A DNA stretch of 64,000 nucleotides from an uncultured virus (IMG/VR IMGVR_UViG_3300020446_000005) (IMGVR_UViG_3300020446_000005), one strand, 5' to 3'. Counted from the first letter of the stretch, positions 1 to 64,000 are shown. The notes: generated by a model from the letters alone, not told the origin. Made by a program: numbers and translations.

Positions 1-1
1 T

Positions 2-334
2 GCAGCTCATGGCTACTTCGGTCGTTTGATCTTCCAATATGCAAGTTTCAACAACAGCAGAAGTCTTCACTTCTTCTTAGCTGTATTCCCAGTTGTTTGC
101 GTATGGCTAACATCTATGGGTATTTGCACGATGGCATTTAACCTAAATGGTTTTAACTTCAACCAGTCAGTTGTTGACGTTAATGGAAAAGTCGTTCCTA
201 CATGGGCAGACATCCTTAACAGAGCTAACTTAGGCTTTGAAGTAATGCATGAGCGTAATGCTCACAACTTCCCATTAGACCTAGCTTGTGCTGAGTCTAC
301 TCAAGTTGCTCTATCTGCTCCTGCAATAGGTTGA
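2..334 (+). CDS. psbA: Photosystem II D1 protein, C-terminal part (5' truncated by window)
   Basis: [26 protein letters not shown]...[16 protein letters not shown]; the [18 protein letters not shown] segment is Prochlorococcus-type. Confidence 0.98.
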
Positions 335-360
335 CTTGTATAGCCTGATACCGCTAGGCT
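331..360 (+). promoter_or_regulatory. sigma70-like promoter TTGACT-N18-TAGGCT with an NtcA-like GTA-N8-TAC box (338-351) in the spacer
   Basis: Hexamers read directly; same -10 and spacing as the minus-strand promoter at 19316-19345. Confidence 0.55.
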
Positions 361-366
361 AGTAAA

Positions 367-444
367 GTACATGGTTAGTAGTCTCATGTGCATGTGTGCA
401 AAGTAAAGTGGTTGACCCAGAGGTGGTGCTCTGGGTCTTTTTTT
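367..444 (+). ncRNA. Candidate ~78 nt small RNA (5' hairpin, single-stranded middle, terminator)
   Basis: Bounded by promoter and terminator; hairpin GTACATG/CATGTGC; no ORF. Confidence 0.45.
414..444 (+). terminator. Rho-independent terminator
   Basis: GACCCAGAG-GTGGTG-CTCTGGGTC followed by T7. Confidence 0.85.
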
Positions 445-789
445 ATGTATTAATAGTAGAATTAAAGAATATTTTGAGGTTTGAAAATGCCAGGTAGATC
501 GATGTTAAATAAGGACTATTATAAATTAAGAAGAGATTTTAATCCTAGAGTAGTACCTTCTGTAGATTTTATACCTGGCACTGGTCATTATGATGGAACT
601 ATTTTTGATACACCACAGATGATAGAAAACGAGCCATATCCTGATCCTTTTGGAGTACCTTTTCCTTTAGCTCAAGCAGATGAAAAAGATATGAAAGGTA
701 ACGATTTTCTAAAACAATTTATGATGAATAAGATGTTTGCATAATAGATCCTGAATCAAAACTCTTTTTTATGTATTAATAGTAGAATT
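439..789 (+). repeat. 25 bp direct repeat (439-463 and 765-789) containing a TAGAAT -10 box
   Basis: TTTTTTATGTATTAATAGTAGAATT occurs twice, each upstream of an ORF with ATG CCA GG. Confidence 0.9.
481..744 (+). CDS. Hypothetical protein with C-terminal FL motif (start may be ATG 487)
   Basis: ORF after -10 box; ends GNDFLKQFMMNKMFA. Confidence 0.7.
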   Translation: MKMPGRSMLNKDYYKLRRDFNPRVVPSVDFIPGTGHYDGTIFDTPQMIENEPYPDPFGVPFPLAQADEKDMKGNDFLKQFMMNKMFA

Positions 790-801
790 GAGAAAACATT
801 A

Positions 802-1026
802 GTGGTAACAATGCCAGGCTCAACAATGTCCCAAAATGAAGCATATGACAATATGCTGCGTTCAATGAACGGCCAAACTTTTAACAATCCAGCTATCGGA
901 AGTCTCTCCCAAGTAAGTCCTGGTGAGCAGCAACTTCGTCAAAAAGAAATGGTTAATAATCAATCAAGTGTTTCTCAAAGAGCTGCACAATTTTTGACCA
1001 TGATGAAAGGACAAGGCATGGGTTAA
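802..1026 (+). CDS. Hypothetical protein with C-terminal FL motif (start may be ATG 811)
   Basis: ORF after duplicated -10 box; ends QRAAQFLTMMKGQGMG. Confidence 0.7.
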   Translation: MVTMPGSTMSQNEAYDNMLRSMNGQTFNNPAIGSLSQVSPGEQQLRQKEMVNNQSSVSQRAAQFLTMMKGQGMG

Positions 1027-1334
1027 TGAAATTTTTAGAGGAATTTAAAAATAAAAAGTTTGGAAATAATATGATTGCTCATCATTTAGATCCTAATGCT
1101 CCAGCAGGAGACATCCCTTTTACTGAACCTTCATTAGAAGATTTAGTAGAAATGGTAAAAAAAGGTAAACTTGGAAAAGAAGTATTAGGTGATGATGCAG
1201 ATATTATGCTTCAATATGGCACTCCATCTCAAAGACGTAAACAGTTAGAAGATACAGGTTCTTTAGAGATACCTGTAATACCTTTTCAATCTGGTAAACA
1301 ATTTTTAGATAGTTACAGAACTCCCCCAGGATAA
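1026..1334 (+). CDS. Hypothetical protein with FL motifs at both ends
   Basis: TAATG coupling; MKFLEEF...GKQFLDSY. Confidence 0.75.
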   Translation: MKFLEEFKNKKFGNNMIAHHLDPNAPAGDIPFTEPSLEDLVEMVKKGKLGKEVLGDDADIMLQYGTPSQRRKQLEDTGSLEIPVIPFQSGKQFLDSYRTPPG

Positions 1335-1615
1335 TGAGATTTGCTGGTTCAATAGGATATTATCCAAGTTTTCCTGTTAAATATTCGAATATGTACAATG
1401 ATTATTCGATGGTAACAGCAGGATTAGCAGATCCTTTTCAACCACAAAAGAAAGAAAAATCAAATAAATGTAATTTTGTAGTTTCTTACATAGGAAAGAA
1501 TGAACCTAAATTTGAAATGAACAATCCACATTATATGAGAGAGGTTTCAAGATCTTATTCTGATAGTATTCCCCCTGTTATTCTTAATAAAGAGCCAATA
1601 CAGAATAGATTTTAA
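1334..1615 (+). CDS. Hypothetical protein
   Basis: TAATG-coupled ORF starting MRFAG. Confidence 0.7.
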   Translation: MRFAGSIGYYPSFPVKYSNMYNDYSMVTAGLADPFQPQKKEKSNKCNFVVSYIGKNEPKFEMNNPHYMREVSRSYSDSIPPVILNKEPIQNRF

Positions 1616-1863
1616 TGGCACAAGACGATTCCAAATACACCAAACCCGGCCTGAGAAAAAGAATATTTAATCAGGTCAAAGCTGGATCTAAAGGTGGTAA
1701 ACCAGGTCAATGGTCAGCTAGAAAAGCACAATTAGTAGCACAAAAATATAAAGCTCAAGGAGGAGGTTATAAAGGAGGTAAGGGTAAGAAGCAAAAAGAT
1801 CTGAAGAGATGGGGTAAAGAGAAGTGGATGACTAGAAAAGAATACGAGAAAAAGAAAGACTAA
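1615..1863 (+). CDS. Basic protein, N-terminal half of DUF5872-like family
   Basis: YTKPGLR...GGKPGQWSARKAQL...GGGYKG...LKRWGKEKW. Confidence 0.75.
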   Translation: MAQDDSKYTKPGLRKRIFNQVKAGSKGGKPGQWSARKAQLVAQKYKAQGGGYKGGKGKKQKDLKRWGKEKWMTRKEYEKKKD

Positions 1864-2075
1864 TGAATACAGTTACTTGGGCATTAAGACTTATTTTTGT
1901 AGTAGTTCTTTTTGAATTATTTATAGTCGCTGGAACTGTAGTCAGTTGTTTTGAAACTGATTCATGCGATGAAAATGATTCTAATAATATTACTTTAATT
2001 TTAAATAGTATTGCTGCAAAATCTTTTGCTTTATATGCAGCTGAGAAGGGGAGTTCGAGTAAAATAGAGAAATGA
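1863..2075 (+). CDS. Small membrane protein (holin-like size)
   Basis: Hydrophobic N-terminal helix, Cys pair, second weak helix. Confidence 0.65.
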   Translation: MNTVTWALRLIFVVVLFELFIVAGTVVSCFETDSCDENDSNNITLILNSIAAKSFALYAAEKGSSSKIEK

Positions 2076-2494
2076 AAACAAAAGTAGTAATTCTTCTCAA
2101 TAAAACTGCAAGTAAAGTTGGTGCAGCTTGTCCGACTGCAACAAGAGATGTAGATGAGAATGTAAAAAATAGAAATTACACCATCAGAAAGTATGGTTAT
2201 GGACCTTTAAATCCAGCTAATCCTGATCCAGGATTTTGGGAAAAAAAAGCAAAACTATGGAAAAGTGATATTGATACCGTAAAGACAGCTTTATGTGCAA
2301 ATTGCTCTGCTTTTGATCAATCTGACAAAATAATTGATTGTATTATCGAAGGTATAAATGAAACAAAAGCAGCTGATCCTTACGATGTTCAAAGAAGAGC
2401 TGACTTAGGTTACTGTCAATTGTTCAAATTCAAATGTGCAAGTGCCAGAACGTGTGATGCTTGGCTATTTGGAGGACCCATCAAGGATTGTTAA
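2072..2494 (+). CDS. Cys-rich protein with HiPIP-like/metal-binding pattern
   Basis: CANCSAF...GYCQLFKFKCASARTCDAW. Confidence 0.7.
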   Translation: MKTKVVILLNKTASKVGAACPTATRDVDENVKNRNYTIRKYGYGPLNPANPDPGFWEKKAKLWKSDIDTVKTALCANCSAFDQSDKIIDCIIEGINETKAADPYDVQRRADLGYCQLFKFKCASARTCDAWLFGGPIKDC

Positions 2495-2496
2495 TC

Positions 2497-2634
2497 ATGC
2501 ATCAAACTCCAAAGATAAAAAAAATTATTGGTGAATTGCATAAAGCATCACGGACTCATAAGGGTCAAGCACAAAGACTTGAAAAAATTTTAAAAGTCAT
2601 GCAAAACGTGGAGAAGAATAAAAAAAATGGCTGA
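2497..2634 (+). CDS. Small basic hypothetical protein (45 aa, not in ORF track)
   Basis: MHQTPKIKKIIGELHKASRTHKGQAQRLEKIL...; fills gap in operon. Confidence 0.6.
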   Translation: MHQTPKIKKIIGELHKASRTHKGQAQRLEKILKVMQNVEKNKKNG

Positions 2635-2839
2635 TAAAGCAATAAAAAAAGGTAAAAAAAGCACTTCTAGGTATCTACCTGAAGCTGCATGGAAAGCAAT
2701 GTCTAAAGCTGAAAGAAAAAAAACAGATGATAAAAAGAAACGTGAAAGTAGAAAAGGCAAACAATTTGTAAAAAATACTGCCAAAGCAAGAAAGGCTAGA
2801 AAGATGGCAAGTAAAAGAGCAGCGAGGAGTATGAAATGA
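2627..2839 (+). CDS. Basic protein, C-terminal half of DUF5872-like family
   Basis: TSRYLPEAAWKAMS...KKKRESRKGKQFVKNT. Confidence 0.7.
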   Translation: MADKAIKKGKKSTSRYLPEAAWKAMSKAERKKTDDKKKRESRKGKQFVKNTAKARKARKMASKRAARSMK

Positions 2840-3468
2840 GCAAATTTAAAGAAAGAGCAAAAGATTTTGCTGCAGCAGGATTAAATAAATTACCTGATAA
2901 CGCTAATTTATTTCTACGTTATATGACAGGACTTGGTGGACGTAATTTAGATTTAGATGATAGAACTATATCTAATATTAGAGAAGCAAGTAAGGAAGCT
3001 GATAAATATACTACTAGATTTGATAGAGAATTTATTGATGAAATGGGTGAAAGAAAAACATTTACGCCTTTATCATCATTTACTTTCGCAAGTGAAAATC
3101 CAAGAACAGGTGCTGTAAATCCTTATGGTAGTGGGAATAAAGATGTAATACAAACTTTGGGTAGATTTCAATCAACAGTAAATCCAAATGGTAAAACCTT
3201 TAATATAAAAGATACATATGACATGAAAAATAAATTTGAAGATCCTGATTTAGTTTCAGGAAAAATACAACCAATAAAAGCTTTGCAGGAATTTTCTAAA
3301 GCTCTTGGAGGAGTAGGAAGAGGAGCAGAATATGGTTTTACTATGTCTCCTAAAACTAGTGTTGCTCGTGGTCTTTTGTATGGATTACCTATAAAACCAA
3401 AGGGATTTGGTATAGATATAGATATTCCTATGACTGGAGATATAAAAAACAGAGAAAGATATAAGTAA
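2836..3468 (+). CDS. Hypothetical protein
   Basis: 210 aa ORF, ATGA overlap. Confidence 0.75.
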   Translation: MSKFKERAKDFAAAGLNKLPDNANLFLRYMTGLGGRNLDLDDRTISNIREASKEADKYTTRFDREFIDEMGERKTFTPLSSFTFASENPRTGAVNPYGSGNKDVIQTLGRFQSTVNPNGKTFNIKDTYDMKNKFEDPDLVSGKIQPIKALQEFSKALGGVGRGAEYGFTMSPKTSVARGLLYGLPIKPKGFGIDIDIPMTGDIKNRERYK

Positions 3469-3764
3469 TGGCTGCTCGTATACCTAGAAAAAAAGGACAG
3501 CCTGCTAAAAGTGATAAGCATAGCGATCTATATACAGATGAAGATCCAAAGGGTACTATTAAGGGTTTAGGTTTTAAAAATAAAAGAGTCGCTGCATTAA
3601 GTGTTGCGAAAATAAGAAGGAGTAATAGAACTCATGCTCATAAAACTCAAGCTGCTATAGCTATGGAGCAAAGAGCAAAAGTTGCTGGTAAAAAAGAAGC
3701 TGCGTCTGTCTATCGTAAATTTATTGAGCAACAAAAAATAAAAACTAAACAGAAAAATGCTTAG
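3468..3764 (+). CDS. Basic conserved marine-phage hypothetical protein
   Basis: HSDLYTDEDPKGTIKGLGFK...AMEQRA. Confidence 0.75.
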   Translation: MAARIPRKKGQPAKSDKHSDLYTDEDPKGTIKGLGFKNKRVAALSVAKIRRSNRTHAHKTQAAIAMEQRAKVAGKKEAASVYRKFIEQQKIKTKQKNA

Positions 3765-3903
3765 ACCTAATACAGAATTATTACGAGAAGAGGTAAACCA
3801 AGGTCAGCCTAGATATGTAGATGTATCTAAAGGTACTCTTACAGCAAAAACTAAAAGAGCTGAAGCTATAAACAAAGCTACTTTAAGAAAAAAATCAAAA
3901 TAA
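3757..3903 (+). CDS. Small basic hypothetical protein (48 aa)
   Basis: MLRPNTELLREEV...LRKKSK; overlaps previous stop. Confidence 0.5.
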   Translation: MLRPNTELLREEVNQGQPRYVDVSKGTLTAKTKRAEAINKATLRKKSK

Positions 3904-4290
3904 TTAATAAGTCCGATAAACAGGCATATTACCTCTTGGTACTCCTTTCATTAAATCAGGATAATTTTTTAATGTTTTATCATAATCAAAACCTTCGGAA
4001 GCTGGTATTCCACCTTCAATAAAGTCCATATAGCCTCTTATTCTGTCTCTTAAAATGGGTGAGTCAAAGCCAAATTCTTTGTACATTTTTTCTTGTTCTG
4101 CATCTTTAAATTGACCAAAGTTACCTACTGCATGATACTTAGCCTTCTGTCCCCCAGGAAATGTTTCTGGTAATTCAGGATAATCCACTCGCCTATTAAA
4201 ACCTGTTTCCATATCAGGAACAGTAACGTCTGCAGCTATAAGATTTTTAGAGTAGTTATCTAAAAATGATTTTGTGTTAATTTTTGCCAT
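3904..4290 (-). CDS. Hypothetical protein with N-terminal FL motif
   Basis: MAKINTKSFLDNYSKNL. Confidence 0.75.
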   Translation of the reverse strand: MAKINTKSFLDNYSKNLIAADVTVPDMETGFNRRVDYPELPETFPGGQKAKYHAVGNFGQFKDAEQEKMYKEFGFDSPILRDRIRGYMDFIEGGIPASEGFDYDKTLKNYPDLMKGVPRGNMPVYRTY

Positions 4291-4293
4291 AAT

Positions 4294-4449
4294 TTATGCT
4301 TTTTTTGGATTTTTTTTACCATGAGCCTTGTAATCCATAGCAAGACCTATAGCTATTGCTTGTTTTCTTTTCTTTACTGTTTTATCTCCTCCTGATTTAA
4401 GTTCGCCTGCTTTAAATTCAGACATAACTTTTTCCATTTTATGAGGCAT
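4294..4449 (-). CDS. DUF6496-like small basic protein (51 aa)
   Basis: KVMSEFKAGELKSGG...KRKQAIAIGL. Confidence 0.75.
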   Translation of the reverse strand: MPHKMEKVMSEFKAGELKSGGDKTVKKRKQAIAIGLAMDYKAHGKKNPKKA

Positions 4450-4470
4450 TTTTTTCTGAAATTCTTTTAT

Positions 4471-4617
4471 TTATTTTAATTTATCTATTTTTTTTATTAC
4501 TTTATTGTAGAGACTAAATTTAATACCCTTATGCTTTAAAACAATCATTTTTGACATAGTCATCTCTGTACTATAAAAAATGATAGGTTCGTTCTCTAGT
4601 CCTGCATCGCCACTCAT
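4471..4617 (-). CDS. Small hypothetical protein (48 aa)
   Basis: MSGDAGLENEPIIFYSTEMT... Confidence 0.55.
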   Translation of the reverse strand: MSGDAGLENEPIIFYSTEMTMSKMIVLKHKGIKFSLYNKVIKKIDKLK

Positions 4618-4649
4618 AACCATATTTTAAGCTATTATTACGATTAAAT

Positions 4650-4877
4650 TTATTTTTTATTAACTTTCTTTAATTCTTTCTTTGCTTCTTTAACATATTT
4701 TTTTAGAACATCCATATCTAACATAAGATAACCATCTTCTTCAAAGACCGCTTCTGGTATGACATCCCTAACTTGTTGTGCAGAAAAACCAGCTCTAAGT
4801 CTTTGATCAATATCAAATTCTTCTTTATATCTAAATTGAATAGCTTGGAGCTGTTTTAATTTTTCTAAAGCACTCAT
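4650..4877 (-). CDS. Stand-alone body of a peptidase S74 / intramolecular chaperone domain
   Basis: ALEKLKQLQAIQFRYK...AGFSAQQVRDVIPEAV...DGYLMLD; lacks the N-terminal SDxRxK motif. Confidence 0.75.
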   Translation of the reverse strand: MSALEKLKQLQAIQFRYKEEFDIDQRLRAGFSAQQVRDVIPEAVFEEDGYLMLDMDVLKKYVKEAKKELKKVNKK

Positions 4878-6856
4878 GCTTGTAATTCTTTTACAAAATA
4901 TGCTACTTCAGCTAAATCATCTCTAATTAAATTCATATTTGTAAGAGGCATAATATTAAATTTACATCTCAAATCACATCTTCTTCCTCTTCTTCCTCTT
5001 CTTCCTCTTCTTCTGCTTCTGCTCCTTCTTGCACCACTTGATCTTCTTCTACTTCTGCTTGTATTACTACTTCTACTCCTTGAGGAACTTCTTCTACTTT
5101 TACTTCCTGTAGCTCCTCTAGATCTACTACCTGCACTACCTGCTGAGCCTCCTCTTCTACCTGCTCTTCCTGTAGATCTTCTACTACTACTTCTTGTTCC
5201 ACTTCTTGAGGCTCTCCTACTTGCACTCCCTGTCGCTCCTCTTGATCTTGAAGTTGCTCCACTGGATCCACTTCTTCTACTCTTACTTCTGTTAAATGAC
5301 CTTGATTTTTTTACTGCTGTCTTAGCAGATGCTGCAGTTGCTGATGTTCCTGACCTTGTTTGTGATTTTCTACCTCTTGATGCTGCTATTCTCTTTTTTC
5401 GTGCTTCATTTCTTGCTTTAGCCCTGTCTCGCATCTTTTGTCTATTCTCTGCATTTACCTGAGAGACTGTCTTTCCTTGCAATGTTCTGTTTACTGCTGC
5501 TGCTTGAGCTCTAGCAACTCCTGTGTTTGAAGTTGGCCTGGCTACTCCGCTCTCATCAATAGAAACATTTGGATTCCTTGCTGCTATTGATTGTGCTTTA
5601 GCAACATTACTAGGGTCTTTGGCAATTCCTAAATTTACACTACCAAAAGGAACACCTTGACCAGCTAATCGTGTTTGTCCAGTAGTTTGTTGTATAGCTT
5701 TCTGTGCTGATTCTTGTGTAGCTGCCTCTGCACTCGGAGTAAATACTCTAGATACACCTTCGACTGTTTTTTTTAGTAAATCTCCAGTTTTTTGAAGAAT
5801 TCCTTTTTTCTTTGGTTGTTCAGATTCTTTTTTATTTATTTCCGCTGCTTCTTTAGAAGAACGTATAATTCCATATTTATCTAGATTTTCATTTGGTCCT
5901 AATTTTTTTAACCTTTCTCTATACTCAGGAGCAGTCAAAATATATTTATTCATAGGATCTGGTCTACCTTTTTCATCATATTCAAGTTGACTTTTGTAAT
6001 AATTTAAATCCTTAATTTGTTTATTAGTATCCTCTAATCCACGCACCGCAGCGTTTAATCTTTCCTTTTGTTTTGTTTTATAATCTTCTTTTGCATCTGT
6101 AGCAATATATCTTTTTATAGTTTTTGTGTCGTATTCTGCTTTATCTTGAAAATAATCAGTAGCTGTAGGAGTTCCATCAGGAGCTGTTCCATACCTGATA
6201 TTTTTTCTTTTAAATGTATCTATTGCTTCTTTATCACTTAGACCAGAATAATCAGAATCCCTTCGTGCTTGTTTTAGTCTAATAGTATCTTTATACTCCT
6301 CGGAGCCAAATCTTCCTCTATCTGTCGCCTCTTTAAATTCAGGTTTTGAAAAAATACTCTTATAATCTGTTTTTGGTTCATCTTTATCAAATATCTGCTT
6401 AATTTGTTTATAGCTATCCTCATAGCCTGGGGATGTTTTTTGTTTATAACTAGTGTCATAACTAGCATCAGCAAGATTTTGCGAGGCTTGATTTACTATA
6501 CCAGTTACTTTATTAGCATCATTAGCAACACTAAAATCACTACCACTAAAGCCAGATAAGTCTGCTGATGCAACTTTTACATTATTTCTAGGATCAAAAG
6601 CAGCACCATCTGGAGAGAAAAATCCGCCCTTATTGGTAGGTGAAGCGTCAACTCTGTCTTTAAAAGGATTAAATCTATCTCCCATTCCTCTACCAGTTTC
6701 TTTTACTGCCCCTGTACTTTCCTGACCACTTAATCTTTTACTAGCATTATCAATATCTCTAATCATTTTATCTAATGGATCTACTCTATAAGTAGCCATT
6801 GCCATCCTTGTGGCTTTCTTTGATGGTGCTTTAATACCAGATCCTTCTATTGCCAA
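4874..6856 (-). CDS. 660 aa protein with protamine-like Arg/Ser tail and terminal S74-like CDLRCK motif; putative virion core protein
   Basis: Long ORF (TTG start, TAGAAT upstream); ~140 aa R/S/G/A/T low-complexity tract then CDLRCKFNIMPL. Confidence 0.8.
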   Translation of the reverse strand: MAIEGSGIKAPSKKATRMAMATYRVDPLDKMIRDIDNASKRLSGQESTGAVKETGRGMGDRFNPFKDRVDASPTNKGGFFSPDGAAFDPRNNVKVASADLSGFSGSDFSVANDANKVTGIVNQASQNLADASYDTSYKQKTSPGYEDSYKQIKQIFDKDEPKTDYKSIFSKPEFKEATDRGRFGSEEYKDTIRLKQARRDSDYSGLSDKEAIDTFKRKNIRYGTAPDGTPTATDYFQDKAEYDTKTIKRYIATDAKEDYKTKQKERLNAAVRGLEDTNKQIKDLNYYKSQLEYDEKGRPDPMNKYILTAPEYRERLKKLGPNENLDKYGIIRSSKEAAEINKKESEQPKKKGILQKTGDLLKKTVEGVSRVFTPSAEAATQESAQKAIQQTTGQTRLAGQGVPFGSVNLGIAKDPSNVAKAQSIAARNPNVSIDESGVARPTSNTGVARAQAAAVNRTLQGKTVSQVNAENRQKMRDRAKARNEARKKRIAASRGRKSQTRSGTSATAASAKTAVKKSRSFNRSKSRRSGSSGATSRSRGATGSASRRASRSGTRSSSRRSTGRAGRRGGSAGSAGSRSRGATGSKSRRSSSRSRSSNTSRSRRRSSGARRSRSRRRGRRGRRGRRCDLRCKFNIMPLTNMNLIRDDLAEVAYFVKELQA

Positions 6857-6895
6857 AATCTTTTCTAATACTTGTTAGAACTATTCTATTATTAC

Positions 6896-7087
6896 TTAAC
6901 AATCAAATAGTCTTAAATCCTTTCTATAGTCATTTAAACCTCTGTGCAAACAAATAAGTTTAAAATTATTAAGAGAAATATTTTTATTAATCAATTTATT
7001 TTCTTTTAACTCTACTAAAATATCGTTAAATTCTAAGAGCTCTGAATCCAATGATTGTTGAGGATTAGGTGTAATCACAACTTTCAT
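6896..7087 (-). CDS. Hypothetical protein
   Basis: 63 aa ORF in minus-strand block. Confidence 0.5.
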   Translation of the reverse strand: MKVVITPNPQQSLDSELLEFNDILVELKENKLINKNISLNNFKLICLHRGLNDYRKDLRLFDC

Positions 7088-7119
7088 AGGTAAATTATTG
7101 TATTACCTTAATTGTAACT

Positions 7120-7371
7120 TCAATTATCGTTCTTCAGCAATAGTAATTTTTTAATCTCTGAGTCATTAGCTTCAATTAGATTGGTTATCATTTTTAATTT
7201 CTTTTCAGCATTCAAAGCCCTTTGACTCCAATAAACTAAATGTCTATTAGTATTATCTAATTCTGTTTCTAAAGCGGTTTGGAATAAAGTTGATGGACTT
7301 ATTTGTTTACCAGACTGTTTCCATCTCTTATGTAGTTCTCCTGGAACAGATACGCTAACTACTTCTGCCAT
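7120..7371 (-). CDS. Ribbon-helix-helix (CcdA-like) DNA-binding protein
   Basis: VVSVSVPGELHKRWK...ISPSTLFQTALETEL followed by coiled coil. Confidence 0.55.
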   Translation of the reverse strand: MAEVVSVSVPGELHKRWKQSGKQISPSTLFQTALETELDNTNRHLVYWSQRALNAEKKLKMITNLIEANDSEIKKLLLLKNDN

Positions 7372-7412
7372 GTGACTATAACAAACTATAAGCCAACATA
7401 GCACAAAAATTA

Positions 7413-7610
7413 TTAATCAACACCTTTAAGTGAAGATTTTATTTGATCGGTTAATACAATTGGTATTGGTTCGCTTACTGTAAGGTCAGTTGTAGCTCGA
7501 ATACCATTAGCAAATTGTTCTGCTTCATCAATACATTTGAATTGTGGAGCATGAGCACCTATTGAATCGTTATAAACAAATACAACATATCCTGTAACTG
7601 GAAAAGTCAT
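7413..7610 (-). CDS. Hypothetical protein
   Basis: 65 aa ORF. Confidence 0.65.
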   Translation of the reverse strand: MTFPVTGYVVFVYNDSIGAHAPQFKCIDEAEQFANGIRATTDLTVSEPIPIVLTDQIKSSLKGVD

Positions 7611-7657
7611 TTAGTAAAAATACTTACCTTTTGAAGATACTCTTAATTTCTTAAATT

Positions 7658-7828
7658 TCAACCGATATAAAATGGTCCAGACTTATAAAATAAATCTGGT
7701 TGTCCTGCTACTGTTTCATCTGCTTCCACACAATCAGTCACTTTAATTACTTGACTTAAACCACCACTAGTAGCTTTTGAGAGTACTGCCCATGCGAGTT
7801 GTTTGCCGTTGTTTTTGTTGTCGCTCAT
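7658..7828 (-). CDS. Small hypothetical protein (56 aa)
   Basis: MSDNKNNGKQLAWAVLS...; AAGGA upstream. Confidence 0.6.
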   Translation of the reverse strand: MSDNKNNGKQLAWAVLSKATSGGLSQVIKVTDCVEADETVAGQPDLFYKSGPFYIG

Positions 7829-7878
7829 AGTTATTTTCCTTGTTCGTGTAATTTATTATGCAGTAAAGATACTTGCAT

Positions 7879-7896
7879 TGTACAAATATTTGTACA
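7879..7896. promoter_or_regulatory. Perfect 18 bp palindrome, candidate operator
   Basis: TGTACAAATATTTGTACA in intergenic DNA. Confidence 0.5.
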
Positions 7897-7978
7897 TTAA
7901 AAAACCATTGCTATGACTAAGCTCTGGATACTCAATCTAGCAATGGCTTGGGGTTTTGGGAAGTAAAATTCTTAAGAA

Positions 7979-8152
7979 TTAAAAAGTGTTAAGAAAATCA
8001 TCGTTTAAGTTATCATCTCCTAATAAACCAGCCCCTAAAGCTGCCCCATATTTTATATTTCCACGAGATATAGAGTTTTCTACTTGATGACGAAGCATGT
8101 CCTTATATATGTCAGAGTCATCTAAAACTCCTGATACATAATTAAATTTCAT
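7979..8152 (-). CDS. Small hypothetical protein (57 aa) with C-terminal FL motif
   Basis: MKFNYVSG...GAALGAGLLG...NDDFLNTF. Confidence 0.55.
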   Translation of the reverse strand: MKFNYVSGVLDDSDIYKDMLRHQVENSISRGNIKYGAALGAGLLGDDNLNDDFLNTF

Positions 8153-8175
8153 TGTATTAAATGTAAAGTGCCTTC

Positions 8176-8451
8176 TTATGATACATCAAAAGAACTGGTT
8201 TCGAAACCAGCTGCCAAATCTGGAGGAGCATTTGGTGGTAGAAAATGACTTCTTATTCCATTAAATAATTCAATAGTTTGATCTAAACTTAATTCTTGCT
8301 CACCATGAATAGTATCTATAAAAATAGGGTCTTCTCTTAAACCGTCTAAAGTTTTTAAAGCACCATCAATTTTTTTCAAAATAGCTGCATGATGTTTTTT
8401 TATGTCAGTTTTTTCTTTAAGTTTCATAATCATTACAGTATGGAAGTTCAT
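8176..8451 (-). CDS. Hypothetical protein
   Basis: 91 aa helical ORF. Confidence 0.65.
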   Translation of the reverse strand: MNFHTVMIMKLKEKTDIKKHHAAILKKIDGALKTLDGLREDPIFIDTIHGEQELSLDQTIELFNGIRSHFLPPNAPPDLAAGFETSSFDVS

Positions 8452-8501
8452 ACATTAGTGTAGCTATTTTATTAAAGCACCTATAAGTTTAATTTCAAAC
8501 T

Positions 8502-8888
8502 TTACATTCTTCTAAGTCCTTTATCTTCCATTTTCTTTCTATCTTCATTTCTCATGGGTCCATAAAGAGGTCGACGCTCTCTACGTCTTCTAGGTCGTCC
8601 TTCTTGTTGCCTTGGTGGTGGTGTACGACGAGTTGGTCTTTCTGATATTTCTGGTATCTCTTGTCTTGGTTTTTCTGTTTCTTTTACTGATTCAGTAAAG
8701 TCTTGGCCAAAGACATCTCTACTTTCTTCTCCACTTAAGCGTTCACGTCTTTTTTTATCTTTTGAAGGAGCAAAAAATTCTCTTCTTGCTTGGTCTTCTC
8801 TCATTCTTTCCCCTGCAATTCTACCTTTTCTTTTCGGACCCATTGGTGTATTTACTATATTCCTTGGTCTATTTCTAGTACTTCCCAT
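8502..8888 (-). CDS. Arg-rich disordered hypothetical protein
   Basis: GRIAGER motif; TAGAAT upstream. Confidence 0.7.
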   Translation of the reverse strand: MGSTRNRPRNIVNTPMGPKRKGRIAGERMREDQARREFFAPSKDKKRRERLSGEESRDVFGQDFTESVKETEKPRQEIPEISERPTRRTPPPRQQEGRPRRRRERRPLYGPMRNEDRKKMEDKGLRRM

Positions 8889-8916
8889 AATAAATGTAAC
8901 TTTTTCTGTATTCTAC

Positions 8917-9405
8917 TTATCCTCTATACATAGACTTTATAGGTAATGGCATTTTACTAACAGCATTTCCTATACCTTTAAAATTATCACCTAAAAGTAA
9001 TTCAGATGCCTTATCTCCTTTCGGTAGTGAGCTGTCATATATTTCTTTTTCTCTCATTAATTGTCCTGTCATAAATGATCTTCTTTCTTTTGCTCTTTTT
9101 AATAATCTTTCTTTTACAGAATCAAAATCAAATTTCTTTTCTCCCTCTATATTTTTTTTAATTTCTTGTTTTTCTTCCATATTTTTATTTTGAGTTTGGG
9201 CTTCTCTTGAAAAAGGTCTATCACTACTAATTGATGAACCCCCTGCAGCAGAACCTAAAGCACTAGCAGTTGCACCAGCAGCACCACCTAGAACCGCCTT
9301 TCCTAATCCTAAAGGACCTCCAGCAACTCTTTTGATGATATTTTTAAATACACCTGAACCACCGCTACCACCTAAACTTAGTGGTTTTCCTTTACTAGCA
9401 CCCAT
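8917..9405 (-). CDS. Gly/Ala-rich hypothetical protein (virion-internal-like)
   Basis: GGPLGLGKAVLGGAAGATASALG segment. Confidence 0.7.
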   Translation of the reverse strand: MGASKGKPLSLGGSGGSGVFKNIIKRVAGGPLGLGKAVLGGAAGATASALGSAAGGSSISSDRPFSREAQTQNKNMEEKQEIKKNIEGEKKFDFDSVKERLLKRAKERRSFMTGQLMREKEIYDSSLPKGDKASELLLGDNFKGIGNAVSKMPLPIKSMYRG

Positions 9406-9429
9406 TTTTATAGATAATTTTCTTCTATT

Positions 9430-9624
9430 TTAATCCTTCTCCTCTTCAACTTTAAATACAAGTAGCTCTTCACCAGGTTTTACATCCTTTAATTCTGGAT
9501 GAATGTTTCTTACTTGATTAAAATCATTCAATGTTAAGGTCATCATTCGCCATGTAAAGGCAAATGTAGCCCCAGAAATCCCTGCGAAAAACATTAAATA
9601 GATAAAAATAGTTATTTCGTTCAT
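9430..9624 (-). CDS. DUF2973-like cyanobacterial membrane protein
   Basis: TM helix then IHPELKD...GEELLVF. Confidence 0.7.
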   Translation of the reverse strand: MNEITIFIYLMFFAGISGATFAFTWRMMTLTLNDFNQVRNIHPELKDVKPGEELLVFKVEEEKD

Positions 9625-9664
9625 TTATAGGATTTAAAATATATAATAATATTCTAATGCAAGT

Positions 9665-10798
9665 GTGAACGAAGAAGAATTTTTTAGAAAATATATGAAT
9701 CCAGACGATGGTATTTATAGATCAGCTCGTCTTATGGGTAGAATGGCTGGTGAGAGAGATATTGTTGGTAATTATTTTAAACGTATTCGTAATGCTCAAG
9801 GTACAGGAAAAGATTTTTATTTACCAGAAAATACAAAAGAATATAAACCTATGAGAGATGAAGCCTTTACAAATATATACGGTAAAGGTTTTGTTGACAT
9901 GTATGACAGATATAAACCCATAGGAGAGGGTGCTTATGGAGCAGTTTTTGAAAAACCTGGAGACTCTCAAAGAGTCTTAAAAGTACAGAGACAAGACACA
10001 TTAGATCGACAGAAATTTGGAGATACTGAAATAGCTAGACAAACAGAAGCAGCAGAAATGGGAGTTGCTCCAAAAATTCATTCAGTTACTAATTTTCCTT
10101 ATAAGCATGAAGTGCCTATGGAAATACTTAGATCATTTGATAATAGATATGGAACAGTAGATCCAAGACATCAAGTTACTGAGATGGATAGAGTTAATAC
10201 AGTTGACTCTCAAGGTGGAAAAATAAAGATGTTGCAAGATTATGTGCAGAAATTACAAGGAGGCGAGAGAGGTTATACAACTTATGACAAATTTGAAGAG
10301 CCTTACCAAAGGGAGAATGCTAAATATAATTTAGCCATGTCAAAAGCTCAACTCCACTTAGCTGATAGGGGTATAGTTCATACTGATTTAGGACAATATC
10401 CTTACGGAGATGCAAGAGAAGACCATGTTGCATACAATCCAAATACAAATAAGATGCAATTTATAGATTATGGACACACAGAAAAATATAATCACGCAGA
10501 AAATTTACATCAACATACTAAAAATTTAAATCTAAGAAATGAAGAGTTAAAAGATTATACATATGGAGCTAATGTAGAGCATTTTCTAGACCATAAAGTA
10601 GCAAATATTGTTAGAGGAATGGAAGCTACTGGTAGTAAGAGTGATGCAAAAGAATTTAGAAAAATATACAATGATGCAGTTGATAAAGATTTACTTGCAG
10701 CTAATCAATTAGTTAATGAAGGTAGAGAAATAATCAGAAATAAATCATTTAAAGATGTGGTGCCTTTTTTAAATAGAGAAGAATTAGATCTTATGTAA
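9665..10798 (+). CDS. Ser/Thr protein kinase-like protein
   Basis: IGEGAYGAV Gly loop, VLKV Lys, helix-C Glu, IVHTDL catalytic loop, FIDYG. Confidence 0.85.
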   Translation: MNEEEFFRKYMNPDDGIYRSARLMGRMAGERDIVGNYFKRIRNAQGTGKDFYLPENTKEYKPMRDEAFTNIYGKGFVDMYDRYKPIGEGAYGAVFEKPGDSQRVLKVQRQDTLDRQKFGDTEIARQTEAAEMGVAPKIHSVTNFPYKHEVPMEILRSFDNRYGTVDPRHQVTEMDRVNTVDSQGGKIKMLQDYVQKLQGGERGYTTYDKFEEPYQRENAKYNLAMSKAQLHLADRGIVHTDLGQYPYGDAREDHVAYNPNTNKMQFIDYGHTEKYNHAENLHQHTKNLNLRNEELKDYTYGANVEHFLDHKVANIVRGMEATGSKSDAKEFRKIYNDAVDKDLLAANQLVNEGREIIRNKSFKDVVPFLNREELDLM

Positions 10799-10852
10799 AT
10801 AAAACAAACCCTCCCCTTAAAACGAAAGCAAATCGACTAAAACGAAAGTATA

Positions 10853-10933
10853 TTAATGTGGATCATACATTTTCATAAGAATATAAACTCCTGTTACACC
10901 AAGAGTTAAAAGTAAACCAATAAAATAAATCAT
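10853..10933 (-). CDS. 26 aa single-TM peptide
   Basis: MIYFIGLLLTLGVTGVYILMKMYDPH. Confidence 0.45.
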   Translation of the reverse strand: MIYFIGLLLTLGVTGVYILMKMYDPH

Positions 10934-10939
10934 AAATAA

Positions 10940-11182
10940 TTAAATTTTTTTTATTATAGGGACTCTTTTTTTTAATAGACCCCCTCTTAAAAATTCTCTT
11001 TCAGAAATATCATCTACAGTTTTTTCTGGTTCTTGAATTGTATTCCATTTATGATTACATTCTTCACAACATCTTCTCCTAAGAGTGCGATGATCATCTT
11101 CATTTACCCTAGTAAATAATATTCTCTGAAAAGTATATACCTCACACTTTGGACAGATGACGTAGGAAATTCTTTTTCTCAT
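10940..11182 (-). CDS. NrdR-like N-terminal zinc-ribbon protein
   Basis: CPKC...RRRCCEECNHKWNT; ATGA overlap supports start 11182; no ATP cone. Confidence 0.75.
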   Translation of the reverse strand: MRKRISYVICPKCEVYTFQRILFTRVNEDDHRTLRRRCCEECNHKWNTIQEPEKTVDDISEREFLRGGLLKKRVPIIKKI

Positions 11183-11433
11183 GGAGATTCTAATTCTATT
11201 CTGTGTTGTGAAATTAATGATGGCCTGGATTGATGATCCCAAAGCACTTGATAATGCGGAACTTTAGCTCCACAACTATTTTCTTTTGCTACAACTTCTT
11301 TTATAATTCCTTTTCTAATTTTTGTTGGTACGGCTTTTCCATTAAGCATTACATAACGATTAGAAGTTTTTAAAACGTATCTAATTCTGACACGATCATT
11401 AACTTTATATTTTGGTTGATAGTTGGAAGCCAT
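11179..11433 (-). CDS. SH3/KOW-like hypothetical protein
   Basis: KYKVNDRV...GIIKEV...YQVLWD. Confidence 0.65.
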   Translation of the reverse strand: MASNYQPKYKVNDRVRIRYVLKTSNRYVMLNGKAVPTKIRKGIIKEVVAKENSCGAKVPHYQVLWDHQSRPSLISQHRIELESP

Positions 11434-11451
11434 AATTTTTAAATAATTTGG

Positions 11452-11466
11452 GGACTTACAAGGTCA
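11452..11466 (-). repeat. Intergenic TGACCT-loop-AGTC motif, copy A (others 14635-14649, 17856-17885)
   Basis: TGACCTTGTAAGTCC; 14/15 identical to copy B. Confidence 0.65.
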
Positions 11467-11656
11467 TATACTTAGTAATAGCCATGAAAGGTTAAACACA
11501 AAACCTCGGTGCTACCATTACTCCTCGATGGGAACCTATTATCGTAGTGAAAGATTGAATCTAATCTACCGCATAGTCCGAGCAGTAGCAACAATTCACT
11601 AAGGCAGTATATAGGAATGCAGTCTAATCTATTTTCTGCACCCTCCGCCCCATTTA

Positions 11657-11848
11657 TTACCACTTATCTTCGTGAGTGTGAATTTTACCTTCAACATGGT
11701 TGTGATCTATTTGATCTATGTGTGCATGATCAATATTAATGTGAACGTCACTTTCTAAAACTTTTGCAATTCTTTCAAGTGCGTTAGCTATTCTTTCAGC
11801 ATTATGAGCCAAAGAAGTTTGTGTTCTAAATTCTTGTACAGAGGTCAT
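11657..11848 (-). CDS. His-rich hypothetical protein
   Basis: ERIANALERIA coil and HIDQIDHNH tail. Confidence 0.65.
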   Translation of the reverse strand: MTSVQEFRTQTSLAHNAERIANALERIAKVLESDVHINIDHAHIDQIDHNHVEGKIHTHEDKW

Positions 11849-11850
11849 AA

Positions 11851-12321
11851 TTAAAATGGTAAATCAGAATTGGAATTGTCTAAAGCATCTAAATCACTAT
11901 GTCGATGCGTTTTACTTTTAACATCAGAAAAATTTTTAAAAACATTTAAATCTGAAGCCTCAACTTCACTATCCCAACAGCCAACTTGATCAAGTGTAGT
12001 TACAGAAGTAATTAATTTAATCAAACTTTTTGTTGATCCAGACTGTACATTCAGATTACCTGCTTCTTTAGCATCTAACCTATCTTGTAAAACATTGTTA
12101 TAAGCTTGGGCAAACATAAATGCACGATCTTTTGGATTAATATCATCAATCATTATCTGTTTACCTTTTTCAACATATTTTCTAGCTGCTTGTTTACTGC
12201 ACATAAATTCATCTGCCATCATCTTTACTACCTCACAAGGTTGTATACCTTCAGCTAATAAATCAGCAGCTTTCTCATTACGTCTTTGTGTTTCTTTTTC
12301 AGTTGATCTAGTGTTAGTCAT
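11851..12321 (-). CDS. HTH-like helical protein
   Basis: AADLLAEG...MADEFMCSKQAARKYV. Confidence 0.6.
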   Translation of the reverse strand: MTNTRSTEKETQRRNEKAADLLAEGIQPCEVVKMMADEFMCSKQAARKYVEKGKQIMIDDINPKDRAFMFAQAYNNVLQDRLDAKEAGNLNVQSGSTKSLIKLITSVTTLDQVGCWDSEVEASDLNVFKNFSDVKSKTHRHSDLDALDNSNSDLPF

Positions 12322-12599
12322 GATACCTCTTGGTGTTGTGTGGGCATTGGGCAGAATCCATCTTCGCATTTATCAAAGATATCTTTTGGTTCTGCATTTT
12401 CTAATTTAGTTAAAGCTTCTTCAGTAGAAATAACTTCAACTCTAATAATCTTTACTTCATCTCCATGTTTTGGAAATAAAGTTGTTAAAGCTAATCTAGC
12501 TCCATAAGAAGCAGCTTCAGTATTTTGATAGACTCCTTGTATCTCCTCTAATTTATTAGAAGAAGAGATTACTATATAAGAGTATTCTTTTTTAGTCAT
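12318..12599 (-). CDS. Hypothetical protein
   Basis: Coupled ORF ending CEDGFCPMP. Confidence 0.7.
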   Translation of the reverse strand: MTKKEYSYIVISSSNKLEEIQGVYQNTEAASYGARLALTTLFPKHGDEVKIIRVEVISTEEALTKLENAEPKDIFDKCEDGFCPMPTQHQEVS

Positions 12600-12789
12600 G
12601 AGGTCTATCAGGGGTATAAGTCCAATGAGTAAATTTTAAATTTTTTAAGAAAATTTCAGCATTTCCTTGTTCGATTACTGACCATCCCATATCTTTACGG
12701 AAGACCATAACTTTTCCATTAGGGTCGGCATCTGTGGTGTCTGGTAAACTATTTTCATTTAAAATAAATACATTTTCTGGGAGTTTCAT
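12592..12789 (-). CDS. Hypothetical protein (DUF551-like pattern)
   Basis: LP...GKVMVF...FTHW. Confidence 0.65.
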   Translation of the reverse strand: MKLPENVFILNENSLPDTTDADPNGKVMVFRKDMGWSVIEQGNAEIFLKNLKFTHWTYTPDRPHD

Positions 12790-13376
12790 TTTCCAGGTGG
12801 TGTGTAATTTTTAGCAAAAGTAAGGTGATCATCAATATATTTATTTATATTGACAAAATTAACTTGTAATTCCATTCTTTGAACTATTGCTTCCTCAAAA
12901 TCTTTTTGATTATGATAATCTCTTGGAGTTAGTGCAGTAGCTGAGATAAGTTTCTTAGCTTCTAACAATAGTTTTCTAGCTTGCCATAAGTTAGATTTGT
13001 AATCATTTACATCTCTTGGTGCGGTAGCTTCAAAGCTTGGTGGTGGATTCATAATAACTTCTTTGGTGGTGGAGGTCAGGATGTCATACTCTTTAATAAG
13101 TTGATCTGATTCCTCATCAGTAAAGTTAAATATTTGAGTTAGATGAAAGACTGCATCTTCATATGTCCATTTGATTAAATCGCTGAAAACATGATTAATG
13201 ATTTTCTTTGCATCTTTGTCAGGCATCTTCTCCGATAATAATCTTCTGAGTAGTTTCTCGTCTGATTTGTCGCTTTCTGTTTGCCTGTAACTCATCAACT
13301 TCTTCTGGAGTAAACTCATACTCATTCTGAAGCCAATCGTCAAATTTGCAAGTCCATTGTTGTTTTGTGTTAACAC
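12786..13376 (-). CDS. Hypothetical protein (start uncertain)
   Basis: Long helical ORF. Confidence 0.65.
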   Translation of the reverse strand: MLTQNNNGLANLTIGFRMSMSLLQKKLMSYRQTESDKSDEKLLRRLLSEKMPDKDAKKIINHVFSDLIKWTYEDAVFHLTQIFNFTDEESDQLIKEYDILTSTTKEVIMNPPPSFEATAPRDVNDYKSNLWQARKLLLEAKKLISATALTPRDYHNQKDFEEAIVQRMELQVNFVNINKYIDDHLTFAKNYTPPGK

Positions 13377-13663
13377 TCATTTCTTTCTTCTCATTTTTCT
13401 TTTACGTTTTTTAATTGCTTTTAAATCTAAAAGATTAGCCATTAGATAAAAGTAATAAAGAATAGATGCTCCGCAAGCTATGCCTATTATTAAATGCATT
13501 ACGAGTTGTCCTCCTTTTTAGTTAACTTGTGCATGATGAGATAAGCCTGAGATACTTCTTCTTTAACTGCATCCCAATCTCCTTTCATAAGTTCTTCTAA
13601 ATGCTCTTGCATAAGGCCATACAAAACCATACGCTCATCATTATCTAAGTATGTAGCAGCCAT

Positions 13664-13873
13664 TTACTTACCCTCCATCTTTAATCCATCAATCTTATCT
13701 GTATATGGATTTTCTTCAGTAATTTTTAAAATCCTATACATAGCGTGTTGAGTATACGCATCAGGTAAACTTGCAAGATGATTTACTAAACGAACTACTG
13801 TGATTTGATGTTCTGGACTTAGATCATTAATCCTACAGTTAAGAGAAATCGTATGTTCTTTTGTTAAACTCAT
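13664..13873 (-). CDS. Hypothetical protein
   Basis: ATG 13873 follows the repeated leader CACTTTATTTACACAAAACAA. Confidence 0.65.
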   Translation of the reverse strand: MSLTKEHTISLNCRINDLSPEHQITVVRLVNHLASLPDAYTQHAMYRILKITEENPYTDKIDGLKMEGK

Positions 13874-13947
13874 TTGTTTTGTGTAAATAAAGTGAATAAT
13901 AGAAAGGGATCTGAAAAACTTCAAACCCCCTGGAATGACTAGACTTT

Positions 13948-14133
13948 CTAGTTTATAACCTCATACAAGGTATTAAATACATCAGCTAAAGTAATTTCAT
14001 CTTTATGATTTACTAGAACTGGATCAACATCTCCAGCTTCAGCTTTACCTTGTTTGTACATATAAAATTTATTGTCTTTAGTGATCATAACGTGATAGTA
14101 ATGTTTAATTTCCATTGTGTTATGCCCCCTCAA
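13948..14133 (-). CDS. Hypothetical protein
   Basis: 61 aa ORF. Confidence 0.55.
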   Translation of the reverse strand: MRGHNTMEIKHYYHVMITKDNKFYMYKQGKAEAGDVDPVLVNHKDEITLADVFNTLYEVIN

Positions 14134-14597
14134 GCTTTAAAGCTTACTGTAAATGTTTGCTTAATAAGATCAGCTTTGTTGTGTCTTACTTCTTTTGCTT
14201 CCTCATCTTTCAAGTCAGCCATCTGTGCTTCAAGTTTTAATCTCTTAGCTGTAAGTTTGTCAGAGTATTTGTAGACTCTTCTCTTACTTAGATAAACGTG
14301 AACTCTTTCGTTCTCGCTGTGTCTGATCTTAGGATTATCCTCATTATCATCTAAGGCAGCCTTTAGGTCATTCATAAATGATTTACGAAGATCATCGTAT
14401 TCAGACTTCTTATCTTTAATAGCTAGAGATAACTCAAGCATTTGCATTAACCTGTTATCTTGGTCAGCAACAGGATCAAACTTCTTAGTTTGTGGAGCAT
14501 CTCCAGTAACTACAGGTTTACCTTTTGTAATACCTGATAGTCTTGAGATTGCTTCTTTTTGACTAGTGTTGTTTGATGTTGTTTGACTTTGTGTCAT
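14130..14597 (-). CDS. Coiled-coil hypothetical protein
   Basis: Helical ORF; start taken at MTQSQ. Confidence 0.7.
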   Translation of the reverse strand: MTQSQTTSNNTSQKEAISRLSGITKGKPVVTGDAPQTKKFDPVADQDNRLMQMLELSLAIKDKKSEYDDLRKSFMNDLKAALDDNEDNPKIRHSENERVHVYLSKRRVYKYSDKLTAKRLKLEAQMADLKDEEAKEVRHNKADLIKQTFTVSFKA

Positions 14598-14654
14598 TGG
14601 TTTAGTAGTAATGGTGTACATTAGATGAGTTTTAGGACTTCCAAGGTCACATAA

Positions 14655-15392
14655 TCAAATGCCAGTTAAGGCTAGTGTTCTTTTAGATCCTTCTGTCTGT
14701 TTGTTTAGACCCACAGATTCTGCTTTTTGTTTACCGTCCGCATATCCTACTCCAGAATGTCTGGTCTTGCCACCCTTTCTTCTAAAAGGATATGTATCAT
14801 TTAAGTATGCTTGGGTTGCCTTTTGTTCTATTGCATTTCTATTTAAAATTACAAGTGCAGGCTGATTAAATTCTGGCTTACCTTTACGTTTTTGTTCATT
14901 TTTCATAGCTATTAAACGGTTGCATATCTGATTTGCAAATCCTTTACGAAAGTTTGCTTTATAAGTAGAACTTTTAGTTCCCCATGAACCAGACTTCTTT
15001 GCCTCTGTAGCAAGCTTATCCATAGTCTCAATAAGATACTCTAGATACAATTCAATCTGGATTCTGTTAGCTTTAGAAGCTATTACATTTACTATTCTTT
15101 TACCTTGTTGGTTCTTGCAATTAGTGATGATACAAGTTCCGTTGTAGTACTTAGAAACTCCATTAATTAAATGATTAATAGCTACGTCCGCTTTGTAGTA
15201 AGACTTTCCGAAGGGAAACTCAATAACCTCATCACGTTCTGGATCATAAGTCTCACATTCTGTGGATGAAACTCCATACTTTCTGCATAATTTTTCTACA
15301 AACTGTGCAGCATTGGAAGCTTCCCCTGCATTTGCAGATGTTTGCAATCGTAATAACTTTGCAATCTTTTCTCTGGCTTGATTTAGATTCAT
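14655..15392 (-). CDS. DUF2786-domain protein
   Basis: EKIAKLLRL...NAGEASNAAQFVEKLCRKYG; FRKGF; GYADG. Confidence 0.8.
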   Translation of the reverse strand: MNLNQAREKIAKLLRLQTSANAGEASNAAQFVEKLCRKYGVSSTECETYDPERDEVIEFPFGKSYYKADVAINHLINGVSKYYNGTCIITNCKNQQGKRIVNVIASKANRIQIELYLEYLIETMDKLATEAKKSGSWGTKSSTYKANFRKGFANQICNRLIAMKNEQKRKGKPEFNQPALVILNRNAIEQKATQAYLNDTYPFRRKGGKTRHSGVGYADGKQKAESVGLNKQTEGSKRTLALTGI

Positions 15393-15652
15393 AATTCAAC
15401 TCCTTTGTTTTTGAAATAATTTAAAATTAATTCAGCAGCAAATACTGCTGATTTGTCATCAGATGTAGCCCTGATAGCTTCAAGTCTTCTAAGATCATTC
15501 TTTGATCTTTGGAAGTGAGGTATCAATACAGGTTCAACTTTATCCAAGAAAGAAAAGAATAAAGCTTGTGCATCCTCTTCATCACCTCTATCTAAACAAT
15601 CAAAAGCTTCTCTTAATTGAACTGCAAGAAAATTTATATTTAATTTGTCCAT
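15389..15652 (-). CDS. Hypothetical protein
   Basis: 87 aa ORF. Confidence 0.65.
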   Translation of the reverse strand: MDKLNINFLAVQLREAFDCLDRGDEEDAQALFFSFLDKVEPVLIPHFQRSKNDLRRLEAIRATSDDKSAVFAAELILNYFKNKGVEL

Positions 15653-15690
15653 TGGTTAATTAATTAATAGTGGTGGTGGGGAAAGCAAGG

Positions 15691-15706
15691 TGTATCTTTT
15701 GATACC
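15691..15706. promoter_or_regulatory. NtcA-like box GTA-N8-TAC
   Basis: TGTATCTTTTGATACC, intergenic. Confidence 0.55.
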
Positions 15707-15942
15707 CAGGATTGAGGGTACAAACATACCTAAGACTTTTTTCAAAGGTGTTGTAGCCCCTTGTGGAGTTAGAAATTTTCATGATTTAGCTGATTTTTCT
15801 AATTTTTCACTAATTGATCTAAAGATGGCCTGATCCGTTTCATACATTTCTTCCACGTTTAGACTGTAGTAAAGATCAAATCTGTGATTAGAAAGCCATT
15901 GCATTTCTGTTTTGTTCAATGGGTAAAAGTTTTCTTCTTGTT

Positions 15943-16170
15943 TCATGGTTTCTTCCTCACATTAGTTCTAGGAGCATGATCAATCCAATACTTTTCATGC
16001 TCTTCTTTTGTCTCAACATTTGATATCTCCCATTCTTCATCCCATTCCATAGTAATTTTAAAACCATTGACATTGGCATGAAGTTTTTCTCTTGCTTCAT
16101 CTTCTGAGTTAGCTTCTACTTCTGCAACAAAGTAAGCATATTCTCGGCAAGTAATACTGTAAGTAGTCAT
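15943..16170 (-). CDS. Hypothetical protein (DpnD/PcfM-like pattern)
   Basis: VEANSEDEAREK. Confidence 0.7.
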   Translation of the reverse strand: MTTYSITCREYAYFVAEVEANSEDEAREKLHANVNGFKITMEWDEEWEISNVETKEEHEKYWIDHAPRTNVRKKP

Positions 16171-16172
16171 GA

Positions 16173-16496
16173 TTAACCCTCCATACCGTTGGCATAATAA
16201 CCTTCAAACTCACACCAATATGTTCTTCTCTTATTGCCTGTGTAGTAGAACTCACAGCCACCTCCTGTGTAAAAGATAACTGCTGCTTCTATTACATCCT
16301 TATGCTTATCTAAAATCCTTTCAGATAGTTTTACTCTGTTACCTTCTTTCCAATGGCTTTTGTTGGCTACTAAATCAAAAGCTATGTGTAATTCTTTTTG
16401 AGTGTAACCACGATAAACCTTCTTTACATCATCAAGACCTTTAAGTTCATCTTCTTGCCTTGCTTTTTCTTCTACGTTTTTGTTGAGTGCAATCAT
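16173..16496 (-). CDS. Hypothetical protein
   Basis: HWK...AAVIFYTG...GYY. Confidence 0.7.
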   Translation of the reverse strand: MIALNKNVEEKARQEDELKGLDDVKKVYRGYTQKELHIAFDLVANKSHWKEGNRVKLSERILDKHKDVIEAAVIFYTGGGCEFYYTGNKRRTYWCEFEGYYANGMEG

Positions 16497-16623
16497 TAGT
16501 TTTGCTCCGTTTGTTTTACTAAAGTTTTAATTTTTTTAAGGGCATCATCATAAGAAAATCCCTCGTATTCATATTCATCCCCATAAAGAGTTTTAAATAC
16601 TTCATGTATAAAAGATTCCCCCA

Positions 16624-17103
16624 TTAGTTGTACTTATCCCCTACTTTGTTTTCTACATAGGTAGTTGTCCAAGAGCCAACCATATCATCAAAGAAACCTA
16701 ACTTCTGTTGGATTTCTCTAGCGTCATGCCATGTCTTAGGTTGTTTCTTAGCTAACTTATCCCATAAATTATATTTTTTAATTAATTCTTGTTTTTCTTT
16801 GTAGGATTCTTCAAGTGTTTTATGGCCTAATTGAACGTAAGTATCAATCCATTCAACTTCATCCTTTCTTAGAAAGTCTTTTTGAGTATCTAAAATCCAA
16901 TGATGAATAAATAAGTAATGCTCAGTATTATTCCAATCGATTCTTGCATCACCTCCGCATCCCTCTTGGTCTACAGCAGCGTAACAAGTCCTTCCAACTC
17001 TTAACTCACAGTTATATGAGATCCATCCATCCCTAGATTTTCTATGAGATAATTTTGAGACTGTAATAGTCTTTGGTTTCTTTGTAATTGTTTTAGTAGT
17101 CAT
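16624..17103 (-). CDS. Hypothetical protein
   Basis: 159 aa ORF with QEGCGG motif. Confidence 0.7.
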   Translation of the reverse strand: MTTKTITKKPKTITVSKLSHRKSRDGWISYNCELRVGRTCYAAVDQEGCGGDARIDWNNTEHYLFIHHWILDTQKDFLRKDEVEWIDTYVQLGHKTLEESYKEKQELIKKYNLWDKLAKKQPKTWHDAREIQQKLGFFDDMVGSWTTTYVENKVGDKYN

Positions 17104-17354
17104 TAGTTTTTAACCTCCGTAAATGTCATTAGTTGTGGTGGACGATTAGTTTCTGAAGAAACTTTAAAAGATTCGTCTTTAGTTAACATTTCTCTGTCAA
17201 CTAACATTTGTGTATAAGAAATAATTTCTTTGTTAATAGTTTCGCCAAGAAAAGTTATAACTCTTAGACGATGTAAATCAAGTAACTTTTTGGTAGGAGT
17301 CATGATTGGATAATAATCAATGACCATAGAATCATTTTTAGATGTAATCTGCAT
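17103..17354 (-). CDS. Hypothetical protein
   Basis: TAATG-coupled ORF. Confidence 0.65.
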   Translation of the reverse strand: MQITSKNDSMVIDYYPIMTPTKKLLDLHRLRVITFLGETINKEIISYTQMLVDREMLTKDESFKVSSETNRPPQLMTFTEVKN

Positions 17355-17569
17355 TAGTTCTGCTCCTCCTCTAGCCATGTAGTATCAAGAATGTGCCATA
17401 GTCTTATGTAATTTTTTAACCAAGAGACTTGATTTTTAGTTAATTGATAATTACTACATAAGAGATCATCTGCTGATAAATAACCTCTATGTGGAGCAGA
17501 TTTAGGATGTTTAGGCATATCATTCTTGAGACAGTAATCAAAATAAATTTCTTTTAAAAAGTCGTGCAT
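17354..17569 (-). CDS. Hypothetical protein
   Basis: TAATG-coupled ORF with SADDLL...LTKNQVSWL. Confidence 0.65.
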   Translation of the reverse strand: MHDFLKEIYFDYCLKNDMPKHPKSAPHRGYLSADDLLCSNYQLTKNQVSWLKNYIRLWHILDTTWLEEEQN

Positions 17570-17826
17570 TAGTTCTTTACCTCGATCATTCCAAAAGGTA
17601 CATTCCAATCTCTATTATCTATAATTACTATTGCTCTAGTTTTGTTTACTTTCTTAATCACTCCGCTTTCCTTCTTGTTTTTTTGAACTACATAGACCTC
17701 TTGATCTACATATAAAGAGCTTTTAATTTTTGATTCGATAATGTCAGAGATTGAATCTTTAAGTTTGTGTAATTGATTTACTGGTAAAGACCATACTTGC
17801 TCTGAAATTGTGCTGTAGTTTGACAT
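17569..17826 (-). CDS. SH3/KOW-like hypothetical protein
   Basis: GVIKKVNKTRAIV...WNVPFGMI. Confidence 0.7.
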   Translation of the reverse strand: MSNYSTISEQVWSLPVNQLHKLKDSISDIIESKIKSSLYVDQEVYVVQKNKKESGVIKKVNKTRAIVIIDNRDWNVPFGMIEVKN

Positions 17827-17891
17827 TTGTTTTAGTGTAAATAAAAGTGTACAAAGATCAGTTTTATGACTAATTGATCAGGTCAAGAGGT

Positions 17892-18470
17892 TTACCCCCA
17901 TTGATCAGCCATAGCATCTGCTATGCCTTGAAAGGTTGTTGATCTTATCTTCCATCTATCTTTTGATGGAGGTAACCAATGTAGTCTCTGTCTTTCCTTA
18001 TCGGGTAGCCCTGAGACATCGATGTATCTAGTTCCCTTTAGTTTAGGTAATCCCTTCAACCAAAAGCCTGTCTTCTTTTGTTCTGGATGTCCAAATTCAA
18101 AAGGTTGAACATATTGTGTGGCTTTACCTAATTTTGATCTACTAGATAATGCTCCTACAGGATTCTCAATACAAATCTTTGGACAATCTGCATCCCATAT
18201 ATTCTCAACAAATTTGATAGCAGCAGGCTGTCTACCATCGGCTACTTTTTCAGCCCATCTACTAGCCCCTGATACACTTAGATGAGTGCAAGGAGGATGA
18301 GCAATAATTAGATCCCATCCATTATTAATAATTTTTAGGACATCTCCTTGAATATGTTTATCACTTGGTTGATCTGTAGGTAATAAATCACATGACCATG
18401 CATCATGGCCTTTAGCATTAAATGCTTCTCGCACTATGCCCGAATATTCGCAGGCTACTAATACTTTCAT
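17892..18470 (-). CDS. Small phage DNA cytosine methyltransferase-like protein
   Basis: VLVACEYSG, WSCDL, AHPPCT (PC motif IV), IENP (motif VI), GIADAMADQW. Confidence 0.85.
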   Translation of the reverse strand: MKVLVACEYSGIVREAFNAKGHDAWSCDLLPTDQPSDKHIQGDVLKIINNGWDLIIAHPPCTHLSVSGASRWAEKVADGRQPAAIKFVENIWDADCPKICIENPVGALSSRSKLGKATQYVQPFEFGHPEQKKTGFWLKGLPKLKGTRYIDVSGLPDKERQRLHWLPPSKDRWKIRSTTFQGIADAMADQWG

Positions 18471-18472
18471 GG

Positions 18473-18667
18473 TTATGGCATCTCCTCTAATTGATTAGAT
18501 ACATAAACTTCTATAGCTTTTTTAGCCTCTTGTAAAGTGTCAAATGTTTCATGGGTAGATTCATTTTCATAAGCTAATTCAAATTGACCTACACCATTTG
18601 AACAGGAAACAATTTCCCATTTTTCAAATAAATTTTCTAAAATTTCTGTATTTACTGGGTGGCTCAT
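18473..18667 (-). CDS. Hypothetical protein
   Basis: MSHPVNTEILENLFE. Confidence 0.65.
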   Translation of the reverse strand: MSHPVNTEILENLFEKWEIVSCSNGVGQFELAYENESTHETFDTLQEAKKAIEVYVSNQLEEMP

Positions 18668-18894
18668 AATAGATCTCCTTTAATGATTTGATTAGGTTGC
18701 TGTAGCTCCTTTAGATCGGCTTTAGCTAGGTCATCTATAGCATCAAATGTGTTATTCCATTCATGCCTATTGAAACGGTTTAAACTAGTATTACTGCGAA
18801 GGTTATACCATTTTTTAGAAAAGTCTCTTCTAGCTTCGCTTGTTGTTTTAAATTGTCCTGTAAAATTTGGACTCATTTTGTAGTCATAAAACAT
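18664..18894 (-). CDS. Hypothetical protein
   Basis: Coupled ORF. Confidence 0.6.
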   Translation of the reverse strand: MFYDYKMSPNFTGQFKTTSEARRDFSKKWYNLRSNTSLNRFNRHEWNNTFDAIDDLAKADLKELQQPNQIIKGDLL

Positions 18895-19104
18895 TTAAAT
18901 TCCCTCCTCTGTAAGTATGTCTAATGCTCTTTGAGCTTTAACAATTTGGTCTAATTCGCATTGAGTTTCTTGTCTTAAAACAAAATCAACTTCAATACTT
19001 GAATTACCTTTTTTTACCTCTGATAAACCTTTTAATGCTCCTTTTAATAAGCGTTTTCTATCAGATAATAAACTTTGAAGATAAGTTTCTATTTGTTTAT
19101 CCAT
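18895..19104 (-). CDS. Hypothetical protein
   Basis: Coupled ORF, AGGAG upstream. Confidence 0.65.
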   Translation of the reverse strand: MDKQIETYLQSLLSDRKRLLKGALKGLSEVKKGNSSIEVDFVLRQETQCELDQIVKAQRALDILTEEGI

Positions 19105-19258
19105 TTTTGTTATGCTCCTGTATTGCTACTGTAAGGTGTGCTTCAAATTGTCCTAAACTAATACGACCATTTTGGTATGCGGTCATAACTTTGAACCCTA
19201 CAAGGTTGTACATCTGGGTGTACGTCAATTTATTTCTAGAAATATATCTAGTTTTCAT
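19097..19258 (-). CDS. Small hypothetical protein (53 aa, not in ORF track)
   Basis: MKTRYISRNKLTY...; AGGAG SD; directly after a promoter. Confidence 0.6.
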   Translation of the reverse strand: MKTRYISRNKLTYTQMYNLVGFKVMTAYQNGRISLGQFEAHLTVAIQEHNKNG

Positions 19259-19315
19259 TTTTAGTAATCTCCTAATAAGTGAGTGTGTTAGTAAGGTGGT
19301 GAACCTTTGAAAATT

Positions 19316-19345
19316 AGCCTATACCCAAACAGTTGCCCCTGTCAA
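19316..19345 (-). promoter_or_regulatory. sigma70-like early promoter TTGACA-N18-TAGGCT
   Basis: Perfect -35 and TAnnnT -10 in intergenic DNA. Confidence 0.7.
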
Positions 19346-19388
19346 GCATCTAGGCCAAAAAGTTGCTTTAAGTTGTAAAAAATTTACG

Positions 19389-19404
19389 TGTATCATTTGA
19401 TACC
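19389..19404. promoter_or_regulatory. NtcA-like box GTA-N8-TAC
   Basis: TGTATCATTTGATACC, 15/16 identical to 15691-15706. Confidence 0.55.
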
Positions 19405-19476
19405 AGGCTGGGGCATGTTTATACATCAGAATAATGGGTGACTTTCTGATTAAAAATTTTATTTTGGGATTAGGCT

Positions 19477-19671
19477 TTAGCTTTTCCTATCCTCAATTTG
19501 AATAAGTTCTAACCTCTGTTCATAAATGGGTGTGTCCCTCCATTGTTTAGTTTTATTGAAAGAAATTTCAAAATTTTTAAACTCTGCAAAACTTTGAATA
19601 GTTCTATATAAACTGTCGAGGTCATCCCATCCAGCGGTGATAGTTACCCTAATTTTATTTAACTTAGTCAT
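19477..19671 (-). CDS. Hypothetical protein
   Basis: 64 aa ORF. Confidence 0.6.
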   Translation of the reverse strand: MTKLNKIRVTITAGWDDLDSLYRTIQSFAEFKNFEISFNKTKQWRDTPIYEQRLELIQIEDRKS

Positions 19672-20074
19672 AATCTAAACACTCGCATCCCATGCCATTG
19701 TGAAAGGCATTTATTAGGTCTAAGGTTTCCCCTTCTATCTCTTCGCTTGGGTCTTGACTCCATATAGTGTCTTTAAGCTTTTCTAATTCTTCTAAAGTTT
19801 CTACATTTTCATATAAAACATAATCGGTAGTGATCATGTAAGGACATCCATCCATTTTGTAGTCTAATTCTATAAATAGGGTGGGTATGTGGCATTTATA
19901 GCCAGTTCCCCCATAGTTGTAGACCTCTGTTTCAACATTGCTTACATGATCCTTAAGAGATCCATCAGCATTATATAAATGTTCCTTATTAAAATATCTT
20001 TGCAAGACAGTTTTAATATAAACATGAGGTGATGATGTTAAAAAACATTCCCCATAATCGGTTGTAGTAGTCAT
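19664..20074 (-). CDS. Hypothetical protein
   Basis: 136 aa ORF, YGGTGYKC. Confidence 0.7.
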   Translation of the reverse strand: MTTTTDYGECFLTSSPHVYIKTVLQRYFNKEHLYNADGSLKDHVSNVETEVYNYGGTGYKCHIPTLFIELDYKMDGCPYMITTDYVLYENVETLEELEKLKDTIWSQDPSEEIEGETLDLINAFHNGMGCECLDYD

Positions 20075-20173
20075 AAATAAATTGACCTATAAGTGAATAA
20101 TGAAAGGTATATAAACCCTTCAGTATGCCCACATATAGAAGGCATAAGGAAAGATTTTAAGACAATAAATTTT

Positions 20174-20389
20174 TTAAAATTTTGATTCTTTTTTGATAAA
20201 TTTAATTTGACTTTTAATTTCTTTAGTAATTTTTAAAATTGATTTATCGATATCTACATCACCACTAGGTAGAAATTCATTATCAATTATTGGAAGTATT
20301 CCCACTAAATTGCATAAATCAGTATAAACCTTTTCTAGTTCCTCTAAGTGCCTGTAAGCCTTAGAGTGGTAAGGATCATTAGTAAACAT
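20174..20389 (-). CDS. Hypothetical protein
   Basis: 71 aa ORF between two hairpin spacers. Confidence 0.6.
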   Translation of the reverse strand: MFTNDPYHSKAYRHLEELEKVYTDLCNLVGILPIIDNEFLPSGDVDIDKSILKITKEIKSQIKFIKKESKF

Positions 20390-20490
20390 GATAATAAAAT
20401 AAATTGAACATGAGATAGCTTTAAAAGCCTCTCAAAATGCCTTAAATACTAGTAAAGGTATAAAGGCATTAAGCGAGGTTTATTAAAGAC

Positions 20491-21375
20491 TTAAGAGCAT
20501 GTATTTATGCAAAATTTTTCTACCGCTTTAATATCTTGATTCTTAGTTCTTTTATGCTTTAAACCTATTATTCTTGTTTTATCACTAGGATCGGAAACTC
20601 GCCAATCAGTTAAGTCACCATCTAAAACTTCTAAGGTTATACCCTTATAAGTAAATGTTTTTGGCAATGGCTCATTATGAGCTAATTTGAAACTACATGC
20701 ATAATTTAAACCTAAATCAAGAGCTACGCTAAATAGATCAGCTTTAGAACCATGACTTAAACTTAAATGATAGTTTAGCTTTTTAGCTAGTTGTAGGTCA
20801 TCGGATGTAATGGGGCGTTTGGTATAGTCATACATTTTAAGTTTTATTCCTACTGATTGATTTAATAAAACATCAAAACTATGCATTAAAGCCTCGATAA
20901 TAGAACCGTATCTAATAGGCTCTATATAGACATTAAAAGCTTTTAACAAATAATCAGTATCAACTTGTTTAAGTGTGATAGGCATTCTTAATATATGCCA
21001 ATCTGAAGTCCCATTAAATCTAAAACCTATATCATCGTAGGCTCTATGTTTTGAGTAATGACGTATAACTTCAGCAATGCAGAATCTCATAAATAAAGAG
21101 TAATCTGATAAAAAAGCATTATGTCTACGTTTACGACATTCCATAATTTTGGGAGAAAATATACTCCGCCCAGATTGTATTAAGCAAACATCCCTACAGG
21201 TATCAGCAAATGGGCATGCTTTCTCATCATTAAACATATATAAAACCGCTGTTGGGGCTTCGCTTTCTTTTAAATTCTTAAGTACTTTAGGACTAGTTAA
21301 AGTTAAAAAATTTGTTGAATCTAAGTTGTATTTTTGACTAAAATTTTTGTAGTCAAGTGGTTTTTTAATAGACAT
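20491..21375 (-). CDS. Gp88-like / radical-SAM-like Fe-S protein
   Basis: CPFADTCRDVC (CX5CX3C), RFNGTSD, YDYTK, DGDLTDWR, IIGLK. Confidence 0.75.
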   Translation of the reverse strand: MSIKKPLDYKNFSQKYNLDSTNFLTLTSPKVLKNLKESEAPTAVLYMFNDEKACPFADTCRDVCLIQSGRSIFSPKIMECRKRRHNAFLSDYSLFMRFCIAEVIRHYSKHRAYDDIGFRFNGTSDWHILRMPITLKQVDTDYLLKAFNVYIEPIRYGSIIEALMHSFDVLLNQSVGIKLKMYDYTKRPITSDDLQLAKKLNYHLSLSHGSKADLFSVALDLGLNYACSFKLAHNEPLPKTFTYKGITLEVLDGDLTDWRVSDPSDKTRIIGLKHKRTKNQDIKAVEKFCINTCS

Positions 21376-22045
21376 AAATTCCTCTAATAAATAGGATTAA
21401 TTGAGTTCTAAAAACTCTATACAAATATATTAGCAAACTTATATAAGTTTTAATCAACTTATTAATCTATATAGAAAATTGAAATAAAGAATTAAAAAAG
21501 TTTTCAACAGCTTTTGCCATTACTTATTTTATGGCCGTCCCTCGGTCTTTAATCTCAAATAAATAGTCAATTATGAGGCAAAAATAGGGCAAAAAGTACA
21601 ATATTTTGTATAAAATCGGGGCAAAAAGTTACAAAAACCAGGAAAATGATACAATTTGTTGTACTCTGTAACAAAATAGCCTGTGGAAAACTAATTGTTA
21701 CTGTGTCCACCGAACTGTCTCTAAGACAGTACCGCAAAATCCTGTAACATTTATCACATTCGTGTAATATTTTTACAATTGGTTTAATATTTGCTTAATA
21801 TTCTCAATAAAAGAGTGGTTTTTCTACACGATTTGTAATATTTTCGGCTTAATTCTGTCATAATGCGTCACAAACTGTAACAATGCACCATATATTCTTT
21901 TTTTTTGTTTCAGCCCTGTAATATTTGTAGGCTTCGCCTGATGTCTCAAGATTTTTTTTCCCAAAATTGACCCTTTTTAAGGCTTTTTAGGGGGCGAAGT
22001 ATAGAGAACTTAAAATTATGTCTATAGATCTATAAAAGTTATAAA
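21376..22045. other. Large non-coding divergence region; candidate origin, terminus or packaging region
   Basis: No ORF; genes diverge; DnaA-box-like nonamers, repeated TGTAA(T/C)A, palindrome ACTGTCT-CTA-AGACAGT. Confidence 0.55.
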
Positions 22046-23338
22046 ATGCCTGTTTCTCCACGAGACTTCGAGCTATATTCCCGTATGACTGGTGCTCCAA
22101 TGCCTATGGATGCCTCACAACGCATGCAAATGGCTCCTGCAGTGTACGATTTTACGAAAAATTTTGCAAGAAAACCAAATATTTTAGAAAAAACAGGTAA
22201 TTTAGTAAAAAATATTGGTAAAACCATTGGAACTGGTATGGCAGTTGCAGCTGCAGCCCCAGCCTATGCCGAACAACAACAAACTACGGCCGATAGTTAC
22301 AATCAAGACAGAGTAGAGAACCAAACTGCATCAAATACAATACTAAGAAGTGGAACTCAACAAGTAGATCTAGAAAATAATAAAACTATTGCTGAAGACA
22401 TACAAGAAGATCAAAATTTAAGTCCAGAGATTGTAGTAAGTAATCCTACTACAAAAGAAGAAGAGCTTTCTGCTAAATTAAAAGACGATGAAACGACTGC
22501 CGGACTTGCAAGAATAGGTGGTCCTGCAAATATTTCTGATAAAGTTCAAGAATTTTTAAAGCAAGATAAATTAAACCCAGTTTTACTAGCTGCAATGCAA
22601 AATAGGGGTCAAGAAGAAGAATTAATTGCTACTGATTTCCCTATTGCATCACAATTATCTGATAACCCACAAATACCTGGCGGAGAGGATACTAGAGCTT
22701 TATCTCGTGAGTTTGTAAAAGAAACAGAGCCAATAGACAGTGGTATTCCTACAAATGTAGATCCTTCTACACTTACACCTGAAGTTAGAAATGTTTTAAG
22801 TACTCTTGCTAAAGGAGCTGCAACAATTCCTCTTGAAAAGCAAATAAGAATTGCTCAAGACATTGTGGACAAAAGAAGTCCTAATGAAGTGTTTGGATTT
22901 GCTAGTAAAGATGCTGATACTTTAAAAGCATTACAAGGAGGAGCAGGGATACCTCAACAGGAAAGAGAGGCAGCAAGAAACAGACTTATAAATAAAGCAG
23001 CCCAAAAACGTGCGGACTTAGGGATAGATGCTCCAAGTACAATGAAGAAAGTAAAAGATCTTCAATCTCGAATTATGCCTAGTAAACCAAGTTCTTTTGT
23101 TGAATCTATGTCTTTAGATACATCACCAAATAAAGTTCCTACAGCTACTTTTAATCTTTATAAGAAGGATGGAGGGACAAAACCTTTTTCTATGGAATTA
23201 AGTTCTCCAATGGCTGTATCTTTAAATGAAATGGTTGAAGATGAGTCTCTACAAGAGGAATCTTTTGGGAAATTATTTAATCTTGCTAAAAAGTCCATAA
23301 AAGACAAAACAGGAATGGCTTTTGGTATAGATCAATAA
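22046..23338 (+). CDS. Putative internal virion protein with C-terminal KTSC-like domain
   Basis: Disordered middle; SSFVESMSLD...SFGKLFN. Confidence 0.65.
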   Translation: MPVSPRDFELYSRMTGAPMPMDASQRMQMAPAVYDFTKNFARKPNILEKTGNLVKNIGKTIGTGMAVAAAAPAYAEQQQTTADSYNQDRVENQTASNTILRSGTQQVDLENNKTIAEDIQEDQNLSPEIVVSNPTTKEEELSAKLKDDETTAGLARIGGPANISDKVQEFLKQDKLNPVLLAAMQNRGQEEELIATDFPIASQLSDNPQIPGGEDTRALSREFVKETEPIDSGIPTNVDPSTLTPEVRNVLSTLAKGAATIPLEKQIRIAQDIVDKRSPNEVFGFASKDADTLKALQGGAGIPQQEREAARNRLINKAAQKRADLGIDAPSTMKKVKDLQSRIMPSKPSSFVESMSLDTSPNKVPTATFNLYKKDGGTKPFSMELSSPMAVSLNEMVEDESLQEESFGKLFNLAKKSIKDKTGMAFGIDQ

Positions 23339-23373
23339 ACCTTTGCTAAATTTAAAGTACTAACAACAAAATC

Positions 23374-23562
23374 ATGACTAAATTTTTATTACCAATCGCA
23401 ATTAATGTAATAAACAAAGCGGTTGACAAAATTCCAGAAGATCTTGATGAAATCTTAAAGAAATTTGTGGTTTCTCTTTTAAAAAAAGCAGCAGCCAAGA
23501 CTGGTAACAATGTAGATGACTTACTAGTTGCACAGCTAGAAAAAGCATTATTTGAAAAGTAA
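23374..23562 (+). CDS. Small amphipathic phage protein
   Basis: TGNNVDDLLVAQLEKAL. Confidence 0.75.
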   Translation: MTKFLLPIAINVINKAVDKIPEDLDEILKKFVVSLLKKAAAKTGNNVDDLLVAQLEKALFEK

Positions 23563-23564
23563 TT

Positions 23565-24035
23565 ATGGTTCAATTTGGAAACCTAAAAAGAAATTTAAAA
23601 ACTCCAGCTGATAAGGTTACCTTTCAGGGAAAGAATCCTGCAAATAAAACTACTGGTCCTAATACGGCAGGTAACTTACAAGATCCTTGGAGAGGGACAC
23701 TTGATAATAATCCTTTGAATGATGACTTTTATCAGAGTTCTTATACATTTGGTAATCAGGCTCCTGAAGTTCAACAAAGACTTGAAGGTTTGCAATTTGA
23801 ATATGGGAATGCTTTTGAAGAAGGAAATAATGAATTTGCTCAAAATTTTTTAAATAAATATACCTCTGCACTAGGGGGATCTGATAGTGCAGAGAATAAA
23901 GGTTTGATTGAGCAGGATAGAATAGTAAGACCAGAGAACTTAGCTCAATTAGCTGCACAACCAGCAACTGGTGGTAATGCTATTCAAGATTCAAACGTAG
24001 CTGGTAAATTCCCAAGTCAGGAGGTAAACGTGTAA
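23565..24035 (+). CDS. Hypothetical virion protein with FL motif
   Basis: AQNFLNKY. Confidence 0.7.
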   Translation: MVQFGNLKRNLKTPADKVTFQGKNPANKTTGPNTAGNLQDPWRGTLDNNPLNDDFYQSSYTFGNQAPEVQQRLEGLQFEYGNAFEEGNNEFAQNFLNKYTSALGGSDSAENKGLIEQDRIVRPENLAQLAAQPATGGNAIQDSNVAGKFPSQEVNV

Positions 24036-24577
24036 TGGGTGCTGTAACAAGAGGTTTGTTAAGAACTGCAGGAACTGCTTTAGGTGGATATTTAGATGAA
24101 GCTTTAAAACTTGGAGGAACTGTAGGTCAAGAGGCAGCATCAGCTGTTTTAAGAGCAGGTAAATCTAAATTTGCCCCAGACTTGGTTGGTGCAACAGGTA
24201 AAGCGGTTCCAAGATTATTAAGAGAAGGTCCAAAGCAAGCAATTCCTACAGCTGGTAGGTTAATAGGAACAGGAGCAACTCTTGGTGGTTTATTTGCTTT
24301 AGGAAATATTGCTGATCAACAATCAGAACATACACAGCCAATGAGTCGGGGTATGGATAATTTTACGCAAAGTCAATTATTACAAAATCAAAAATTTATG
24401 CATGACATGGCTTTGATACAAGCTAGACAAGAATCTAGAATACCTGGTGTTCAATATGGTGGTTCTTTAGCGGATGCTGCTAAAGCAGAACAACTTATGA
24501 CTGATGCTGGAGAAATAACAAATAGAGAAGTACAAGGTATTGCCAGAATGATTTACGGTACAGGTCTACGTGCATAG
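24035..24577 (+). CDS. Gly/Ala-rich ejection-like protein
   Basis: LIGTGATLGGLFALG hydrophobic segment plus Gln-rich coil. Confidence 0.65.
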   Translation: MGAVTRGLLRTAGTALGGYLDEALKLGGTVGQEAASAVLRAGKSKFAPDLVGATGKAVPRLLREGPKQAIPTAGRLIGTGATLGGLFALGNIADQQSEHTQPMSRGMDNFTQSQLLQNQKFMHDMALIQARQESRIPGVQYGGSLADAAKAEQLMTDAGEITNREVQGIARMIYGTGLRA

Positions 24578-24607
24578 AATTTATAATAATAAAAAATAGT
24601 GAAATAA

Positions 24608-25138
24608 ATGAGCTTTGCAGGTTTAATGAGAGGTGACAGAGATTTTTTAAAAGATCCTGTAAATTTCAAAGATAGTTATGTTCGTGGATTGAAAGATGCT
24701 TTTGATAAAAGAAAAGATACATCAAGTGAGATAGAATCTGATGAAATTTATGCAACAGAAAACAAAGCTTTTAACGATAAATTTAAAAGAGATAATTCAA
24801 AAGGATTTTTAGATAGTGCTATTTCAGGAGGATTAGATTATTTTAAGAAAAGTCAAGAAAAATCTGATACTGATAAAATAATTGATTTTGCAAAATCACA
24901 ACAAGGAAAAGCTCAGTTTGGAGACAATACAAGCGGTTTCTCTTCTGAAGTTGCAGATGGACTTAATATTTTCCAACCACCAAGTCCAAACCAAATGATG
25001 TTTATTCCAGGAAAGGAAGGAACAGGTAAAAGCTTTACTCAAAGATTAGCTGGTGGTGCTGCTGGTTTATTAAGTGGTCTTTCAACAGGGATTCCTCACG
25101 CAGGTGGTATTGGAGCTGTAGCTGGTTTCTTTGGATAA
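24608..25138 (+). CDS. Ejection-like protein with C-terminal glycine zipper
   Basis: RLAGGAAGLLSG...GGIGAVAGFFG. Confidence 0.65.
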   Translation: MSFAGLMRGDRDFLKDPVNFKDSYVRGLKDAFDKRKDTSSEIESDEIYATENKAFNDKFKRDNSKGFLDSAISGGLDYFKKSQEKSDTDKIIDFAKSQQGKAQFGDNTSGFSSEVADGLNIFQPPSPNQMMFIPGKEGTGKSFTQRLAGGAAGLLSGLSTGIPHAGGIGAVAGFFG

Positions 25139-25193
25139 TTTTCAATATTTGCATAATTTAGAATATCACTAACAAGAATTTATAAATAACAAA

Positions 25194-25979
25194 ATGATTG
25201 GAGCAGTACCTTTAGCTGGAAAACTTCTACCTTTTTTAGTAAAAGCAGGTAGTGCAAGTAAATTACCATTGTTATTGAGAGCATCTGGTGTTTTAGGTGG
25301 AGCAGCTCCAGGTTTACTGAGAGGAGACTTAGGGAGTGCTCTTACCGGAGGAGCTTTAGGTGGTTTAACTACTGCTGGTCTAGGAGGTGTAGCCAAAGGT
25401 GCTCAATTAGCAGGTGCAAAAGGAGTAATGAAAGGAATAGGACTTGCCGGTGGAGCTCCTTTACAGGTACAAGGTGCATTGACTAATTTAGCTAGGGTTG
25501 CTGCTCCTGTCGGTATAGGTCTTGCAGCAGGAAGTTTAGGAGGAGGAGTTGGACAAAGTGCAGCCGGTCGTGTTGGTAAAGGAGCTGCAAGTTTAGCAGG
25601 ATATGGAACAGTAGGAGGAGAAGGTATGGGCGGATCACCATTACCACCTGGCATGAATCAGTATGGAGGAGTACTTCCTTTAGGAGATCCATTAAGTGTC
25701 TTAAGTCCATTAGGTCTAGATGCAGGTAGAAGACTAAGAACTGTAAAAGATGCTGAGGCTTTGAGAGATGCAACAAATATTGTTCTCCCAACAGTTAGGA
25801 AGTTTTCAGAGCAAGCTAAGAGAGATGAGTTTGCAAGAAGTATGGCTGGTGCAGGTATTAGACAAAACATTGCAACTAATGCAGCTCTTACAGAAAATAT
25901 GCAGAGGGCTGGATTAAACTTAGGTATGACAGCTGCTCAGCAAGCAGGTGATGCTCTAACTCAGAGGTACAATTACTAA
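25194..25979 (+). CDS. Gly/Ala-rich DNA ejection/pilot-like protein
   Basis: Long GxxxG-rich hydrophobic N-half, helical C-half. Confidence 0.7.
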   Translation: MIGAVPLAGKLLPFLVKAGSASKLPLLLRASGVLGGAAPGLLRGDLGSALTGGALGGLTTAGLGGVAKGAQLAGAKGVMKGIGLAGGAPLQVQGALTNLARVAAPVGIGLAAGSLGGGVGQSAAGRVGKGAASLAGYGTVGGEGMGGSPLPPGMNQYGGVLPLGDPLSVLSPLGLDAGRRLRTVKDAEALRDATNIVLPTVRKFSEQAKRDEFARSMAGAGIRQNIATNAALTENMQRAGLNLGMTAAQQAGDALTQRYNY

Positions 25980-26909
25980 ATGTCACAAGAAAAACTTTCT
26001 GGAATTGATTTTGATACTGGAACAAGAGTAAACAGATTATTTGATCGTGAGACTCTTTTAGATTCAGTCAAAAAATCTAATCCTTTCGGTAAAATAAAAG
26101 ACCTTACTCAATTAGAAGAAGCTTTTGGAAGTTTGAATGAAATTCCAGAAGCTTTTAAACCTATACAGAATTTAGATATAAAAAAAGGAAGAATCTCTGG
26201 AGACAGGGCAGCTGTTCTTCAATTAAATCCAAATGTATCTTTTAAAGGTCTAGGTTCGGATGAAGAGATTAGACAAATAGAATACAGTGGTTTGGGAGGT
26301 AAAGATCCAAAATACGAAATAGTTAAGAAATCTGCTCCGTATGCTGGATTTCCAAGAAGCATTGCCGGAGCAATAGATCTTGTTACAGGTAATACATTTG
26401 GACTCGATTTAGATAGAAGAGGACAACTAGGTGATAAAAGAAGAATAGTTGATATAAGTGATGCTACAAATTATTTAGTAAGCCCTGCACAGGCAAAAAA
26501 AGTAGAGCAAGAATTAGAAAAAGCAGGATTTGAGGGAAAAACAAAAAGTCCTCTTGGAAACATAGATGAGATAACAGAAGCTGAACTTGCATATCAAGAG
26601 AAGATGAATCCAATTCTTCGACAAAGAAGAAGAGATGCAGCTGTAGATGCACAATTACAATACATAGCTACTGAACCAATTAGACAAGCATTTTTAAATA
26701 AAGCTGCAGAGCAGGCAGCACAAAGAGGATTAAGAGTTAGAGGAGCATTAGAAGCAATGCCTTCTAATATTCAAAACATCATGAGTGCTAAGCAGGGTCA
26801 AAGAGCTTTAGCATCTTCTGCTTTTGCTGAGGAAGCTAGAGCTTTAGCCACACAACAAGATGCTGCTACAAGATTTGCAGGTCAAGGACTTGGCCGTCGA
26901 TTTGGCTAA
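25980..26909 (+). CDS. Putative internal virion protein
   Basis: A/Q/R-rich helical C-terminus ending TRFAGQGLGRRFG. Confidence 0.65.
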   Translation: MSQEKLSGIDFDTGTRVNRLFDRETLLDSVKKSNPFGKIKDLTQLEEAFGSLNEIPEAFKPIQNLDIKKGRISGDRAAVLQLNPNVSFKGLGSDEEIRQIEYSGLGGKDPKYEIVKKSAPYAGFPRSIAGAIDLVTGNTFGLDLDRRGQLGDKRRIVDISDATNYLVSPAQAKKVEQELEKAGFEGKTKSPLGNIDEITEAELAYQEKMNPILRQRRRDAAVDAQLQYIATEPIRQAFLNKAAEQAAQRGLRVRGALEAMPSNIQNIMSAKQGQRALASSAFAEEARALATQQDAATRFAGQGLGRRFG

Positions 26910-26946
26910 ACTAAACTAAAAGAATCACAAAAGGTAAAAGATTACT

Positions 26947-27432
26947 ATGGGTAGAAATTCTCCGCCACCCCCACAGATAATATATCCACCAGCTGCTCCA
27001 CCACCAGCTCCAACTACTCAAGTGCCTTCACAATCCCTTGCTACCCAAACAGCTTTAAATGAAGTTAGTGGAAAGCAGACAAGATTGAATATGGAACTTG
27101 GTGCTCAGTTAGATAGAACTAATGCAGATTTCTTTGCTACTCAAGATATTAGAAGAGGCCAAGCTACTGCAGCAGAAAATCGTTTAACTATTGATAAAGC
27201 AGGAGAAGATCAACGTAAGACTATAAGAACAACAGGCCAAGAAACTCGTGCTGAGATAGGTGAAACTGGTCTTCAATATAGAAGAGGATTAGAGACTGCA
27301 GGAGAGCAGGATAGAGCGTTGACAAGAGAGACTGGAAAAGAAACTCGAACAACAGAGTTGCAAAGAGAGATGTTTAGACGCTATAAAGAAAATAGAGATT
27401 ACGAACAGGCTCAGAGCCAATATAGAACATGA
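26947..27432 (+). CDS. Putative virion protein with Pro-rich N-terminus and degenerate 11-aa repeats
   Basis: AGEDQRKTIRT / TGQETRAEIGE / TGLQYRRGLET / AGEQDRALTRE / TGKETR. Confidence 0.7.
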   Translation: MGRNSPPPPQIIYPPAAPPPAPTTQVPSQSLATQTALNEVSGKQTRLNMELGAQLDRTNADFFATQDIRRGQATAAENRLTIDKAGEDQRKTIRTTGQETRAEIGETGLQYRRGLETAGEQDRALTRETGKETRTTELQREMFRRYKENRDYEQAQSQYRT

Positions 27433-27914
27433 AGAAATGGATTCAGACTTTATCTAATAAAGATCGCGAATCCTTTCTTGAATTTTGTAAAAAAGCTAGT
27501 TCTCCAATACAGATATATTTATTTGCCCGATTTTTAGGTTTTCAAGGGACGGTAGTGGAATGTAATGAGTGGTCGATAAAAGAATTTAAAAAACGTAATT
27601 TTAATGAAGTTTTAGAATCTGAAATAGATAATATGAGAGTTGATATAAGTAAACTTCGTGATGCTATTGATATGGGAATTGTAAAACAAGATATGGGTGC
27701 TGCAAGAATTGCTATGCTACAAAAAGAGTTGAGAGGAGCTATTAAACAAATAGAAGATAAAAAAATCTTACAAGATAAACAAGGTTTAATTCTTGCAGGT
27801 GCAGATAGAGCATTGAGAGAAATGCTTTCTATTTTTAGAGATGATCCAATAGAAGGTCCTTTACAGGAAGCATCGATGGGAGTCTGGACAAAAATCTTAC
27901 AGGAGGAATCTTAA
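27429..27914 (+). CDS. Helical protein, candidate terminase small subunit
   Basis: Size, coiled-coil core and position upstream of terL; no diagnostic motif. Confidence 0.4.
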   Translation: MKKWIQTLSNKDRESFLEFCKKASSPIQIYLFARFLGFQGTVVECNEWSIKEFKKRNFNEVLESEIDNMRVDISKLRDAIDMGIVKQDMGAARIAMLQKELRGAIKQIEDKKILQDKQGLILAGADRALREMLSIFRDDPIEGPLQEASMGVWTKILQEES

Positions 27915-28513
27915 TGTTAAATAGAATTATTGTTATTGATGATTTTATAGATAAAAATTATCAGGAACAAATTAAAAATACTTTAATGGGAGAGGAGACA
28001 TTTAATGACTTTGATTTTCCTTGGTTTTACAATGATGATGTAACAGAAGCTTTTCAAGAAGGTAATCAAGGTAGACCATGTTTATCTCACGTTTATTTAG
28101 AATATGGAGAGGATGAAGAGAGTTATGTAAATAGTGAATTTCATGATTTTTTTATGCCTTTATTAAATAGGGCAGCATTTAGATTACAGCAACGAGAAGC
28201 TTTACCATTGCAGGGTAGATCTTTTTTACAATTTCCGTTAAATTTAGAATATAAAGATCTTGATACACCTCATTTAGATATCGATGATAGGGATGATTAT
28301 TACATCGTTTTATATTACGTATGTGATAGTGATGGTGATACAGTTATTTTTAATGAAACCGTAGAATCAGAAAGATATACCGTAAAACAACGTGTATCTC
28401 CTAAGCAAGGACGGGTTGTAATTTTTGATGGTAGTTTAATGCATACGGCACAACAACCCAAAGATAATGTTCGATGTGTTGTTAACTACAATTTAGAGTA
28501 TGGCCGGTACTAG
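27914..28513 (+). CDS. 2OG-Fe(II) oxygenase
   Basis: TPHLD, LYYVCDSDGDT, PKQGRVVIFDG, MH, R-x-V-x-N. Confidence 0.9.
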   Translation: MLNRIIVIDDFIDKNYQEQIKNTLMGEETFNDFDFPWFYNDDVTEAFQEGNQGRPCLSHVYLEYGEDEESYVNSEFHDFFMPLLNRAAFRLQQREALPLQGRSFLQFPLNLEYKDLDTPHLDIDDRDDYYIVLYYVCDSDGDTVIFNETVESERYTVKQRVSPKQGRVVIFDGSLMHTAQQPKDNVRCVVNYNLEYGRY

Positions 28514-30023
28514 TATTTATAGCGTTTATAGACGCACAGCTAGGGCAGCTGCAAAACAACAAGTAGTAAAAAAAACATCTAGTGTTGACGTAGAAAAGGC
28601 TAGAAAAAATTTTGCATATTTTTGTGATGTTGTAGGGGGAAAACCTCCAGCCAGGCACCATAAAGAATGGCATAAATATTTATGTACAGGTGACGATAGT
28701 GTTTGTTTAAGAGGAATTGCAGGACCTAACATTGATATTCTTGCTCCTAGAGGATCAGCAAAATCTACAGTTCTAGGTTTGTATACAGCATGGGCAATAG
28801 GTGTTCATGCAATGCAAAAACTACCTTTAAAAATTTTATATATTTCTTACACAGTTGATGTAGCTAGACCAAAAAGTGCAGCGATTAAAAGAATTATAGA
28901 TGAGAATAAAATATACAAAGAAATCTTCCCAAAAGTTAAAATAGCTAAAGGAATAAATTCAAATGAATATTGGAGTATAGATTGGAAATTTGCAGGAATT
29001 AAATCTACAGGTGAAGAAGAATTTAGTGTTTGTTGTGCAGGACTAAAAGGTGCGGTTACATCTAAAAGATCACATCTCTGTATTATTGATGACGCTATCA
29101 AAAGTTCTGATGATATTAAAAATAAAGATATAAGACAGGCTATGGAAGATAACTGGAATGCGGTTATTGTTCCTACAATGTTTGAAGGTGCTAGAGCTAT
29201 ATGTTTAGGTACAAGATTTCGACATGATGATATTCACGCAAGAGCTTTCTTACCAGCCAATGGTTGGAAACAAATAGTACAATCTGCAATAACTGTAGAC
29301 AAAGAAGGAGAAGAGATATCTTATTGGCCTGATATGTGGAGTTTAGATTATTTAAAAGATAGAAGAAGAATAGCTCCTGTTGCATTTAGTTTTCAATATC
29401 AAAATCAAATTGTACAAACTAGTGAATTATCTTTATCTCCAGACTTAATTGTCAAAGGAGAAATATCAACAAGTTTTGACGCTTTAGGAGTTGGTGTTGA
29501 TTTATCTGCAGGAGTCAGAGAAAGAAACGATTATACAGTTTTTGTAATGGGAGGAAGAGTAAAAGATAAAATTCACATTGTTGATTGTAAAAGAGTAAGA
29601 GTTATGGGTAATTTAGAAAAATTAGATCTTTTGATGGAAATGATGGAGGAATGGGGTGTTATTCATCGAGATGGTAAAAATTTATTTCCTACAGGTACTT
29701 CGCTACATATATGGTCAGAAGCAGTTGCATATCAGGCATCTTTAGAAGCAGATTTTAAAAGGATATGTCAAACGGAACAAGGATTATATAATTTAATCTG
29801 GCATCCCGTCAAAGGATTTCGCGGAGACAAAGTTGCACGTTTTAGGGGGATTATGGGACTATTTGAGCAAAGAAAAATAATTTTTAATAAATATAGAAAG
29901 TTTGGAGCTCTTACAGATGAGATAGTAAATTTTGGGGTTAGCTCACATGATGATTGCGTAGATGCTTTAGTTTGGCTATGTAATGGGTTAATGACTCGCG
30001 GAAAACTTGAGTTAGAGTATTGA
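28500..30023 (+). CDS. terL: Terminase large subunit
   Basis: APRGSAKST Walker A, IIDD Walker B, GTRF, GVDL, HDDCVDA nuclease motif. Confidence 0.93.
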   Translation: MAGTSIYSVYRRTARAAAKQQVVKKTSSVDVEKARKNFAYFCDVVGGKPPARHHKEWHKYLCTGDDSVCLRGIAGPNIDILAPRGSAKSTVLGLYTAWAIGVHAMQKLPLKILYISYTVDVARPKSAAIKRIIDENKIYKEIFPKVKIAKGINSNEYWSIDWKFAGIKSTGEEEFSVCCAGLKGAVTSKRSHLCIIDDAIKSSDDIKNKDIRQAMEDNWNAVIVPTMFEGARAICLGTRFRHDDIHARAFLPANGWKQIVQSAITVDKEGEEISYWPDMWSLDYLKDRRRIAPVAFSFQYQNQIVQTSELSLSPDLIVKGEISTSFDALGVGVDLSAGVRERNDYTVFVMGGRVKDKIHIVDCKRVRVMGNLEKLDLLMEMMEEWGVIHRDGKNLFPTGTSLHIWSEAVAYQASLEADFKRICQTEQGLYNLIWHPVKGFRGDKVARFRGIMGLFEQRKIIFNKYRKFGALTDEIVNFGVSSHDDCVDALVWLCNGLMTRGKLELEY

Positions 30024-30047
30024 GGATTTAAACTAGAAGTATTAACA

Positions 30048-30233
30048 ATGTCACAACCTTCTTTTTACAAACTTGAACTAGAGCAAGACGCTTATGGTTC
30101 AGCAGTGATTTCATTACCTGATGAGCTATGTCACGACATGGCACTTCAACCAAACGAAAGATTTGATGTTGAGGTAGAGGGAGATGTTATGACTTTTAAA
30201 CGACTACATGCTGGTTATGACATTGACAAGTAA
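30048..30233 (+). CDS. AbrB/MazE-like DNA-binding protein
   Basis: GSAVISLPDELCHDMALQPNERFDVEVEG. Confidence 0.75.
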   Translation: MSQPSFYKLELEQDAYGSAVISLPDELCHDMALQPNERFDVEVEGDVMTFKRLHAGYDIDK

Positions 30234-30249
30234 CAGAGGGACTTAATTA

Positions 30250-32505
30250 ATGGCCGAAAGTAATAGTAAATCTGTAGTAGATGACATGATTAGATCTGTC
30301 ATCACTCGTGATGGAAAAGGAACAGCCGACACTATGTTGATCAGTTCTCATCTATCCCAGATGAAGATGTTTGGAATAAGACAGGGAGTTGAGTTCTATC
30401 CACAACAAGATAATTTCGGAACACAAAGATTTGATTTTATACAAGAGGTAATTAAATTTAATCAATTAGATGCAAGATTAGATGCCATATGGGATAGATT
30501 TTTAGCTTACGGAAAAGGATTATTTTATATAAGACCTACAAAAAAATCTTATAGAATTTATTGGTTTAATAAAGATTCTTATAGAACATATTATTCTCCA
30601 GAAGGTGAACTGGAAGAAGTAATTATTATTTACGGATACAAAGTAAGATCTTCTAAAGGTTTTGCTGGCGTTGGTTTAAATACAGACAAAAGATATATGA
30701 GATTAAAAATTACTGCTACAGAAATAGAAGAATATCATAGTGAACAAGAATTAAATTTTGATCAAGAAAATACAAATTTTGCAGCTTTTGATAAAAAAGT
30801 TGTAGAAAATACTATGGAGTTTATTCCATGTGTTGAAGTATTCAATAATCCGGATGCTTTTGGTACTGATGGGTCAGGAGAGTTTGATTTTATATCTAAT
30901 CAAATAGCTGCTCATGATGAGATGGTAAAAAATATTAGAGCAAATTTATCATTCTTTGGTAATCCAACTCTTCTCTCTTCTAGACCTAAACAAGACATTG
31001 TAGAAAGCGATTCTGATACAGCACAAAGGCCAAGTATATCCAGTCAATCTGGTTTTGGTTCTAATGTTGATTTATTTAGTTCTACATATAAGCAAGATCC
31101 TATAACTAGACAACAGCCTGGCTATTCAGGACGGCCAGGTAGTGGTATGAGAGTACCTAGAGTCATAGCAAACTTAGAACCTTCTGATCGAGTTGGATTT
31201 ATAACTCCTAATGCAGTCAGTTCTGATCAGGCAAGATTTTCTGAACAATTAAGAAGTGAAATTAGATTAGCTTTAGGTGGTATAGATGATTTAAGTATTA
31301 CAAACGTAACTGCCACAGAAATTAAATCAGCATATGGTCGTGTAAGTGCAACTGCAAAGAAAAAATGTTTGCAAATTTATCAATATGGAATCTGTAAAAT
31401 TTTCGAATTAATTATTTTTCAGGAAGAACAAATTTTTAGAAAATCATTGGCATTTTCTTCAGGAATAGAATATCCAAAATTACCAGAAAATATAGAAGAT
31501 CCAAAAGTTTTACAAAAATATGAAAAGCAAAAAATTAAATATGAACAAAAACTTCAACAAGCTATTGATGTTGCTATCGAAACCAAGACAATTCCAGATG
31601 GTGTATTAGGACTAGCACCTGATGGAGATAGAACTGTTTTATGGAGATGGATGGGTCCTGTTTATGAAGATACAACTCAAGATAAAGTTAATTCTTCAAT
31701 ATTTACACGTAACTTACAAGAATTGGGGGTTGATAGTATAGAAGCACTGAAGTACTTATTTCCTTCGAAAACGGACGATGAAGTTGCAGCGATGCTTTCG
31801 GGTTATCCGTTTAGAATGGTAGGTGAAGTACAAAGGGCATATTCCGCATTTATTGACTTAATAAATCAGGAAATGCGAACCCCACATCCTCAGCAGCCTA
31901 ACTTACCGATGGCAGCTGACCCCAGATTGGATTTAACTCCATTCTTATATCGAACATTAGAAAGCTTACAAAAAGAGGTAACTTATGCAGGACGCTACCG
32001 CTCAGCAGACCCAATCAGCACCCCAAGTATCCCAGACCCAGCAGAGCAGCTACGTGGCTCCTCAGACAGCAGCCCAAGCTCCTTCCGTGGCAACTTCCCC
32101 ACAATGGGTGGCACCAACAACCCAACAGGTGGCACCAGCACCACAAGTGCAAGCCCAGATGGGGGTACAGGGGTACCAATCAACCCCTACTCAATATCAG
32201 CCCCAGCAACAGCAGGCAACTCCACAAGCGGAGAACCCATACAAGGACGCATTCAACAGGGTAGTGGGGCTCCTGAGTTCACCAGTCCAATTCCCGTCCC
32301 TGGGTCAACAGTCGACAGTGAATCCAGCAGCAGACCAGGCCAATTACGGATACCAACAAACAACCCCATACAACAATCCGGCTCAGCAGACTTATACGCC
32401 TTCGAACAACAACAACCAGGCATACTCCAACAATTATTCCCAAACTTCTCAGGAGATAACACAGGATCAGCTCCTAGCCAACGGGGTAAGTCCAGAAAGT
32501 CTTGA
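30250..32505 (+). CDS. Portal protein with long disordered C-terminal extension
   Basis: Position after terL; size; LAYGKG, IPCVEVFNN, GSGEFD, TATEI portal-like motifs. Confidence 0.75.
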   Translation: MAESNSKSVVDDMIRSVITRDGKGTADTMLISSHLSQMKMFGIRQGVEFYPQQDNFGTQRFDFIQEVIKFNQLDARLDAIWDRFLAYGKGLFYIRPTKKSYRIYWFNKDSYRTYYSPEGELEEVIIIYGYKVRSSKGFAGVGLNTDKRYMRLKITATEIEEYHSEQELNFDQENTNFAAFDKKVVENTMEFIPCVEVFNNPDAFGTDGSGEFDFISNQIAAHDEMVKNIRANLSFFGNPTLLSSRPKQDIVESDSDTAQRPSISSQSGFGSNVDLFSSTYKQDPITRQQPGYSGRPGSGMRVPRVIANLEPSDRVGFITPNAVSSDQARFSEQLRSEIRLALGGIDDLSITNVTATEIKSAYGRVSATAKKKCLQIYQYGICKIFELIIFQEEQIFRKSLAFSSGIEYPKLPENIEDPKVLQKYEKQKIKYEQKLQQAIDVAIETKTIPDGVLGLAPDGDRTVLWRWMGPVYEDTTQDKVNSSIFTRNLQELGVDSIEALKYLFPSKTDDEVAAMLSGYPFRMVGEVQRAYSAFIDLINQEMRTPHPQQPNLPMAADPRLDLTPFLYRTLESLQKEVTYAGRYRSADPISTPSIPDPAEQLRGSSDSSPSSFRGNFPTMGGTNNPTGGTSTTSASPDGGTGVPINPYSISAPATAGNSTSGEPIQGRIQQGSGAPEFTSPIPVPGSTVDSESSSRPGQLRIPTNNPIQQSGSADLYAFEQQQPGILQQLFPNFSGDNTGSAPSQRGKSRKS

Positions 32506-33001
32506 AGTAATTGATCATTTTGGTGCTGATGCTCCGGCAGTTTTAAATAACTATGCTTGTCAGATTGAAGACGCATTAATTCAGACAAATAGCCAACTAC
32601 AAGAAGCAGTTAACTTATTACAGGAAATGTCTACAGAGCATAAAGCTTACGAGACAATTCTTACAGATCCAGACGTTCTAGCTGATTACACATGTGAGTT
32701 CTTTGGAGAGAATGGTCCTTATCCAGTAGAGGATGATGCACCAGCATATCCACAGGCTCCTACATTCGCAGGTCAGCAAGTTCCTAATCCAGCTGCTGCA
32801 CAAGGTCAGGCACAAGCACAAGCTCCTGCAAGACCTCAAATGCCTGTTCCTCCACAACCACAAGCTCCTGCTAATTCAGAAGATTTCTGGAAGGACTTTG
32901 GTGGAGCTGCAGACCGTGACCCACAGAACGCATGGAGATATTTAAATGCTGCACAGCAAAACCCACAAGTGTTCCGCGAGAAACTTCTCGTAATGGAATA
33001 A
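31985..33001 (+). CDS. Putative capsid scaffolding protein (Gln/Pro-rich)
   Basis: GAGGT SD at 31975; disordered plus coiled coil; between portal and capsid. Confidence 0.65.
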   Translation: MQDATAQQTQSAPQVSQTQQSSYVAPQTAAQAPSVATSPQWVAPTTQQVAPAPQVQAQMGVQGYQSTPTQYQPQQQQATPQAENPYKDAFNRVVGLLSSPVQFPSLGQQSTVNPAADQANYGYQQTTPYNNPAQQTYTPSNNNNQAYSNNYSQTSQEITQDQLLANGVSPESLEVIDHFGADAPAVLNNYACQIEDALIQTNSQLQEAVNLLQEMSTEHKAYETILTDPDVLADYTCEFFGENGPYPVEDDAPAYPQAPTFAGQQVPNPAAAQGQAQAQAPARPQMPVPPQPQAPANSEDFWKDFGGAADRDPQNAWRYLNAAQQNPQVFREKLLVME

Positions 33002-33009
33002 TAAAAAAA

Positions 33010-33040
33010 GGGGTGATTTTTAAAAATTTCACCCCATTTT
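33010..33040 (+). terminator. Hairpin terminator, possibly bidirectional
   Basis: GGGGTGA...TCACCCC flanked by A and T runs. Confidence 0.6.
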
Positions 33041-33050
33041 ACTTTTAATT

Positions 33051-33479
33051 ATGAAAAAGAAAAAAGCTAGTACTACTCAAAGAGCAGATCAATTTTTACA
33101 AGCTATAGGAACTGCAGGTGGTCCTATAGGATCTCCTCAATTAGTTGGTTTCGGAGGTACAGATGTACAAAGTCAATTAGCTTCAGGAAATAGAGATGAA
33201 TATGAAAGTATAAGAATGCGTCAAGGAGATACTAGAGTTGTTGAAGGTGCAAAGATGCCATCTGATTTAGATGCTTCTTATTTAAAATTAAATTTACCAG
33301 GATCTCCATTACCAGCTAATGGTTTATTAGCTCCGCAAAATATGGTAGCTGCTGAAAGAAATCAAGATTTTATTAGAAGCCAAGAGCAGATGTTTTTATC
33401 ACAATATTTACCTGCAGCCGGTTTAAGTCAACTACCTGTAGGTCAGCCCCCTTTAGAATCTAATAAAGGTAAAAAATAA
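33051..33479 (+). CDS. Hypothetical virion protein with FL motif
   Basis: QRADQFLQAI. Confidence 0.7.
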   Translation: MKKKKASTTQRADQFLQAIGTAGGPIGSPQLVGFGGTDVQSQLASGNRDEYESIRMRQGDTRVVEGAKMPSDLDASYLKLNLPGSPLPANGLLAPQNMVAAERNQDFIRSQEQMFLSQYLPAAGLSQLPVGQPPLESNKGKK

Positions 33480-33755
33480 ATGGATTTAAAAAAAGCAAAA
33501 AAAGCCAAAATGATGGCAAAAGATTTTCTTAATGACGTAGCCATTGAAGATCGTGAAGATGAAATGGATGAATTAGAAAATCGTTTAGATGTTTTACAGA
33601 GTGAAATAGATAGATTATCAACACCAGATTTACAACCCGAAGATGGATATGTTACTCCTATGCATAGAATAGGTGTTGTTCCTTCAGCTACATATTCTTT
33701 AGGTAATCAACTAGATGGATATAGCTCTCGCGTAGAAGATAACGTAATTATTTAG
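33480..33755 (+). CDS. Hypothetical protein with FL motif and coiled coil
   Basis: AKDFLNDV. Confidence 0.7.
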   Translation: MDLKKAKKAKMMAKDFLNDVAIEDREDEMDELENRLDVLQSEIDRLSTPDLQPEDGYVTPMHRIGVVPSATYSLGNQLDGYSSRVEDNVII

Positions 33756-33876
33756 ACAAAACTTATATAATCTCGTTTATTAAGGGTAAGTATAATTGTA
33801 CTTAATGGAATTTACTTTCCAGTTTCAAGGACACAATTTAGTGTTCGCTATCAGCAAACCTAGCTGAAATTCTAAA

Positions 33877-35022
33877 ATGTTTATAGATAACGATTTTCCG
33901 AAGCTGCTGGGTGCCGAGTTATATAGACCACATCCTGCGTATATCGTAGAGATGGCGACAGAGCCAGTGGTTGTACATGACTTCACCAAGCAGCCAGGTC
34001 AGACCGTTCAGTTAGACCGCTACCGTTTCTTTGGCAATCCTGGAACTAAGACCTCTAGAGAGAGGACTCAGGATCAGACAATTGGCACAGCAAACAGCAG
34101 ATCTATCGTAAAGGACAAAGTACTTGTATCTCTTAGGGAATATACAGGTCCTGCTGACCCTAACAACACAAATCTACCTAGCACATTCAAAATTGCTAGA
34201 GAAACCCTAATGACAGCTCAGCGTCTGCTTCTTGACACTGGAAATTTAAATATTTTCCATCAGTCAATTGGTTCGTTGACCTTGTTAGACGATTACCGTA
34301 GATGGCGTGACAGAGTCTTCTTGGATGAACTATTCAAGACAGAATCTCGTGGTGCTTCATCTGATACTCAAGGTGGATATTACTATCCAAATACAAAGAC
34401 AAAAGCTAACTCAACAACATTGAATGCTTACAGTGCTACAGAATTTGCTTCTGAGCGTTTTAAGTTCAATGTAAAAACTGACCTTCTTGAGGTTGTTAAG
34501 AGTTTAAGAAAGCGTCACGTACCTGTATTCGCAGACGGATATTATCGTTGTATAGCAGATCCTTCATTTATGAAAGATCTAAGAGCCGATCAAGGCTTCC
34601 GTGAAGTAGCAAGATATCCAGGAATGGGACAAGGCAACCCTCTAATGGGTGCTATGGGTCCTAACCAAGCTATCTATGCTGGTGGACAGTATGGACAAGC
34701 TCAGTTCGTAGCTGGTGAACCAGTTATGCCTTCTGGATTCGTGTTTGAAGGTGTAAGATTCTTCGAATCTACAAACTTCCCATCTAAGACAATTACGGTC
34801 GATATTGGAGATGGAAACGGTGCTTCCTCAAGAACAACTCCTGCTGGACTATTCTTTGGTCCTCAGTCAATTGGTGTTGGTATTGGTGGTCCAAATGCTC
34901 AAGTACTCATTAATAACAATGACGACTTCAGCAGATTCATTATTCTCATCTGGCAGTTATATGCTGGTTTTGCGAACTTGAATAAGGACTTCGTTACAAC
35001 AGCCTTCACAATTACTGAATAA
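33877..35022 (+). CDS. Major capsid protein (HK97-fold inferred)
   Basis: 381 aa, follows scaffold, high-expression codon bias, PGQTVQLDRY E-loop-like and GVRFFESTN P-domain-like motifs. Confidence 0.8.
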   Translation: MFIDNDFPKLLGAELYRPHPAYIVEMATEPVVVHDFTKQPGQTVQLDRYRFFGNPGTKTSRERTQDQTIGTANSRSIVKDKVLVSLREYTGPADPNNTNLPSTFKIARETLMTAQRLLLDTGNLNIFHQSIGSLTLLDDYRRWRDRVFLDELFKTESRGASSDTQGGYYYPNTKTKANSTTLNAYSATEFASERFKFNVKTDLLEVVKSLRKRHVPVFADGYYRCIADPSFMKDLRADQGFREVARYPGMGQGNPLMGAMGPNQAIYAGGQYGQAQFVAGEPVMPSGFVFEGVRFFESTNFPSKTITVDIGDGNGASSRTTPAGLFFGPQSIGVGIGGPNAQVLINNNDDFSRFIILIWQLYAGFANLNKDFVTTAFTITE

Positions 35023-35037
35023 GGGAGGTATTTAACT

Positions 35038-35871
35038 ATGGCAACTTACAAAAGTGATGCTGGAGCTATCTTACAGCCCGGTAATCAGATAAATGCTTTA
35101 TCCGCTTTCAATACTGAAGGTGTTCATGGATGGCCAGGAATTGATCTTTTTGAGCAGATTGGTTTTATTAAAGTTTCTAATAAATCAGGAACTAAAGCCA
35201 GCTTCAAAAGTTTTGATATAACAATTCCTTCTCCCGATCGTCGTCCAGATGATCGTGTAAGAGATGATCGTACATCTCTTGTTGTAAAAGCAAGTACAGC
35301 ACGTCCTGCTTACGTATATCAGGCATCTTTAGCAATTGCTCAAGATATTCCTGCTGGTGGTCTTCCATCTTTTCCAGCTTCCCCAGTAACAGCTGATCTT
35401 CAGGGTACTAACGGAGAATTTCTTCTTTTAGGTCCTGACAATAGTGGTGCACCTTTTGGTGTTCCTTCTACACAGGCTAATGGTTTAGCTGCTGCTTCTT
35501 CCTTACTAGATATTGGTGCTTCCGGTATTGCTCAAGGAACAGGTAACACATCAACTGACGGCACTAACGATGGTATTGTTCCATTCTGGAGTGTTGTAAC
35601 AGGTGGTGGTATTACTGCAGCAAACGCAGCAAACTCAATGATGTTCAAGGTTACTGCTGACACAACCTTTAAGGTTTATAATGTCAACGGTATTACAGGA
35701 ACAGCTGTAAACGGTGACGGAGTATTTATCTCTGACACTGATTCTGATGAAGGTAGAGCTGCATATATTCTTTGCAGAATTAACTATCTTCGTGCATCAA
35801 GAGCTGTATCATGGAGCGATGTTCAAACTAATATTGACTTTGCTTCACAGCTAGGCGGAACAGATTCTTAA
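35038..35871 (+). CDS. Capsid decoration / minor capsid protein
   Basis: Directly after capsid gene with GGAGG SD; beta-rich; terminator follows. Confidence 0.6.
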   Translation: MATYKSDAGAILQPGNQINALSAFNTEGVHGWPGIDLFEQIGFIKVSNKSGTKASFKSFDITIPSPDRRPDDRVRDDRTSLVVKASTARPAYVYQASLAIAQDIPAGGLPSFPASPVTADLQGTNGEFLLLGPDNSGAPFGVPSTQANGLAAASSLLDIGASGIAQGTGNTSTDGTNDGIVPFWSVVTGGGITAANAANSMMFKVTADTTFKVYNVNGITGTAVNGDGVFISDTDSDEGRAAYILCRINYLRASRAVSWSDVQTNIDFASQLGGTDS

Positions 35872-35896
35872 TTTATATTTTTAAAATTATCTGGAA

Positions 35897-35921
35897 AGGC
35901 GAGTCTCTCGACTCGCTTTTT
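35897..35921 (+). terminator. Rho-independent terminator
   Basis: GCGAGTC-TCTC-GACTCGC then T run. Confidence 0.85.
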
Positions 35922-35975
35922 CATTGTCAATGAAAAATTCTTAAGGTAAGCTAAGTAGAGGATAAAAACTTAATT

Positions 35976-36416
35976 ATGATGTATCAAAACAAGATTACTG
36001 GTGGATTAGTTGAAAAAATATCGCAGCATGGTGAAGGTATTGTTATGGTTGTGAATGCAAACGATGAAGTTGATTATGTAAATGAGGATGATTTAATACC
36101 TTGTGTAGATAAAGCCACCGAAAAAATAAGAAATAAAGAAAGATTAAGTGCAGATTTAAAAGCTTCTGGAGATAAAGAGGGTAAAGTTTTAAATAAAGAG
36201 ACTTTTCCAGTTGACACTCGTTTAAATATAAATACTGCGAGTGCACGACAAATAGCTGATAGTTTGCCAGGGGTAGGTTTAAAAACTGCAAGAGATATAA
36301 AAGATTTACAAACTACCATGACAGGAGAAAAATATACAAAATTAGAACAATTGAGAAATATTAAACGTATTGATTGGGATACTATATTTAAAGAAAACTT
36401 AGTAAGAGTAGACTAA
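35976..36416 (+). CDS. Helix-hairpin-helix (ComEA-like) DNA-binding protein
   Basis: LNINTAS...LPGVGLKTARDI...LEQLRNI. Confidence 0.8.
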   Translation: MMYQNKITGGLVEKISQHGEGIVMVVNANDEVDYVNEDDLIPCVDKATEKIRNKERLSADLKASGDKEGKVLNKETFPVDTRLNINTASARQIADSLPGVGLKTARDIKDLQTTMTGEKYTKLEQLRNIKRIDWDTIFKENLVRVD

Positions 36417-36441
36417 TAGCAGGTATATTTTACTTGTTTGA

Positions 36442-36921
36442 ATGAAGCTTGACACATTTATACAGTCTAAAGTTCGTTGGCATCTAGGTTATAACTTAAC
36501 TTCTATACCTGCTGGTGACCAAGCCAGATTAGAGGAGGCTCTTAACAATGTACAGGACTCTTTTTGGGTGAGTAAAATTGTTGAACAATTAGGACGTTGT
36601 GACGAAGCAGAAAAGAGAACTGATATGACTGGAAGTATTAATAATAATACTTTACCAAGAAATAGAATTGAAAGTATTGCTGGAGATGTTGACCGTACCG
36701 TTGCTACTTCAGACTTTAGAGAAACTTTAAAAACTTGGACAGAAATTTATATTTATGAAACTGATAGATTAGCAATGCATTTATATGTTCCTAATTATCG
36801 TAATCCAGAACAAGCAAGATATAGATTTAACAGAGAAGGTGCAGAATTTATTCAAGCTTTACCTGGACCAGCAGATGTTGCTGTAGGCACCAGACTTTTA
36901 TTAGAATTAAATCATAGATAA
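36442..36921 (+). CDS. Putative head-tail adaptor
   Basis: Helical, VRWHLG; position downstream of capsid genes. Confidence 0.5.
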   Translation: MKLDTFIQSKVRWHLGYNLTSIPAGDQARLEEALNNVQDSFWVSKIVEQLGRCDEAEKRTDMTGSINNNTLPRNRIESIAGDVDRTVATSDFRETLKTWTEIYIYETDRLAMHLYVPNYRNPEQARYRFNREGAEFIQALPGPADVAVGTRLLLELNHR

Positions 36922-36923
36922 CA

Positions 36924-37220
36924 ATGCCACATCAAGATAAAGCTTTTATAGAACATCCTAGTTACAAAATAAAACCAAGAACATCATTAGGATATACTTT
37001 AGGTATCAATAGAGATAAAGATATTATTTCTCCCAAAGAGAGAATAAAAGCTAGTCCTTTTAAAGAAAAGAGGCGTACTAGAATGGCAGGAGAAAAGCGA
37101 GTAGATATTTTTTCTGTTCGTCCTGATCAAGCACCTTTTACTTACACAAAAGGTACTAATTTACCCAAAAGGTTTACTCAAACTTTAGACATTCCAATTG
37201 ATAGGGAGGAAGAAAACTAA
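36924..37220 (+). CDS. Basic hypothetical protein
   Basis: Contains TRMAGEK. Confidence 0.7.
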   Translation: MPHQDKAFIEHPSYKIKPRTSLGYTLGINRDKDIISPKERIKASPFKEKRRTRMAGEKRVDIFSVRPDQAPFTYTKGTNLPKRFTQTLDIPIDREEEN

Positions 37221-37388
37221 ATGGCTAACAAAAAAGGTAAGATGCCACCACAGTTATTAGAGTATTTTAAAAATAAGAATAAAAAGAAAGAAGACGGTAA
37301 GGAAATGTCTGATAAAGAGAAGCGTAAAGAAGCTTTAGATAAATCAAAAATGGTAAAAAAGAAAAAAGAAGATAAGAAAGATAAGTAA
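37221..37388 (+). CDS. Lys-rich small protein (55 aa, not in ORF track)
   Basis: MANKKGKMPPQLLEYFKNK...; GGAGG upstream. Confidence 0.7.
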   Translation: MANKKGKMPPQLLEYFKNKNKKKEDGKEMSDKEKRKEALDKSKMVKKKKEDKKDK

Positions 37389-37435
37389 AAAAACCTTGCT
37401 TTATAATTAAATTAAGTCTTCTTGAATAAATAAAC

Positions 37436-38239
37436 GTGGCAAGTAGTAGTTCAAACAAACAACCATTGATGGTTGACCGCCCAGCAACCAATTCAACGCT
37501 ATGTACAGTTGCGTCGGGACAATCTTTTTTAACAAGTTTAATTCCTACAGCGGTAGGTAATGCGACTAAGGTGTTCGATGTTGACTCTGCATTGACAGAT
37601 ACATCAATTAGTGGAGCATACATAGATGAAATTTGGTTTACTTATACAAAAAGAGTAATTGAAAAGATGGATGCAGTTACTGCCACAACTGCAACTTATA
37701 GTGCAACTGGAGGTGTTTGTACAATTACACTTACTGCTGGACATAATTTAGAAATAGGGCAAAAATTATTTTGTGATTTTAAAACTTATAGTGGAGGAAC
37801 TGTACCAAAAGATGATACCTTTACAGTTCTTGATACAGTAAACTTTACTCCTACAACTTTTGATATAACTATTCCAACTATTCCTAGTGGCACTATTACA
37901 GGTAATGTTGATGTTTCTTTACCTATTGATTTTTGTTTCTATTTAGTAAGTACCGGTACAGTTACCAATATAAATCAATTTTTTCCTTTATTTACTCAAA
38001 GTATTCCACAAGTTGCAGAAAATCAGATATTAAGTACAACATTAACTGAAAAATTACCTTTAATAAATCATCCTGTAGTGCAATCAGGTGCTGCTAATTT
38101 CGGGGCATCTAATAATGAAATAGCACCAAAACAAAGAGGTTTAATGTTAAGAAGAGGACAAGCCTTGTTTGTAGCTGCAAGTGGAGCCAGTGCTTTAACT
38201 AATGGTTTCTATTGTAATGTTCAAGGTGGTTTCTACTAA
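37436..38239 (+). CDS. Virion structural protein with one FCCH-like beta repeat
   Basis: TYSATGGVCTITLTAGHNLEIGQ. Confidence 0.7.
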   Translation: MASSSSNKQPLMVDRPATNSTLCTVASGQSFLTSLIPTAVGNATKVFDVDSALTDTSISGAYIDEIWFTYTKRVIEKMDAVTATTATYSATGGVCTITLTAGHNLEIGQKLFCDFKTYSGGTVPKDDTFTVLDTVNFTPTTFDITIPTIPSGTITGNVDVSLPIDFCFYLVSTGTVTNINQFFPLFTQSIPQVAENQILSTTLTEKLPLINHPVVQSGAANFGASNNEIAPKQRGLMLRRGQALFVAASGASALTNGFYCNVQGGFY

Positions 38240-38244
38240 AAAAA

Positions 38245-40515
38245 ATGTCATTCGGATTTAAAAAATTCGAAGATAAATCAAATTTCGAATTTAAAAATAA
38301 TTTTAAAAGTTTTGAAAATAAACCTAAAGAACCTAGTGTCTATCCAAGAGGATCAGATGGCTATGCTTTAGAGAGTGAAGTAAAATTTTATAATCAGGAT
38401 TCTCTATGGACTAGATGGAGAAGAGGATATGAATTATATACATTTACACAAACAATATTAGGATCAACTTCTAAGGAAAGAGATAAGAGAGGTGACTATA
38501 GATTATTTTTTACATTTCAACAATTTCCAGGAGTTTTTATTCCTGCAAGAATTTTTACTTTTCCTTCTACTAATCAAGAATTAGGTGAGCATATTTGTGG
38601 GATGCGTGATACAGATGGATTTAGTTTTTACGAATTTGGATTACCAATATTAGAAGTAAGATATTTAGCTCCCTCCGTTAATGCAATTTATTCACAAAGT
38701 GGGACGACTTTAATTGTTACTAAAAATGATCATGGATTATTTCCAGGCGATGATGTGTTTTTAGATATTTCTTCAGGTAGTGCAACAGATGAAACATTAA
38801 CTATTCAAAGTAAGACACAAAATACTTTTACCGTTACAGCATCAAGTTCTGCATCGACTTCTGGGAATGTTACTTATCATAATTCTACAGAATTTAATGA
38901 TACCCGATGGAGATTTGTAAGAGTAAAACTAAGATCTTTACCTACTGAAGTTGCCTTTTTAGAAGGAGAAAGAATGGCAGATCGAATTATAGAAAGAGAT
39001 CCCGGAATATCATCTACATATTCAAGATCAGGATCAACTGTAACAGTGACTTGTAGTTCAGTTCATGGTTTATCTACAGGAAATAAAGTATTTTTAGATG
39101 TGAGCACCGGTAATGTACCATCTGGTAGATACACAATAGAAGTTACAAGCACCACAGAATTTAAAGTTACAACAATAACAAGTGGAACAACTTCTGGTAA
39201 TTTAACCCTATCTAGATTATTAAGAGGGTTTAGATATGACGATTATGTTGGATACACGGTTACAGGTTCTGATGTTTCAACTAATGAGATTATTTTTCAA
39301 AAAGCAGATAGTTATGGAGCAAAAACTATAGATACTATTGCCAAAACTACTGTACCTGCTCATAGAGGTTTTGCTGTAGGAAGATTTTTAACAACAGAAT
39401 TAAGATGGAATTGTAGTTGTCAGGACTTTTCTAGAAGAGACAGTTATGATTTATTTAGTCAAAAGAATCATGAGAAGTTTCCAGTAACAGCCATTAGAGA
39501 TACAAAGCCAGGAAATATAATTCAAAATGATGGAACGATAGATGAAAGAAGAGATGAACCAGGTGTATTTAGAGATTTAGGTTATGTCACAATAAATAAT
39601 TTTTATCAATTACCAGAATACGAAGATAAAAAAGAAGATTCTTTTCAAAATTTACAATATTATCAATTACGATGGTGCAAGCATATTTATGCAGCGATGT
39701 GGTCTATTCTTCATGATGAAGGTAATGAACCACTAAAGTTAGCAGCAACATATACCCAAGATGGTATTAACATTACTGTTGATTTTGAAAATCATAATTT
39801 AAATAAAAACGATAAAATTCAATTAAATTTTACAAGTGGAAATGCAATATCCGGTGAATACACTATAAGTGATGTTCCTAATCCTAATAGTTTTACTGTT
39901 GTTTATCCGTTTGTACAAACTACAGGGGGCTATGTAACTGTAGAAAATTTAAAAAAACATGAATATGTTGGTGCATGGTTATTAGAACCTAACGATAAAC
40001 CTATAGGTAAAGGTTTAGAAAATTGGGAAAAAAGATGGGCAAAAGAAAAAAGAAGAATGCAAGAAGCTGTTGAAATTTTTGCTTTATATAATAGGTCAAC
40101 AAAATGGCAAGGTAATAAAAATATTATTGGTGATTTTAATTTACCTCAAGATGTAGCAGACTTTGATCCATCCGTAATTGCAATGACCCTTACTGACAGT
40201 TTAAAAAGAGATTCCAAAGGTAATTTAGATAGATCTGGAAAACAATTAAATACAACAAATAGATTGATTGCAATGGTAAATAAATTATTTAACAAGGCAC
40301 CTACAGTTTTAGATGATATAAAACTTGGAATAGTAAATAAACCTTTAATTGAATTTACTAATGCTTTTGAATCAGGATTATTAAAAGCAGGTGATTATAT
40401 AAATGGAGAATTAATAGATTCTGCAGTAACAACAAGTAATTTAGATGCAGGAACATATAATCCAGAGACTGCTCAAGATACAGTAGTAGATGCAGGATTA
40501 TATATTAATAGTTAA
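38245..40515 (+). CDS. Structural-region protein with three FCCH-like repeats and a SWIM-like zinc finger
   Basis: YSQSGTT..HGL, YSRSGST..HGL, YTQDG..HNL; WNCSCQDF...WCKHIYA. Confidence 0.75.
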   Translation: MSFGFKKFEDKSNFEFKNNFKSFENKPKEPSVYPRGSDGYALESEVKFYNQDSLWTRWRRGYELYTFTQTILGSTSKERDKRGDYRLFFTFQQFPGVFIPARIFTFPSTNQELGEHICGMRDTDGFSFYEFGLPILEVRYLAPSVNAIYSQSGTTLIVTKNDHGLFPGDDVFLDISSGSATDETLTIQSKTQNTFTVTASSSASTSGNVTYHNSTEFNDTRWRFVRVKLRSLPTEVAFLEGERMADRIIERDPGISSTYSRSGSTVTVTCSSVHGLSTGNKVFLDVSTGNVPSGRYTIEVTSTTEFKVTTITSGTTSGNLTLSRLLRGFRYDDYVGYTVTGSDVSTNEIIFQKADSYGAKTIDTIAKTTVPAHRGFAVGRFLTTELRWNCSCQDFSRRDSYDLFSQKNHEKFPVTAIRDTKPGNIIQNDGTIDERRDEPGVFRDLGYVTINNFYQLPEYEDKKEDSFQNLQYYQLRWCKHIYAAMWSILHDEGNEPLKLAATYTQDGINITVDFENHNLNKNDKIQLNFTSGNAISGEYTISDVPNPNSFTVVYPFVQTTGGYVTVENLKKHEYVGAWLLEPNDKPIGKGLENWEKRWAKEKRRMQEAVEIFALYNRSTKWQGNKNIIGDFNLPQDVADFDPSVIAMTLTDSLKRDSKGNLDRSGKQLNTTNRLIAMVNKLFNKAPTVLDDIKLGIVNKPLIEFTNAFESGLLKAGDYINGELIDSAVTTSNLDAGTYNPETAQDTVVDAGLYINS

Positions 40516-40517
40516 TT

Positions 40518-40958
40518 ATGGCAGTACAAATTCAAAGCCGTAGATCAAGTACAGCAAATGATAGACCTTTTCCCATAAGGCTTGGTGAGGGAGAATTAGC
40601 ATTAAATAATAATAGTGTGAGTCCAGGTTTATTTTTTGCAGATAATACTGCCTCTCCAAGTACAGGATTGATTAAAGTAGGTCCAGTACATATTGGTTCT
40701 ACTGCTCCAAATACTTCTGCAGCTGGTTTTACATCTTTAAGTAAAGGTGAAACTTGGTTAGATACAACCAGTACTCATATCTTTAAAGTCTATGATGGAG
40801 CTGCATTTCAAATTGCAAAAGCCGTTGCTTCAGTTTCTGCAGGTCAGCCAGCTAATCCAGTTAATGGACAGTTACACTGGGATACGGCTGGAGGTGGAAG
40901 TGGGGTTTTAAAAATATATTTATCTGCAAGTTCTAATTGGGTTGATGTTGGTTCTTAA
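40518..40958 (+). CDS. Tail fibre-related protein (Mtd N-terminal-like)
   Basis: IQSRRSS...LGEGELALN; GETWLDT; GQLHWD. Confidence 0.7.
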   Translation: MAVQIQSRRSSTANDRPFPIRLGEGELALNNNSVSPGLFFADNTASPSTGLIKVGPVHIGSTAPNTSAAGFTSLSKGETWLDTTSTHIFKVYDGAAFQIAKAVASVSAGQPANPVNGQLHWDTAGGGSGVLKIYLSASSNWVDVGS

Positions 40959-41200
40959 TTTTTGCTTAGTAAATGGTCAAGTATTCTATCCAGTTTTGTA
41001 TGGACAGCTTGCATTTCTCTTAAAAAATCTTCTTTCAAAACGTAATCATGAATAACTTCATTTCTTAGTCTATCAACATTTGTTTCTATATTTTCAAATC
41101 TTTTGTCTAATTTTTTATTAAAATTTCCTAGAGCTCTACTAATACCGGCAAAAGCTCCAACGCTTCCCGAAATAATAGCTGCAATTAATTGTGGTTCCAC
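40955..41200 (-). CDS. Small TM plus coiled-coil protein
   Basis: Hydrophobic N-terminus; YVLKEDF...KLDRILD. Confidence 0.7.
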   Translation of the reverse strand: MEPQLIAAIISGSVGAFAGISRALGNFNKKLDKRFENIETNVDRLRNEVIHDYVLKEDFLREMQAVHTKLDRILDHLLSKN

Positions 41201-41269
41201 TTTGTATTCCTCCCTATCTCTATTCTATAGGGTTTTTACATTTTAAAATATTAAGAGTAGGATACTTTT

Positions 41270-41800
41270 ATGGCAACAGGATACGAACCAAATATAGAAG
41301 GAGCTATTGCTGCTCTAAGAGACTTGATGATAGCTAATAATGTAAACATGGCTCGTCAACCATATGAGCCAAATTATAGAGGATTAGTTGATGCAGTAAT
41401 TGATTTAAAAGAAGGATTTCCAACTTTTGCTCCAGCACAAGTCACTTTTACAGCTACTGCATTTGAGGCTGTGACTGAGGGAGATGCTTTATTTATGCGT
41501 ACATCTGATGGAAAAGTTGGTAAAGCCAGTGCTGCAAATGGGTTATTAGAGAATTCTTCTGTAATAGGATTTGCACAAATATCAGCATTAGCAGATGAAT
41601 CATTACAAGTTGTTGTTGCTGGTTTAAAAGATATATCCGGATTAGACGCAGGGGATTTGTTTTTCTTATCTGCAACTACATCTGGTGGTATAACCAAAAC
41701 CCCTCCATCTACTGCTGGACAAGCAGTCGTAAGAATTGGAGAAGCTGCAACAAATACAAAATTATCTATTCAAATTGAACCACCTATTAAATTAAGTTAA
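41270..41800 (+). CDS. Virion structural protein, paralog A (cement-like)
   Basis: YEPN repeats; GDALF, GLDAGDLFFLS, VRIGEA. Confidence 0.7.
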   Translation: MATGYEPNIEGAIAALRDLMIANNVNMARQPYEPNYRGLVDAVIDLKEGFPTFAPAQVTFTATAFEAVTEGDALFMRTSDGKVGKASAANGLLENSSVIGFAQISALADESLQVVVAGLKDISGLDAGDLFFLSATTSGGITKTPPSTAGQAVVRIGEAATNTKLSIQIEPPIKLS

Positions 41801-42252
41801 TGTCTTACAGTCCTTATGCACCTAATGCTCAGGGTCTTACTGAAGCATTATTAGATTTAAAAAGTAATTTTCCAGGTCAGGTAGCAAATAAGATAAATGG
41901 GTTTGCAGCTAATGCTTTTGAAAATTTAAATCAGGGAGATGCTGTTTTTTCTAGAGCTAGTGATGGACAATTAGGAAAAGCAATTGCTAATGATACTCAA
42001 GATAAAGCAAGAGTTGTAGGATTTGTAGAAACGACTGTCACTGCAGGAAGTTTAGTCAGATGTATTGTAGAAGGAGTAACTCCTGTATCTGGTTTAGATG
42101 CTGGGGATCATTATTTTTTATCTGCTAGTTCTGCCGGAGCTATAGTCAAAACTCCTCCATCAAGTTCGGGACACTTTGTCACTAGAGTAGGTGAAGCTGC
42201 AAGTAGTGCTTCGTTAGTAGTTAAAACAGAGCCTCCTATAGAAATAGTCTGA
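41800..42252 (+). CDS. Virion structural protein, paralog B
   Basis: Colinear with 41270-41800 (GDAVF, GLDAGDHYFLS, TRVGEA, EPPI). Confidence 0.7.
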   Translation: MSYSPYAPNAQGLTEALLDLKSNFPGQVANKINGFAANAFENLNQGDAVFSRASDGQLGKAIANDTQDKARVVGFVETTVTAGSLVRCIVEGVTPVSGLDAGDHYFLSASSAGAIVKTPPSSSGHFVTRVGEAASSASLVVKTEPPIEIV

Positions 42253-42317
42253 AGCTTGGTCATCGTAAAATAAATATAAATAAGTTCTTTTAGTAAAGAA
42301 CTTGATCGAGATATTAA

Positions 42318-43727
42318 ATGGCAACTAGGAAGGCGTTAGTACTTGTTTCTGGTCTTTTTCAGGAGTTAAATTCTTCTTCTGATAAATTAGATTTTGCTGG
42401 AAATAGCACTACCGATTTAAGTGAGGGCACAAATGAATATTTTACACAAACGAGAGCCAGAGGTTCAGTAAGTGGTAATAGTTCTCAGGGATTGACATAT
42501 AATTCATCGTCAGGAGCATTTGGTCTTGCCAACATACCAAATGCCTCATTAACTAATTCATCTTTAACAATAGGGAGCACAGCCGTTGGTCTTGGTGCAA
42601 CAGTCACAAACTTTGCAGGATTAGGACAACTTGTAATGTCCGACCTTATTGTAGGAACTGGTGCTGGTAATGCAAATGCTATAAATATTCAATCAGGACA
42701 GATAATTTTCGAAGGGTCTACAGCTAATGACTTTGAAACAATTATTAGTGTTACTGATCCTACCGCAGATAGAGGTATAGTTTTCCCTGATGCAGGAGGA
42801 ACAGTTGCATTAACAAGCGATATTGTTTATCCAGTAACTCCAACTAATTCTGTAACTCTTACAAATAAAACTCTTACTCTTGGAAATAATACAATATCTG
42901 GAACTTTTGCTCAATTTAATACTGCTGTTACTGACGCAACTCTTGTTTCTACAACGGGTTCTGAAACTTTAACCAATAAATCTGTCAACCTTGCAAATAA
43001 TACTTTAACTGGAACATTAGCTCAATTTAATACGGCTGTTTCAGATGCTACATTAGTTTCTACAACAGGTACAGAAACTTTAACAAATAAAAGTCTTACC
43101 GCTCCTGTCCTTACAGGATCTTCAGCTAGTGCTGGAAGCATAATTTTTAAAGAAGATACTGATAACGGAACAAATTCTGCAACATTAAAAGGACCTGCAT
43201 CGACTGCTGATGTAACAATTACTCTTCCAGCTGAGACAGGAACTGTTCTTACTACTGGATCTTCAATTGCTAACAGTAATCTTGCAAATAGTTCTTTAAC
43301 TATTGGTAGTACTGGACTTGCTCTTGGAGGAAGTGCTACAACATTTACTGGCTTAGCATCCATAACTTCTACAGCCGTAATCACGAATGACAGTGGATTC
43401 AGAATTAGAAATAATTCAGATAATACGAAAATTGGAGCTTTTAGTTCTGCCTCTATTACAGGTGGTAATACAAGAACATTAACATTTCCTGATGCCGATG
43501 GAACTATAGCAACTCAAGCTTATGTAAACGCTCAGATTACTGCTGAAGATTTAGATATTGAGGCTGACTCTGGAACAATTGCTATTGATCTTAATTCAGA
43601 AGTTTTAGATATTGAGGGTGGAACCAATATCACTACCGCTGCAACAGGTAACAAAGTTACAATTAATATGTCAGGATCCTTTGCAACGGAGGATTTTGCT
43701 ACCGCAATCGCAGTGGCTTTAGGATAG
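42318..43727 (+). CDS. Tail fibre protein with 37-aa tandem repeat
   Basis: TLTNK repeats; (F/L)AQFNTAV(T/S)DATLVSTTG twice; ends AIAVALG. Confidence 0.8.
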   Translation: MATRKALVLVSGLFQELNSSSDKLDFAGNSTTDLSEGTNEYFTQTRARGSVSGNSSQGLTYNSSSGAFGLANIPNASLTNSSLTIGSTAVGLGATVTNFAGLGQLVMSDLIVGTGAGNANAINIQSGQIIFEGSTANDFETIISVTDPTADRGIVFPDAGGTVALTSDIVYPVTPTNSVTLTNKTLTLGNNTISGTFAQFNTAVTDATLVSTTGSETLTNKSVNLANNTLTGTLAQFNTAVSDATLVSTTGTETLTNKSLTAPVLTGSSASAGSIIFKEDTDNGTNSATLKGPASTADVTITLPAETGTVLTTGSSIANSNLANSSLTIGSTGLALGGSATTFTGLASITSTAVITNDSGFRIRNNSDNTKIGAFSSASITGGNTRTLTFPDADGTIATQAYVNAQITAEDLDIEADSGTIAIDLNSEVLDIEGGTNITTAATGNKVTINMSGSFATEDFATAIAVALG

Positions 43728-43731
43728 TATT

Positions 43732-44136
43732 ATGTCAACCCAAGTTCAATTCAGAAGAGGAACAACAGCAGATCATTCAGGTTTTAGAGGAGCTGATGGA
43801 GAGGTAACTGTAGATACTTCATTAAGAACTGTTGTTATTCATGATGCAATTACAACCGGAGGATTTCCATTACTTAGACAAGATGGTTCAAACTGTGCAT
43901 TTAGTAAATCAGCTTCAGCCTCAAATTGTGCTTTAAAATTTGAAGGAGATCCAAATACAGGATTAATTAGTCCTGTTAGTGATGAGATATCATTAGTTAC
44001 TGGCGGATTTGCACGTCTTACAATAGATTCTAACGGGTCAGTTACAATTCCAGGTAATGTTACTGTGCAAGGAACATTATCTGCTACAACAACAGACTTT
44101 ACCGATAACATTGCATTAATTCTCGCTCTCGGCTGA
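43732..44136 (+). CDS. Tail fibre-related protein (Mtd N-terminal-like)
   Basis: VQFRRGTT...GADGEVTVDT...HDAITTGG. Confidence 0.75.
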   Translation: MSTQVQFRRGTTADHSGFRGADGEVTVDTSLRTVVIHDAITTGGFPLLRQDGSNCAFSKSASASNCALKFEGDPNTGLISPVSDEISLVTGGFARLTIDSNGSVTIPGNVTVQGTLSATTTDFTDNIALILALG

Positions 44137-44137
44137 T

Positions 44138-44476
44138 ATGGCAAATACCTTCAAAAGTGATACGAAATCAAGCGTAGTTACTGATGCTGTGACAAGCACT
44201 AACACAAATATTGTTACTGCAGGAGGTTCAGCAACACTAGTTATACTTAGTATTTTAATCTCTAACAAAACAGGGACGAGTGCTCAAACTGATGTTTTTC
44301 TCGTTACAGCAGGTGATAATGTTCACCTTATAAAAAATGCTCCAGTTCCTGCAGGATCCTCTTTAGAAATAATTAGTGGTTCAAAAATAATTATGGAATC
44401 CAATGATGTTTTACGAGTCAGAGCAGGGACAGCTAGTGCTTTAGATGTAACCGTAAGTTACTTAGAACAGACTTAA
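44138..44476 (+). CDS. Tail-associated structural protein
   Basis: MANTFK...APVPAGSSLE...SYLEQT. Confidence 0.7.
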   Translation: MANTFKSDTKSSVVTDAVTSTNTNIVTAGGSATLVILSILISNKTGTSAQTDVFLVTAGDNVHLIKNAPVPAGSSLEIISGSKIIMESNDVLRVRAGTASALDVTVSYLEQT

Positions 44477-44489
44477 GGAGGTATAACAC

Positions 44490-45650
44490 ATGGCTCTTAA
44501 TACAGTAAGTTCAGACAGACTTTCTACAAATGTAAAGAATACAAACTTTACAGAAGCTGAAAAACAAGATTTAACAGATGATATAAAACCTTTATTAGGT
44601 TCCTCTGGCGGTGGCAATAAAAATTTAATAATTAATGGTGCGATGAATGTTGCTCAGAGAGGTACAAGTTCTACTGGGTTAGGTACATCAGCAGGATATT
44701 TTACTCTTGACAGATATAGAACTACCTTTTCTAATACAGCAGGTCGTGTAACTATGGAACAAGTTGCAGATGTGCATGATGGTTTTGCTAATGCTATGAA
44801 ATTTAGTTGCACTACAGCAGACACTAGCATTGGTAGTAATGAGTATTTTATACTTCAACAAAAAATTGAAGGTCAAAACTTACAACAACTAAAAAAAGGT
44901 TCATCTGATGCAGAACAATTTACTGTATCTTTTTATGTTAAAGGTAATGCTAGTGCAACGTATGTTGTTGAGATTTATGATTTAGATAACAATAGACAAA
45001 TATCAAAAACATTTTCTGTAACAACAAATTGGACAAGAGTAGAGCTTACGTTTCCTGCTGATACCACTGGTGCTTTTGATGATGATAATAATGCTAGTTT
45101 ACAACTGGGAATATGGTTACATGCTGGGTCAACCTATACAAGTGGAACATTAAACTCTAGTGCTTTTGCAGCAGTGACAAGTGCCAATAGAGCAGTAGGC
45201 ATATCATCTATCTTTGATAGCACAGCTAGAACATTCTTTATTACAGGAGTTCAATTAGAAGTGGGCAACGTGGCGACTGAGTTCGATCATAGGTCATTTG
45301 GTCAGGAGCTTGAACTTTGTCAGCGATACTATCAAAAATCTTATGACTATTCAACTACTCCAGGAACTGCTACGACCATTGGTAGTATTTCTAACACCGC
45401 ATACGCTGCTATCAACTATGCAGGTAATTCTGTTCAATTACCCGTTAGGATGAGAACTACACCAACAGTAACTCTCTATAGCACTACTACTGGTGCTACT
45501 GGAAAAATAAATGCTGATAGTGGGGTAGGTACTGGACAGGCAACTTATATTGGCGAAAAAAACTTCTTTGCTCATCGTCAAGATGATGGTACTGGAGTAG
45601 GTGCTAACGTATATATAAGATTTCAGTTTCAAGCTGTAGCAGAACTATGA
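44490..45650 (+). CDS. Tail fibre / receptor-binding protein with carbohydrate-binding-like domain
   Basis: NLIINGAMNVAQRG...QKIEG...GVQLEVG...ELCQRYY. Confidence 0.8.
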   Translation: MALNTVSSDRLSTNVKNTNFTEAEKQDLTDDIKPLLGSSGGGNKNLIINGAMNVAQRGTSSTGLGTSAGYFTLDRYRTTFSNTAGRVTMEQVADVHDGFANAMKFSCTTADTSIGSNEYFILQQKIEGQNLQQLKKGSSDAEQFTVSFYVKGNASATYVVEIYDLDNNRQISKTFSVTTNWTRVELTFPADTTGAFDDDNNASLQLGIWLHAGSTYTSGTLNSSAFAAVTSANRAVGISSIFDSTARTFFITGVQLEVGNVATEFDHRSFGQELELCQRYYQKSYDYSTTPGTATTIGSISNTAYAAINYAGNSVQLPVRMRTTPTVTLYSTTTGATGKINADSGVGTGQATYIGEKNFFAHRQDDGTGVGANVYIRFQFQAVAEL

Positions 45651-46021
45651 ATTACAAATTTTACAAACGTCCAGATGGCACACAAGTTGATGATGCTATT
45701 TGTAGAATCACACCTGATGGAGTGATTTCAACTATCCCATTTTCAGAAGGCAATACCGACTACCAAGAGTACCTATTATGGGTAGCAGAGGGAAACACAG
45801 CAGAGAAACCTGATGGATTAACTTGGGATGATATCAGATCTACAAGAGATCAAATATTAAGAGATACAGATTGGACAATGACAACTGGAGCTACTGTAGA
45901 TCAAGCTCAGTGGGCTGCATATAGACAAAACATAAGAGATATTCCTCAAACTTATAAAGATCAAACTCCTGATGATGTTGTATGGCCTACACAACCATCA
46001 ACAGCTGGTCCTAATACTTAA
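45647..46021 (+). CDS. Tail fibre assembly chaperone
   Basis: NTDYQEYLLW plus IRSTRDQILRDTDW...WAAYRQNIRDIP...WP. Confidence 0.8.
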   Translation: MNYKFYKRPDGTQVDDAICRITPDGVISTIPFSEGNTDYQEYLLWVAEGNTAEKPDGLTWDDIRSTRDQILRDTDWTMTTGATVDQAQWAAYRQNIRDIPQTYKDQTPDDVVWPTQPSTAGPNT

Positions 46022-46099
46022 AATTTTTCGAAAATTAGCAATAATTTCTAAAAATTACCCTCTGTAAAATAATAGAAGTAATAAGAGATTTAAGTAATC

Positions 46100-46795
46100 A
46101 TGCCATATATTGGTAATGACATAAGGGCTAATAATGATTACAAAACGATTGATGATATATCAAGTTCGTTTAATGGGAGTACAACATCATTTTCTCTTTT
46201 AGTAGGTGGAGCTGCACCAGTTCCTTTTCCTAAATATGAAACACAATTAATTATATCTGTAGGTGGTGTAATTCAAGAACCAGATTCATCTGGTACAACC
46301 GGATTTAAATTATCCGGAACAAATATTGTTTTTAGCTCTGCTCCTGCATCTGGAGAAAATTTCTTCGGAGTAATTTTTGCATCTGCTGATTATTTAAATG
46401 CTGGAGGAACTTTTCCTGACGGAACAAATACAGTTCCTTCTATAACTTTTTCAGATGATACAGACACGGGATTATTTCGTGTTGGATCTGGAACTGTAGC
46501 TATTACATCTAATGGTACAAAGGTAGCTCAATTCCCCACCAGCACTGGGAGTGCCAACCAGGTGCTTGCCACAGATGGTGCAGGAACTCTCTCGTTTGTA
46601 GATCAATCCGGAGGTGGAGCTGTTGGAGGTGGGTCTGACAAGGTGATAATAGAAAATGGGAAGACAATTACAACTAATTACACAATTGGAACCGAATTTG
46701 GATCTACTTGCAACGCTGGTAGCTTTGGTCCAATAACAATAAACGCAGGCGTGACCCTCACGATACCTAGCGGTTCAGTCTACACGGTGGTTTAA
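46100..46795 (+). CDS. Tail fibre-related protein
   Basis: MPYIGN, SFNGSTTSF, VGGVIQEP, GPITINAGVTLTIP. Confidence 0.75.
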   Translation: MPYIGNDIRANNDYKTIDDISSSFNGSTTSFSLLVGGAAPVPFPKYETQLIISVGGVIQEPDSSGTTGFKLSGTNIVFSSAPASGENFFGVIFASADYLNAGGTFPDGTNTVPSITFSDDTDTGLFRVGSGTVAITSNGTKVAQFPTSTGSANQVLATDGAGTLSFVDQSGGGAVGGGSDKVIIENGKTITTNYTIGTEFGSTCNAGSFGPITINAGVTLTIPSGSVYTVV

Positions 46796-46798
46796 ATT

Positions 46799-47410
46799 AT
46801 GCCTATTACAATTAATGGATCAGGAACAGTAACAGGAGTCTCAGTAGGAGGACTACCTGACGGTATTGTTGATACTGATATGCTTGCTAATGGTGCTGTA
46901 ACCGCAACTAAAAGAGGTGCTGGAGCTATTCTTCAAGTTGTTCAATTTAGAAAGACTGATACTTTTAGTTCTTCCAATAATGGTTTTGTAGATATTGGTG
47001 TTGCTGTTGATATTACTCCTATAGCAGCAGGGAGTAAAATTTTAATTTATGCAGGATATTCTGGATATACTGTTAAAGGGTCAGGCGGTGCTGGAAAAAT
47101 AGTTAGAACAATAGGTGGCTCTGCTCAAGATATAGGAAAAGCTGATGCTGCTAGTGCAAGAAATGTTTCATCTTTTTCTGGTCATTTATACACAGCAGAT
47201 GGTTCAAACTCTAATTTAATGTCATTAGCTGCTCATACTCAACTTTTAGATACGCCAACTTATTCCGTAGGTAACACAATAAATTACAAAATACAATGTC
47301 ATCCCGAAAATCACGAATTAAGAATAAATTATCAAGAAAATGATGTTGATAATACAGGTGATGGAAATAGAACAACTAGCTACATCACTTGCATGGAGGT
47401 AGCAGCATGA
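46799..47410 (+). CDS. Short fibre/tip protein, paralog 1
   Basis: GAILQVV...SKILI...ITCMEVAA. Confidence 0.75.
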   Translation: MPITINGSGTVTGVSVGGLPDGIVDTDMLANGAVTATKRGAGAILQVVQFRKTDTFSSSNNGFVDIGVAVDITPIAAGSKILIYAGYSGYTVKGSGGAGKIVRTIGGSAQDIGKADAASARNVSSFSGHLYTADGSNSNLMSLAAHTQLLDTPTYSVGNTINYKIQCHPENHELRINYQENDVDNTGDGNRTTSYITCMEVAA

Positions 47411-47997
47411 GTAGTATTAAATTAACAGCTGATTCTGGAGGAGGTACTTTTGAAATTAAGGCTCCTTCTTCTAGTGGAAATACAAGAGTACTAACTTTAC
47501 CTGATACACATAATCTTACTTTAAATGGAGGTAAAATTCTTCAAGTAAAATCAACAACTAAAACTGATACATTTACAACAACAAGTGGTACTTTTACTGA
47601 TGTTACTGGTTTAAGCGTAGATATAACACCTTCTTCTACTTCTAGTAAAATATTAGTCACTGTAGATATTACTGGAAGTGGTAGAGGTGGTTCGGCACGT
47701 GTACCAGTTCGTTTATTGCGTGACAGTACACCGATAGGTAACGCTACAGATGTAGGTAATAGAAAAGCATCTTTTGGTGTTTTATATACTGGTAGTGATG
47801 ACGCTGGATTTGCAACAGCTAATATACAATTTTTAGATTCACCAAATACTACTAGCTCTGTGACTTATAAAGTACAAATAGTTAATGGAAATAATAATGG
47901 TAGTACTGTTGTAGTTAATAGAAATTATAATGATACTAACTCTGCCACAAATCAAAGAGTTAGCTCTAGCATTACAGCACAGGAGGTAGCAGCATAG
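47407..47997 (+). CDS. Short fibre/tip protein, paralog 2
   Basis: ATGA overlap; GKILQV...SSKILV...ITAQEVAA. Confidence 0.75.
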   Translation: MSSIKLTADSGGGTFEIKAPSSSGNTRVLTLPDTHNLTLNGGKILQVKSTTKTDTFTTTSGTFTDVTGLSVDITPSSTSSKILVTVDITGSGRGGSARVPVRLLRDSTPIGNATDVGNRKASFGVLYTGSDDAGFATANIQFLDSPNTTSSVTYKVQIVNGNNNGSTVVVNRNYNDTNSATNQRVSSSITAQEVAA

Positions 47998-48048
47998 AAG
48001 TTGATATATTTAGTTCCTCTAAAATAAGTAAATAAAAGAATTTTTAAT

Positions 48049-48372
48049 ATGGCATTAGATCATGAAGCCATTTATGAGGCTTATAAAGGTGTTGTAGTTT
48101 CTATAGATGACAGTGCAGGAGCCTTCGATGCTAGTGGAAACTCTGTTAGTCTCGACTCCGACAAAATCGCAACCGCAAGAGCTTCATTAAATGCAGCTGC
48201 AGCAGCAATAAAATATCAATCAGATAGAACTACTAATGGATCTACAAAGTATGACACGGTGGGTAATCAGCTCGACATGCTCTACAAAGACTTGGTAGCA
48301 GGTAAGTTAGATACTACTGGAACATGGGCAACACATATTAAAGCTGTAAAGGACGCTAATCCAAAACCATGA
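48049..48372 (+). CDS. Tail fibre chaperone-like small protein
   Basis: LDHEAI...QLDMLY...IKAVKDANPKP. Confidence 0.7.
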   Translation: MALDHEAIYEAYKGVVVSIDDSAGAFDASGNSVSLDSDKIATARASLNAAAAAIKYQSDRTTNGSTKYDTVGNQLDMLYKDLVAGKLDTTGTWATHIKAVKDANPKP

Positions 48373-49505
48373 GTGAAATCAAAGTAAATTCGATAAAAGG
48401 GGTAGGAGCTAGTGCTGCTGCTATTACTGTAAATAATTCTGATGGAACGTGTACTGCTAATATTACTAATAACCTAAGTAATAGAAATGTTTTAATAAAT
48501 GGAGAATTTAGAGTAAATCAAAGAGGTAACCAAACAGGTATAAATTCTGGAGGTTCAAATTATACCTTGGATAGATGGATTTTTGGCCTTAACAATGGAG
48601 GTACTTGGAGTATATCCCAATCAACTGACACTCCAGATGGTTTCGGAAATTCACTTAAGTTAGATTGCACTACTGCTGATTCATCATTAGCAGCAGATGA
48701 TTATCTTCTTCTAAGACAGAAATTAGAAGGTCAGGATTGTCAAGCATTTGCAAAAGGCACTTCTGCTGCAAAACAATTTGCTGTTTCTTTTTATGTAAAA
48801 ACAAATAAATCTGGACTTTATACTGTTGAAATACATGATAACGATAATAATAGAATAGCCAGTAAAACATTTACAGTATCAGACGGAAACTGGAATCGTT
48901 ATTCATTAATTTTTCCAGCCGACACAACAGGTGCTTTTGATAATGATAATGCTCAATCATTAACTTTTAATATTTGGTTAGGAGCAGGATCAGGATATAC
49001 AAGTGGAACTTTCAATACTTCTAGTTGGGCAGCAAAGGCTAATGCAAATAGAGTTTCAAGTTCAAATGTAAACCTTGCAGATTCAACATCAAATGAATTT
49101 TTCCTTACAGGAGTTCAATTAGAAGTAGGCAGCGTGGCAACAGATTTTGAGCATAGGTCATTCGGTCAGGAGCTTGCTTTATGTCAGAGGTATTATGAAA
49201 CATCATATGACTTTGTTGGTGGTACATATCCGGGTGCTGCAAATTCTTCCCATTACTTTATGACAACACCTGATGGATATTCTTTTCAACCCGGTATAGA
49301 TTTTAAAGTTGTTAAAAGAGCATCTCCTACTATAGTAATGTATTCAACTACTGGTGCAATAAATAAATTTAGAAAATGGAATGATGGAGTTGACCAAACG
49401 TCTGTAGGTGGACACATTTCAGCTAATGGATTTTTACCCCATGTAAGTGGTGCTACATCTAATGTGTTTTATGCTGGTCAATTTACAGCAGATGCCGAAT
49501 TATAG
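48369..49505 (+). CDS. Tail fibre / receptor-binding protein, paralog of 44490-45650
   Basis: NVLINGEFRVNQRG...GVQLEVG...ALCQRYY. Confidence 0.8.
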   Translation: MSEIKVNSIKGVGASAAAITVNNSDGTCTANITNNLSNRNVLINGEFRVNQRGNQTGINSGGSNYTLDRWIFGLNNGGTWSISQSTDTPDGFGNSLKLDCTTADSSLAADDYLLLRQKLEGQDCQAFAKGTSAAKQFAVSFYVKTNKSGLYTVEIHDNDNNRIASKTFTVSDGNWNRYSLIFPADTTGAFDNDNAQSLTFNIWLGAGSGYTSGTFNTSSWAAKANANRVSSSNVNLADSTSNEFFLTGVQLEVGSVATDFEHRSFGQELALCQRYYETSYDFVGGTYPGAANSSHYFMTTPDGYSFQPGIDFKVVKRASPTIVMYSTTGAINKFRKWNDGVDQTSVGGHISANGFLPHVSGATSNVFYAGQFTADAEL

Positions 49506-49514
49506 GAGATTATT

Positions 49515-49676
49515 ATGGCTAAGTATAAACTATTAAAAGATCATTATACAGGAAAATTAGATAACAGAGTTTTCCATGAGACAAAAGGGGCGATTCCATT
49601 CGATCCAGCAAACACCGACTACCAAGAATACCTTAAGTGGATAGCAGAGGGAAATACAGCCGAAGCTGCTGATTAG
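49515..49676 (+). CDS. Small tail fibre chaperone-like protein (53 aa)
   Basis: IPFDPANTDYQEYLKWIAEGN; AGGAG SD. Confidence 0.75.
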   Translation: MAKYKLLKDHYTGKLDNRVFHETKGAIPFDPANTDYQEYLKWIAEGNTAEAAD

Positions 49677-49730
49677 ACTGGTTAGTTTTTTATTTTTTAG
49701 TAGAATAAAAATATAAGATTTTTTAAAAAA

Positions 49731-49943
49731 ATGCAAAAAATTATTAATGCGATAGCTGTTGCGTCGGGTGTTGTTTCTTTGACTGTTGTAGGAGCTACAT
49801 TAGGCATTTATTTAAATAAAGATGCAATCATCAATAGCATACAGGAAAAGGCACTAGAAGCTGTCACAGGGAGCATAGGAGAATCATTACCAATACCTGA
49901 TGCGACTGGTGATGTAATTCCTAAAATCCCTAGTCCTTTTTAA
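49731..49943 (+). CDS. Small single-TM cyanophage protein
   Basis: MQKIINAIAVASGVVSL. Confidence 0.75.
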   Translation: MQKIINAIAVASGVVSLTVVGATLGIYLNKDAIINSIQEKALEAVTGSIGESLPIPDATGDVIPKIPSPF

Positions 49944-49945
49944 AA

Positions 49946-50671
49946 TTGTCAGAAATAAATCAAATAAATATAAATAATTTAGAAATAATTCCTATAAATA
50001 GTCATATTCATACGCCTATACATTCTTTACCTACAACTCCTCCAGTAAGTTTACAGATTGGTTCTCCTATTGTGGATATTCCAGGATGTATAAAATTTAA
50101 CCCTGCTAATAAAAATTCTTTAAAATTAATTGAAGAAGATAAAAGAGGAACGAGAACTTTATGTGATGGTGATGTTCCATATTTTTTTCCTATGGAATAT
50201 CAGCCAGAAAATTTAATTTATGTAGAAGAGCCTACTGTTCCTACGATTAAACCTTCTCCAGAATTAGATACACCTGAACCAAATTTAGATAATATACCTC
50301 AACCTCAAACAGAAGTTCCTTGTCCATCTCCTAATCAACCTAGAGTGGGTGCACTAACACGTAATGGAAATGAAAAGGTAGTCGGACATAAACTTAGTGA
50401 GGATAAAAAAACTTGTATAGTTTTATACGAAGACACTACAAAAGTTGAGAAATTATTACCAACCACATCTCAAGTAAGTACAACAGCTGCAATAGCAGTC
50501 GTAGCAACGGCAGCTGCAGCTTCAACACCCATCTTATTAAGATTAATAAAGCCTTTAATAAAGCAATTAATAAAAAGAATTAGAGCTTTGTTAGGTAAAA
50601 AAAAAGCAGAAAGATTTAAAGGTTTAAAAAGAAAAAAGAAACTTATTTCGGAATCTCATGCTGATGATTAG
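49946..50671 (+). CDS. Pro/Cys-rich protein with C-terminal TM and basic tail
   Basis: PIVDIPGC, CDG, TAAIAVVATAAA, KPLIKQLIK. Confidence 0.75.
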   Translation: MSEINQININNLEIIPINSHIHTPIHSLPTTPPVSLQIGSPIVDIPGCIKFNPANKNSLKLIEEDKRGTRTLCDGDVPYFFPMEYQPENLIYVEEPTVPTIKPSPELDTPEPNLDNIPQPQTEVPCPSPNQPRVGALTRNGNEKVVGHKLSEDKKTCIVLYEDTTKVEKLLPTTSQVSTTAAIAVVATAAAASTPILLRLIKPLIKQLIKRIRALLGKKKAERFKGLKRKKKLISESHADD

Positions 50672-51455
50672 GAATGACACCATGAGGATTTGTAACTACA
50701 ATATCTGAACAAATTTTTGCAGCTGGACTAGAAGGATGAAAGGTTACTCCAAGTTTTTTTTGCTCAGCACAATGTTTCAATCTTGCCATTTCAAAATCTA
50801 ATCGCTTGTTAGCTAATAGTTGTTGGTTTAATTTATTTTGAGTTGTGGCAGCAGCTAAACAACCCTCGTTGTGACGTTTATCTAAAGGTATGGTTATATT
50901 TAAACTCACTCCATATCCAATACTATGATTAGATTTTTGTCCAGTTCTTACAGGCTTCTCATACAATATACTTCCAGGATTATCTAATACGCCATCATTA
51001 TTAGTATCCGAGTTATCAAATACTGGATCATTATACATTTTTTCATAGGGATTTTTCCATGAATCTTGTAATGTGATAAAGGGTGTTATAGATAGGGTAG
51101 AACCTTGACAGGACACGCCATTTCCGTGGGTGTTAGTTATATACGGACCACTTAAATTTTGGATAGCCAAATTGGATACACTGCCACTCGAATTAGCTAC
51201 TGGGTTTGCTGTTGCAGACACACCTCCCACTTCATTTGCATAGAGAGGCGATCCGAATATATTTAAAGCTAAAATTAAATATTTTACTGACTGAAGGTTG
51301 ATACAGTATCTGTTACTGAATTTATTTCGGTTGTTCTCTGAATTATGGTTTGTGTCTTTAGCCCAGGTTGGCTGAGTGTTGTTGTCAGTTGCCAAGGCTT
51401 GCTCGAATCCGTTACCGTGAAGTTTGGCATATTTGTTGTATCTAGATTTGTCCAC
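50643..51455 (-). CDS. Exported-type cyanophage protein (start uncertain)
   Basis: Signal-peptide-like KYLILAL..PLYA then VSATANPVANSSGSV; LDFEMARLKHC. Confidence 0.7.
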   Translation of the reverse strand: MDKSRYNKYAKLHGNGFEQALATDNNTQPTWAKDTNHNSENNRNKFSNRYCINLQSVKYLILALNIFGSPLYANEVGGVSATANPVANSSGSVSNLAIQNLSGPYITNTHGNGVSCQGSTLSITPFITLQDSWKNPYEKMYNDPVFDNSDTNNDGVLDNPGSILYEKPVRTGQKSNHSIGYGVSLNITIPLDKRHNEGCLAAATTQNKLNQQLLANKRLDFEMARLKHCAEQKKLGVTFHPSSPAAKICSDIVVTNPHGVIPNHQHEIPK

Positions 51456-51754
51456 GTAGAATTTACTCCGTTTACTGACTGAGTAACATTTTGAGCTGGA
51501 GGAACCAAGCTATTGGCATCTGTACTAATGTTATTACCAGTTACGGTATATTGCCAGCCAGTTTGATAATCTATCACATTTATTGTCTCCGTTACCGTAG
51601 AAGTGGTTTCTGTATGGGACGTAAGACTACCAGTCTGAAAGTTTGGCACCAAGGGTACGCTTACTACAGGTGCAGTGATGCAATTTACAGCGACCACAGG
51701 TATCACACAATAAATGTTCTTTATGATCTTCATCATCTTTAATTGCAAAAGCAT
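51284..51754 (-). CDS. Exported-type beta-rich cyanophage protein
   Basis: Signal-like N-terminus then VPLVPNFQTGSLTSHTET. Confidence 0.7.
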   Translation of the reverse strand: MLLQLKMMKIIKNIYCVIPVVAVNCITAPVVSVPLVPNFQTGSLTSHTETTSTVTETINVIDYQTGWQYTVTGNNISTDANSLVPPAQNVTQSVNGVNSTWTNLDTTNMPNFTVTDSSKPWQLTTTLSQPGLKTQTIIQRTTEINSVTDTVSTFSQ

Positions 51755-51766
51755 GATCTTTTAATT

Positions 51767-52267
51767 TCATTTGATGCTGATCTCACTTACAAATTGACCG
51801 ATTGCACTTGTCCCAGCACCGCCTCCTACCAGAGTAACTGCACCTGAAGTTGCGATTGTACCAGCTAAATCGCCTGCTGATCCTGATGCTGTTGAAGTTT
51901 GGCTACTAAAATTACCTACTGCCCCTACACTGGGAGCACTGGTAGCAACCGCATCTCCTTGGGTAAAGGATTGTGTGAACGAGAAACTGTTGCCAGCTGT
52001 CTTCTGTGTAACCTCTAACGCAGGTATCGCACCGACTCCTGATGATATAGTCAGTGATCCCAGTCCATCAGAAACTGCACTACCCCCTGTTGGTGTGTAT
52101 GTTGTATCCACCCCTGATCCCGAAACCGCATAAGTGGTTCCTATCCGCTCAACTTGAGTTGCTGCAGCGTTTGTGGTTAATTGTACAGAGCTGCTGAGTT
52201 TTGAAGTAATATCGCTTTTTGCTACGGGTGCATAAAACAATATCAATAATGGGATTAATTTCCTCAT
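51767..52267 (-). CDS. Exported-type Ser/Gly/Thr-rich cyanophage protein
   Basis: MRKLIPLLILFYAPVAKS signal peptide; FSFTQSFTQGD. Confidence 0.75.
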   Translation of the reverse strand: MRKLIPLLILFYAPVAKSDITSKLSSSVQLTTNAAATQVERIGTTYAVSGSGVDTTYTPTGGSAVSDGLGSLTISSGVGAIPALEVTQKTAGNSFSFTQSFTQGDAVATSAPSVGAVGNFSSQTSTASGSAGDLAGTIATSGAVTLVGGGAGTSAIGQFVSEISIK

Positions 52268-52337
52268 TTTTTTATTCTTATTGTTTGCTATTCATAACTT
52301 TAATGGAGCTACACTTAGTAAATAATTCCTAAATAAA

Positions 52338-52763
52338 ATGGCTGAAAATTTAAAAGATCAACAAAAGAAAAATGTTTTTCAAAAGATAAAAGAAAATATA
52401 GATGATAAAGAGGAACAATTAGCCTTTATCTCAGTCGTGGTGAGGCTTGTTGTAGTTGGGTGGTCCGGTTTTATCGTGAGCTTAAACTACATAACTATCC
52501 CTGGCTATAGCACTGAACCCAAGGATATCACCTTCCCGGCTTCAATTCTGACGGGGGTTTTGAGTACATTTGGCGTAGAGGCAGCACGAAAAAGAGGAGA
52601 TGGAACTATGAAAATGGATAAAAACCAAACTCCAAATTTGACTAAGGCTGACTTCGAAAAACTTATAGAAAAAGCCACTCAGACTGCACCAACTCAAATA
52701 TTGCGTATCGAACAAGCTCCTATTAAGATAGTTACTGAAGGCACTAACAAAAAAGATGTATAG
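52338..52763 (+). CDS. Two-TM membrane protein
   Basis: VRLVVVGWSGFIVSLNY; ASILTGVLSTFGV. Confidence 0.75.
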   Translation: MAENLKDQQKKNVFQKIKENIDDKEEQLAFISVVVRLVVVGWSGFIVSLNYITIPGYSTEPKDITFPASILTGVLSTFGVEAARKRGDGTMKMDKNQTPNLTKADFEKLIEKATQTAPTQILRIEQAPIKIVTEGTNKKDV

Positions 52764-53304
52764 TAGACCAAAAAGAAATTGGGGAACTATTGGATTAGTT
52801 TCCCTCTTAGGAGTATCAAATATAGGTTTAATAAGTAATTTATCTAATAAAACAAATCTTCCTGTAATTAATTTACCTGTTGGTCCTTATACCACGTATC
52901 AGGTAGATGCTTCTGAATTTGGATATAAGATTTCTTACATGGCTAATGATCCCAAGGTTCTTACGACAGTTACAAACAGTGAGACACCTAAAGGATTTTT
53001 TGGTAATAAAAAAGAAAAAATAATAATTAGAAAAGAATTTACGATGAATGGTGAGAACAAAACCTCAGATGCTTCCAAAGATGGTTCTCAGCTTACAGAA
53101 GAGCAAATAGCATGTTACAAGTTAGAAGGAAGTGGTGAATCGACAGGAAGGCTTGTAGGGGCTTCTATGGGTGTCAAAGCAGCTCCAGCTGTAACCAACA
53201 TTCCTATAATTGGTTGGATAGCTGCAGGATGGATTACTATGTTCGGTCAAGATAAAGGAGCTGATATTGGTGGACAGATAGCTAGAGATTTTAATAATTG
53301 TTAA
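52756..53304 (+). CDS. Membrane protein with glycine zipper
   Basis: N-terminal TM; GRLVGASMG...IPIIGWIAAG. Confidence 0.75.
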   Translation: MYSRPKRNWGTIGLVSLLGVSNIGLISNLSNKTNLPVINLPVGPYTTYQVDASEFGYKISYMANDPKVLTTVTNSETPKGFFGNKKEKIIIRKEFTMNGENKTSDASKDGSQLTEEQIACYKLEGSGESTGRLVGASMGVKAAPAVTNIPIIGWIAAGWITMFGQDKGADIGGQIARDFNNC

Positions 53305-53354
53305 TAGCTAGATAAAATTGACTTAGCTATACTCAAAGTAATGAAATATTTATT

Positions 53355-53579
53355 ATGTCTTGCGAAGTCTCTCTTGAAAAATTAGAAGATACCTTAAAAC
53401 AACTGACTGAACAACAAAGTAGTCTATCAAATGATATTAAATTAAAAGATTTAGAATTATCTCAAACTAAAGAATCATATTTAAAAGTACTAGGAGCTAT
53501 TGAGATAATACAATTTTTAAAAACAGAAGTTCAACACCCTCCTGAAGTAGATTTAGAATTAGAACCAGAGGTTACATGA
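53355..53579 (+). CDS. Coiled-coil hypothetical protein
   Basis: LKVLGAIEII. Confidence 0.7.
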   Translation: MSCEVSLEKLEDTLKQLTEQQSSLSNDIKLKDLELSQTKESYLKVLGAIEIIQFLKTEVQHPPEVDLELEPEVT

Positions 53580-53580
53580 G

Positions 53581-53808
53581 ATGTTATCTGAGATGAACAA
53601 AGAAAGATATAAGGCTCTACAATTACTGGCGGATCATATTCGAACTCCTTCTCGTGATTTATCTCTTAATGCAATATTTAATGACGTAAAAGAGGAAGAT
53701 TTAAAATGGGTTACTGAAAAAATTCATTATTATTTATTAAGATTGCTAGAAGAATCAAACTGTGAGACTGAAGAAGATATTGAATTAATTCCATTAATGG
53801 AATATTAA
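53581..53808 (+). CDS. Hypothetical protein
   Basis: 75 aa helical ORF. Confidence 0.7.
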   Translation: MLSEMNKERYKALQLLADHIRTPSRDLSLNAIFNDVKEEDLKWVTEKIHYYLLRLLEESNCETEEDIELIPLMEY

Positions 53809-53863
53809 ATACATTTGTGTAAGTTTATGCAGCATAGAGTTTTTTCAAGGCAGCATATTACAT

Positions 53864-54274
53864 GTGATTAATTGCGAGCAAGACCTCTTAGTAAATCTAA
53901 TTGAACTATCTCCAAAAAATGCTCGACGAAAATTTAGACAGTCAATTTTTGAAGCTTGGAAATGGAAATGTGCATATTGTGATAAGGATCTAAATACTTT
54001 TACCGCGACAATTGATCATATTATTCCAAAATTTAAAGGTGGACATAATGTTAAATCTAATATGATTTGCTCCTGTTCGAAATGTAATAGATCTAAAGGA
54101 TCTGTATCGCTAGAAGATTGGTATAATACCGCTAATTCTTGTTATTCAGAGGAAAGACTTGGTAAAATAAAGCATTGGATAGAAGATAATAGTGGAACTA
54201 TTAAGCTTGTATCTTCAGACAAAGCTACTCCGTACATAACAAATGATTTCTACATCGGATGGATCCCAAGCTAA
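53864..54274 (+). CDS. HNH endonuclease
   Basis: CAYC...TIDHIIP..KGG...N...CSKCNRSKG. Confidence 0.9.
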   Translation: MINCEQDLLVNLIELSPKNARRKFRQSIFEAWKWKCAYCDKDLNTFTATIDHIIPKFKGGHNVKSNMICSCSKCNRSKGSVSLEDWYNTANSCYSEERLGKIKHWIEDNSGTIKLVSSDKATPYITNDFYIGWIPS

Positions 54275-54431
54275 AGCTAAGGCATTTTTGAAAGATAAAA
54301 GTCAAAAGATCATGGAATATATGCCTGAGTTACAAAGAGCACGTATGCCAGATGCACTTGCAAGAACTGAAGGTCAGAAAGGACAAGACCTGATGACTAA
54401 AGCAGTAGATGGAACTTTAAAAATTCTATAA
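54243..54431 (+). CDS. Hypothetical protein with FL motif
   Basis: AKAKAFLKDK. Confidence 0.55.
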   Translation: MISTSDGSQAKAKAFLKDKSQKIMEYMPELQRARMPDALARTEGQKGQDLMTKAVDGTLKIL

Positions 54432-54440
54432 TTAAGAAAA

Positions 54441-54728
54441 ATGTCTAAGAGAGCAAAAGCCAAACAATTATCTAAAGAGCGTTTAAAGTGTAATAAACCT
54501 AAAAGAACTCCTAGTCATAAAACAAAATCTCATGTTGTAAAAGCCTGTAAGGATGGAAAAGAAAAAATAATTAGATTTGGTCAACAAGGTGTAAAAGGAG
54601 CAGGTAAAAATCCAAAGACTGCTAAAGAAAAAGCTAGAAAAAAATCATATTATGCACGACATAATGCCCAAGATTCTAATCCTGATAAGTTTTCTGCAAG
54701 ATATTGGTCACATAAAGTTAAATGGTAA
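54441..54728 (+). CDS. Basic conserved phage protein
   Basis: KSHVV...IIRFGQQG...SYYARH...SARYWS..KW. Confidence 0.8.
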   Translation: MSKRAKAKQLSKERLKCNKPKRTPSHKTKSHVVKACKDGKEKIIRFGQQGVKGAGKNPKTAKEKARKKSYYARHNAQDSNPDKFSARYWSHKVKW

Positions 54729-55523
54729 TTAAATAAGACTCCAACTCCTCCACCATTTTGTAATTACATATTTACATCCTTTAATTGGTGGTAAGGCTTC
54801 ATGAATTGTTTTAAAGTTTGGAAAGCCATTACTGTATAAATTATTCCAAGCAATTAATAACCCTTTTTTTGGTTTAATTTTTAAATTTAATCGCTTAAAA
54901 TAAGTTTCTCCTCCCTCTTCAACATCATTTAAATAGATCATTGTTGTCCAAGTTCTTTGACCCATCCATTCACAGTAAGTTTTATATTCCTTTGTAAGTG
55001 GATTAAAAAAATCACAGTGTTCTTTATAGTATTCACCCTCTTCATATTTTTGAGCTTGCATTGTTTCGCCTAAAAACGGTTCTAATTCCATTAAATTTGA
55101 TATTTTCTTATCAATACTTAAATAAAAAGGGTCTTTAAAGTAATTCAAATCAGAGGTTTTACTAGTTCTGTAATTATTTACTAAACAAGTATCATCTCTG
55201 TCTGCAACTGTAGATGGTCTTAAATTTCTTGATATCATTGAGATTAATTTATCACATTCTTCATATCCTAGAAATCTTTTACATTGATATATCTGTGTAA
55301 AAGGATAGTAAATTCGATCTGTCTTTTCAATTATTGGATTATTATAAAACTCTTTATAATTTATTTTTGTTGGTTTTTTCTTAAATTGAGCTAATAATTG
55401 TAATTTGTTTATTTGTTCTTGATTTAAATTATATGTTTCTTTAAATTTTCTTTCTACTTGAGTTTTACTTGCACCACTAACAGATGCTTCAGTAAAATTT
55501 TTTATTAATTCCTCTATATTCAT
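54729..55523 (-). CDS. Prolyl 4-hydroxylase-like 2OG-Fe(II) oxygenase
   Basis: RTS, EHCDFF, QRTWTTMIYLNDVEEGGET, HEALP, KYVITKW. Confidence 0.9.
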   Translation of the reverse strand: MNIEELIKNFTEASVSGASKTQVERKFKETYNLNQEQINKLQLLAQFKKKPTKINYKEFYNNPIIEKTDRIYYPFTQIYQCKRFLGYEECDKLISMISRNLRPSTVADRDDTCLVNNYRTSKTSDLNYFKDPFYLSIDKKISNLMELEPFLGETMQAQKYEEGEYYKEHCDFFNPLTKEYKTYCEWMGQRTWTTMIYLNDVEEGGETYFKRLNLKIKPKKGLLIAWNNLYSNGFPNFKTIHEALPPIKGCKYVITKWWRSWSLI

Positions 55524-55571
55524 ATGAAAGTCCTATTAGTCTTAGAATACTAGTAAATACAGAAATTTCAA

Positions 55572-55739
55572 ATGGGAACTGTAGCAATTAGTTTTATTAT
55601 TCTTTTTGGTAGCAGTTATGGAATAAGTTCTGTTTTACTAAAAAGAAATGTACGGATTCATGAACCAAGCTATAGAACCAAAGAAAAAATTACAAGAGTT
55701 TATAAAGTCAAGAGATCTAATCAAGACCGGTTTATTTGA
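55572..55739 (+). CDS. Small TM protein (55 aa)
   Basis: MGTVAISFIILFGSSYGISSVLL; TAGAAT upstream. Confidence 0.5.
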   Translation: MGTVAISFIILFGSSYGISSVLLKRNVRIHEPSYRTKEKITRVYKVKRSNQDRFI

Positions 55740-55848
55740 TGACATTCCGGATATACCTGAATTTACTGTAGATACAAGAGCTAAAGCACTACGTGGTGTT
55801 GCTCCTTAATTCAGTCTTGGTACTATATGTATAAAGGTTTCAATTTAT

Positions 55849-56061
55849 ATGGATGTTAATCTCCCAGTAGATCAAGAATTTGCAATTCATGCTGCTGCTC
55901 TAGCAATCCAAACTTTAGACCGCGTAGAATTAGAAGAAGCATTTATTGAGCTTTTACATCAAAAAGCATTAGATCGTCAGATGTTTTATGGCATTATGAA
56001 GGATCATGGTATAGATGCAAACATTCAATTTCAGCTATCAACTGAAGGTCAAATTACTTAA
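55849..56061 (+). CDS. nblA: NblA-like phycobilisome degradation adaptor
   Basis: LPVDQEF...LDRVELEEAFIELLHQ...RQMFYGIMK fits the two-helix NblA pattern (LSLEQQF...MSREQ...L..Q). Confidence 0.65.
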   Translation: MDVNLPVDQEFAIHAAALAIQTLDRVELEEAFIELLHQKALDRQMFYGIMKDHGIDANIQFQLSTEGQIT

Positions 56062-56066
56062 AAAAC

Positions 56067-56450
56067 ATGGCTACACGAACAATAACAGGCACTCTTGATA
56101 CTTTCAGTGTTGATGGTGGTTCTGAAATTACTTATGTAGGTGGATCTACCACTGGCGACAGAAGTGATGATGTAAGGGGATTTGAAGTAAATCCTGGAGG
56201 AACAGGTAACATTATTGTAAATATTTTAAAATCCTCTGGTATTCGTAATGTACAAATATTTCAAAAAGATTCTTTTTCAACAGGTAGTGCTCCTACTGGA
56301 TATCAAAAATTCTTTGATATTGAAAAGGCTGGCAAGGGAAAAGGAGCTGTAGGAGTTTCTGTAACTAATGCTGCTAAAGATTATGTTGTACTACTGACAT
56401 ATGATGGTTATTCTGAAGTAAGTTACAAAGGCACTGTTGACGTTCCCTAA
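56067..56450 (+). CDS. Beta-rich hypothetical protein
   Basis: 127 aa Gly/Thr/Val-rich ORF. Confidence 0.7.
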   Translation: MATRTITGTLDTFSVDGGSEITYVGGSTTGDRSDDVRGFEVNPGGTGNIIVNILKSSGIRNVQIFQKDSFSTGSAPTGYQKFFDIEKAGKGKGAVGVSVTNAAKDYVVLLTYDGYSEVSYKGTVDVP

Positions 56451-57153
56451 ATATCCTTTTTTTTCTGAGAAAGGCTATAAATTAACAAAAACTTTTACAC
56501 CAGCTAGAACATACTTAGGATTAGGTATATATGGTACTTATAAAGATTTTGGTGAAGAATCTTGGAAAATTGGATATGGAAGTTTAGAAATTAACGGTCA
56601 TTTTCTAAAAGCAAAAGATCGAGCTACACAAAAAGACATAGACAAACAATTTTATTTAGATTTAAGGGAATTTTCTAATGCTTTAAAAGATTACGTTTTT
56701 GTCAATTTAAATACTAATCGTAAAGCAGCACTTTTAAGTTTTGCTTATAGTCTTGGTATACAGTCTTTTAAAAATTGTAAATTACTAGATTTAATTAATA
56801 GTTATGCATCAAAAAGTAAAATAATTAAAGAATGGAGCCCATATATAAATACATATTGGATGTCTGGAGGGGAAATGATGATTGATAGAAGAAGAGCTGA
56901 GTTAGATATGTACTTTGCAGCTGATAAAGATATACCTACCTTTTATCGACACTCCTGTCATGCTAAAGTCTGTTTACTTAATTTAGTTGAAACTTATAAT
57001 GGTTCTTCTAATCAAATAAAAGGTATTGAATATCTAGAAAAGAAATTTAAAGAACTTGATCCTTCTGGGGAAGTTTTACGTCGTTTTTTTCGTTATTGGA
57101 ATGAGAAGCCAAGTGCTCTAGCATCTCCGAAGCGAGCCAAGGTTGATCCTTGA
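56437..57153 (+). CDS. Lysozyme (GH24)-like protein, catalytic Glu apparently absent
   Basis: YKD..WKIGYG, LNTNRKAALLSFAYSLG, RRRAE. Confidence 0.7.
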   Translation: MTFPKYPFFSEKGYKLTKTFTPARTYLGLGIYGTYKDFGEESWKIGYGSLEINGHFLKAKDRATQKDIDKQFYLDLREFSNALKDYVFVNLNTNRKAALLSFAYSLGIQSFKNCKLLDLINSYASKSKIIKEWSPYINTYWMSGGEMMIDRRRAELDMYFAADKDIPTFYRHSCHAKVCLLNLVETYNGSSNQIKGIEYLEKKFKELDPSGEVLRRFFRYWNEKPSALASPKRAKVDP

Positions 57154-57220
57154 GATATTCCAAAGCATCAATAAGCTGCATTTCGGGTGTATAATTTTCG
57201 ATTAAATCTTCATACTTCAT
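57047..57220 (-). CDS. Small hypothetical protein (57 aa)
   Basis: MKYEDLIENYTPEMQLIDALEYL; GGAGG upstream; tail-to-tail overlap with lysozyme-like gene. Confidence 0.5.
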   Translation of the reverse strand: MKYEDLIENYTPEMQLIDALEYLKDQPWLASEMLEHLASHSNNEKNDVKLPQKDQVL

Positions 57221-57587
57221 TGTCATCCTCCTGTGGAATATCTTTTAGATAGGCTGGAATTGTATGTGGAATTGAAACATTTTGATAGCCCTGTTCAAAT
57301 GTGTTTTCAATTTTTGTCATCTTTTCTTGGTGCATTCCTATTTTAAGCAGTACTAAATATCCAATTAAATCATTTACCACATCCTCATCTTCATCTAATA
57401 AACCTGCACCTTGCATTATACGATTGAGTTTATCATCTATACGAACTAATAATTGTTCTACAGGTGAACTTTTACTAAAAACTCTACATGGTTCTAAGGC
57501 AGAATTACCATATTTTCGATTTTTATAAATGAGAAGTTCTTTTATGTCATCACAAATAGCTGAGATTTTTAATTCTGATTCAGTCAT
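57210..57587 (-). CDS. Nucleotide modification associated domain 1 (DUF1599-like) protein
   Basis: KNRKYGNS...VRIDDKLNRI...DLIGYLVL. Confidence 0.8.
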   Translation of the reverse strand: MTESELKISAICDDIKELLIYKNRKYGNSALEPCRVFSKSSPVEQLLVRIDDKLNRIMQGAGLLDEDEDVVNDLIGYLVLLKIGMHQEKMTKIENTFEQGYQNVSIPHTIPAYLKDIPQEDDNEV

Positions 57588-57611
57588 ATTCAGTCCTAAT
57601 AAAATAAATTA

Positions 57612-57845
57612 ATGAGATATACACAATCTAAGCTTAGCCAAGATTATAAAGTTGACGAGCGATATAGAGAATCTCGTGGATCTTCAGATAATGCTACTGG
57701 TTTAGCTTTTCTTAAAAGATTTTCTAAAAATTTAAATTTTAAACCGGGAAGCAGTACAGATACAGAGTTTCCACCCAGTATAGATAATAGAGATACTACA
57801 GATATTAAAAATGTCATGAAGAAATCAAGTAACTACTTTTCCTAA
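57612..57845 (+). CDS. Hypothetical protein with FL motif
   Basis: GLAFLKRFSKNL; TAAAAT at 57600-57605. Confidence 0.65.
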   Translation: MRYTQSKLSQDYKVDERYRESRGSSDNATGLAFLKRFSKNLNFKPGSSTDTEFPPSIDNRDTTDIKNVMKKSSNYFS

Positions 57846-58427
57846 GTGAGAAAAAATATTTATAAATTTATCTACCTGTTGAAAGCCAAATTCTAATTTT
57901 GGTAAATAAATAAAATATCCCCAATGCACTGGAGACTTTAATGTATACATACCTTTTCCATGAATTAGATTAGCTCTTTTAGTTGGAAAACACATAGGAT
58001 AATCCCATATTTCTGGACAAATTCTCATCATTTCAGGATAAGTAGAAAAAAATAATGCATGATAGGTATTTCGCAGTTTCCATTCTTTTAGTAATCTTCT
58101 AAACCAAATAACACTAGGTGCTTTGGCACCAGTTCCAGCCGTAACACTCCATCTCCATGTACCTCTTTCTTTTGAAAAAGAACATCTTCCTATTGTTGGG
58201 GGAAATAAATAAACAGTTCCAGTCCACGGGTCATGATTATTTAATCCATCGTCTTTTAAAGTATATATTTTTTTAGCTCTTAAAAATTCTACGTTTGCAC
58301 TGTAAGTAGAACATGGATCTAGATCTATATCCCCTAATAGAGCATCAATATAAGGTAAATAATCACATGGAGTTAGCCAATCGTCATTCAGATGTTTTAT
58401 CTGAGTTGATAAATAAGGTTTTTTCAC
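57825..58427 (-). CDS. Phage Dam-like N6-adenine methyltransferase homologue with variant motif IV
   Basis: DWLTP, IDLDPCS, DDGL..W.G.VYLFPPT. Confidence 0.75.
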   Translation of the reverse strand: MKKPYLSTQIKHLNDDWLTPCDYLPYIDALLGDIDLDPCSTYSANVEFLRAKKIYTLKDDGLNNHDPWTGTVYLFPPTIGRCSFSKERGTWRWSVTAGTGAKAPSVIWFRRLLKEWKLRNTYHALFFSTYPEMMRICPEIWDYPMCFPTKRANLIHGKGMYTLKSPVHWGYFIYLPKLEFGFQQVDKFINIFSHLGKVVT

Positions 58428-58831
58428 ATGTGTTTAAAACTAGCTCCTTCATTATCTATTTTGTAATGAACTAACGACATTTCTTTTTCATCTTGAATTA
58501 TAAATAATGCTTCTTTTTGAGGATCTAACTGTTCAGCTCTATTAATTGCTTGTTTCATTACATTTGCAGCACCTTCCATATCTCGTTTATTAAGGTCATC
58601 TACTGCTGTAATTAAGTTATCTACGGTAAGGTAAAACATTGATTTTTTCTCATCTTCATGATTAGGAACATAAACCATAGCCCCAGCACCTTCTTTGTTA
58701 TAAAACCTAAAATAATAATCACACATATCGGCACAAATTCGTTCAATTGTTAATTTATACAGTTTTGACTCATCTTCATTTAATCCTTTACCTATTAATT
58801 GATTTAATAGTCTGTTTCTTCTGCTGGTCAT
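58424..58831 (-). CDS. Hypothetical protein
   Basis: 135 aa coupled ORF. Confidence 0.75.
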   Translation of the reverse strand: MTSRRNRLLNQLIGKGLNEDESKLYKLTIERICADMCDYYFRFYNKEGAGAMVYVPNHEDEKKSMFYLTVDNLITAVDDLNKRDMEGAANVMKQAINRAEQLDPQKEALFIIQDEKEMSLVHYKIDNEGASFKHM

Positions 58832-59454
58832 TTTTTATTTACTGCTTCTACATTCTTATCATTTTTTAGCTTTTTGTCAATTTTTACAAATTTACCAAGT
58901 CCTGATTTTCTTAGAGTTTCTAATAGTTTTGGTAAAGGTCTGTATAAAACTACGGCTTTTTGCATATTTCCAATTTTTTTTATTAATTTTCCATTTTCAT
59001 CTCTCAATTTAGCTAATTCTCCCTGTCTTATTAAGTACTCAGCAACACATCTGTATCTACGTTTTTCAGCTAAATTTATTTCAGGATATCTATCACATAT
59101 GGTACTAGTTTTCATATCACTAAAAGTAATTCTAATTTGATCAGCTAATGAAAGTCCTAAAACTAGATCAGTAGTACTGGTTTCATAACCAGATATTAAT
59201 TCTAAATATCTTCGTAAATCTGCATTAGAAAAACTTCCTGATGGAGGTATAAATATTTCTACTTGTTCTATTAAAGAGTCACAAAGTTTCTTTTTAAAAT
59301 TTCTAGTTGTTACGGATGCTATATCTAAATTTTTAAATCTATAGCTTTGATATGTGTTATCTGGGTCTTTAAGAGGAGCGTAATTAGTAGTATCTAAAAT
59401 ATCTAACCAATCCTCTGTTATTTCTACTGGCATTTGAGGATCATATCTTTTCAA
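58828..59454 (-). CDS. Hypothetical protein, possibly winged-helix
   Basis: VAEYLIRQGEL followed by beta hairpin-like segment. Confidence 0.7.
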   Translation of the reverse strand: MKRYDPQMPVEITEDWLDILDTTNYAPLKDPDNTYQSYRFKNLDIASVTTRNFKKKLCDSLIEQVEIFIPPSGSFSNADLRRYLELISGYETSTTDLVLGLSLADQIRITFSDMKTSTICDRYPEINLAEKRRYRCVAEYLIRQGELAKLRDENGKLIKKIGNMQKAVVLYRPLPKLLETLRKSGLGKFVKIDKKLKNDKNVEAVNKK

Positions 59455-59519
59455 ATGTTAGCTCACTTTTGTAAATCTTCCCAATGTTCGCTAATATCAT
59501 TTTAGAAAGAATATTTATT

Positions 59520-59651
59520 ATGCGTCGTCCAATTACTTATGCGGAGTTAATTCTAATTTTAATTTTTGTACCAATGGTTTGGATTGGAGGTACTAATTTA
59601 TATGAGTTTGTTTCAGATAGAATCTATATAGAAGTAAGACTTAAAAAGTAA
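59520..59651 (+). CDS. Small TM protein (43 aa)
   Basis: MRRPITYAELILILIFVPMVWIGG. Confidence 0.55.
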   Translation: MRRPITYAELILILIFVPMVWIGGTNLYEFVSDRIYIEVRLKK

Positions 59652-59652
59652 C

Positions 59653-60243
59653 GTGGGCGGATCAAAACCTCAACCAAATACAATAATAATGCCTGCTCAG
59701 ACTCAGCCTCAGCAGTTTCAAACAATAATTCCAGAAAAAAGTTATAAAGATCTAGCTGAATCAATGGGACGAATTGAGGCAGAGACTGGAAAGATACAAG
59801 ATCAAAGATATGACGAAGTAGGAACTCCTTCTGAAATAGGAGCTAGAGCTAAAGGAACTAATATGTTAGCTGCTGCTGCATATTTATCATCATTACCAAA
59901 AGGCACTGGAGACACTAGTTTTCAAACAACTCCAAGACCTTTTGATATTACATCAACTAAAGGCACTTTTGAACAAAAACCTGGTCAAACAATTGCAAAA
60001 GGCTTTGGTACTTCTACTGGTTCTGGTACAGCACCAAAAACTCAATTAGATGCTGTAAAGGATGCAGCAAAACAAAATTTAGATAATGCCAAAAAAGATT
60101 ATTTAGACGCTGTGAAATTAGCTAAAACTAAGGGAAGACCAAAACCAACAATAACTAAAAATCCTTCATTTGCTAATCAAGATCCTAAAGATTTCTTGCC
60201 AAAAAGATATAATCCAGAAACTGGTAATATGGATATTGTTTAA
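59653..60243 (+). CDS. Putative virion protein
   Basis: MGGSKPQPNTIIMP resembles N-terminus of 26947-27432. Confidence 0.7.
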   Translation: MGGSKPQPNTIIMPAQTQPQQFQTIIPEKSYKDLAESMGRIEAETGKIQDQRYDEVGTPSEIGARAKGTNMLAAAAYLSSLPKGTGDTSFQTTPRPFDITSTKGTFEQKPGQTIAKGFGTSTGSGTAPKTQLDAVKDAAKQNLDNAKKDYLDAVKLAKTKGRPKPTITKNPSFANQDPKDFLPKRYNPETGNMDIV

Positions 60244-60914
60244 GTTATAGTTCCAAAATCTAAAGAAGATTCTGCATTATCACTTACTAAACCAAAATTT
60301 ATACTTTCAGTTACTGTTTCTTTTACAAAACGCCAATCCAAAACAGAAACATTTAAACTTATAGAATAATTTGTTTCAAGATATCTAATATCATTTGTAA
60401 TTAAAAATAAATATTCACCTCTATCTAAACTTGTTTTTGGAAAATCTGTCTGTAAAACTCCATTATCATCATCAAGATAATCAATAGCACTTTCTTTATG
60501 GACATAACCATCGTTATTTATTGGTAACTCTTCTCTTCTACCATCTTCTAATATTTGGTAAAAAGCTAATAAAGTATTTCTATTAGTATTTTCTTCATAT
60601 GAAAACTGAGAAAAATCCTGTGTAAATTGAATTGTTCGCGGTTTTTGTAAACTTATTTTATAAAAAGTCGTTTGTTTTCTAGTTAGACCACCATGAGTAT
60701 TTCTTATCGTAAATGATTTAAATATAGATGAAAAATCACCTAAATCTATTGGATTATTTAAATTATCACCTTGTTCTGCTGGTAATGGGTCAGACCCAAA
60801 GTAAGATGTCGGACCATAAGCTGTAGGTCCACCACCACCAGTAGGATATGTTTCTACTAATCCTAAATTAACGAAGCCTTTATTACTTGGTATTGTAGTT
60901 AGGAATCTTGACAT
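60240..60914 (-). CDS. Beta-rich hypothetical protein
   Basis: 224 aa ORF. Confidence 0.7.
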   Translation of the reverse strand: MSRFLTTIPSNKGFVNLGLVETYPTGGGGPTAYGPTSYFGSDPLPAEQGDNLNNPIDLGDFSSIFKSFTIRNTHGGLTRKQTTFYKISLQKPRTIQFTQDFSQFSYEENTNRNTLLAFYQILEDGRREELPINNDGYVHKESAIDYLDDDNGVLQTDFPKTSLDRGEYLFLITNDIRYLETNYSISLNVSVLDWRFVKETVTESINFGLVSDNAESSLDFGTIT

Positions 60915-62035
60915 TTTTGGCAGTTGAGTTGTTGTCTATTCTTGTAATATTCGAATATGTTGTCATGACTTAGTTTAATCGAGGTAATTTTTTTTGGATA
61001 ATCATTATCTTTTAATTCTTTTATTGTCAGATGTTTGGGGTTACAACAAAAAGATTGACAGCTTGGTTTACTAAATATTCTATATTTACCTGTATATCCT
61101 CTACTTAGCCAAAAAGCTATTCGTGGTGCGGATTGTGTCTTACCTGAATGAAAAGGTGAGGGAAAATATGCTGTTGATTCCGTATTATTTTTTCTTGTTG
61201 CACCTTTCCAAGGCCAGCAGGAATCTTCATCTTTAACCTCTACCTGCTCCCAAAATCTTTTTACCTGCCAATACCATCTAAAGTCAAATTCTCTAACATC
61301 AACCAGACATCTTCCTTCTTTTATCTGCTTCATACAATCTAGACACTCTCCCATAATTCCAAAATTACCCTTATGCTCTTTTGTATTTTTTATGTGCCAA
61401 GGGCATTCTAAATTTTGAGTCACAAGAAAATTTAATTTATATTTTTTTGATTCTTCTGGAAATGAATGACTTATCTGTTCACAGATTTTAGAGAGATTAT
61501 CCCAGATTTCTTTTTCATTGTAATCATTTTTTCTGTCTTCAGCATCCTCATATGTCTCATAAGAACATATTCTTCTAACGGAATGATATGGAAGTCTATA
61601 AGTCTTTGATAATTTTCTACTACTTATTCCTTTCTTACTTTCCTGTCTTAATTTACTTATTAAGAAAGTATCTATACTATTTTCTTTTATAGAAGCACAT
61701 TCATAAGCTACATCTTTTCTTGTGCCCCAATAATAATGACTAGGGTTTAAACAATATGGAGACTGACAAAATCCTTTGCGTACTATTATTGTTTTTTCTT
61801 CTTTTGGTATTCTTCCAGTTAAGTAAAGTAAAAGTTCTCTAGCATCTTTTCCAGAATATAATAATTTATTTTTTTTACTGGTATTAAAACCTTCAAATGC
61901 AGAATGTTTTATTTTTTTCATACACCAGCATTTTTCTTTTCCAAGTACTTTTAAACCTGTTTTAAAAGCATTTATAAATTTTATTTGGTCATAAGGAGTT
62001 AAAAGGTTGTACAGGAAAGGGTTTTCGATTTGCAT
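60899..62035 (-). CDS. Tandem His-Me/HNH-like zinc-loop protein with central HTH
   Basis: KCWCM...CQSPYCLNPSH; ISSRKLSKTY HTH; SCWPWKG...CQSFCCNPKHL. Confidence 0.75.
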   Translation of the reverse strand: MQIENPFLYNLLTPYDQIKFINAFKTGLKVLGKEKCWCMKKIKHSAFEGFNTSKKNKLLYSGKDARELLLYLTGRIPKEEKTIIVRKGFCQSPYCLNPSHYYWGTRKDVAYECASIKENSIDTFLISKLRQESKKGISSRKLSKTYRLPYHSVRRICSYETYEDAEDRKNDYNEKEIWDNLSKICEQISHSFPEESKKYKLNFLVTQNLECPWHIKNTKEHKGNFGIMGECLDCMKQIKEGRCLVDVREFDFRWYWQVKRFWEQVEVKDEDSCWPWKGATRKNNTESTAYFPSPFHSGKTQSAPRIAFWLSRGYTGKYRIFSKPSCQSFCCNPKHLTIKELKDNDYPKKITSIKLSHDNIFEYYKNRQQLNCQKCQDS

Positions 62036-62093
62036 GTGAGTAGGGGGTGGTGTGATTTTTAGTATAGATCCCTTTTATAGCAATGGCAATCAT

Positions 62094-62255
62094 TGAACAC
62101 CCAAAACCTAATTTTTTTTGCCTATTTTATTTACTTCTAAGGAAGATGAGGTTAGGTATGTGACTGTTAAATTTTATATATACACTCTTTTACCTATCCT
62201 CAACATATACGTAGCCGAGTAAAACCGCTATTTTTTTTACGAATTTGGGTGTTCA
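62094..62255. repeat. Nested inverted repeats on a common axis
   Basis: TGAACACCCAAA/TTTGGGTGTTCA (12/12) and TGAGGTTAGGTA/TACCTATCCTCA (11/12), both centred at 62174.5. Confidence 0.8.
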
Positions 62256-62483
62256 TAGTAAACTTCAATTATAAAAAGGGATTTTAAGAATTATTTTTAT
62301 AAAAAAACAATAACCATACCTTTAAGTCTATATTTAAAGGTCATAATTAAAAAAAATATGGTAGTAGGGGTAGGTATTTGATTGTATATTTTAAATAAAA
62401 ATAATATACAAGCTCTTTCTAACCTCAATAGTCAAGTAGTTTTGTAAGTGGTAAAATAAAAAAAAGTAAAAATTTTTAATAAA

Positions 62484-62717
62484 ATGACAAATTATGCTGG
62501 CTTTGATCAGTCTGGATTAGAAATGAATGCTGATCTAGGTGATCCGCGTAGACAATCTAAATTACCAGGTGGATATGCAACTCAAGGTCAGGCAGTATCT
62601 GCACCTTATGCAGAAGCTAATATGAAAGCTGCAGAAAAAACAAACCCTATGAATGCAAAGTCTCAAGAAACACCTGTAGGAGATAGGGTTAATGAGTTTT
62701 TAAATAGGGTTACTTAA
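62484..62717 (+). CDS. Hypothetical protein with C-terminal FL motif
   Basis: Ends DRVNEFLNRVT. Confidence 0.7.
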   Translation: MTNYAGFDQSGLEMNADLGDPRRQSKLPGGYATQGQAVSAPYAEANMKAAEKTNPMNAKSQETPVGDRVNEFLNRVT

Positions 62718-62900
62718 ATGGGAGATAATGATTTTCCAGCAGTTATGGCAAATGGGGGAAAAAGTTTTTTAGATGGCTATATGAAAAGAAAGGATCTGTA
62801 TAGTCAATCGGGTACGAGTATTCCTGACTTGTCAATTGAAAGAGATTTTGAACAAGAATTAGGAAAACCAGCAATAGAAACGGTAAAAATTCGTAGATAA
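62718..62900 (+). CDS. Hypothetical protein with FL motif
   Basis: GGKSFLDGY. Confidence 0.7.
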   Translation: MGDNDFPAVMANGGKSFLDGYMKRKDLYSQSGTSIPDLSIERDFEQELGKPAIETVKIRR

Positions 62901-62938
62901 AGAGCGTTTAAAATTAATCTATATATTACAAGATATAG

Positions 62939-63718
62939 ATGTCACAAACAGAAGTACAACTGATTAAAAACAACGCAGTTGTAGAAGCTGATATAGCAAA
63001 TGATGCTGTGACGAGGGATAAGATAAATGTAGTTTCTACTTCATCCGCACCTGGAATTGAAATCAAAGGTGATGATGGCTCTCAAGAGGGTTATCTACAA
63101 CTTAATTGCCGTGTGAATAGTCATGGAGTAAAGATACAATCTCCGCCACACAGTGCCTCTCAATCTTATAAAATTATCCTTCCAGATAACCAGATTGCTG
63201 CCGATAAGGTTTTAAAGGTAAAGAGTATTACCGGATCAGGCTCTACTGCTACGGGACAATTGGAGTTTGCAGATGCTCCTGGTGGGGGTAAGGTTATTCA
63301 AGTTATTCATAAGTCAGCTAGTGGATCAGCAAGTACTTCGTCAGGTAGTTATCAAGATTATTCTGATTTAACTCAAGCCATAACTCTTTCCAATTCTTCT
63401 AATAAAGTATTAGTTTCGCTTGATGTGCAATGGCAAGCTTATGGTGGTGATGACAGAAGAATAGAAGTAAGACTGTATCACACCTCTATATCTGATTCAA
63501 ATGCAATTACACAAAATGCAGGAGGGGAATACAAATCTGGTAGTAGTAATTCTTATAGTTTTGGTACAATAAATCAATTTGTATTAGATGTACCAGGCTC
63601 AACTTCAAGAACTTATAAAGTAGGTTATAGAAGTATAGATGGCAGTGACGTAGGGCTACAAGGTGAAAGCTCTGGTAGAAGTAGATCTACTTTAACTTTA
63701 ATGGAGATATCAGCATAA
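62939..63718 (+). CDS. Short fibre/tip protein, paralog 3
   Basis: LQLNCRVNSHGVKI; GKVIQV...SNKVLV...LTLMEISA. Confidence 0.75.
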   Translation: MSQTEVQLIKNNAVVEADIANDAVTRDKINVVSTSSAPGIEIKGDDGSQEGYLQLNCRVNSHGVKIQSPPHSASQSYKIILPDNQIAADKVLKVKSITGSGSTATGQLEFADAPGGGKVIQVIHKSASGSASTSSGSYQDYSDLTQAITLSNSSNKVLVSLDVQWQAYGGDDRRIEVRLYHTSISDSNAITQNAGGEYKSGSSNSYSFGTINQFVLDVPGSTSRTYKVGYRSIDGSDVGLQGESSGRSRSTLTLMEISA

Positions 63719-64000
63719 TGGCTAATCTGGATCACCCAGCAGTTAGGAAGGCATATCCTAATGTTGTAACTATTGATGATGGAACAGGTGCGTTTGATAA
63801 AAATGGTAAATCTGTAACTTTACAACAAAGCAAAATAGATGCTGCTAGAGCAACATTAGATGCTGAAGCTGCTGCAATAGCTTATAAATCTGTTAGACAA
63901 CCTTTATATCCATCTTTAGGTGATTTTGCAGATGCTATGTATTGGAATAGTAAAGGAGATTCGACTAAACTAGAAGCATATTACGCTGCCTGTGAAAAGG
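63718..64000 (+). CDS. Tail fibre chaperone-like protein (3' truncated), paralog of 48049-48372
   Basis: MANLDHPAVRKAYP.VVTIDDGTGAFD. Confidence 0.7.
   Translation, partial: MANLDHPAVRKAYPNVVTIDDGTGAFDKNGKSVTLQQSKIDAARATLDAEAAAIAYKSVRQPLYPSLGDFADAMYWNSKGDSTKLEAYYAACEK

Follow-up and report, generated by a model that had tools for sequence, protein, structure and literature searches.

A lineage-specific FL-helix motif common to unrelated small proteins of an S-EIV1-like phage, with head assembly as its tentative partner

What would lead a phage to place the same short helix on a dozen or more proteins that are otherwise unrelated, and what might such a helix bind? The question is raised by 14 short strings built around Phe-Leu in a stretch of DNA of 64,000 nucleotides, here called the window, which a preliminary description had read as a candidate tag for sorting cargo into the capsid. 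The source phage is S-EIV1-like, marine, abundant and uncultured. All 14 strings are present in the open reading frames named for them, the coordinates of the copies listed here were verified against the window, and the residue counts given for them hold, with Gly or Ala at -3 in 9/14 and Tyr or Phe three residues after the Leu in 7/14; EEEFFRKY, also mentioned there, lies at 9671 within ORF 9665-10798. Numbered from the Phe (F0), the copies approximate to G-K-x-F-L-[KDS]-x-[YF]. The strings appear to represent a real, lineage-specific short linear motif, predicted to form an amphipathic helix roughly 12 residues long, given the enrichment of the core, its replication in relatives, its absence from controls and its conservation in homologues. 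To judge from the sequences, at least a dozen unrelated orphan proteins carry this FL-helix, either at one end or within a disordered stretch.

The hydrophobic face of the helix would be made up of F0, L1, the Tyr or Phe at +4, frequently an Ile, Val or Met at +5, and the L at position +8; the other residues are polar. Position +2 is D, N or K in most copies, and the helix is bordered by P or G at -3 in 18/41 instances and at +9/+10 in 19/41. The aromatic at +4 is absent from the copies in 811, 24608, 54243 and 62484 and from the N-terminal copy in 33051, so that the 14 may be a mixture of two or more motif classes. The carriers, which span 51 to 521 aa, hold the tag at the N-terminus (3904, 33051, 62718), at the C-terminus (487, 811, 1026, 7979, 62484) or internally (23565, 57612). 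None of them matches a Pfam or PHROG family (scans of 127 and 56 proteins, respectively), nor are they paralogous to one another in BLAST at 1e-4. Two features previously ascribed to the motif are not beyond chance: the claim that it is often terminal, since 22/41 instances come no further than 25 residues from a terminus, where the lengths of the proteins would predict 17.2, and the claim that distant pairs match further, where unrelated 8-mer pairs scoring at least 26 number 1302 against 1032-1131 in four shuffles and those scoring at least 34 number 18 against 6-21.

Does the motif exceed what composition alone would give? The 126 genes of the window (19,415 aa) were compared with 1000 within-protein shuffles using the patterns FL..[FY], [AG]..FL..[FY] and FL[DNK].[FY], which were set post hoc with the data already seen and were then kept fixed for replication. 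FL alone is at expectation (66 observed, 61.7 shuffled). FL..[FY] occurs 10 times against 5.0 expected (reached in 27/1000 shuffles), [AG]..FL..[FY] 5 times against 0.63 (1/1000) and FL[DNK].[FY] 7 times against 1.0 (0/1000), and all three rank first among residue-rearranged decoys (60, 24 and 24 decoys, respectively). The same holds in an independent set of 392 protein families without window homologue from 11 related phages (47,479 aa, 300 shuffles), where the dipeptide is again flat (142 vs 147) and the patterns are found 23 times against 11.0 (1/300), 8 against 1.7 (0/300) and 12 against 2.0 (0/300), with decoys at 4 for LF[DNK].[FY] and 3 for each reversed form against 1.9 expected. The G at -3 also recurs there, in 6/17 seeds. 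The enrichment is specific to the lineage, for in a control set of P-SSP7, T4 1-50 kb and P-SSM4 1-50 kb (45,044 aa) the three patterns are flat (12 vs 12.2, 2 vs 1.6 and 3 vs 2.4). Enrichment is also missing from the cultured relative S-EIV1 (5 vs 3.2) and from the partial contigs G009-G011 (2, 2 and 1 vs about 2). Counted by family, the motif is present in 37 against 16-22 for decoys, an excess of about 15-20 families. Unbiased pattern enumeration places the FL motif outside the top 15 in the window and the top 12 in the pan-proteome, and family-wise significance under a simple composition null is only borderline, with a -log10 P of 7.5 for FL[DNK].[FY] among 507 family representatives against maxima of 6.4-7.8 in eight shuffles.

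Could the strings nonetheless be chance, or a DNA-level by-product of TTT-TTA runs in an AT-rich genome? There is little probability left for this already disfavoured reading. It can draw on the flat dipeptide count, on the post hoc choice of patterns and on the TTT TTA that codes 11/17 window copies, but that proportion is in line with codon usage, relatives of 46-49% GC use other codons, and the fixed patterns replicate in independent families, are flat in controls and are conserved in homologues. The motif is found across relatives of 35-49% GC, its F-L pair being written with 7 different codon pairs in low-GC genomes and 9 in those of 46-49% GC; from this variety, selection on the FL-helix can be placed at the level of the protein.

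Homologues preserve the FL core in 12/14 carriers, in part for 22046 and not for 33480. The copies described below lie on the + strand except where the - strand is given. In the left part of the window, the small protein 487-744 has the C-terminal tag GNDFLKQF (697..720), with FL kept in 18/23 homologues (7 as FL..[FY]), one reading LL and four truncated or divergent, and 811-1026 has the C-terminal tag AAQFLTMM (982..1005), kept in 2/2. Two copies are carried by 1026-1334. The N-terminal one, MKFLEEF (1026..1046), is kept in 2/2 homologues and falls on a helix at residues 3-8 of a low-confidence AF2 model; at the C-terminal one, GKQFLDSY (1293..1316), both homologues have longer and unrelated linkers, yet their C-terminal end is still DDLAFLQSFMKNK or DDLAFLKDFINRK. 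The N-terminal TKSFLDNY of 3904-4290 (4252..4275, - strand) reads FL..[YFW] in 21/22 homologues, the remaining one being a fragment without the tag region, and insertions separate this tag from the conserved domain. NDDFLNTF at the C-terminus of 7979-8152 (7982..8005, - strand) is kept in 2/2 homologues (DDFLNTF and DDFLIDY), one of them just 38% identical overall; 3904 and 7979 both sit in a tail-spike block. The tag thus persists despite change of the adjoining linker in the 1026, 3904 and 487 families, and the proposal of an amphipathic helix common to unrelated small proteins is supported, the helix being conserved, portable, kept through such change and under selection as protein.

Further along, VQEFLKQD, internal in 22046-23338 (22544..22567), is a weak member of the motif by its homologues, of which 2/7 have FL and one EFFDK, the rest having lost it. 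AQNFLNKY, internal in 23565-24035 (23838..23861), is retained as F-[LMAV]-x-K-Y, and SKGFLDSA, internal in 24608-25138 (24797..24820), is kept as [GS]FL[DE]xA in 3/3 homologues. To the right, the N-terminal AKAFLKDK of 54243-54431 (54276..54299) reads AKQFLEGK in the single homologue found, and GLAFLKRF, internal in 57612-57845 (57699..57722), is FL..[FY] in 4/5 homologues, the fifth being FVMRF. The C-terminal tag VNEFLNRV of 62484-62717 (62688..62711) keeps FL in 7/7 homologues, in one shifted as GKDFLAAYL, and GKSFLDGY in the N-terminal region of 62718-62900 (62757..62780) is FL..[FY] in 4/8, with K-W-[KRQ] at the site in the other four. These last two genes lie directly upstream of fibre paralogues.

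Within the head module, 33051-33479 has the N-terminal tag ADQFLQAI (33084..33107), in which F15 is invariant in 29/29 sequences of the family and L16 is present in at least 90%, and an AF2 model places a helix at residues 8-19, with low confidence. A second copy, EQMFLSQY (33384..33407), is kept in 5/7 family members from large contigs and is not invariant in the 29-sequence alignment. AKDFLNDV of 33480-33755 (33516..33539) is probably not a true member, since of its 42 unique homologues just the one identical to the window has FL, and the others have AL, AM, AI and similar. The scaffold-like protein encoded by ORF 31985-33001 has, at the start of its conserved C-terminal domain, FWKDF (32885..32899, + strand), and FW..F is found in 57/57 unique homologue tails, with W where the carriers have L; we infer that FW..F of this putative scaffold may be a variant of the FL motif. 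Further, a D[NT]DFP N-terminal peptide is common to the major capsid protein (MFIDNDFPKLLG, 33877-33912) and to carrier 62718 (MGDNDFPAVMAN, 62718..62753, + strand), and 13/14 D.DFP matches in the window and 11 relatives are N-termini of these two families. A PDB sequence search found no structure of the phage's capsid protein or any relative.

What, then, might the helix bind? Our tentative answer, in which we place somewhat less than even confidence, is that the FL-helix is a common docking peptide for the head-assembly machinery, through which the carriers enter the procapsid. A single partner would serve all copies, that partner would belong to the head, and the carriers would end in virions. 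The helix would behave like a transferable module that persists through changes of linker and of host protein; the favoured partner would be the capsid protein 33877-35022, at its inner face, the scaffold-like protein 31985-33001, or both, and the carriers would be recruited as with the T4 capsid-targeting sequence (CTS) or the 80alpha scaffold/SaPI1 CpmB helix-and-hook. A head partner is favoured, circumstantially, by the FW..F of the scaffold-like protein, the invariant copy in 33051 and the peptide common to 62718 and the capsid protein, while the gene positions in the tail-spike block (3904, 7979) and next to the fibres (62484/62718) offer a hint in the same direction. Counting against the head are an excess that lies in accessory regions (7 vs 1.14) and not in the head-tail block 22046-50671 (2 vs 1.4), the flat counts of S-EIV1 and G009-G011, and a variable position of the helix where that of the T4 CTS is fixed. 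Neither 127 proteins scanned with Pfam nor 56 scanned with PHROGs include a prohead protease, about 17 kb of the genome lying outside the window, and no common residue pattern or cleavage motif was seen after the tag in the carriers.

The same portable helix might instead dock onto a partner outside the head, either a conserved host hub, clamp-like or a protease adaptor, or a phage tail/fibre adaptor, which would make the carriers factors for host takeover or fibre attachment instead of cargo of the capsid. This is a possible if doubtful reading, and one that accommodates the accessory location of the excess, in regions where lysozyme, HNH, methylase-like and oxygenase genes are also found, as well as the many fibre paralogues and a range of 35-49% GC that fits a universally conserved partner. 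The T4 proteins gp43 and gp55 bind the clamp through C-terminal tails (...SLDFLFG and ...SLDFLYEAND), and these resemble the present motif as DFL-plus-aromatic peptides on unrelated proteins able to serve a hub. Unlike it, they have F-L-aromatic contiguous and strictly C-terminal, whereas the spacing here is F-L-x-x-aromatic, and the glutamine of the PIP-box Q-x-x-[LIM]-x-x-[FY]-[FY] is mostly absent (Q at -2 in 2/14 window and 2/17 independent instances), so that the PIP-box does not describe these copies. A clamp gene was not seen in the window, outside which about 17 kb of genome lies, and it would be unusual for one host protein to be the target of a dozen or more proteins. Rather unlikely, in our estimate, is that there is no common partner at all, the helices being conserved for protein-internal reasons or descending from a single small module that duplication and recombination have carried among small genes, such that like letters would reflect ancestry and not common function. 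Neighbouring carriers do resemble distant paralogues, 487, 811 and the orthologues of 62484 all start MPG, the 487 tail resembles that of the 1026 orthologues in G007 and G008, at least three sub-types can be told apart (QRA[AD]QFL, D[KR]VxEFL and GKxFLDxY), and generic patterns dominate the unbiased searches. Against this reading stand a tag that is kept while its neighbouring sequence turns over, its occurrence at both ends and in the interior of proteins of such different lengths, and the excess of families over decoys.

Two further readings turn on the chemistry of the helix and are both very improbable. Like the amphipathic helix at the C-terminus of MinD, the FL-helix, short, amphipathic and often terminal, could target the cell membrane and tether small proteins there. 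Its hydrophobic moment (0.38, vs 0.29 in random 11-mers) ranks only near the 75th percentile among random segments, and a MinD-like net basic helix is not what is found, the mean net charge being +0.2 (range -3 to +3, 41 instances) with acidic flanks on many copies. Alternatively, a phage enzyme (2OG-Fe(II) oxygenase-like, protease or kinase) could recognise the site and act on the D, N or K that predominates at +2 or on the Tyr at +4. The window does encode 2OG-Fe(II) oxygenase domains at 54729-55523 and, weakly, 27914-28513, but Phe is as frequent as Tyr at +4 (9 F and 8 Y among 17 independent seeds), so Tyr is not required there.

How does a head docking tag of this kind compare with systems already known? 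Encapsulin cargo peptides, which are C-terminal, extended and rich in Gly, Ser and Leu, take unrelated cargo to the inside surface of an HK97-fold shell; like them the FL-helix is a short, often terminal peptide on unrelated proteins, and unlike them it would be helical, with F-L-x-x-Y/F. The internal proteins of T4 are reported as 'highly diverse' with only a conserved CTS in common, encoded at dispersed sites apart from the genes of the head (PMC3012670). Here too one short peptide is the sole thing found in common among diverse, unrelated small phage proteins. The T4 leaders (IpII and IpIII MKTYQEFIAE, IpI MKTFKEFTST) pair an aromatic with F-[IT], and the MKFLEEF at the N-terminus of 1026 resembles them. 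The T4 CTS is strictly N-terminal and is cleaved off by the prohead protease; the FL-helix, which may be N-terminal, C-terminal or internal and has a different consensus, lacks the extreme N-terminal position of a T4-type CTS, and loading is here a proposal. In the 80alpha scaffold and SaPI1 CpmB, an 11-residue amphipathic helix with a hook (RIIK) is common to both and is reported to contact the N-arm of the capsid protein as well as a hydrophobic cleft (PMC5644958). The parallel would be a putative scaffold with FW..F beside small proteins with FL..[FY]; theirs are two proteins with the peptide always C-terminal, whereas the present case, known from sequence alone and with no likeness to the RIIK sequence to draw on, has a dozen or more carriers and a variable position. 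Microcompartment encapsulation peptides are described as N- or C-terminal amphipathic helices on unrelated cargo, with a connecting linker that varies in length and is poorly conserved (PMC4594438), and a terminal amphipathic helix with a variable linker is what the 1026, 3904 and 487 families present. No BMC shell family was found among the window's proteins in the Pfam scan. Where encapsulation peptides are of 15-20 residues, without sequence conservation and bound to microcompartment shell proteins, the FL-helix, some 12 residues long, follows a sequence consensus and belongs to a tailed phage.

The Phe-Leu string that recurs in unrelated proteins of the window is a real, lineage-specific and conserved short linear motif. 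To that extent the preliminary description stands, with a narrower core than it had drawn; its claims that distant pairs of copies match further and that the copies are often terminal do not. All 14 listed strings are found in the window, with their coordinates checked, and the tallies made on them are correct, G or A occupying position -3 (F being position 0 and L +1) in 9 of 14 and Y or F lying three residues past the leucine in 7 of 14. The caveat that FL dipeptides are frequent is right as well, since 66 are observed against 61.7 in within-protein shuffles. Within the gene set of the window (126 called genes, 19,415 aa) FL..[FY] occurs 10 times with 5.0 expected, a count reached by 27 of 1000 shuffles, [AG]..FL..[FY] 5 times with 0.63 expected (1 of 1000) and FL[DNK].[FY] 7 times with 1.0 expected (0 of 1000), and each of these ranks first among decoys made by rearranging the same residues. 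These three patterns were, however, fitted to the data and thus defined post hoc, and unbiased pattern enumeration in the window and in family representatives does not bring out the motif, so that the window alone is not convincing. The top patterns of that enumeration are E...K..E (from Lys/Glu helices), Ala-rich runs and MT[TK] starts; FL[DNK].[FY] is present 16 times in 507 family representatives against 2.7 expected, and its -log10 P of 7.5 lies within the range reached by the top patterns of 8 shuffled sets (6.4-7.8). Counts of 8-mer neighbours in the window did not pick out the motif either. The matches between distant pairs are commonplace, with 1302 8-mer pairs scoring at least 26 as against 1032-1131 in shuffles and 18 scoring at least 34 as against 6-21, and terminal placement, seen in 22 of 41 instances (one member per family) where 17.2 are expected, is too small a bias to be accepted.

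What, then, establishes the motif? The comparison set consists of ten large related contigs (G002-G011) together with Synechococcus phage S-EIV1, and clustering the proteins of the window with those of these 11 relatives reduces 1351 proteins to 507 families. The 392 families that lack a window member, each represented by one protein (47,479 aa in all), form an independent test set, for which the patterns were fixed beforehand. In this set FL itself is found 142 times against 147 expected, whereas FL..[FY] is found 23 times against 11.0 (1 of 300 shuffles), [AG]..FL..[FY] 8 times against 1.7 (0 of 300) and FL[DNK].[FY] 12 times against 2.0 (0 of 300). Swapped and reversed decoys remain near expectation (4, 3 and 3 against 1.9), and the broader class of a hydrophobic pair followed by any two residues and [FY] is not enriched across the independent families (355 against 322). 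Among the 17 seeds in independent families, position -3, which is outside the selecting pattern, is G in 6. In control phages processed with the identical gene caller (P-SSP7 and the 1-50 kb stretches of T4 and P-SSM4; 45,044 aa) the three patterns are at expectation, with 12 against 12.2, 2 against 1.6 and 3 against 2.4. Genome by genome, FL[polar].[FY] is in excess in the window (10 against 2.95) and in contigs G007 (12 against 2.8), G004 (10 against 2.9) and G006 (7 against 2.35); S-EIV1 has no excess (5 against 3.2), and in partial contigs G009-G011 the counts are 2, 2 and 1 against about 2. The carriers in S-EIV1 include an M23 peptidase with ...SFLDDY at its C-terminus. Some of the supposedly independent families may be hidden distant homologues of window carriers, yet the matches span 51-521 aa. 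The signal sits at the protein level: low-GC genomes write the motif with 7 different F-L codon pairs and relatives of 46-49% GC with 9, in proportions that codon usage predicts, a diversity that rules out a DNA-level motif.

Proline or glycine is found at -3 in 18 of the 41 instances and at +9 or +10 in 19, the mean net charge of the motif is +0.2 and its hydrophobic moment is 0.38 compared with 0.29 for random 11-mers. Boundaries, charge and moment together argue that the element is a short, bounded amphipathic helix, with F at 0, L at +1, Y/F at +4, often I/V/M at +5 and L at +8. A PIP box was considered and is ruled out by the residues in the 17 independent seeds, where Q is at -2 in 2. 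The carriers themselves are predicted to be largely disordered. AlphaFold2 monomers of two of them show just short helices over the N-terminal tags, at residues 8-19 of 33051 (mean pLDDT 54.7, pTM 0.22) and residues 3-8 of 1026 (mean pLDDT 52.5, pTM 0.19), and are too uncertain to suit fold searches; the ESM Atlas gave no usable match for 33051. Copies of the motif are free in position within proteins and the genes of the carriers are dispersed. The motif behaves as a portable module under selection.

In homologues the FL core is retained in 12 of the 14 carriers, partly in one (22046, with FL in 2 of 7 homologues) and not in another (33480, where of 42 unique homologues FL is found solely in the one that matches the window exactly). 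For instance, in the alignment of 33051 homologues F15 is invariant (29 of 29) and L16 is kept in at least 90%, while FL..[YFW] is present in 21 of 22 homologues of 3904, the remaining one being a fragment, even with insertions separating tag from domain. For 487, FL is seen in 18 of 23 (FL..[FY] in 7), with LL in one and four truncated or divergent. The motif is kept in 7 of 7 homologues of 62484, once in the shifted form GKDFLAAYL, in 4 of 5 of 57612 as FL..[FY] with FVMRF in the fifth, in 3 of 3 of 24608, and in 2 of 2 of both 811 and 7979, one homologue of the latter having an overall identity of just 38%. The single homologue of 54243 has KQFLEG, 23565 retains F-[LMAV]-x-K-Y, and 62718 keeps the motif in 4 of 8, with K-W-[KRQ] in the other 4. 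In carrier 1026 it is kept in 2 of 2, the C-terminal ends being DDLAFLQSFMKNK or DDLAFLKDFINRK despite linkers of other length and sequence, and the N-terminal copy, MKFL..F, is likewise retained in both. A search of records G001-G011 for proteins 1026 and 3904 found none; scanning IMG/VR for 3904 gave nothing either, and its homologues came from the protein database instead. Pfam and PHROGs provide no family for any carrier.

Several of these small proteins have further features. In 1026-1334 and its orthologues on two related contigs (L106:18009-18380 and L111:2520-2867) nearly the same 12-mer stands at both ends, which makes 1026 a candidate two-headed ligand; the G007 orthologue has KFLQDFKNKNLG at its N-terminus and AFLQSFMKNKNLS at its C-terminus. 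An M-P-G start (MPGRSM, MPGSTM, MPGYPM, MPGYSM) is found on 487, 811 and the orthologues of 62484 in contigs L090 and L105, and these carriers may be distant paralogues, or M-P-G may be a shared N-terminal feature. Homologues of 487-744 (P0152-P0164) include a long form of 127-148 aa that retains AFQ[ND]FLN and runs on into a Gly/Met-rich extension with a second helix, GDLFNRLLNRRMQNLG, at its end.

The window is AT-rich (GC of 0.31-0.41 in 4-kb windows) and its gene content marks it as phage DNA, Pfam and PHROGs matches identifying a large terminase (28500-30023), a portal-like 'virion structural protein' of 751 aa (30250-32505), a major head protein (33877-35022) and numerous tail-fibre-like genes. 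Among 50,697 phage records the capsid protein has a sole match, the S-EIV1 capsid, at 70% identity, and no nucleotide-level match to the window was found. S-EIV1 is the lone isolate of the lineage in that collection and its genes are nearly all orphans. The lineage is nevertheless very widespread in metagenomes: a capsid relative is encoded in 603 of 607 candidate stretches of IMG/VR, and 832 protein clusters match the capsid at E <= 1e-5. Synteny with relatives places about 17 kb of the genome outside the window. Genes of the fibre module at 44490-49676 and 62939-63999 are duplicated (44490/48369, 45647/49515, 46799/47407/62939 and 48049/63718), which points to several types of fibre on the virion. 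On the minus strand, 4650-6856 encodes a 660-aa protein followed by a separate 75-aa ORF matching Peptidase_S74 (Pfam), the intramolecular chaperone of endosialidase-type fibres, and the block ends with carrier 3904. Similarity to 2OG-Fe(II) oxygenases is found in two genes, 54729-55523 and, weakly, 27914-28513, the latter also matching a PHROG labelled 'DNA endonuclease V'. A 9-mer search for a shared promoter gave just a weak AAACTTATA(TAA), a possible promoter element with copies in 21376-22045, 33756-33876 and 8428-8501, located 5' of the first late gene (22046), the capsid gene and gene 8176-8427, respectively.

Three features point, weakly, to head assembly. All relatives retain ORF 31985-33001 in its own frame (57 unique homologues, median 333 aa), as expected of a real gene product, and its coiled-coil middle, Pro/Gln-rich linker and conserved C-terminal helix-loop-helix resemble a scaffolding protein. 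The helix-loop-helix opens with FW[KN]xF in 57 of 57 unique tails, and would represent a docking domain with the motif at its start, W replacing L. Over the final 521 nt of portal-like gene 30250-32505 this 338-aa ORF runs in another frame, and both frames are of low complexity there; either a genuine long overlap of two genes or a frameshift could account for the arrangement. The gene for 33051, with its invariant N-terminal copy, sits between the scaffold-like gene and the capsid gene. Finally, the N-terminus of the major capsid protein, MFIDNDFP (33877-33912, MFIDNDFPKLLG), is echoed in the 60-aa carrier 62718 by MGDNDFP (62718-62753, MGDNDFPAVMAN); the D[NT]DFP peptide is common to both families in every relative, and across 12 proteomes D.DFP is matched 14 times, in 13 cases at the N-terminus of one or other of the two. 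Carrier 62718 may mimic the capsid N-arm. A complex prediction for the capsid (16-sequence alignment) with the 62718 family (8 sequences), run without controls, returned no answer (score 0.00 in two runs) and counts neither for nor against binding. PDB sequence searches gave no match for the capsid or the scaffold-like ORF.

To what, then, would the helix bind? The preliminary description had the tag sort its carriers into the prohead for injection, and loading into the head is plausible; it is tentatively preferred here that the carriers would be head cargo recruited by the tag. Against this, the excess of the window falls in accessory regions (7, with 1.14 expected) rather than in the head-tail block (2, with 1.4 expected) or the early block (1, with 0.49 expected), S-EIV1 is without an excess, and no protease was found among 127 proteins compared with Pfam and 56 compared with PHROGs. 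A different partner, either a host hub or a tail or fibre adaptor, is a somewhat more doubtful prospect, and that the copies have no common partner at all seems unlikely. A membrane helix, disfavoured by the charge and moment analysis, is very improbable, and recognition by an enzyme and plain chance are given equally little credence.

The shared tag is a rare handle on the orphan genes of this lineage, as it lets at least a dozen unrelated orphans be treated as a single functional class, for which one common binding site is predicted. Should that site belong to a host protein, the tag would mark a hub that the phage attacks with many effectors; should it belong to the head, sequence alone would be enough to list which proteins an uncultured phage injects, and foreign proteins could be loaded into particles by means of the tag. 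An elaborated form of the head-cargo reading, itself improbable, would have a position-independent, uncleaved address helix that copies the docking element of the scaffold of the phage itself; through it at least a dozen orphan proteins, a rapidly changing set, would be loaded into the capsid and co-injected. Were this true, a sorting code would have arisen independently of the T4 CTS, and the injected 'cargo kit' would be readable directly from metagenomes.

Known systems provide precedents that fit the head-cargo reading. PMC3012670 describes the T4 internal proteins, the leaders of which were read directly from the T4 sequence, as diverse, encoded by dispersed genes and having the CTS as their sole common part. 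According to PMC5644958, the 80alpha scaffold and SaPI1 CpmB both bind the capsid N-arm through an amphipathic helix of 11 residues and a hook that they have in common, and encapsulation peptides of microcompartments (PMC4594438) are terminal amphipathic helices carried on variable linkers.

Follow-up and report, generated by a model that had tools for sequence, protein, structure and literature searches.

A polybasic Arg/Ser-rich tail followed by a putative split Peptidase_S74-like tag, near a divergent protein-kinase-like gene, in an S-EIV1-like marine phage

What is the role of a long Arg/Ser-rich protein tract that is encoded near a protein-kinase-like gene in an uncultured virus? The window, i.e. 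the whole stretch of 64,000 nucleotides analysed here (IMGVR_UViG_3300020446_000005), encodes TerL, MCP and a portal-like protein that is 52% identical to Synechococcus phage S-EIV1, and judged by these genes it is an S-EIV1-like marine phage. The first-pass annotation of this DNA had proposed that the Arg/Ser-rich protein and the kinase form a phosphorylation-controlled pair that condenses the phage genome. The following features of the window are considered (coordinates, strand, description):

4650..4877, minus strand, 75-aa ORF corresponding to the rest of Peptidase_S74 including GFSAQ (PF13884 match)
4874..6856, minus strand, polybasic-tailed protein (RS protein; TTG start, 660 aa, 85 homologues)
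4877..4978, minus strand, CD module, 34 aa, beginning Cys-Asp-Leu-Arg-Cys-Lys, at the C-terminal end of the RS protein
4979..5356, minus strand, Arg/Ser-rich tract (residues 501-626 of the RS protein; net charge +43)
6896..9624, minus strand, small-gene block between the RS gene and the kinase gene, mostly conserved in relatives
9665..10798, plus strand, protein-kinase-like protein, 377 aa, divergent from the minus-strand block
24608..25138, plus strand, 176-aa protein with a Gly-rich tail, upstream of the terminase gene

The RS gene belongs to a block of small genes on the minus strand that do not look structural. Its tract contains 38 Arg, 38 Ser, 18 Gly, 14 Ala, 9 Thr and 5 Lys but no Asp or Glu, an acid-free composition of the Arg-rich protamine type (30% Arg and 30% Ser over 126 aa). 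The Arg/Ser-rich protein described in the first-pass annotation was thus confirmed, and the string quoted there lies inside the tract. The top 60-aa segment of the protein consists of 70% Arg plus Ser, compared with 33% for the runner-up among 126 crude ORFs, and the remaining proteome of the window contains 4.7% Arg and 7.4% Ser. RS/SR dipeptides occur 32 times in the tract, as opposed to 23.0 ± 3.6 times after shuffling (at least 32 in 20 of 2000 shuffles). The underlying DNA is composed of purine-rich short tandem repeats, seen as (TCTTCT)n on the plus strand; the reading frame is real, as it continues into N- and C-terminal parts that are conserved in the 85 homologues. The protein is predicted to comprise a disordered N-terminal region of about 150 aa, a helical middle part, the disordered tail and the 34-aa C-terminal module. 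In the AF2 model (mean pLDDT 60), residues 1-150 and 501-644 scored below 50, and long helices were placed at 244-290 and 464-501. Searches of the RS protein against Pfam, PHROG and NCBIfam returned no match.

The proteins of this family are 400-780 aa long, and their last 100 aa have a median net charge of +30 and are nearly devoid of Asp and Glu (n=85). Ser-rich tails were found in only 14 of the 85 members; at most 10 Ser per 100 aa are present in 54 of them, and the tail of most relatives is rich in Lys and Ala and poor in Ser. In the near-identical phage L001, whose kinase is 98% identical, the RS orthologue has 608 aa and a much shorter tract. Other loci contain one to three tandem paralogues with tails rich in Gly, Ser, Arg, Lys and Thr. 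The relatives have in common a disordered polybasic C-terminal tail free of acidic residues, which short repeats have expanded into the Arg/Ser tract in this lineage, and the family as a whole evolves fast and occupies a hypervariable genome slot. Baculovirus P6.9, the hepadnavirus core C-terminal domain and adenovirus VII/mu are basic genome-condensing proteins or domains whose nucleic-acid binding is tuned by phosphorylation. The tail resembles them in being Arg-rich, Ser-containing, acid-free, disordered and highly positively charged, but it has no sequence relationship to them, is carried on a protein of 400-780 aa, ends at a putative cleavage tag and is of the Lys/Ala-rich type in most relatives.

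Peptidase_S74 (PF13884) is a C-terminal intramolecular chaperone and self-cleaving domain of endosialidases, phage tail fibres, spikes and the eukaryotic MYRF. The start of the 75-aa ORF overlaps the stop of the RS gene in ATGA, as it does in L001, and its product matched PF13884 with an E value of 2.4e-10 (41 bits; cut-off 22), although only over profile positions 16-57 of 58. All of its PHROG matches were tail-fibre families. With Cys replacing Ser, the CD module looks like the catalytic strand at the N-terminus of Peptidase_S74, such that the invariant Cys-Asp-x-Arg-x-Lys end of the tail appears to correspond to the catalytic Ser/Lys strand of the self-cleavage domain. All 17 aligned modules have C27, D28 and K32, with Cys and never Ser as the first residue, so that a nucleophile is followed by Lys five residues on (C-D-x-R-x-K here, S-D-x-R-x-K in S74); many family members read CDIFLK, with the Arg of the module replaced. 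The link to profile positions 1-23 draws on this motif and on the modules of two relatives (L035 and L051), which aligned to these positions from the Cys onwards with sub-threshold E values of 0.12-0.13. Two of five modules tested matched, and the window's own module gave no Pfam match even at E 10. On the side of the small ORF, RAGFSAQQV is invariant in 16 of 16 sequences and includes the G-[VF]-[IS]-A-Q motif, GFSAQ being similar to the GVIAQ trimerisation motif, and as in S74 the domain is positioned at the very C-terminus of the protein to be matured. According to the available part of PMC3742440, S74-type cleavage needs a Ser-Lys dyad, GVIAQ is the trimerisation region, and MYRF S587C still cleaves, i.e. 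Cys is tolerated as the nucleophile.

In place of one continuous intramolecular domain, a stop codon and a frame change divide the domain here, with the catalytic strand on the substrate protein and the remainder in a separate overlapping gene; it is therefore filed as a split S74 variant and not as a standard member. Additional differences are an extra helix of about 20 aa after the strand and the nature of the upstream partner, which is a disordered polybasic or glycine-zipper tail and not a trimeric beta-helix. The split two-ORF layout was found in L001 and in 48 IMG/VR loci, and in 46 of these 48 the upstream ORF ends with the module. Canonical fused fibres, reading SDERIKKNI..., were retrieved in L061-L069 by the search that gave the 48 loci. 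The frame offset between the two ORFs is +1 in 45 loci and -1 in the window lineage, and these differing offsets disfavour a programmed frameshift. Stand-alone relatives of the small ORF numbered 497 (41-132 aa). Since many module-bearing loci have no small S74 gene within reach, the module may serve another role.

A complex of the CD module and the 75-aa protein was predicted with a score of 0.60 (best of three controls 0.00), obtained with custom alignments for what are halves of a known domain, so that resemblance to solved S74 structures may account for the pass. Of 157 solved complexes, 116 attained the mark used, as did 2 of 215 mismatched pairs, and scores of 0.60 or lower were obtained for only 18 of those 157 solved complexes and for both passing mismatches. 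The prediction runs agreed in at least 98% of contacts, with a partner pLDDT of at least 77. These values lend weak support to a physical association of the two polypeptides. Homologues fall into two nearly equal groups, 43 of 85 carrying the CD module and 42 of 85 terminating exactly where its Cys would stand. The homologues that end there and the complex prediction are indirect evidence for self-cleavage upon trimerisation.

Within the window, there is a single CD module and a single small S74 ORF. The 176-aa protein ends with ...AGFFG at the would-be cleavage point, and its counterparts in relatives carry a CD module and a 75-aa ORF; it is similar to the cargo protein of L014 (BLASTP E 2e-6), and the gene that follows it is 60% identical to the gene after the cassette in L018. 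In G002, G009 and G010, the cassette is found on a glycine-zipper protein 3-4 kb upstream of TerL and portal, which hints at a link to the virion. G007 encodes three module-bearing proteins (one Gly-rich, two RS-type) together with a single stand-alone small S74 gene, suggesting that several tagged proteins may share one small gene, in a further departure from S74.

The kinase ORF lies on the strand opposite to the RS gene and begins at a distance of 2.8 kb from it. It had been annotated as a kinase about 3 kb away with an intact Gly loop, Lys, HTD and DYG, and these elements are borne out by the alignment, in which G87/G89/G92 of the Gly loop, the beta3 Lys (K106), the alphaC Glu (E122), H239-x-D241-L242 and D268 (DYG) are invariant in 30 of 30 relatives. 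As also annotated, no Asn follows HTD: the catalytic loop reads HTDLG-x(4-6)-REDH, with R251 and H254 invariant in the 30 sequences, and the conserved Mg-binding Asn of HRDxxxxN is absent. The C-terminal part is rich in conserved His residues (H277, H282, H284, H306 and H310). The AF2 model (pLDDT 88.2, pTM 0.84) has a bilobal kinase fold. In Foldseek, it matched the eukaryotic-type kinases MSK1, MAPK and CK2 with E values of about 1e-5, but with TM-scores of only 0.3-0.4, and in VIA many protein kinases scored Z 10.6-9.2, led by STK33 (Z 10.6, rmsd 4.1 Å, 205 residues aligned), with 162 chains at Z ≥ 8. At the sequence level, no Pkinase match was obtained in Pfam (YrbL-PhoP_reg at E 0.056 at best), no match in NCBIfam or PHROG, and no tblastn match in 50,697 phage records. 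A profile of the family reached E 0.012 at best against PDB sequences; in a library of 1.84 billion, it detected Pkinase-bearing proteins with E values down to 6e-12, and Pkinase is present in 10 of its 21 weak matches, exceeding the gathering score in 8 of these. With 19 representatives at E ≤ 1e-30, which all come from aquatic metagenomes or phage contigs, the family is small and isolated.

Based on its conserved residues and predicted structure, the product of 9665..10798 is a genuine but atypical, divergent protein-kinase-like protein. It shares the kinase fold and the invariant Gly loop, Lys, Glu, HxD and D[YF]G with Pkinase, YrbL-PhoP_reg and OspG/NleH-type enzymes, but differs in its catalytic loop, which lacks the Lys and Asn of HRDLKxxN, in the His-rich C-terminal part and in the lack of a significant Pfam kinase match. 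It is phage-encoded like the T7 gp0.7 kinase (T7K). T7K homologues carry DPV for DFG and usually a C-terminal shut-off domain, as stated in the available part of PMC13645617, whereas the protein studied here has DYG, no shut-off domain and no PHROG match; by its DYG motif and the searches of PHROG and of the phage records, it is not a T7K member.

The explanation that we favour, with the balance of confidence about even, is that a disordered polybasic tail and a split S74-like self-cleavage tag together serve the maturation of a nucleic-acid-binding protein. The 75-aa protein would dock onto the CD module in trans, and the assembly would cut before the Cys, leaving a mature protein that ends in a poly-Arg run. 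The freed polycationic C-terminus would then bind nucleic acid, most likely phage DNA, and the mature protein could act as a virion-internal or ejected escort protein. With an S74-like module after the tail, such a maturation route needs no kinase. Several observations run counter to this explanation: S74 normally folds trimeric beta-structures, while the segment upstream of the module is disordered here; the RS gene is situated outside the structural module; and, as described above, the window's own module had no Pfam match, the Arg of the module is often replaced and many loci with the module have no small S74 gene within reach.

A protamine-like tail that condenses DNA in the capsid and is switched during packaging or ejection by the neighbouring kinase, through phosphorylation of its serines, appears very unlikely, even though several components of this first-pass proposal held up. 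Both the tract, with its Ser content and above-random RS/SR alternation, and the kinase gene with its core motifs are present. The suggested check of co-occurrence could draw on 21 kinase loci with 5 kb or more of sequence upstream; an RS-family gene adjoins the kinase on its upstream side in 17 of them, with kinase identities as low as 40%, and in G007 two RS-rich paralogues lie 2.6 kb from the kinase. The T7 kinase prefers nucleic-acid-binding substrates and modifies phage proteins too, according to the available part of PMC13645617, which makes a basic DNA-binding neighbour conceivable as a substrate. However, conservation of the small genes that separate and flank the two is as good or better (tblastn presence and identity, 22 loci), and adjacency is weak, unspecific evidence because the entire block is syntenic. 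The kinase is retained beside unrelated slot proteins in L003/G002 (L003, a 96%-complete genome) and L005/G003 (L005, 93%-complete), an instance of the independent distribution that had been named as refuting the pair. Moreover, the prevailing Ser-poor, Lys/Ala-rich tails adjoin the kinase just as RS tails do, and the two genes are on opposite strands. Of the sequence features said to be shared by both proteins, R-x-AG is indeed frequent in the window, with 8 occurrences of R-[MFLVI]-A-G in its ORFs (1.24 ± 1.13 expected; at least 8 in 0 of 500 shuffles), but it is neither conserved in the kinase family nor enriched in three related genomes. The shared FL-like N-terminal helix was not supported, BLASTP of the RS-protein against the kinase N-terminus giving E 0.16. 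In the loci compared, the linkage of kinase and tail is one of block synteny only, and the RS tail is no more likely than host or defence proteins to be the substrate of the putative kinase. A combination in which the 34-aa Cys-Asp...Lys tag sits on several unrelated proteins of S-EIV1-like phages and is removed in trans by the 75-aa S74 fragment, the freed 126-aa protamine-like tail travels with the DNA, and the adjacent atypical kinase tunes its charge would give tailed phages an equivalent of baculovirus P6.9 or of the hepadnavirus core tail; as a joint claim, it is highly improbable.

The typical occurrence of S74 in tail fibres and spikes, the tail-fibre PHROG families and the fused forms in L061-L069 would fit an external trimeric fibre or whisker, in which S74 trimerises and then leaves, so that the freed polybasic tip sticks to an anionic host surface. 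The long predicted helices could make a coiled-coil stalk, and a hypervariable slot with tandem paralogues is common for host-range genes. We regard this as unlikely, given that the tail-fibre genes of the window are at 44-49 kb, far from the RS gene, that no fibre fold was found with the model (Z at most 5.9, from alignments of single helices only), that no beta-helix precedes the cleavage point and that the cassette's other cargo, a membrane-like protein with a glycine zipper, is encoded next to terminase and portal. Also unlikely, though slightly less so, is an unpackaged protein that acts inside the cell in host takeover or against defence and coats nucleic acid of the host or the phage, with the kinase as a separate, early, host-directed enzyme of T7-kinase-type function. 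Both genes are found among small genes on the strand opposite to the structural module, and their neighbours evolve more slowly than they do (identities in L128, for example, are 42% for the kinase and 63-98% for flanking genes). Studied phage kinases target host and defence proteins, as far as covered by the available part of PMC13645617. Against this reading stand the position of the S74 cassette in the packaging/structural module elsewhere and the lack of T7K homology.

A kinase-protamine switch would be striking if true, but is backed here by synteny only; of the two ideas, a split S74 tag of the Cys type on proteins other than fibres is the newer. With its unusual catalytic loop, the kinase itself forms an isolated branch of the protein-kinase-like superfamily that is restricted to phages. 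If the split S74 works as proposed, it would represent a trans-acting form of a domain so far known to be strictly intramolecular, acting on non-fibre cargo that is disordered or membrane-like, and thus a small natural tag/partner cleavage system. To our knowledge, little is known about DNA-escort or charge-neutralising proteins in tailed phages, and the polybasic family is a candidate for such a protein in the abundant uncultured relatives of S-EIV1-like cyanophages.

The features on which the analysis rests are as follows.

4874..6856, minus strand: 660-aa ORF encoding the Arg/Ser-rich protein (RS protein)
4877..4978, minus strand: 34-aa Cys-Asp-x-Arg-x-Lys segment at the C-terminus of the RS protein (CD module)
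4650..4877, minus strand: 75-aa small S74 ORF (Peptidase_S74, PF13884), overlapping the stop codon of the RS gene as ATGA
9665..10798, plus strand: kinase-like gene
28500..30023: large terminase
33877..35022: major head protein

Tail-fibre genes are also present, and the 751-aa portal-like protein shares 52% identity with that of Synechococcus phage S-EIVl. The window (G+C ~33%, no tRNA genes found) is an S-EIV1-like phage, known mostly from marine metagenomes. A promoter scan of positions 3700-11400 yielded 28 promoter-like sites vs 31.2 in shuffled sequences, i.e. no excess, and terminator-like sites were uninformative. The region containing the RS and kinase genes is flanked by a DUF6496 protein (4294..4449, minus strand; E 1.5e-10) and, on the other side, by a small NrdR-like zinc-ribbon protein (10940..11242, minus strand; E 2.2e-5, under the Pfam cut-off). 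Elsewhere, a 199-aa ORF (27914..28513) directly precedes the terminase gene, and ORF 54729..55523 matches phrog_61, a 2OG-Fe(II) oxygenase family (E 6.9e-24).

The Arg/Ser-rich tract described in the first-pass annotation was recovered at residues 501-626 of the RS protein (window 4979..5356), which comprise 38 R, 38 S, 18 G, 14 A, 9 T and 5 K and are devoid of D and E. RS/SR dipeptides occur 32 times in the tract, compared with 23.0+-3.6 after shuffling (at least 32 in 20 of 2000 shuffles), and R and S make up 70% of its best 60-aa stretch, vs 33% for the runner-up among 126 crude ORFs. The underlying DNA is a short purine-rich repeat; the reading frame is considered genuine because the tract joins N- and C-terminal parts that are conserved in 85 homologues (the polybasic family, 400-783 aa). 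All 85 carry a basic C-terminal tail that is almost free of acidic residues, with a median net charge of +30 over the last 100 aa. Ser reaches 25 or more per 100 aa in only 14 of these tails and stays at 10 or fewer in 54, and numerous tails are Lys/Ala-rich and finish in ...KKKSKKK. The orthologue in a near-identical phage (L001, kinase 98% identical) measures 608 aa and has only a short basic run, and the one to three tandem paralogues found at other loci have tails rich in G/S/R/K/T. The small number of Ser-rich tails, the short run in L001 and the varied paralogue tails thus indicate that the Arg/Ser form is a single lineage's expansion of a polybasic tail instead of a Ser-bearing element that the family conserves.

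The AF2 model of the RS protein (mean pLDDT 60) contains long helices, with residues 1-150 and 501-644 disordered. No fold match was obtained (best VIA Z 5.9, mainly to single helices; best BFVD hit E 8e-3 at TM 0.08; no usable match in the ESM Atlas), and Pfam, PHROG and NCBIfam returned no family match. An alignment of the RS family proved too variable for retrieving loci, single members gave few matches as IMG/VR queries, and tblastn of the RS protein and the kinase against 50,697 phage records retrieved no match for either. The slot occupied by the RS gene (4471..7087; at the same place in 22 loci) is hypervariable and lies between conserved small genes; it may contain anything between one and three polybasic paralogues or, at the other extreme, repeat proteins that are wholly unrelated.

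The tail terminates at CDLRCKFNIMPL... and a helix, which together form the 34-aa CD module. All 17 aligned modules have the C, D and K of C-D-x-R-x-K. The modules of two related loci (L035 and L051) align with S74 positions 1-23 exactly from the Cys, at E values of only 0.12-0.13, and the Pfam comparison gave no S74 match for three more modules, that of the window among them. The small S74 ORF matches positions 16-57 of the 58 positions of Pfam Peptidase_S74 (E 2.4e-10) and contains a GFSAQ motif that is invariant in its alignment. Canonical fused tail fibres retrieved with the small ORF read ...SDERIKKNIRPF..., followed directly by the counterpart of the small ORF. According to PMC3742440, S74 cleavage needs a Ser-Lys dyad, five residues apart, and is retained in the MYRF variant S587C; the trimerisation region is marked by GVIAQ. 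By this precedent, and from the motifs, the putative dyad belongs to the large protein and the trimerisation part to the small one.

Complex prediction for the module and the small S74 protein, fed with author-made alignments, scored 0.60 (best of three controls, 0.00), with at least 98% of contacts shared between runs and a partner pLDDT of at least 77. Of the solved complexes, 116 of 157 attained the mark applied, as did 2 of 215 mismatched pairs; just 18 of the 157 solved complexes, together with both passing mismatches, scored 0.60 or less. The prediction thus lends weak support to a docking of the two parts, and the pass may reflect likeness to solved S74 structures because the partners are halves of a known domain. 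An indirect sign of the putative cleavage is that 42 of the 85 polybasic homologues, plus some Gly-rich cargo proteins, finish exactly where the Cys would stand, as expected if removal of the module gives the same mature end. In some paralogues, a Hint-like domain directly before the module (Intein_splicing E 3e-5, under the Pfam cut-off) appears to be another self-processing element. Hint/intein-like domains, all scoring under Pfam cut-offs, were seen in three slot paralogues (L096, 3956..5572; L122, 2421..4382; L005, 6405..7871; all minus strand), in two of which they abut the Cys-Asp...Lys module (...SHNKR-CD...).

When the small S74 ORF was used as an IMG/VR query, 57 loci were obtained, consisting of 9 canonical fused fibres and 48 split cassettes, in which the small ORF stands as a gene of its own. 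In 46 of the split loci, the module forms the end of the upstream ORF; in the other two, this ORF stops at a Gly-rich tail, just short of the point at which a module would begin. A programmed frameshift joining the two ORFs was rejected: the two frames differ by +1 in 45 of the 48 loci and by -1 in the lineage of the window, and the Met/Val start is conserved, so that two genes are present. Stand-alone small S74 relatives numbered 497 (41-132 aa), with PF13884 in all 120 listed. Some stand-alone S74 proteins (P0258, P0245, P0288 and others; 104-113 aa) start with MSDLTIHNG..., with Ser-Asp directly after Met, and look like a whole post-cleavage-type S74 domain that would be encoded alone. The small S74 ORF had just two weak matches, both to fibres, among the 50,697 phage records, so that no cultured phage in this set shows the split cassette, and a non-exhaustive literature search on S74 and intramolecular chaperones found no split S74.

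Modules were located by a degenerate DNA pattern, the 34-aa protein query being too short. The proteins that bear the majority of split cassettes are 150-420 aa long and have glycine-zipper-like tails; in three related genomes (G002, G009 and G010) they lie 3-4 kb upstream of the terminase and portal genes. The window contains a counterpart of this cargo:

24608..25138: product homologous to a Gly-rich cargo protein (E 2e-6), ending ...AGFFG without a module

The gene that follows it shares 60% identity with the gene after the cassette in L018. In total, the window has one module and one small S74 ORF, both at the RS gene. Another related genome (G007) carries modules on one Gly-rich and two RS-type proteins and a single stand-alone small S74 gene, an imbalance that suggests use in trans.

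The kinase motifs reported in the first-pass annotation held up in an alignment of 30 relatives (39-93% identity), in which G87, G89 and G92 of the Gly loop, K106, E122, H239-x-D241-L242 and D268 of DYG are invariant; as it had also stated, the loop after HxD lacks the Asn, with R251 and H254 invariant instead. The AF2 model (pLDDT 88.2, pTM 0.84) matched eukaryotic-type kinases in Foldseek at E ~1e-5, with TM-scores of only 0.3-0.4, and VIA-align gave Z 10.6 to 9.2 for numerous protein kinases (RIO and PknB among them), none of which stood out clearly as the nearest family. The family profile reached a best E of only 0.012 against PDB sequences and retrieved 75 proteins at E 0.001 (19 at 1e-30) from 1.84 billion representatives; Pfam Pkinase (E < 0.001) was present in 10 of 21 weaker, longer matches, exceeding the gathering score in 8. 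On the basis of these fold and profile matches, the protein is a member of the kinase-like superfamily, forming a small isolated branch. A relationship to T7K was rejected because the window kinase has DYG, where T7K has DPV (PMC13645617). The kinase sequence does not indicate a substrate class.

The first-pass annotation had proposed that this kinase acts on the RS tail as a phospho-controlled switch of genome condensation, and had pointed to the proximity of the two genes, a shared R-x-AG motif and a common N-terminal helix, naming co-occurrence across relatives as a check. Kinase loci were collected from IMG/VR (7) and metagenomes (80 kept of 107). Of 21 loci whose sequence extends 5 kb or more beyond the kinase on its upstream side, 17 indeed have an RS-family gene on the opposite strand, 1.7-5.8 kb upstream, at kinase identities down to 40%; it is missing from L003, L005, L006 and L007. 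Conservation extends to the genes that separate and flank the pair, where it frequently exceeds that of the kinase, so that the adjacency reflects block synteny. L003 retains the block, its slot being occupied by an unrelated 494-aa repeat protein, and in L005 a Hint-plus-repeat protein takes this place; the matching genome records (96% and 93% complete) both lack the polybasic family, so that the kinase is kept there without a polybasic gene. In G002, the record matching L003, the module is present on a Gly-rich protein, and two complete genomes carrying the split cassette are devoid of the kinase.

R-[MFLVI]-A-G does occur in both proteins (kinase residue 26, RS protein residue 396) and 8 times in window ORFs, vs 1.24 expected (1334..1615, 8917..9405, 25980..26909, 36924..37220 and others). 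It is not conserved across the kinase family or enriched in G002, G009 and G010, and the idea that it serves generally as a signal for packaging or cleavage was dropped on these grounds. Three copies lie 23-26 residues from the N-terminus, in the kinase, a 162-aa protein and a 128-aa protein (8502..8888, minus strand; R-I-A-G at residue 23). The latter is a second Arg-rich protein, with abundant R and E and a run RPRRRRERR, and has a homologue in 1 of 22 related loci (L118, 57%). The common N-terminal helix found no backing (E 0.16). A non-exhaustive literature search on protamine-like phage proteins found no tailed-phage protamine, and a phospho-switched protamine is considered improbable. 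On the most likely reading, the RS protein is a phage protein with a polybasic tail that probably binds nucleic acid and owes its maturation to self-cleavage by a split S74 module of the Cys type; its gene adjoins that of a genuine, atypical kinase.
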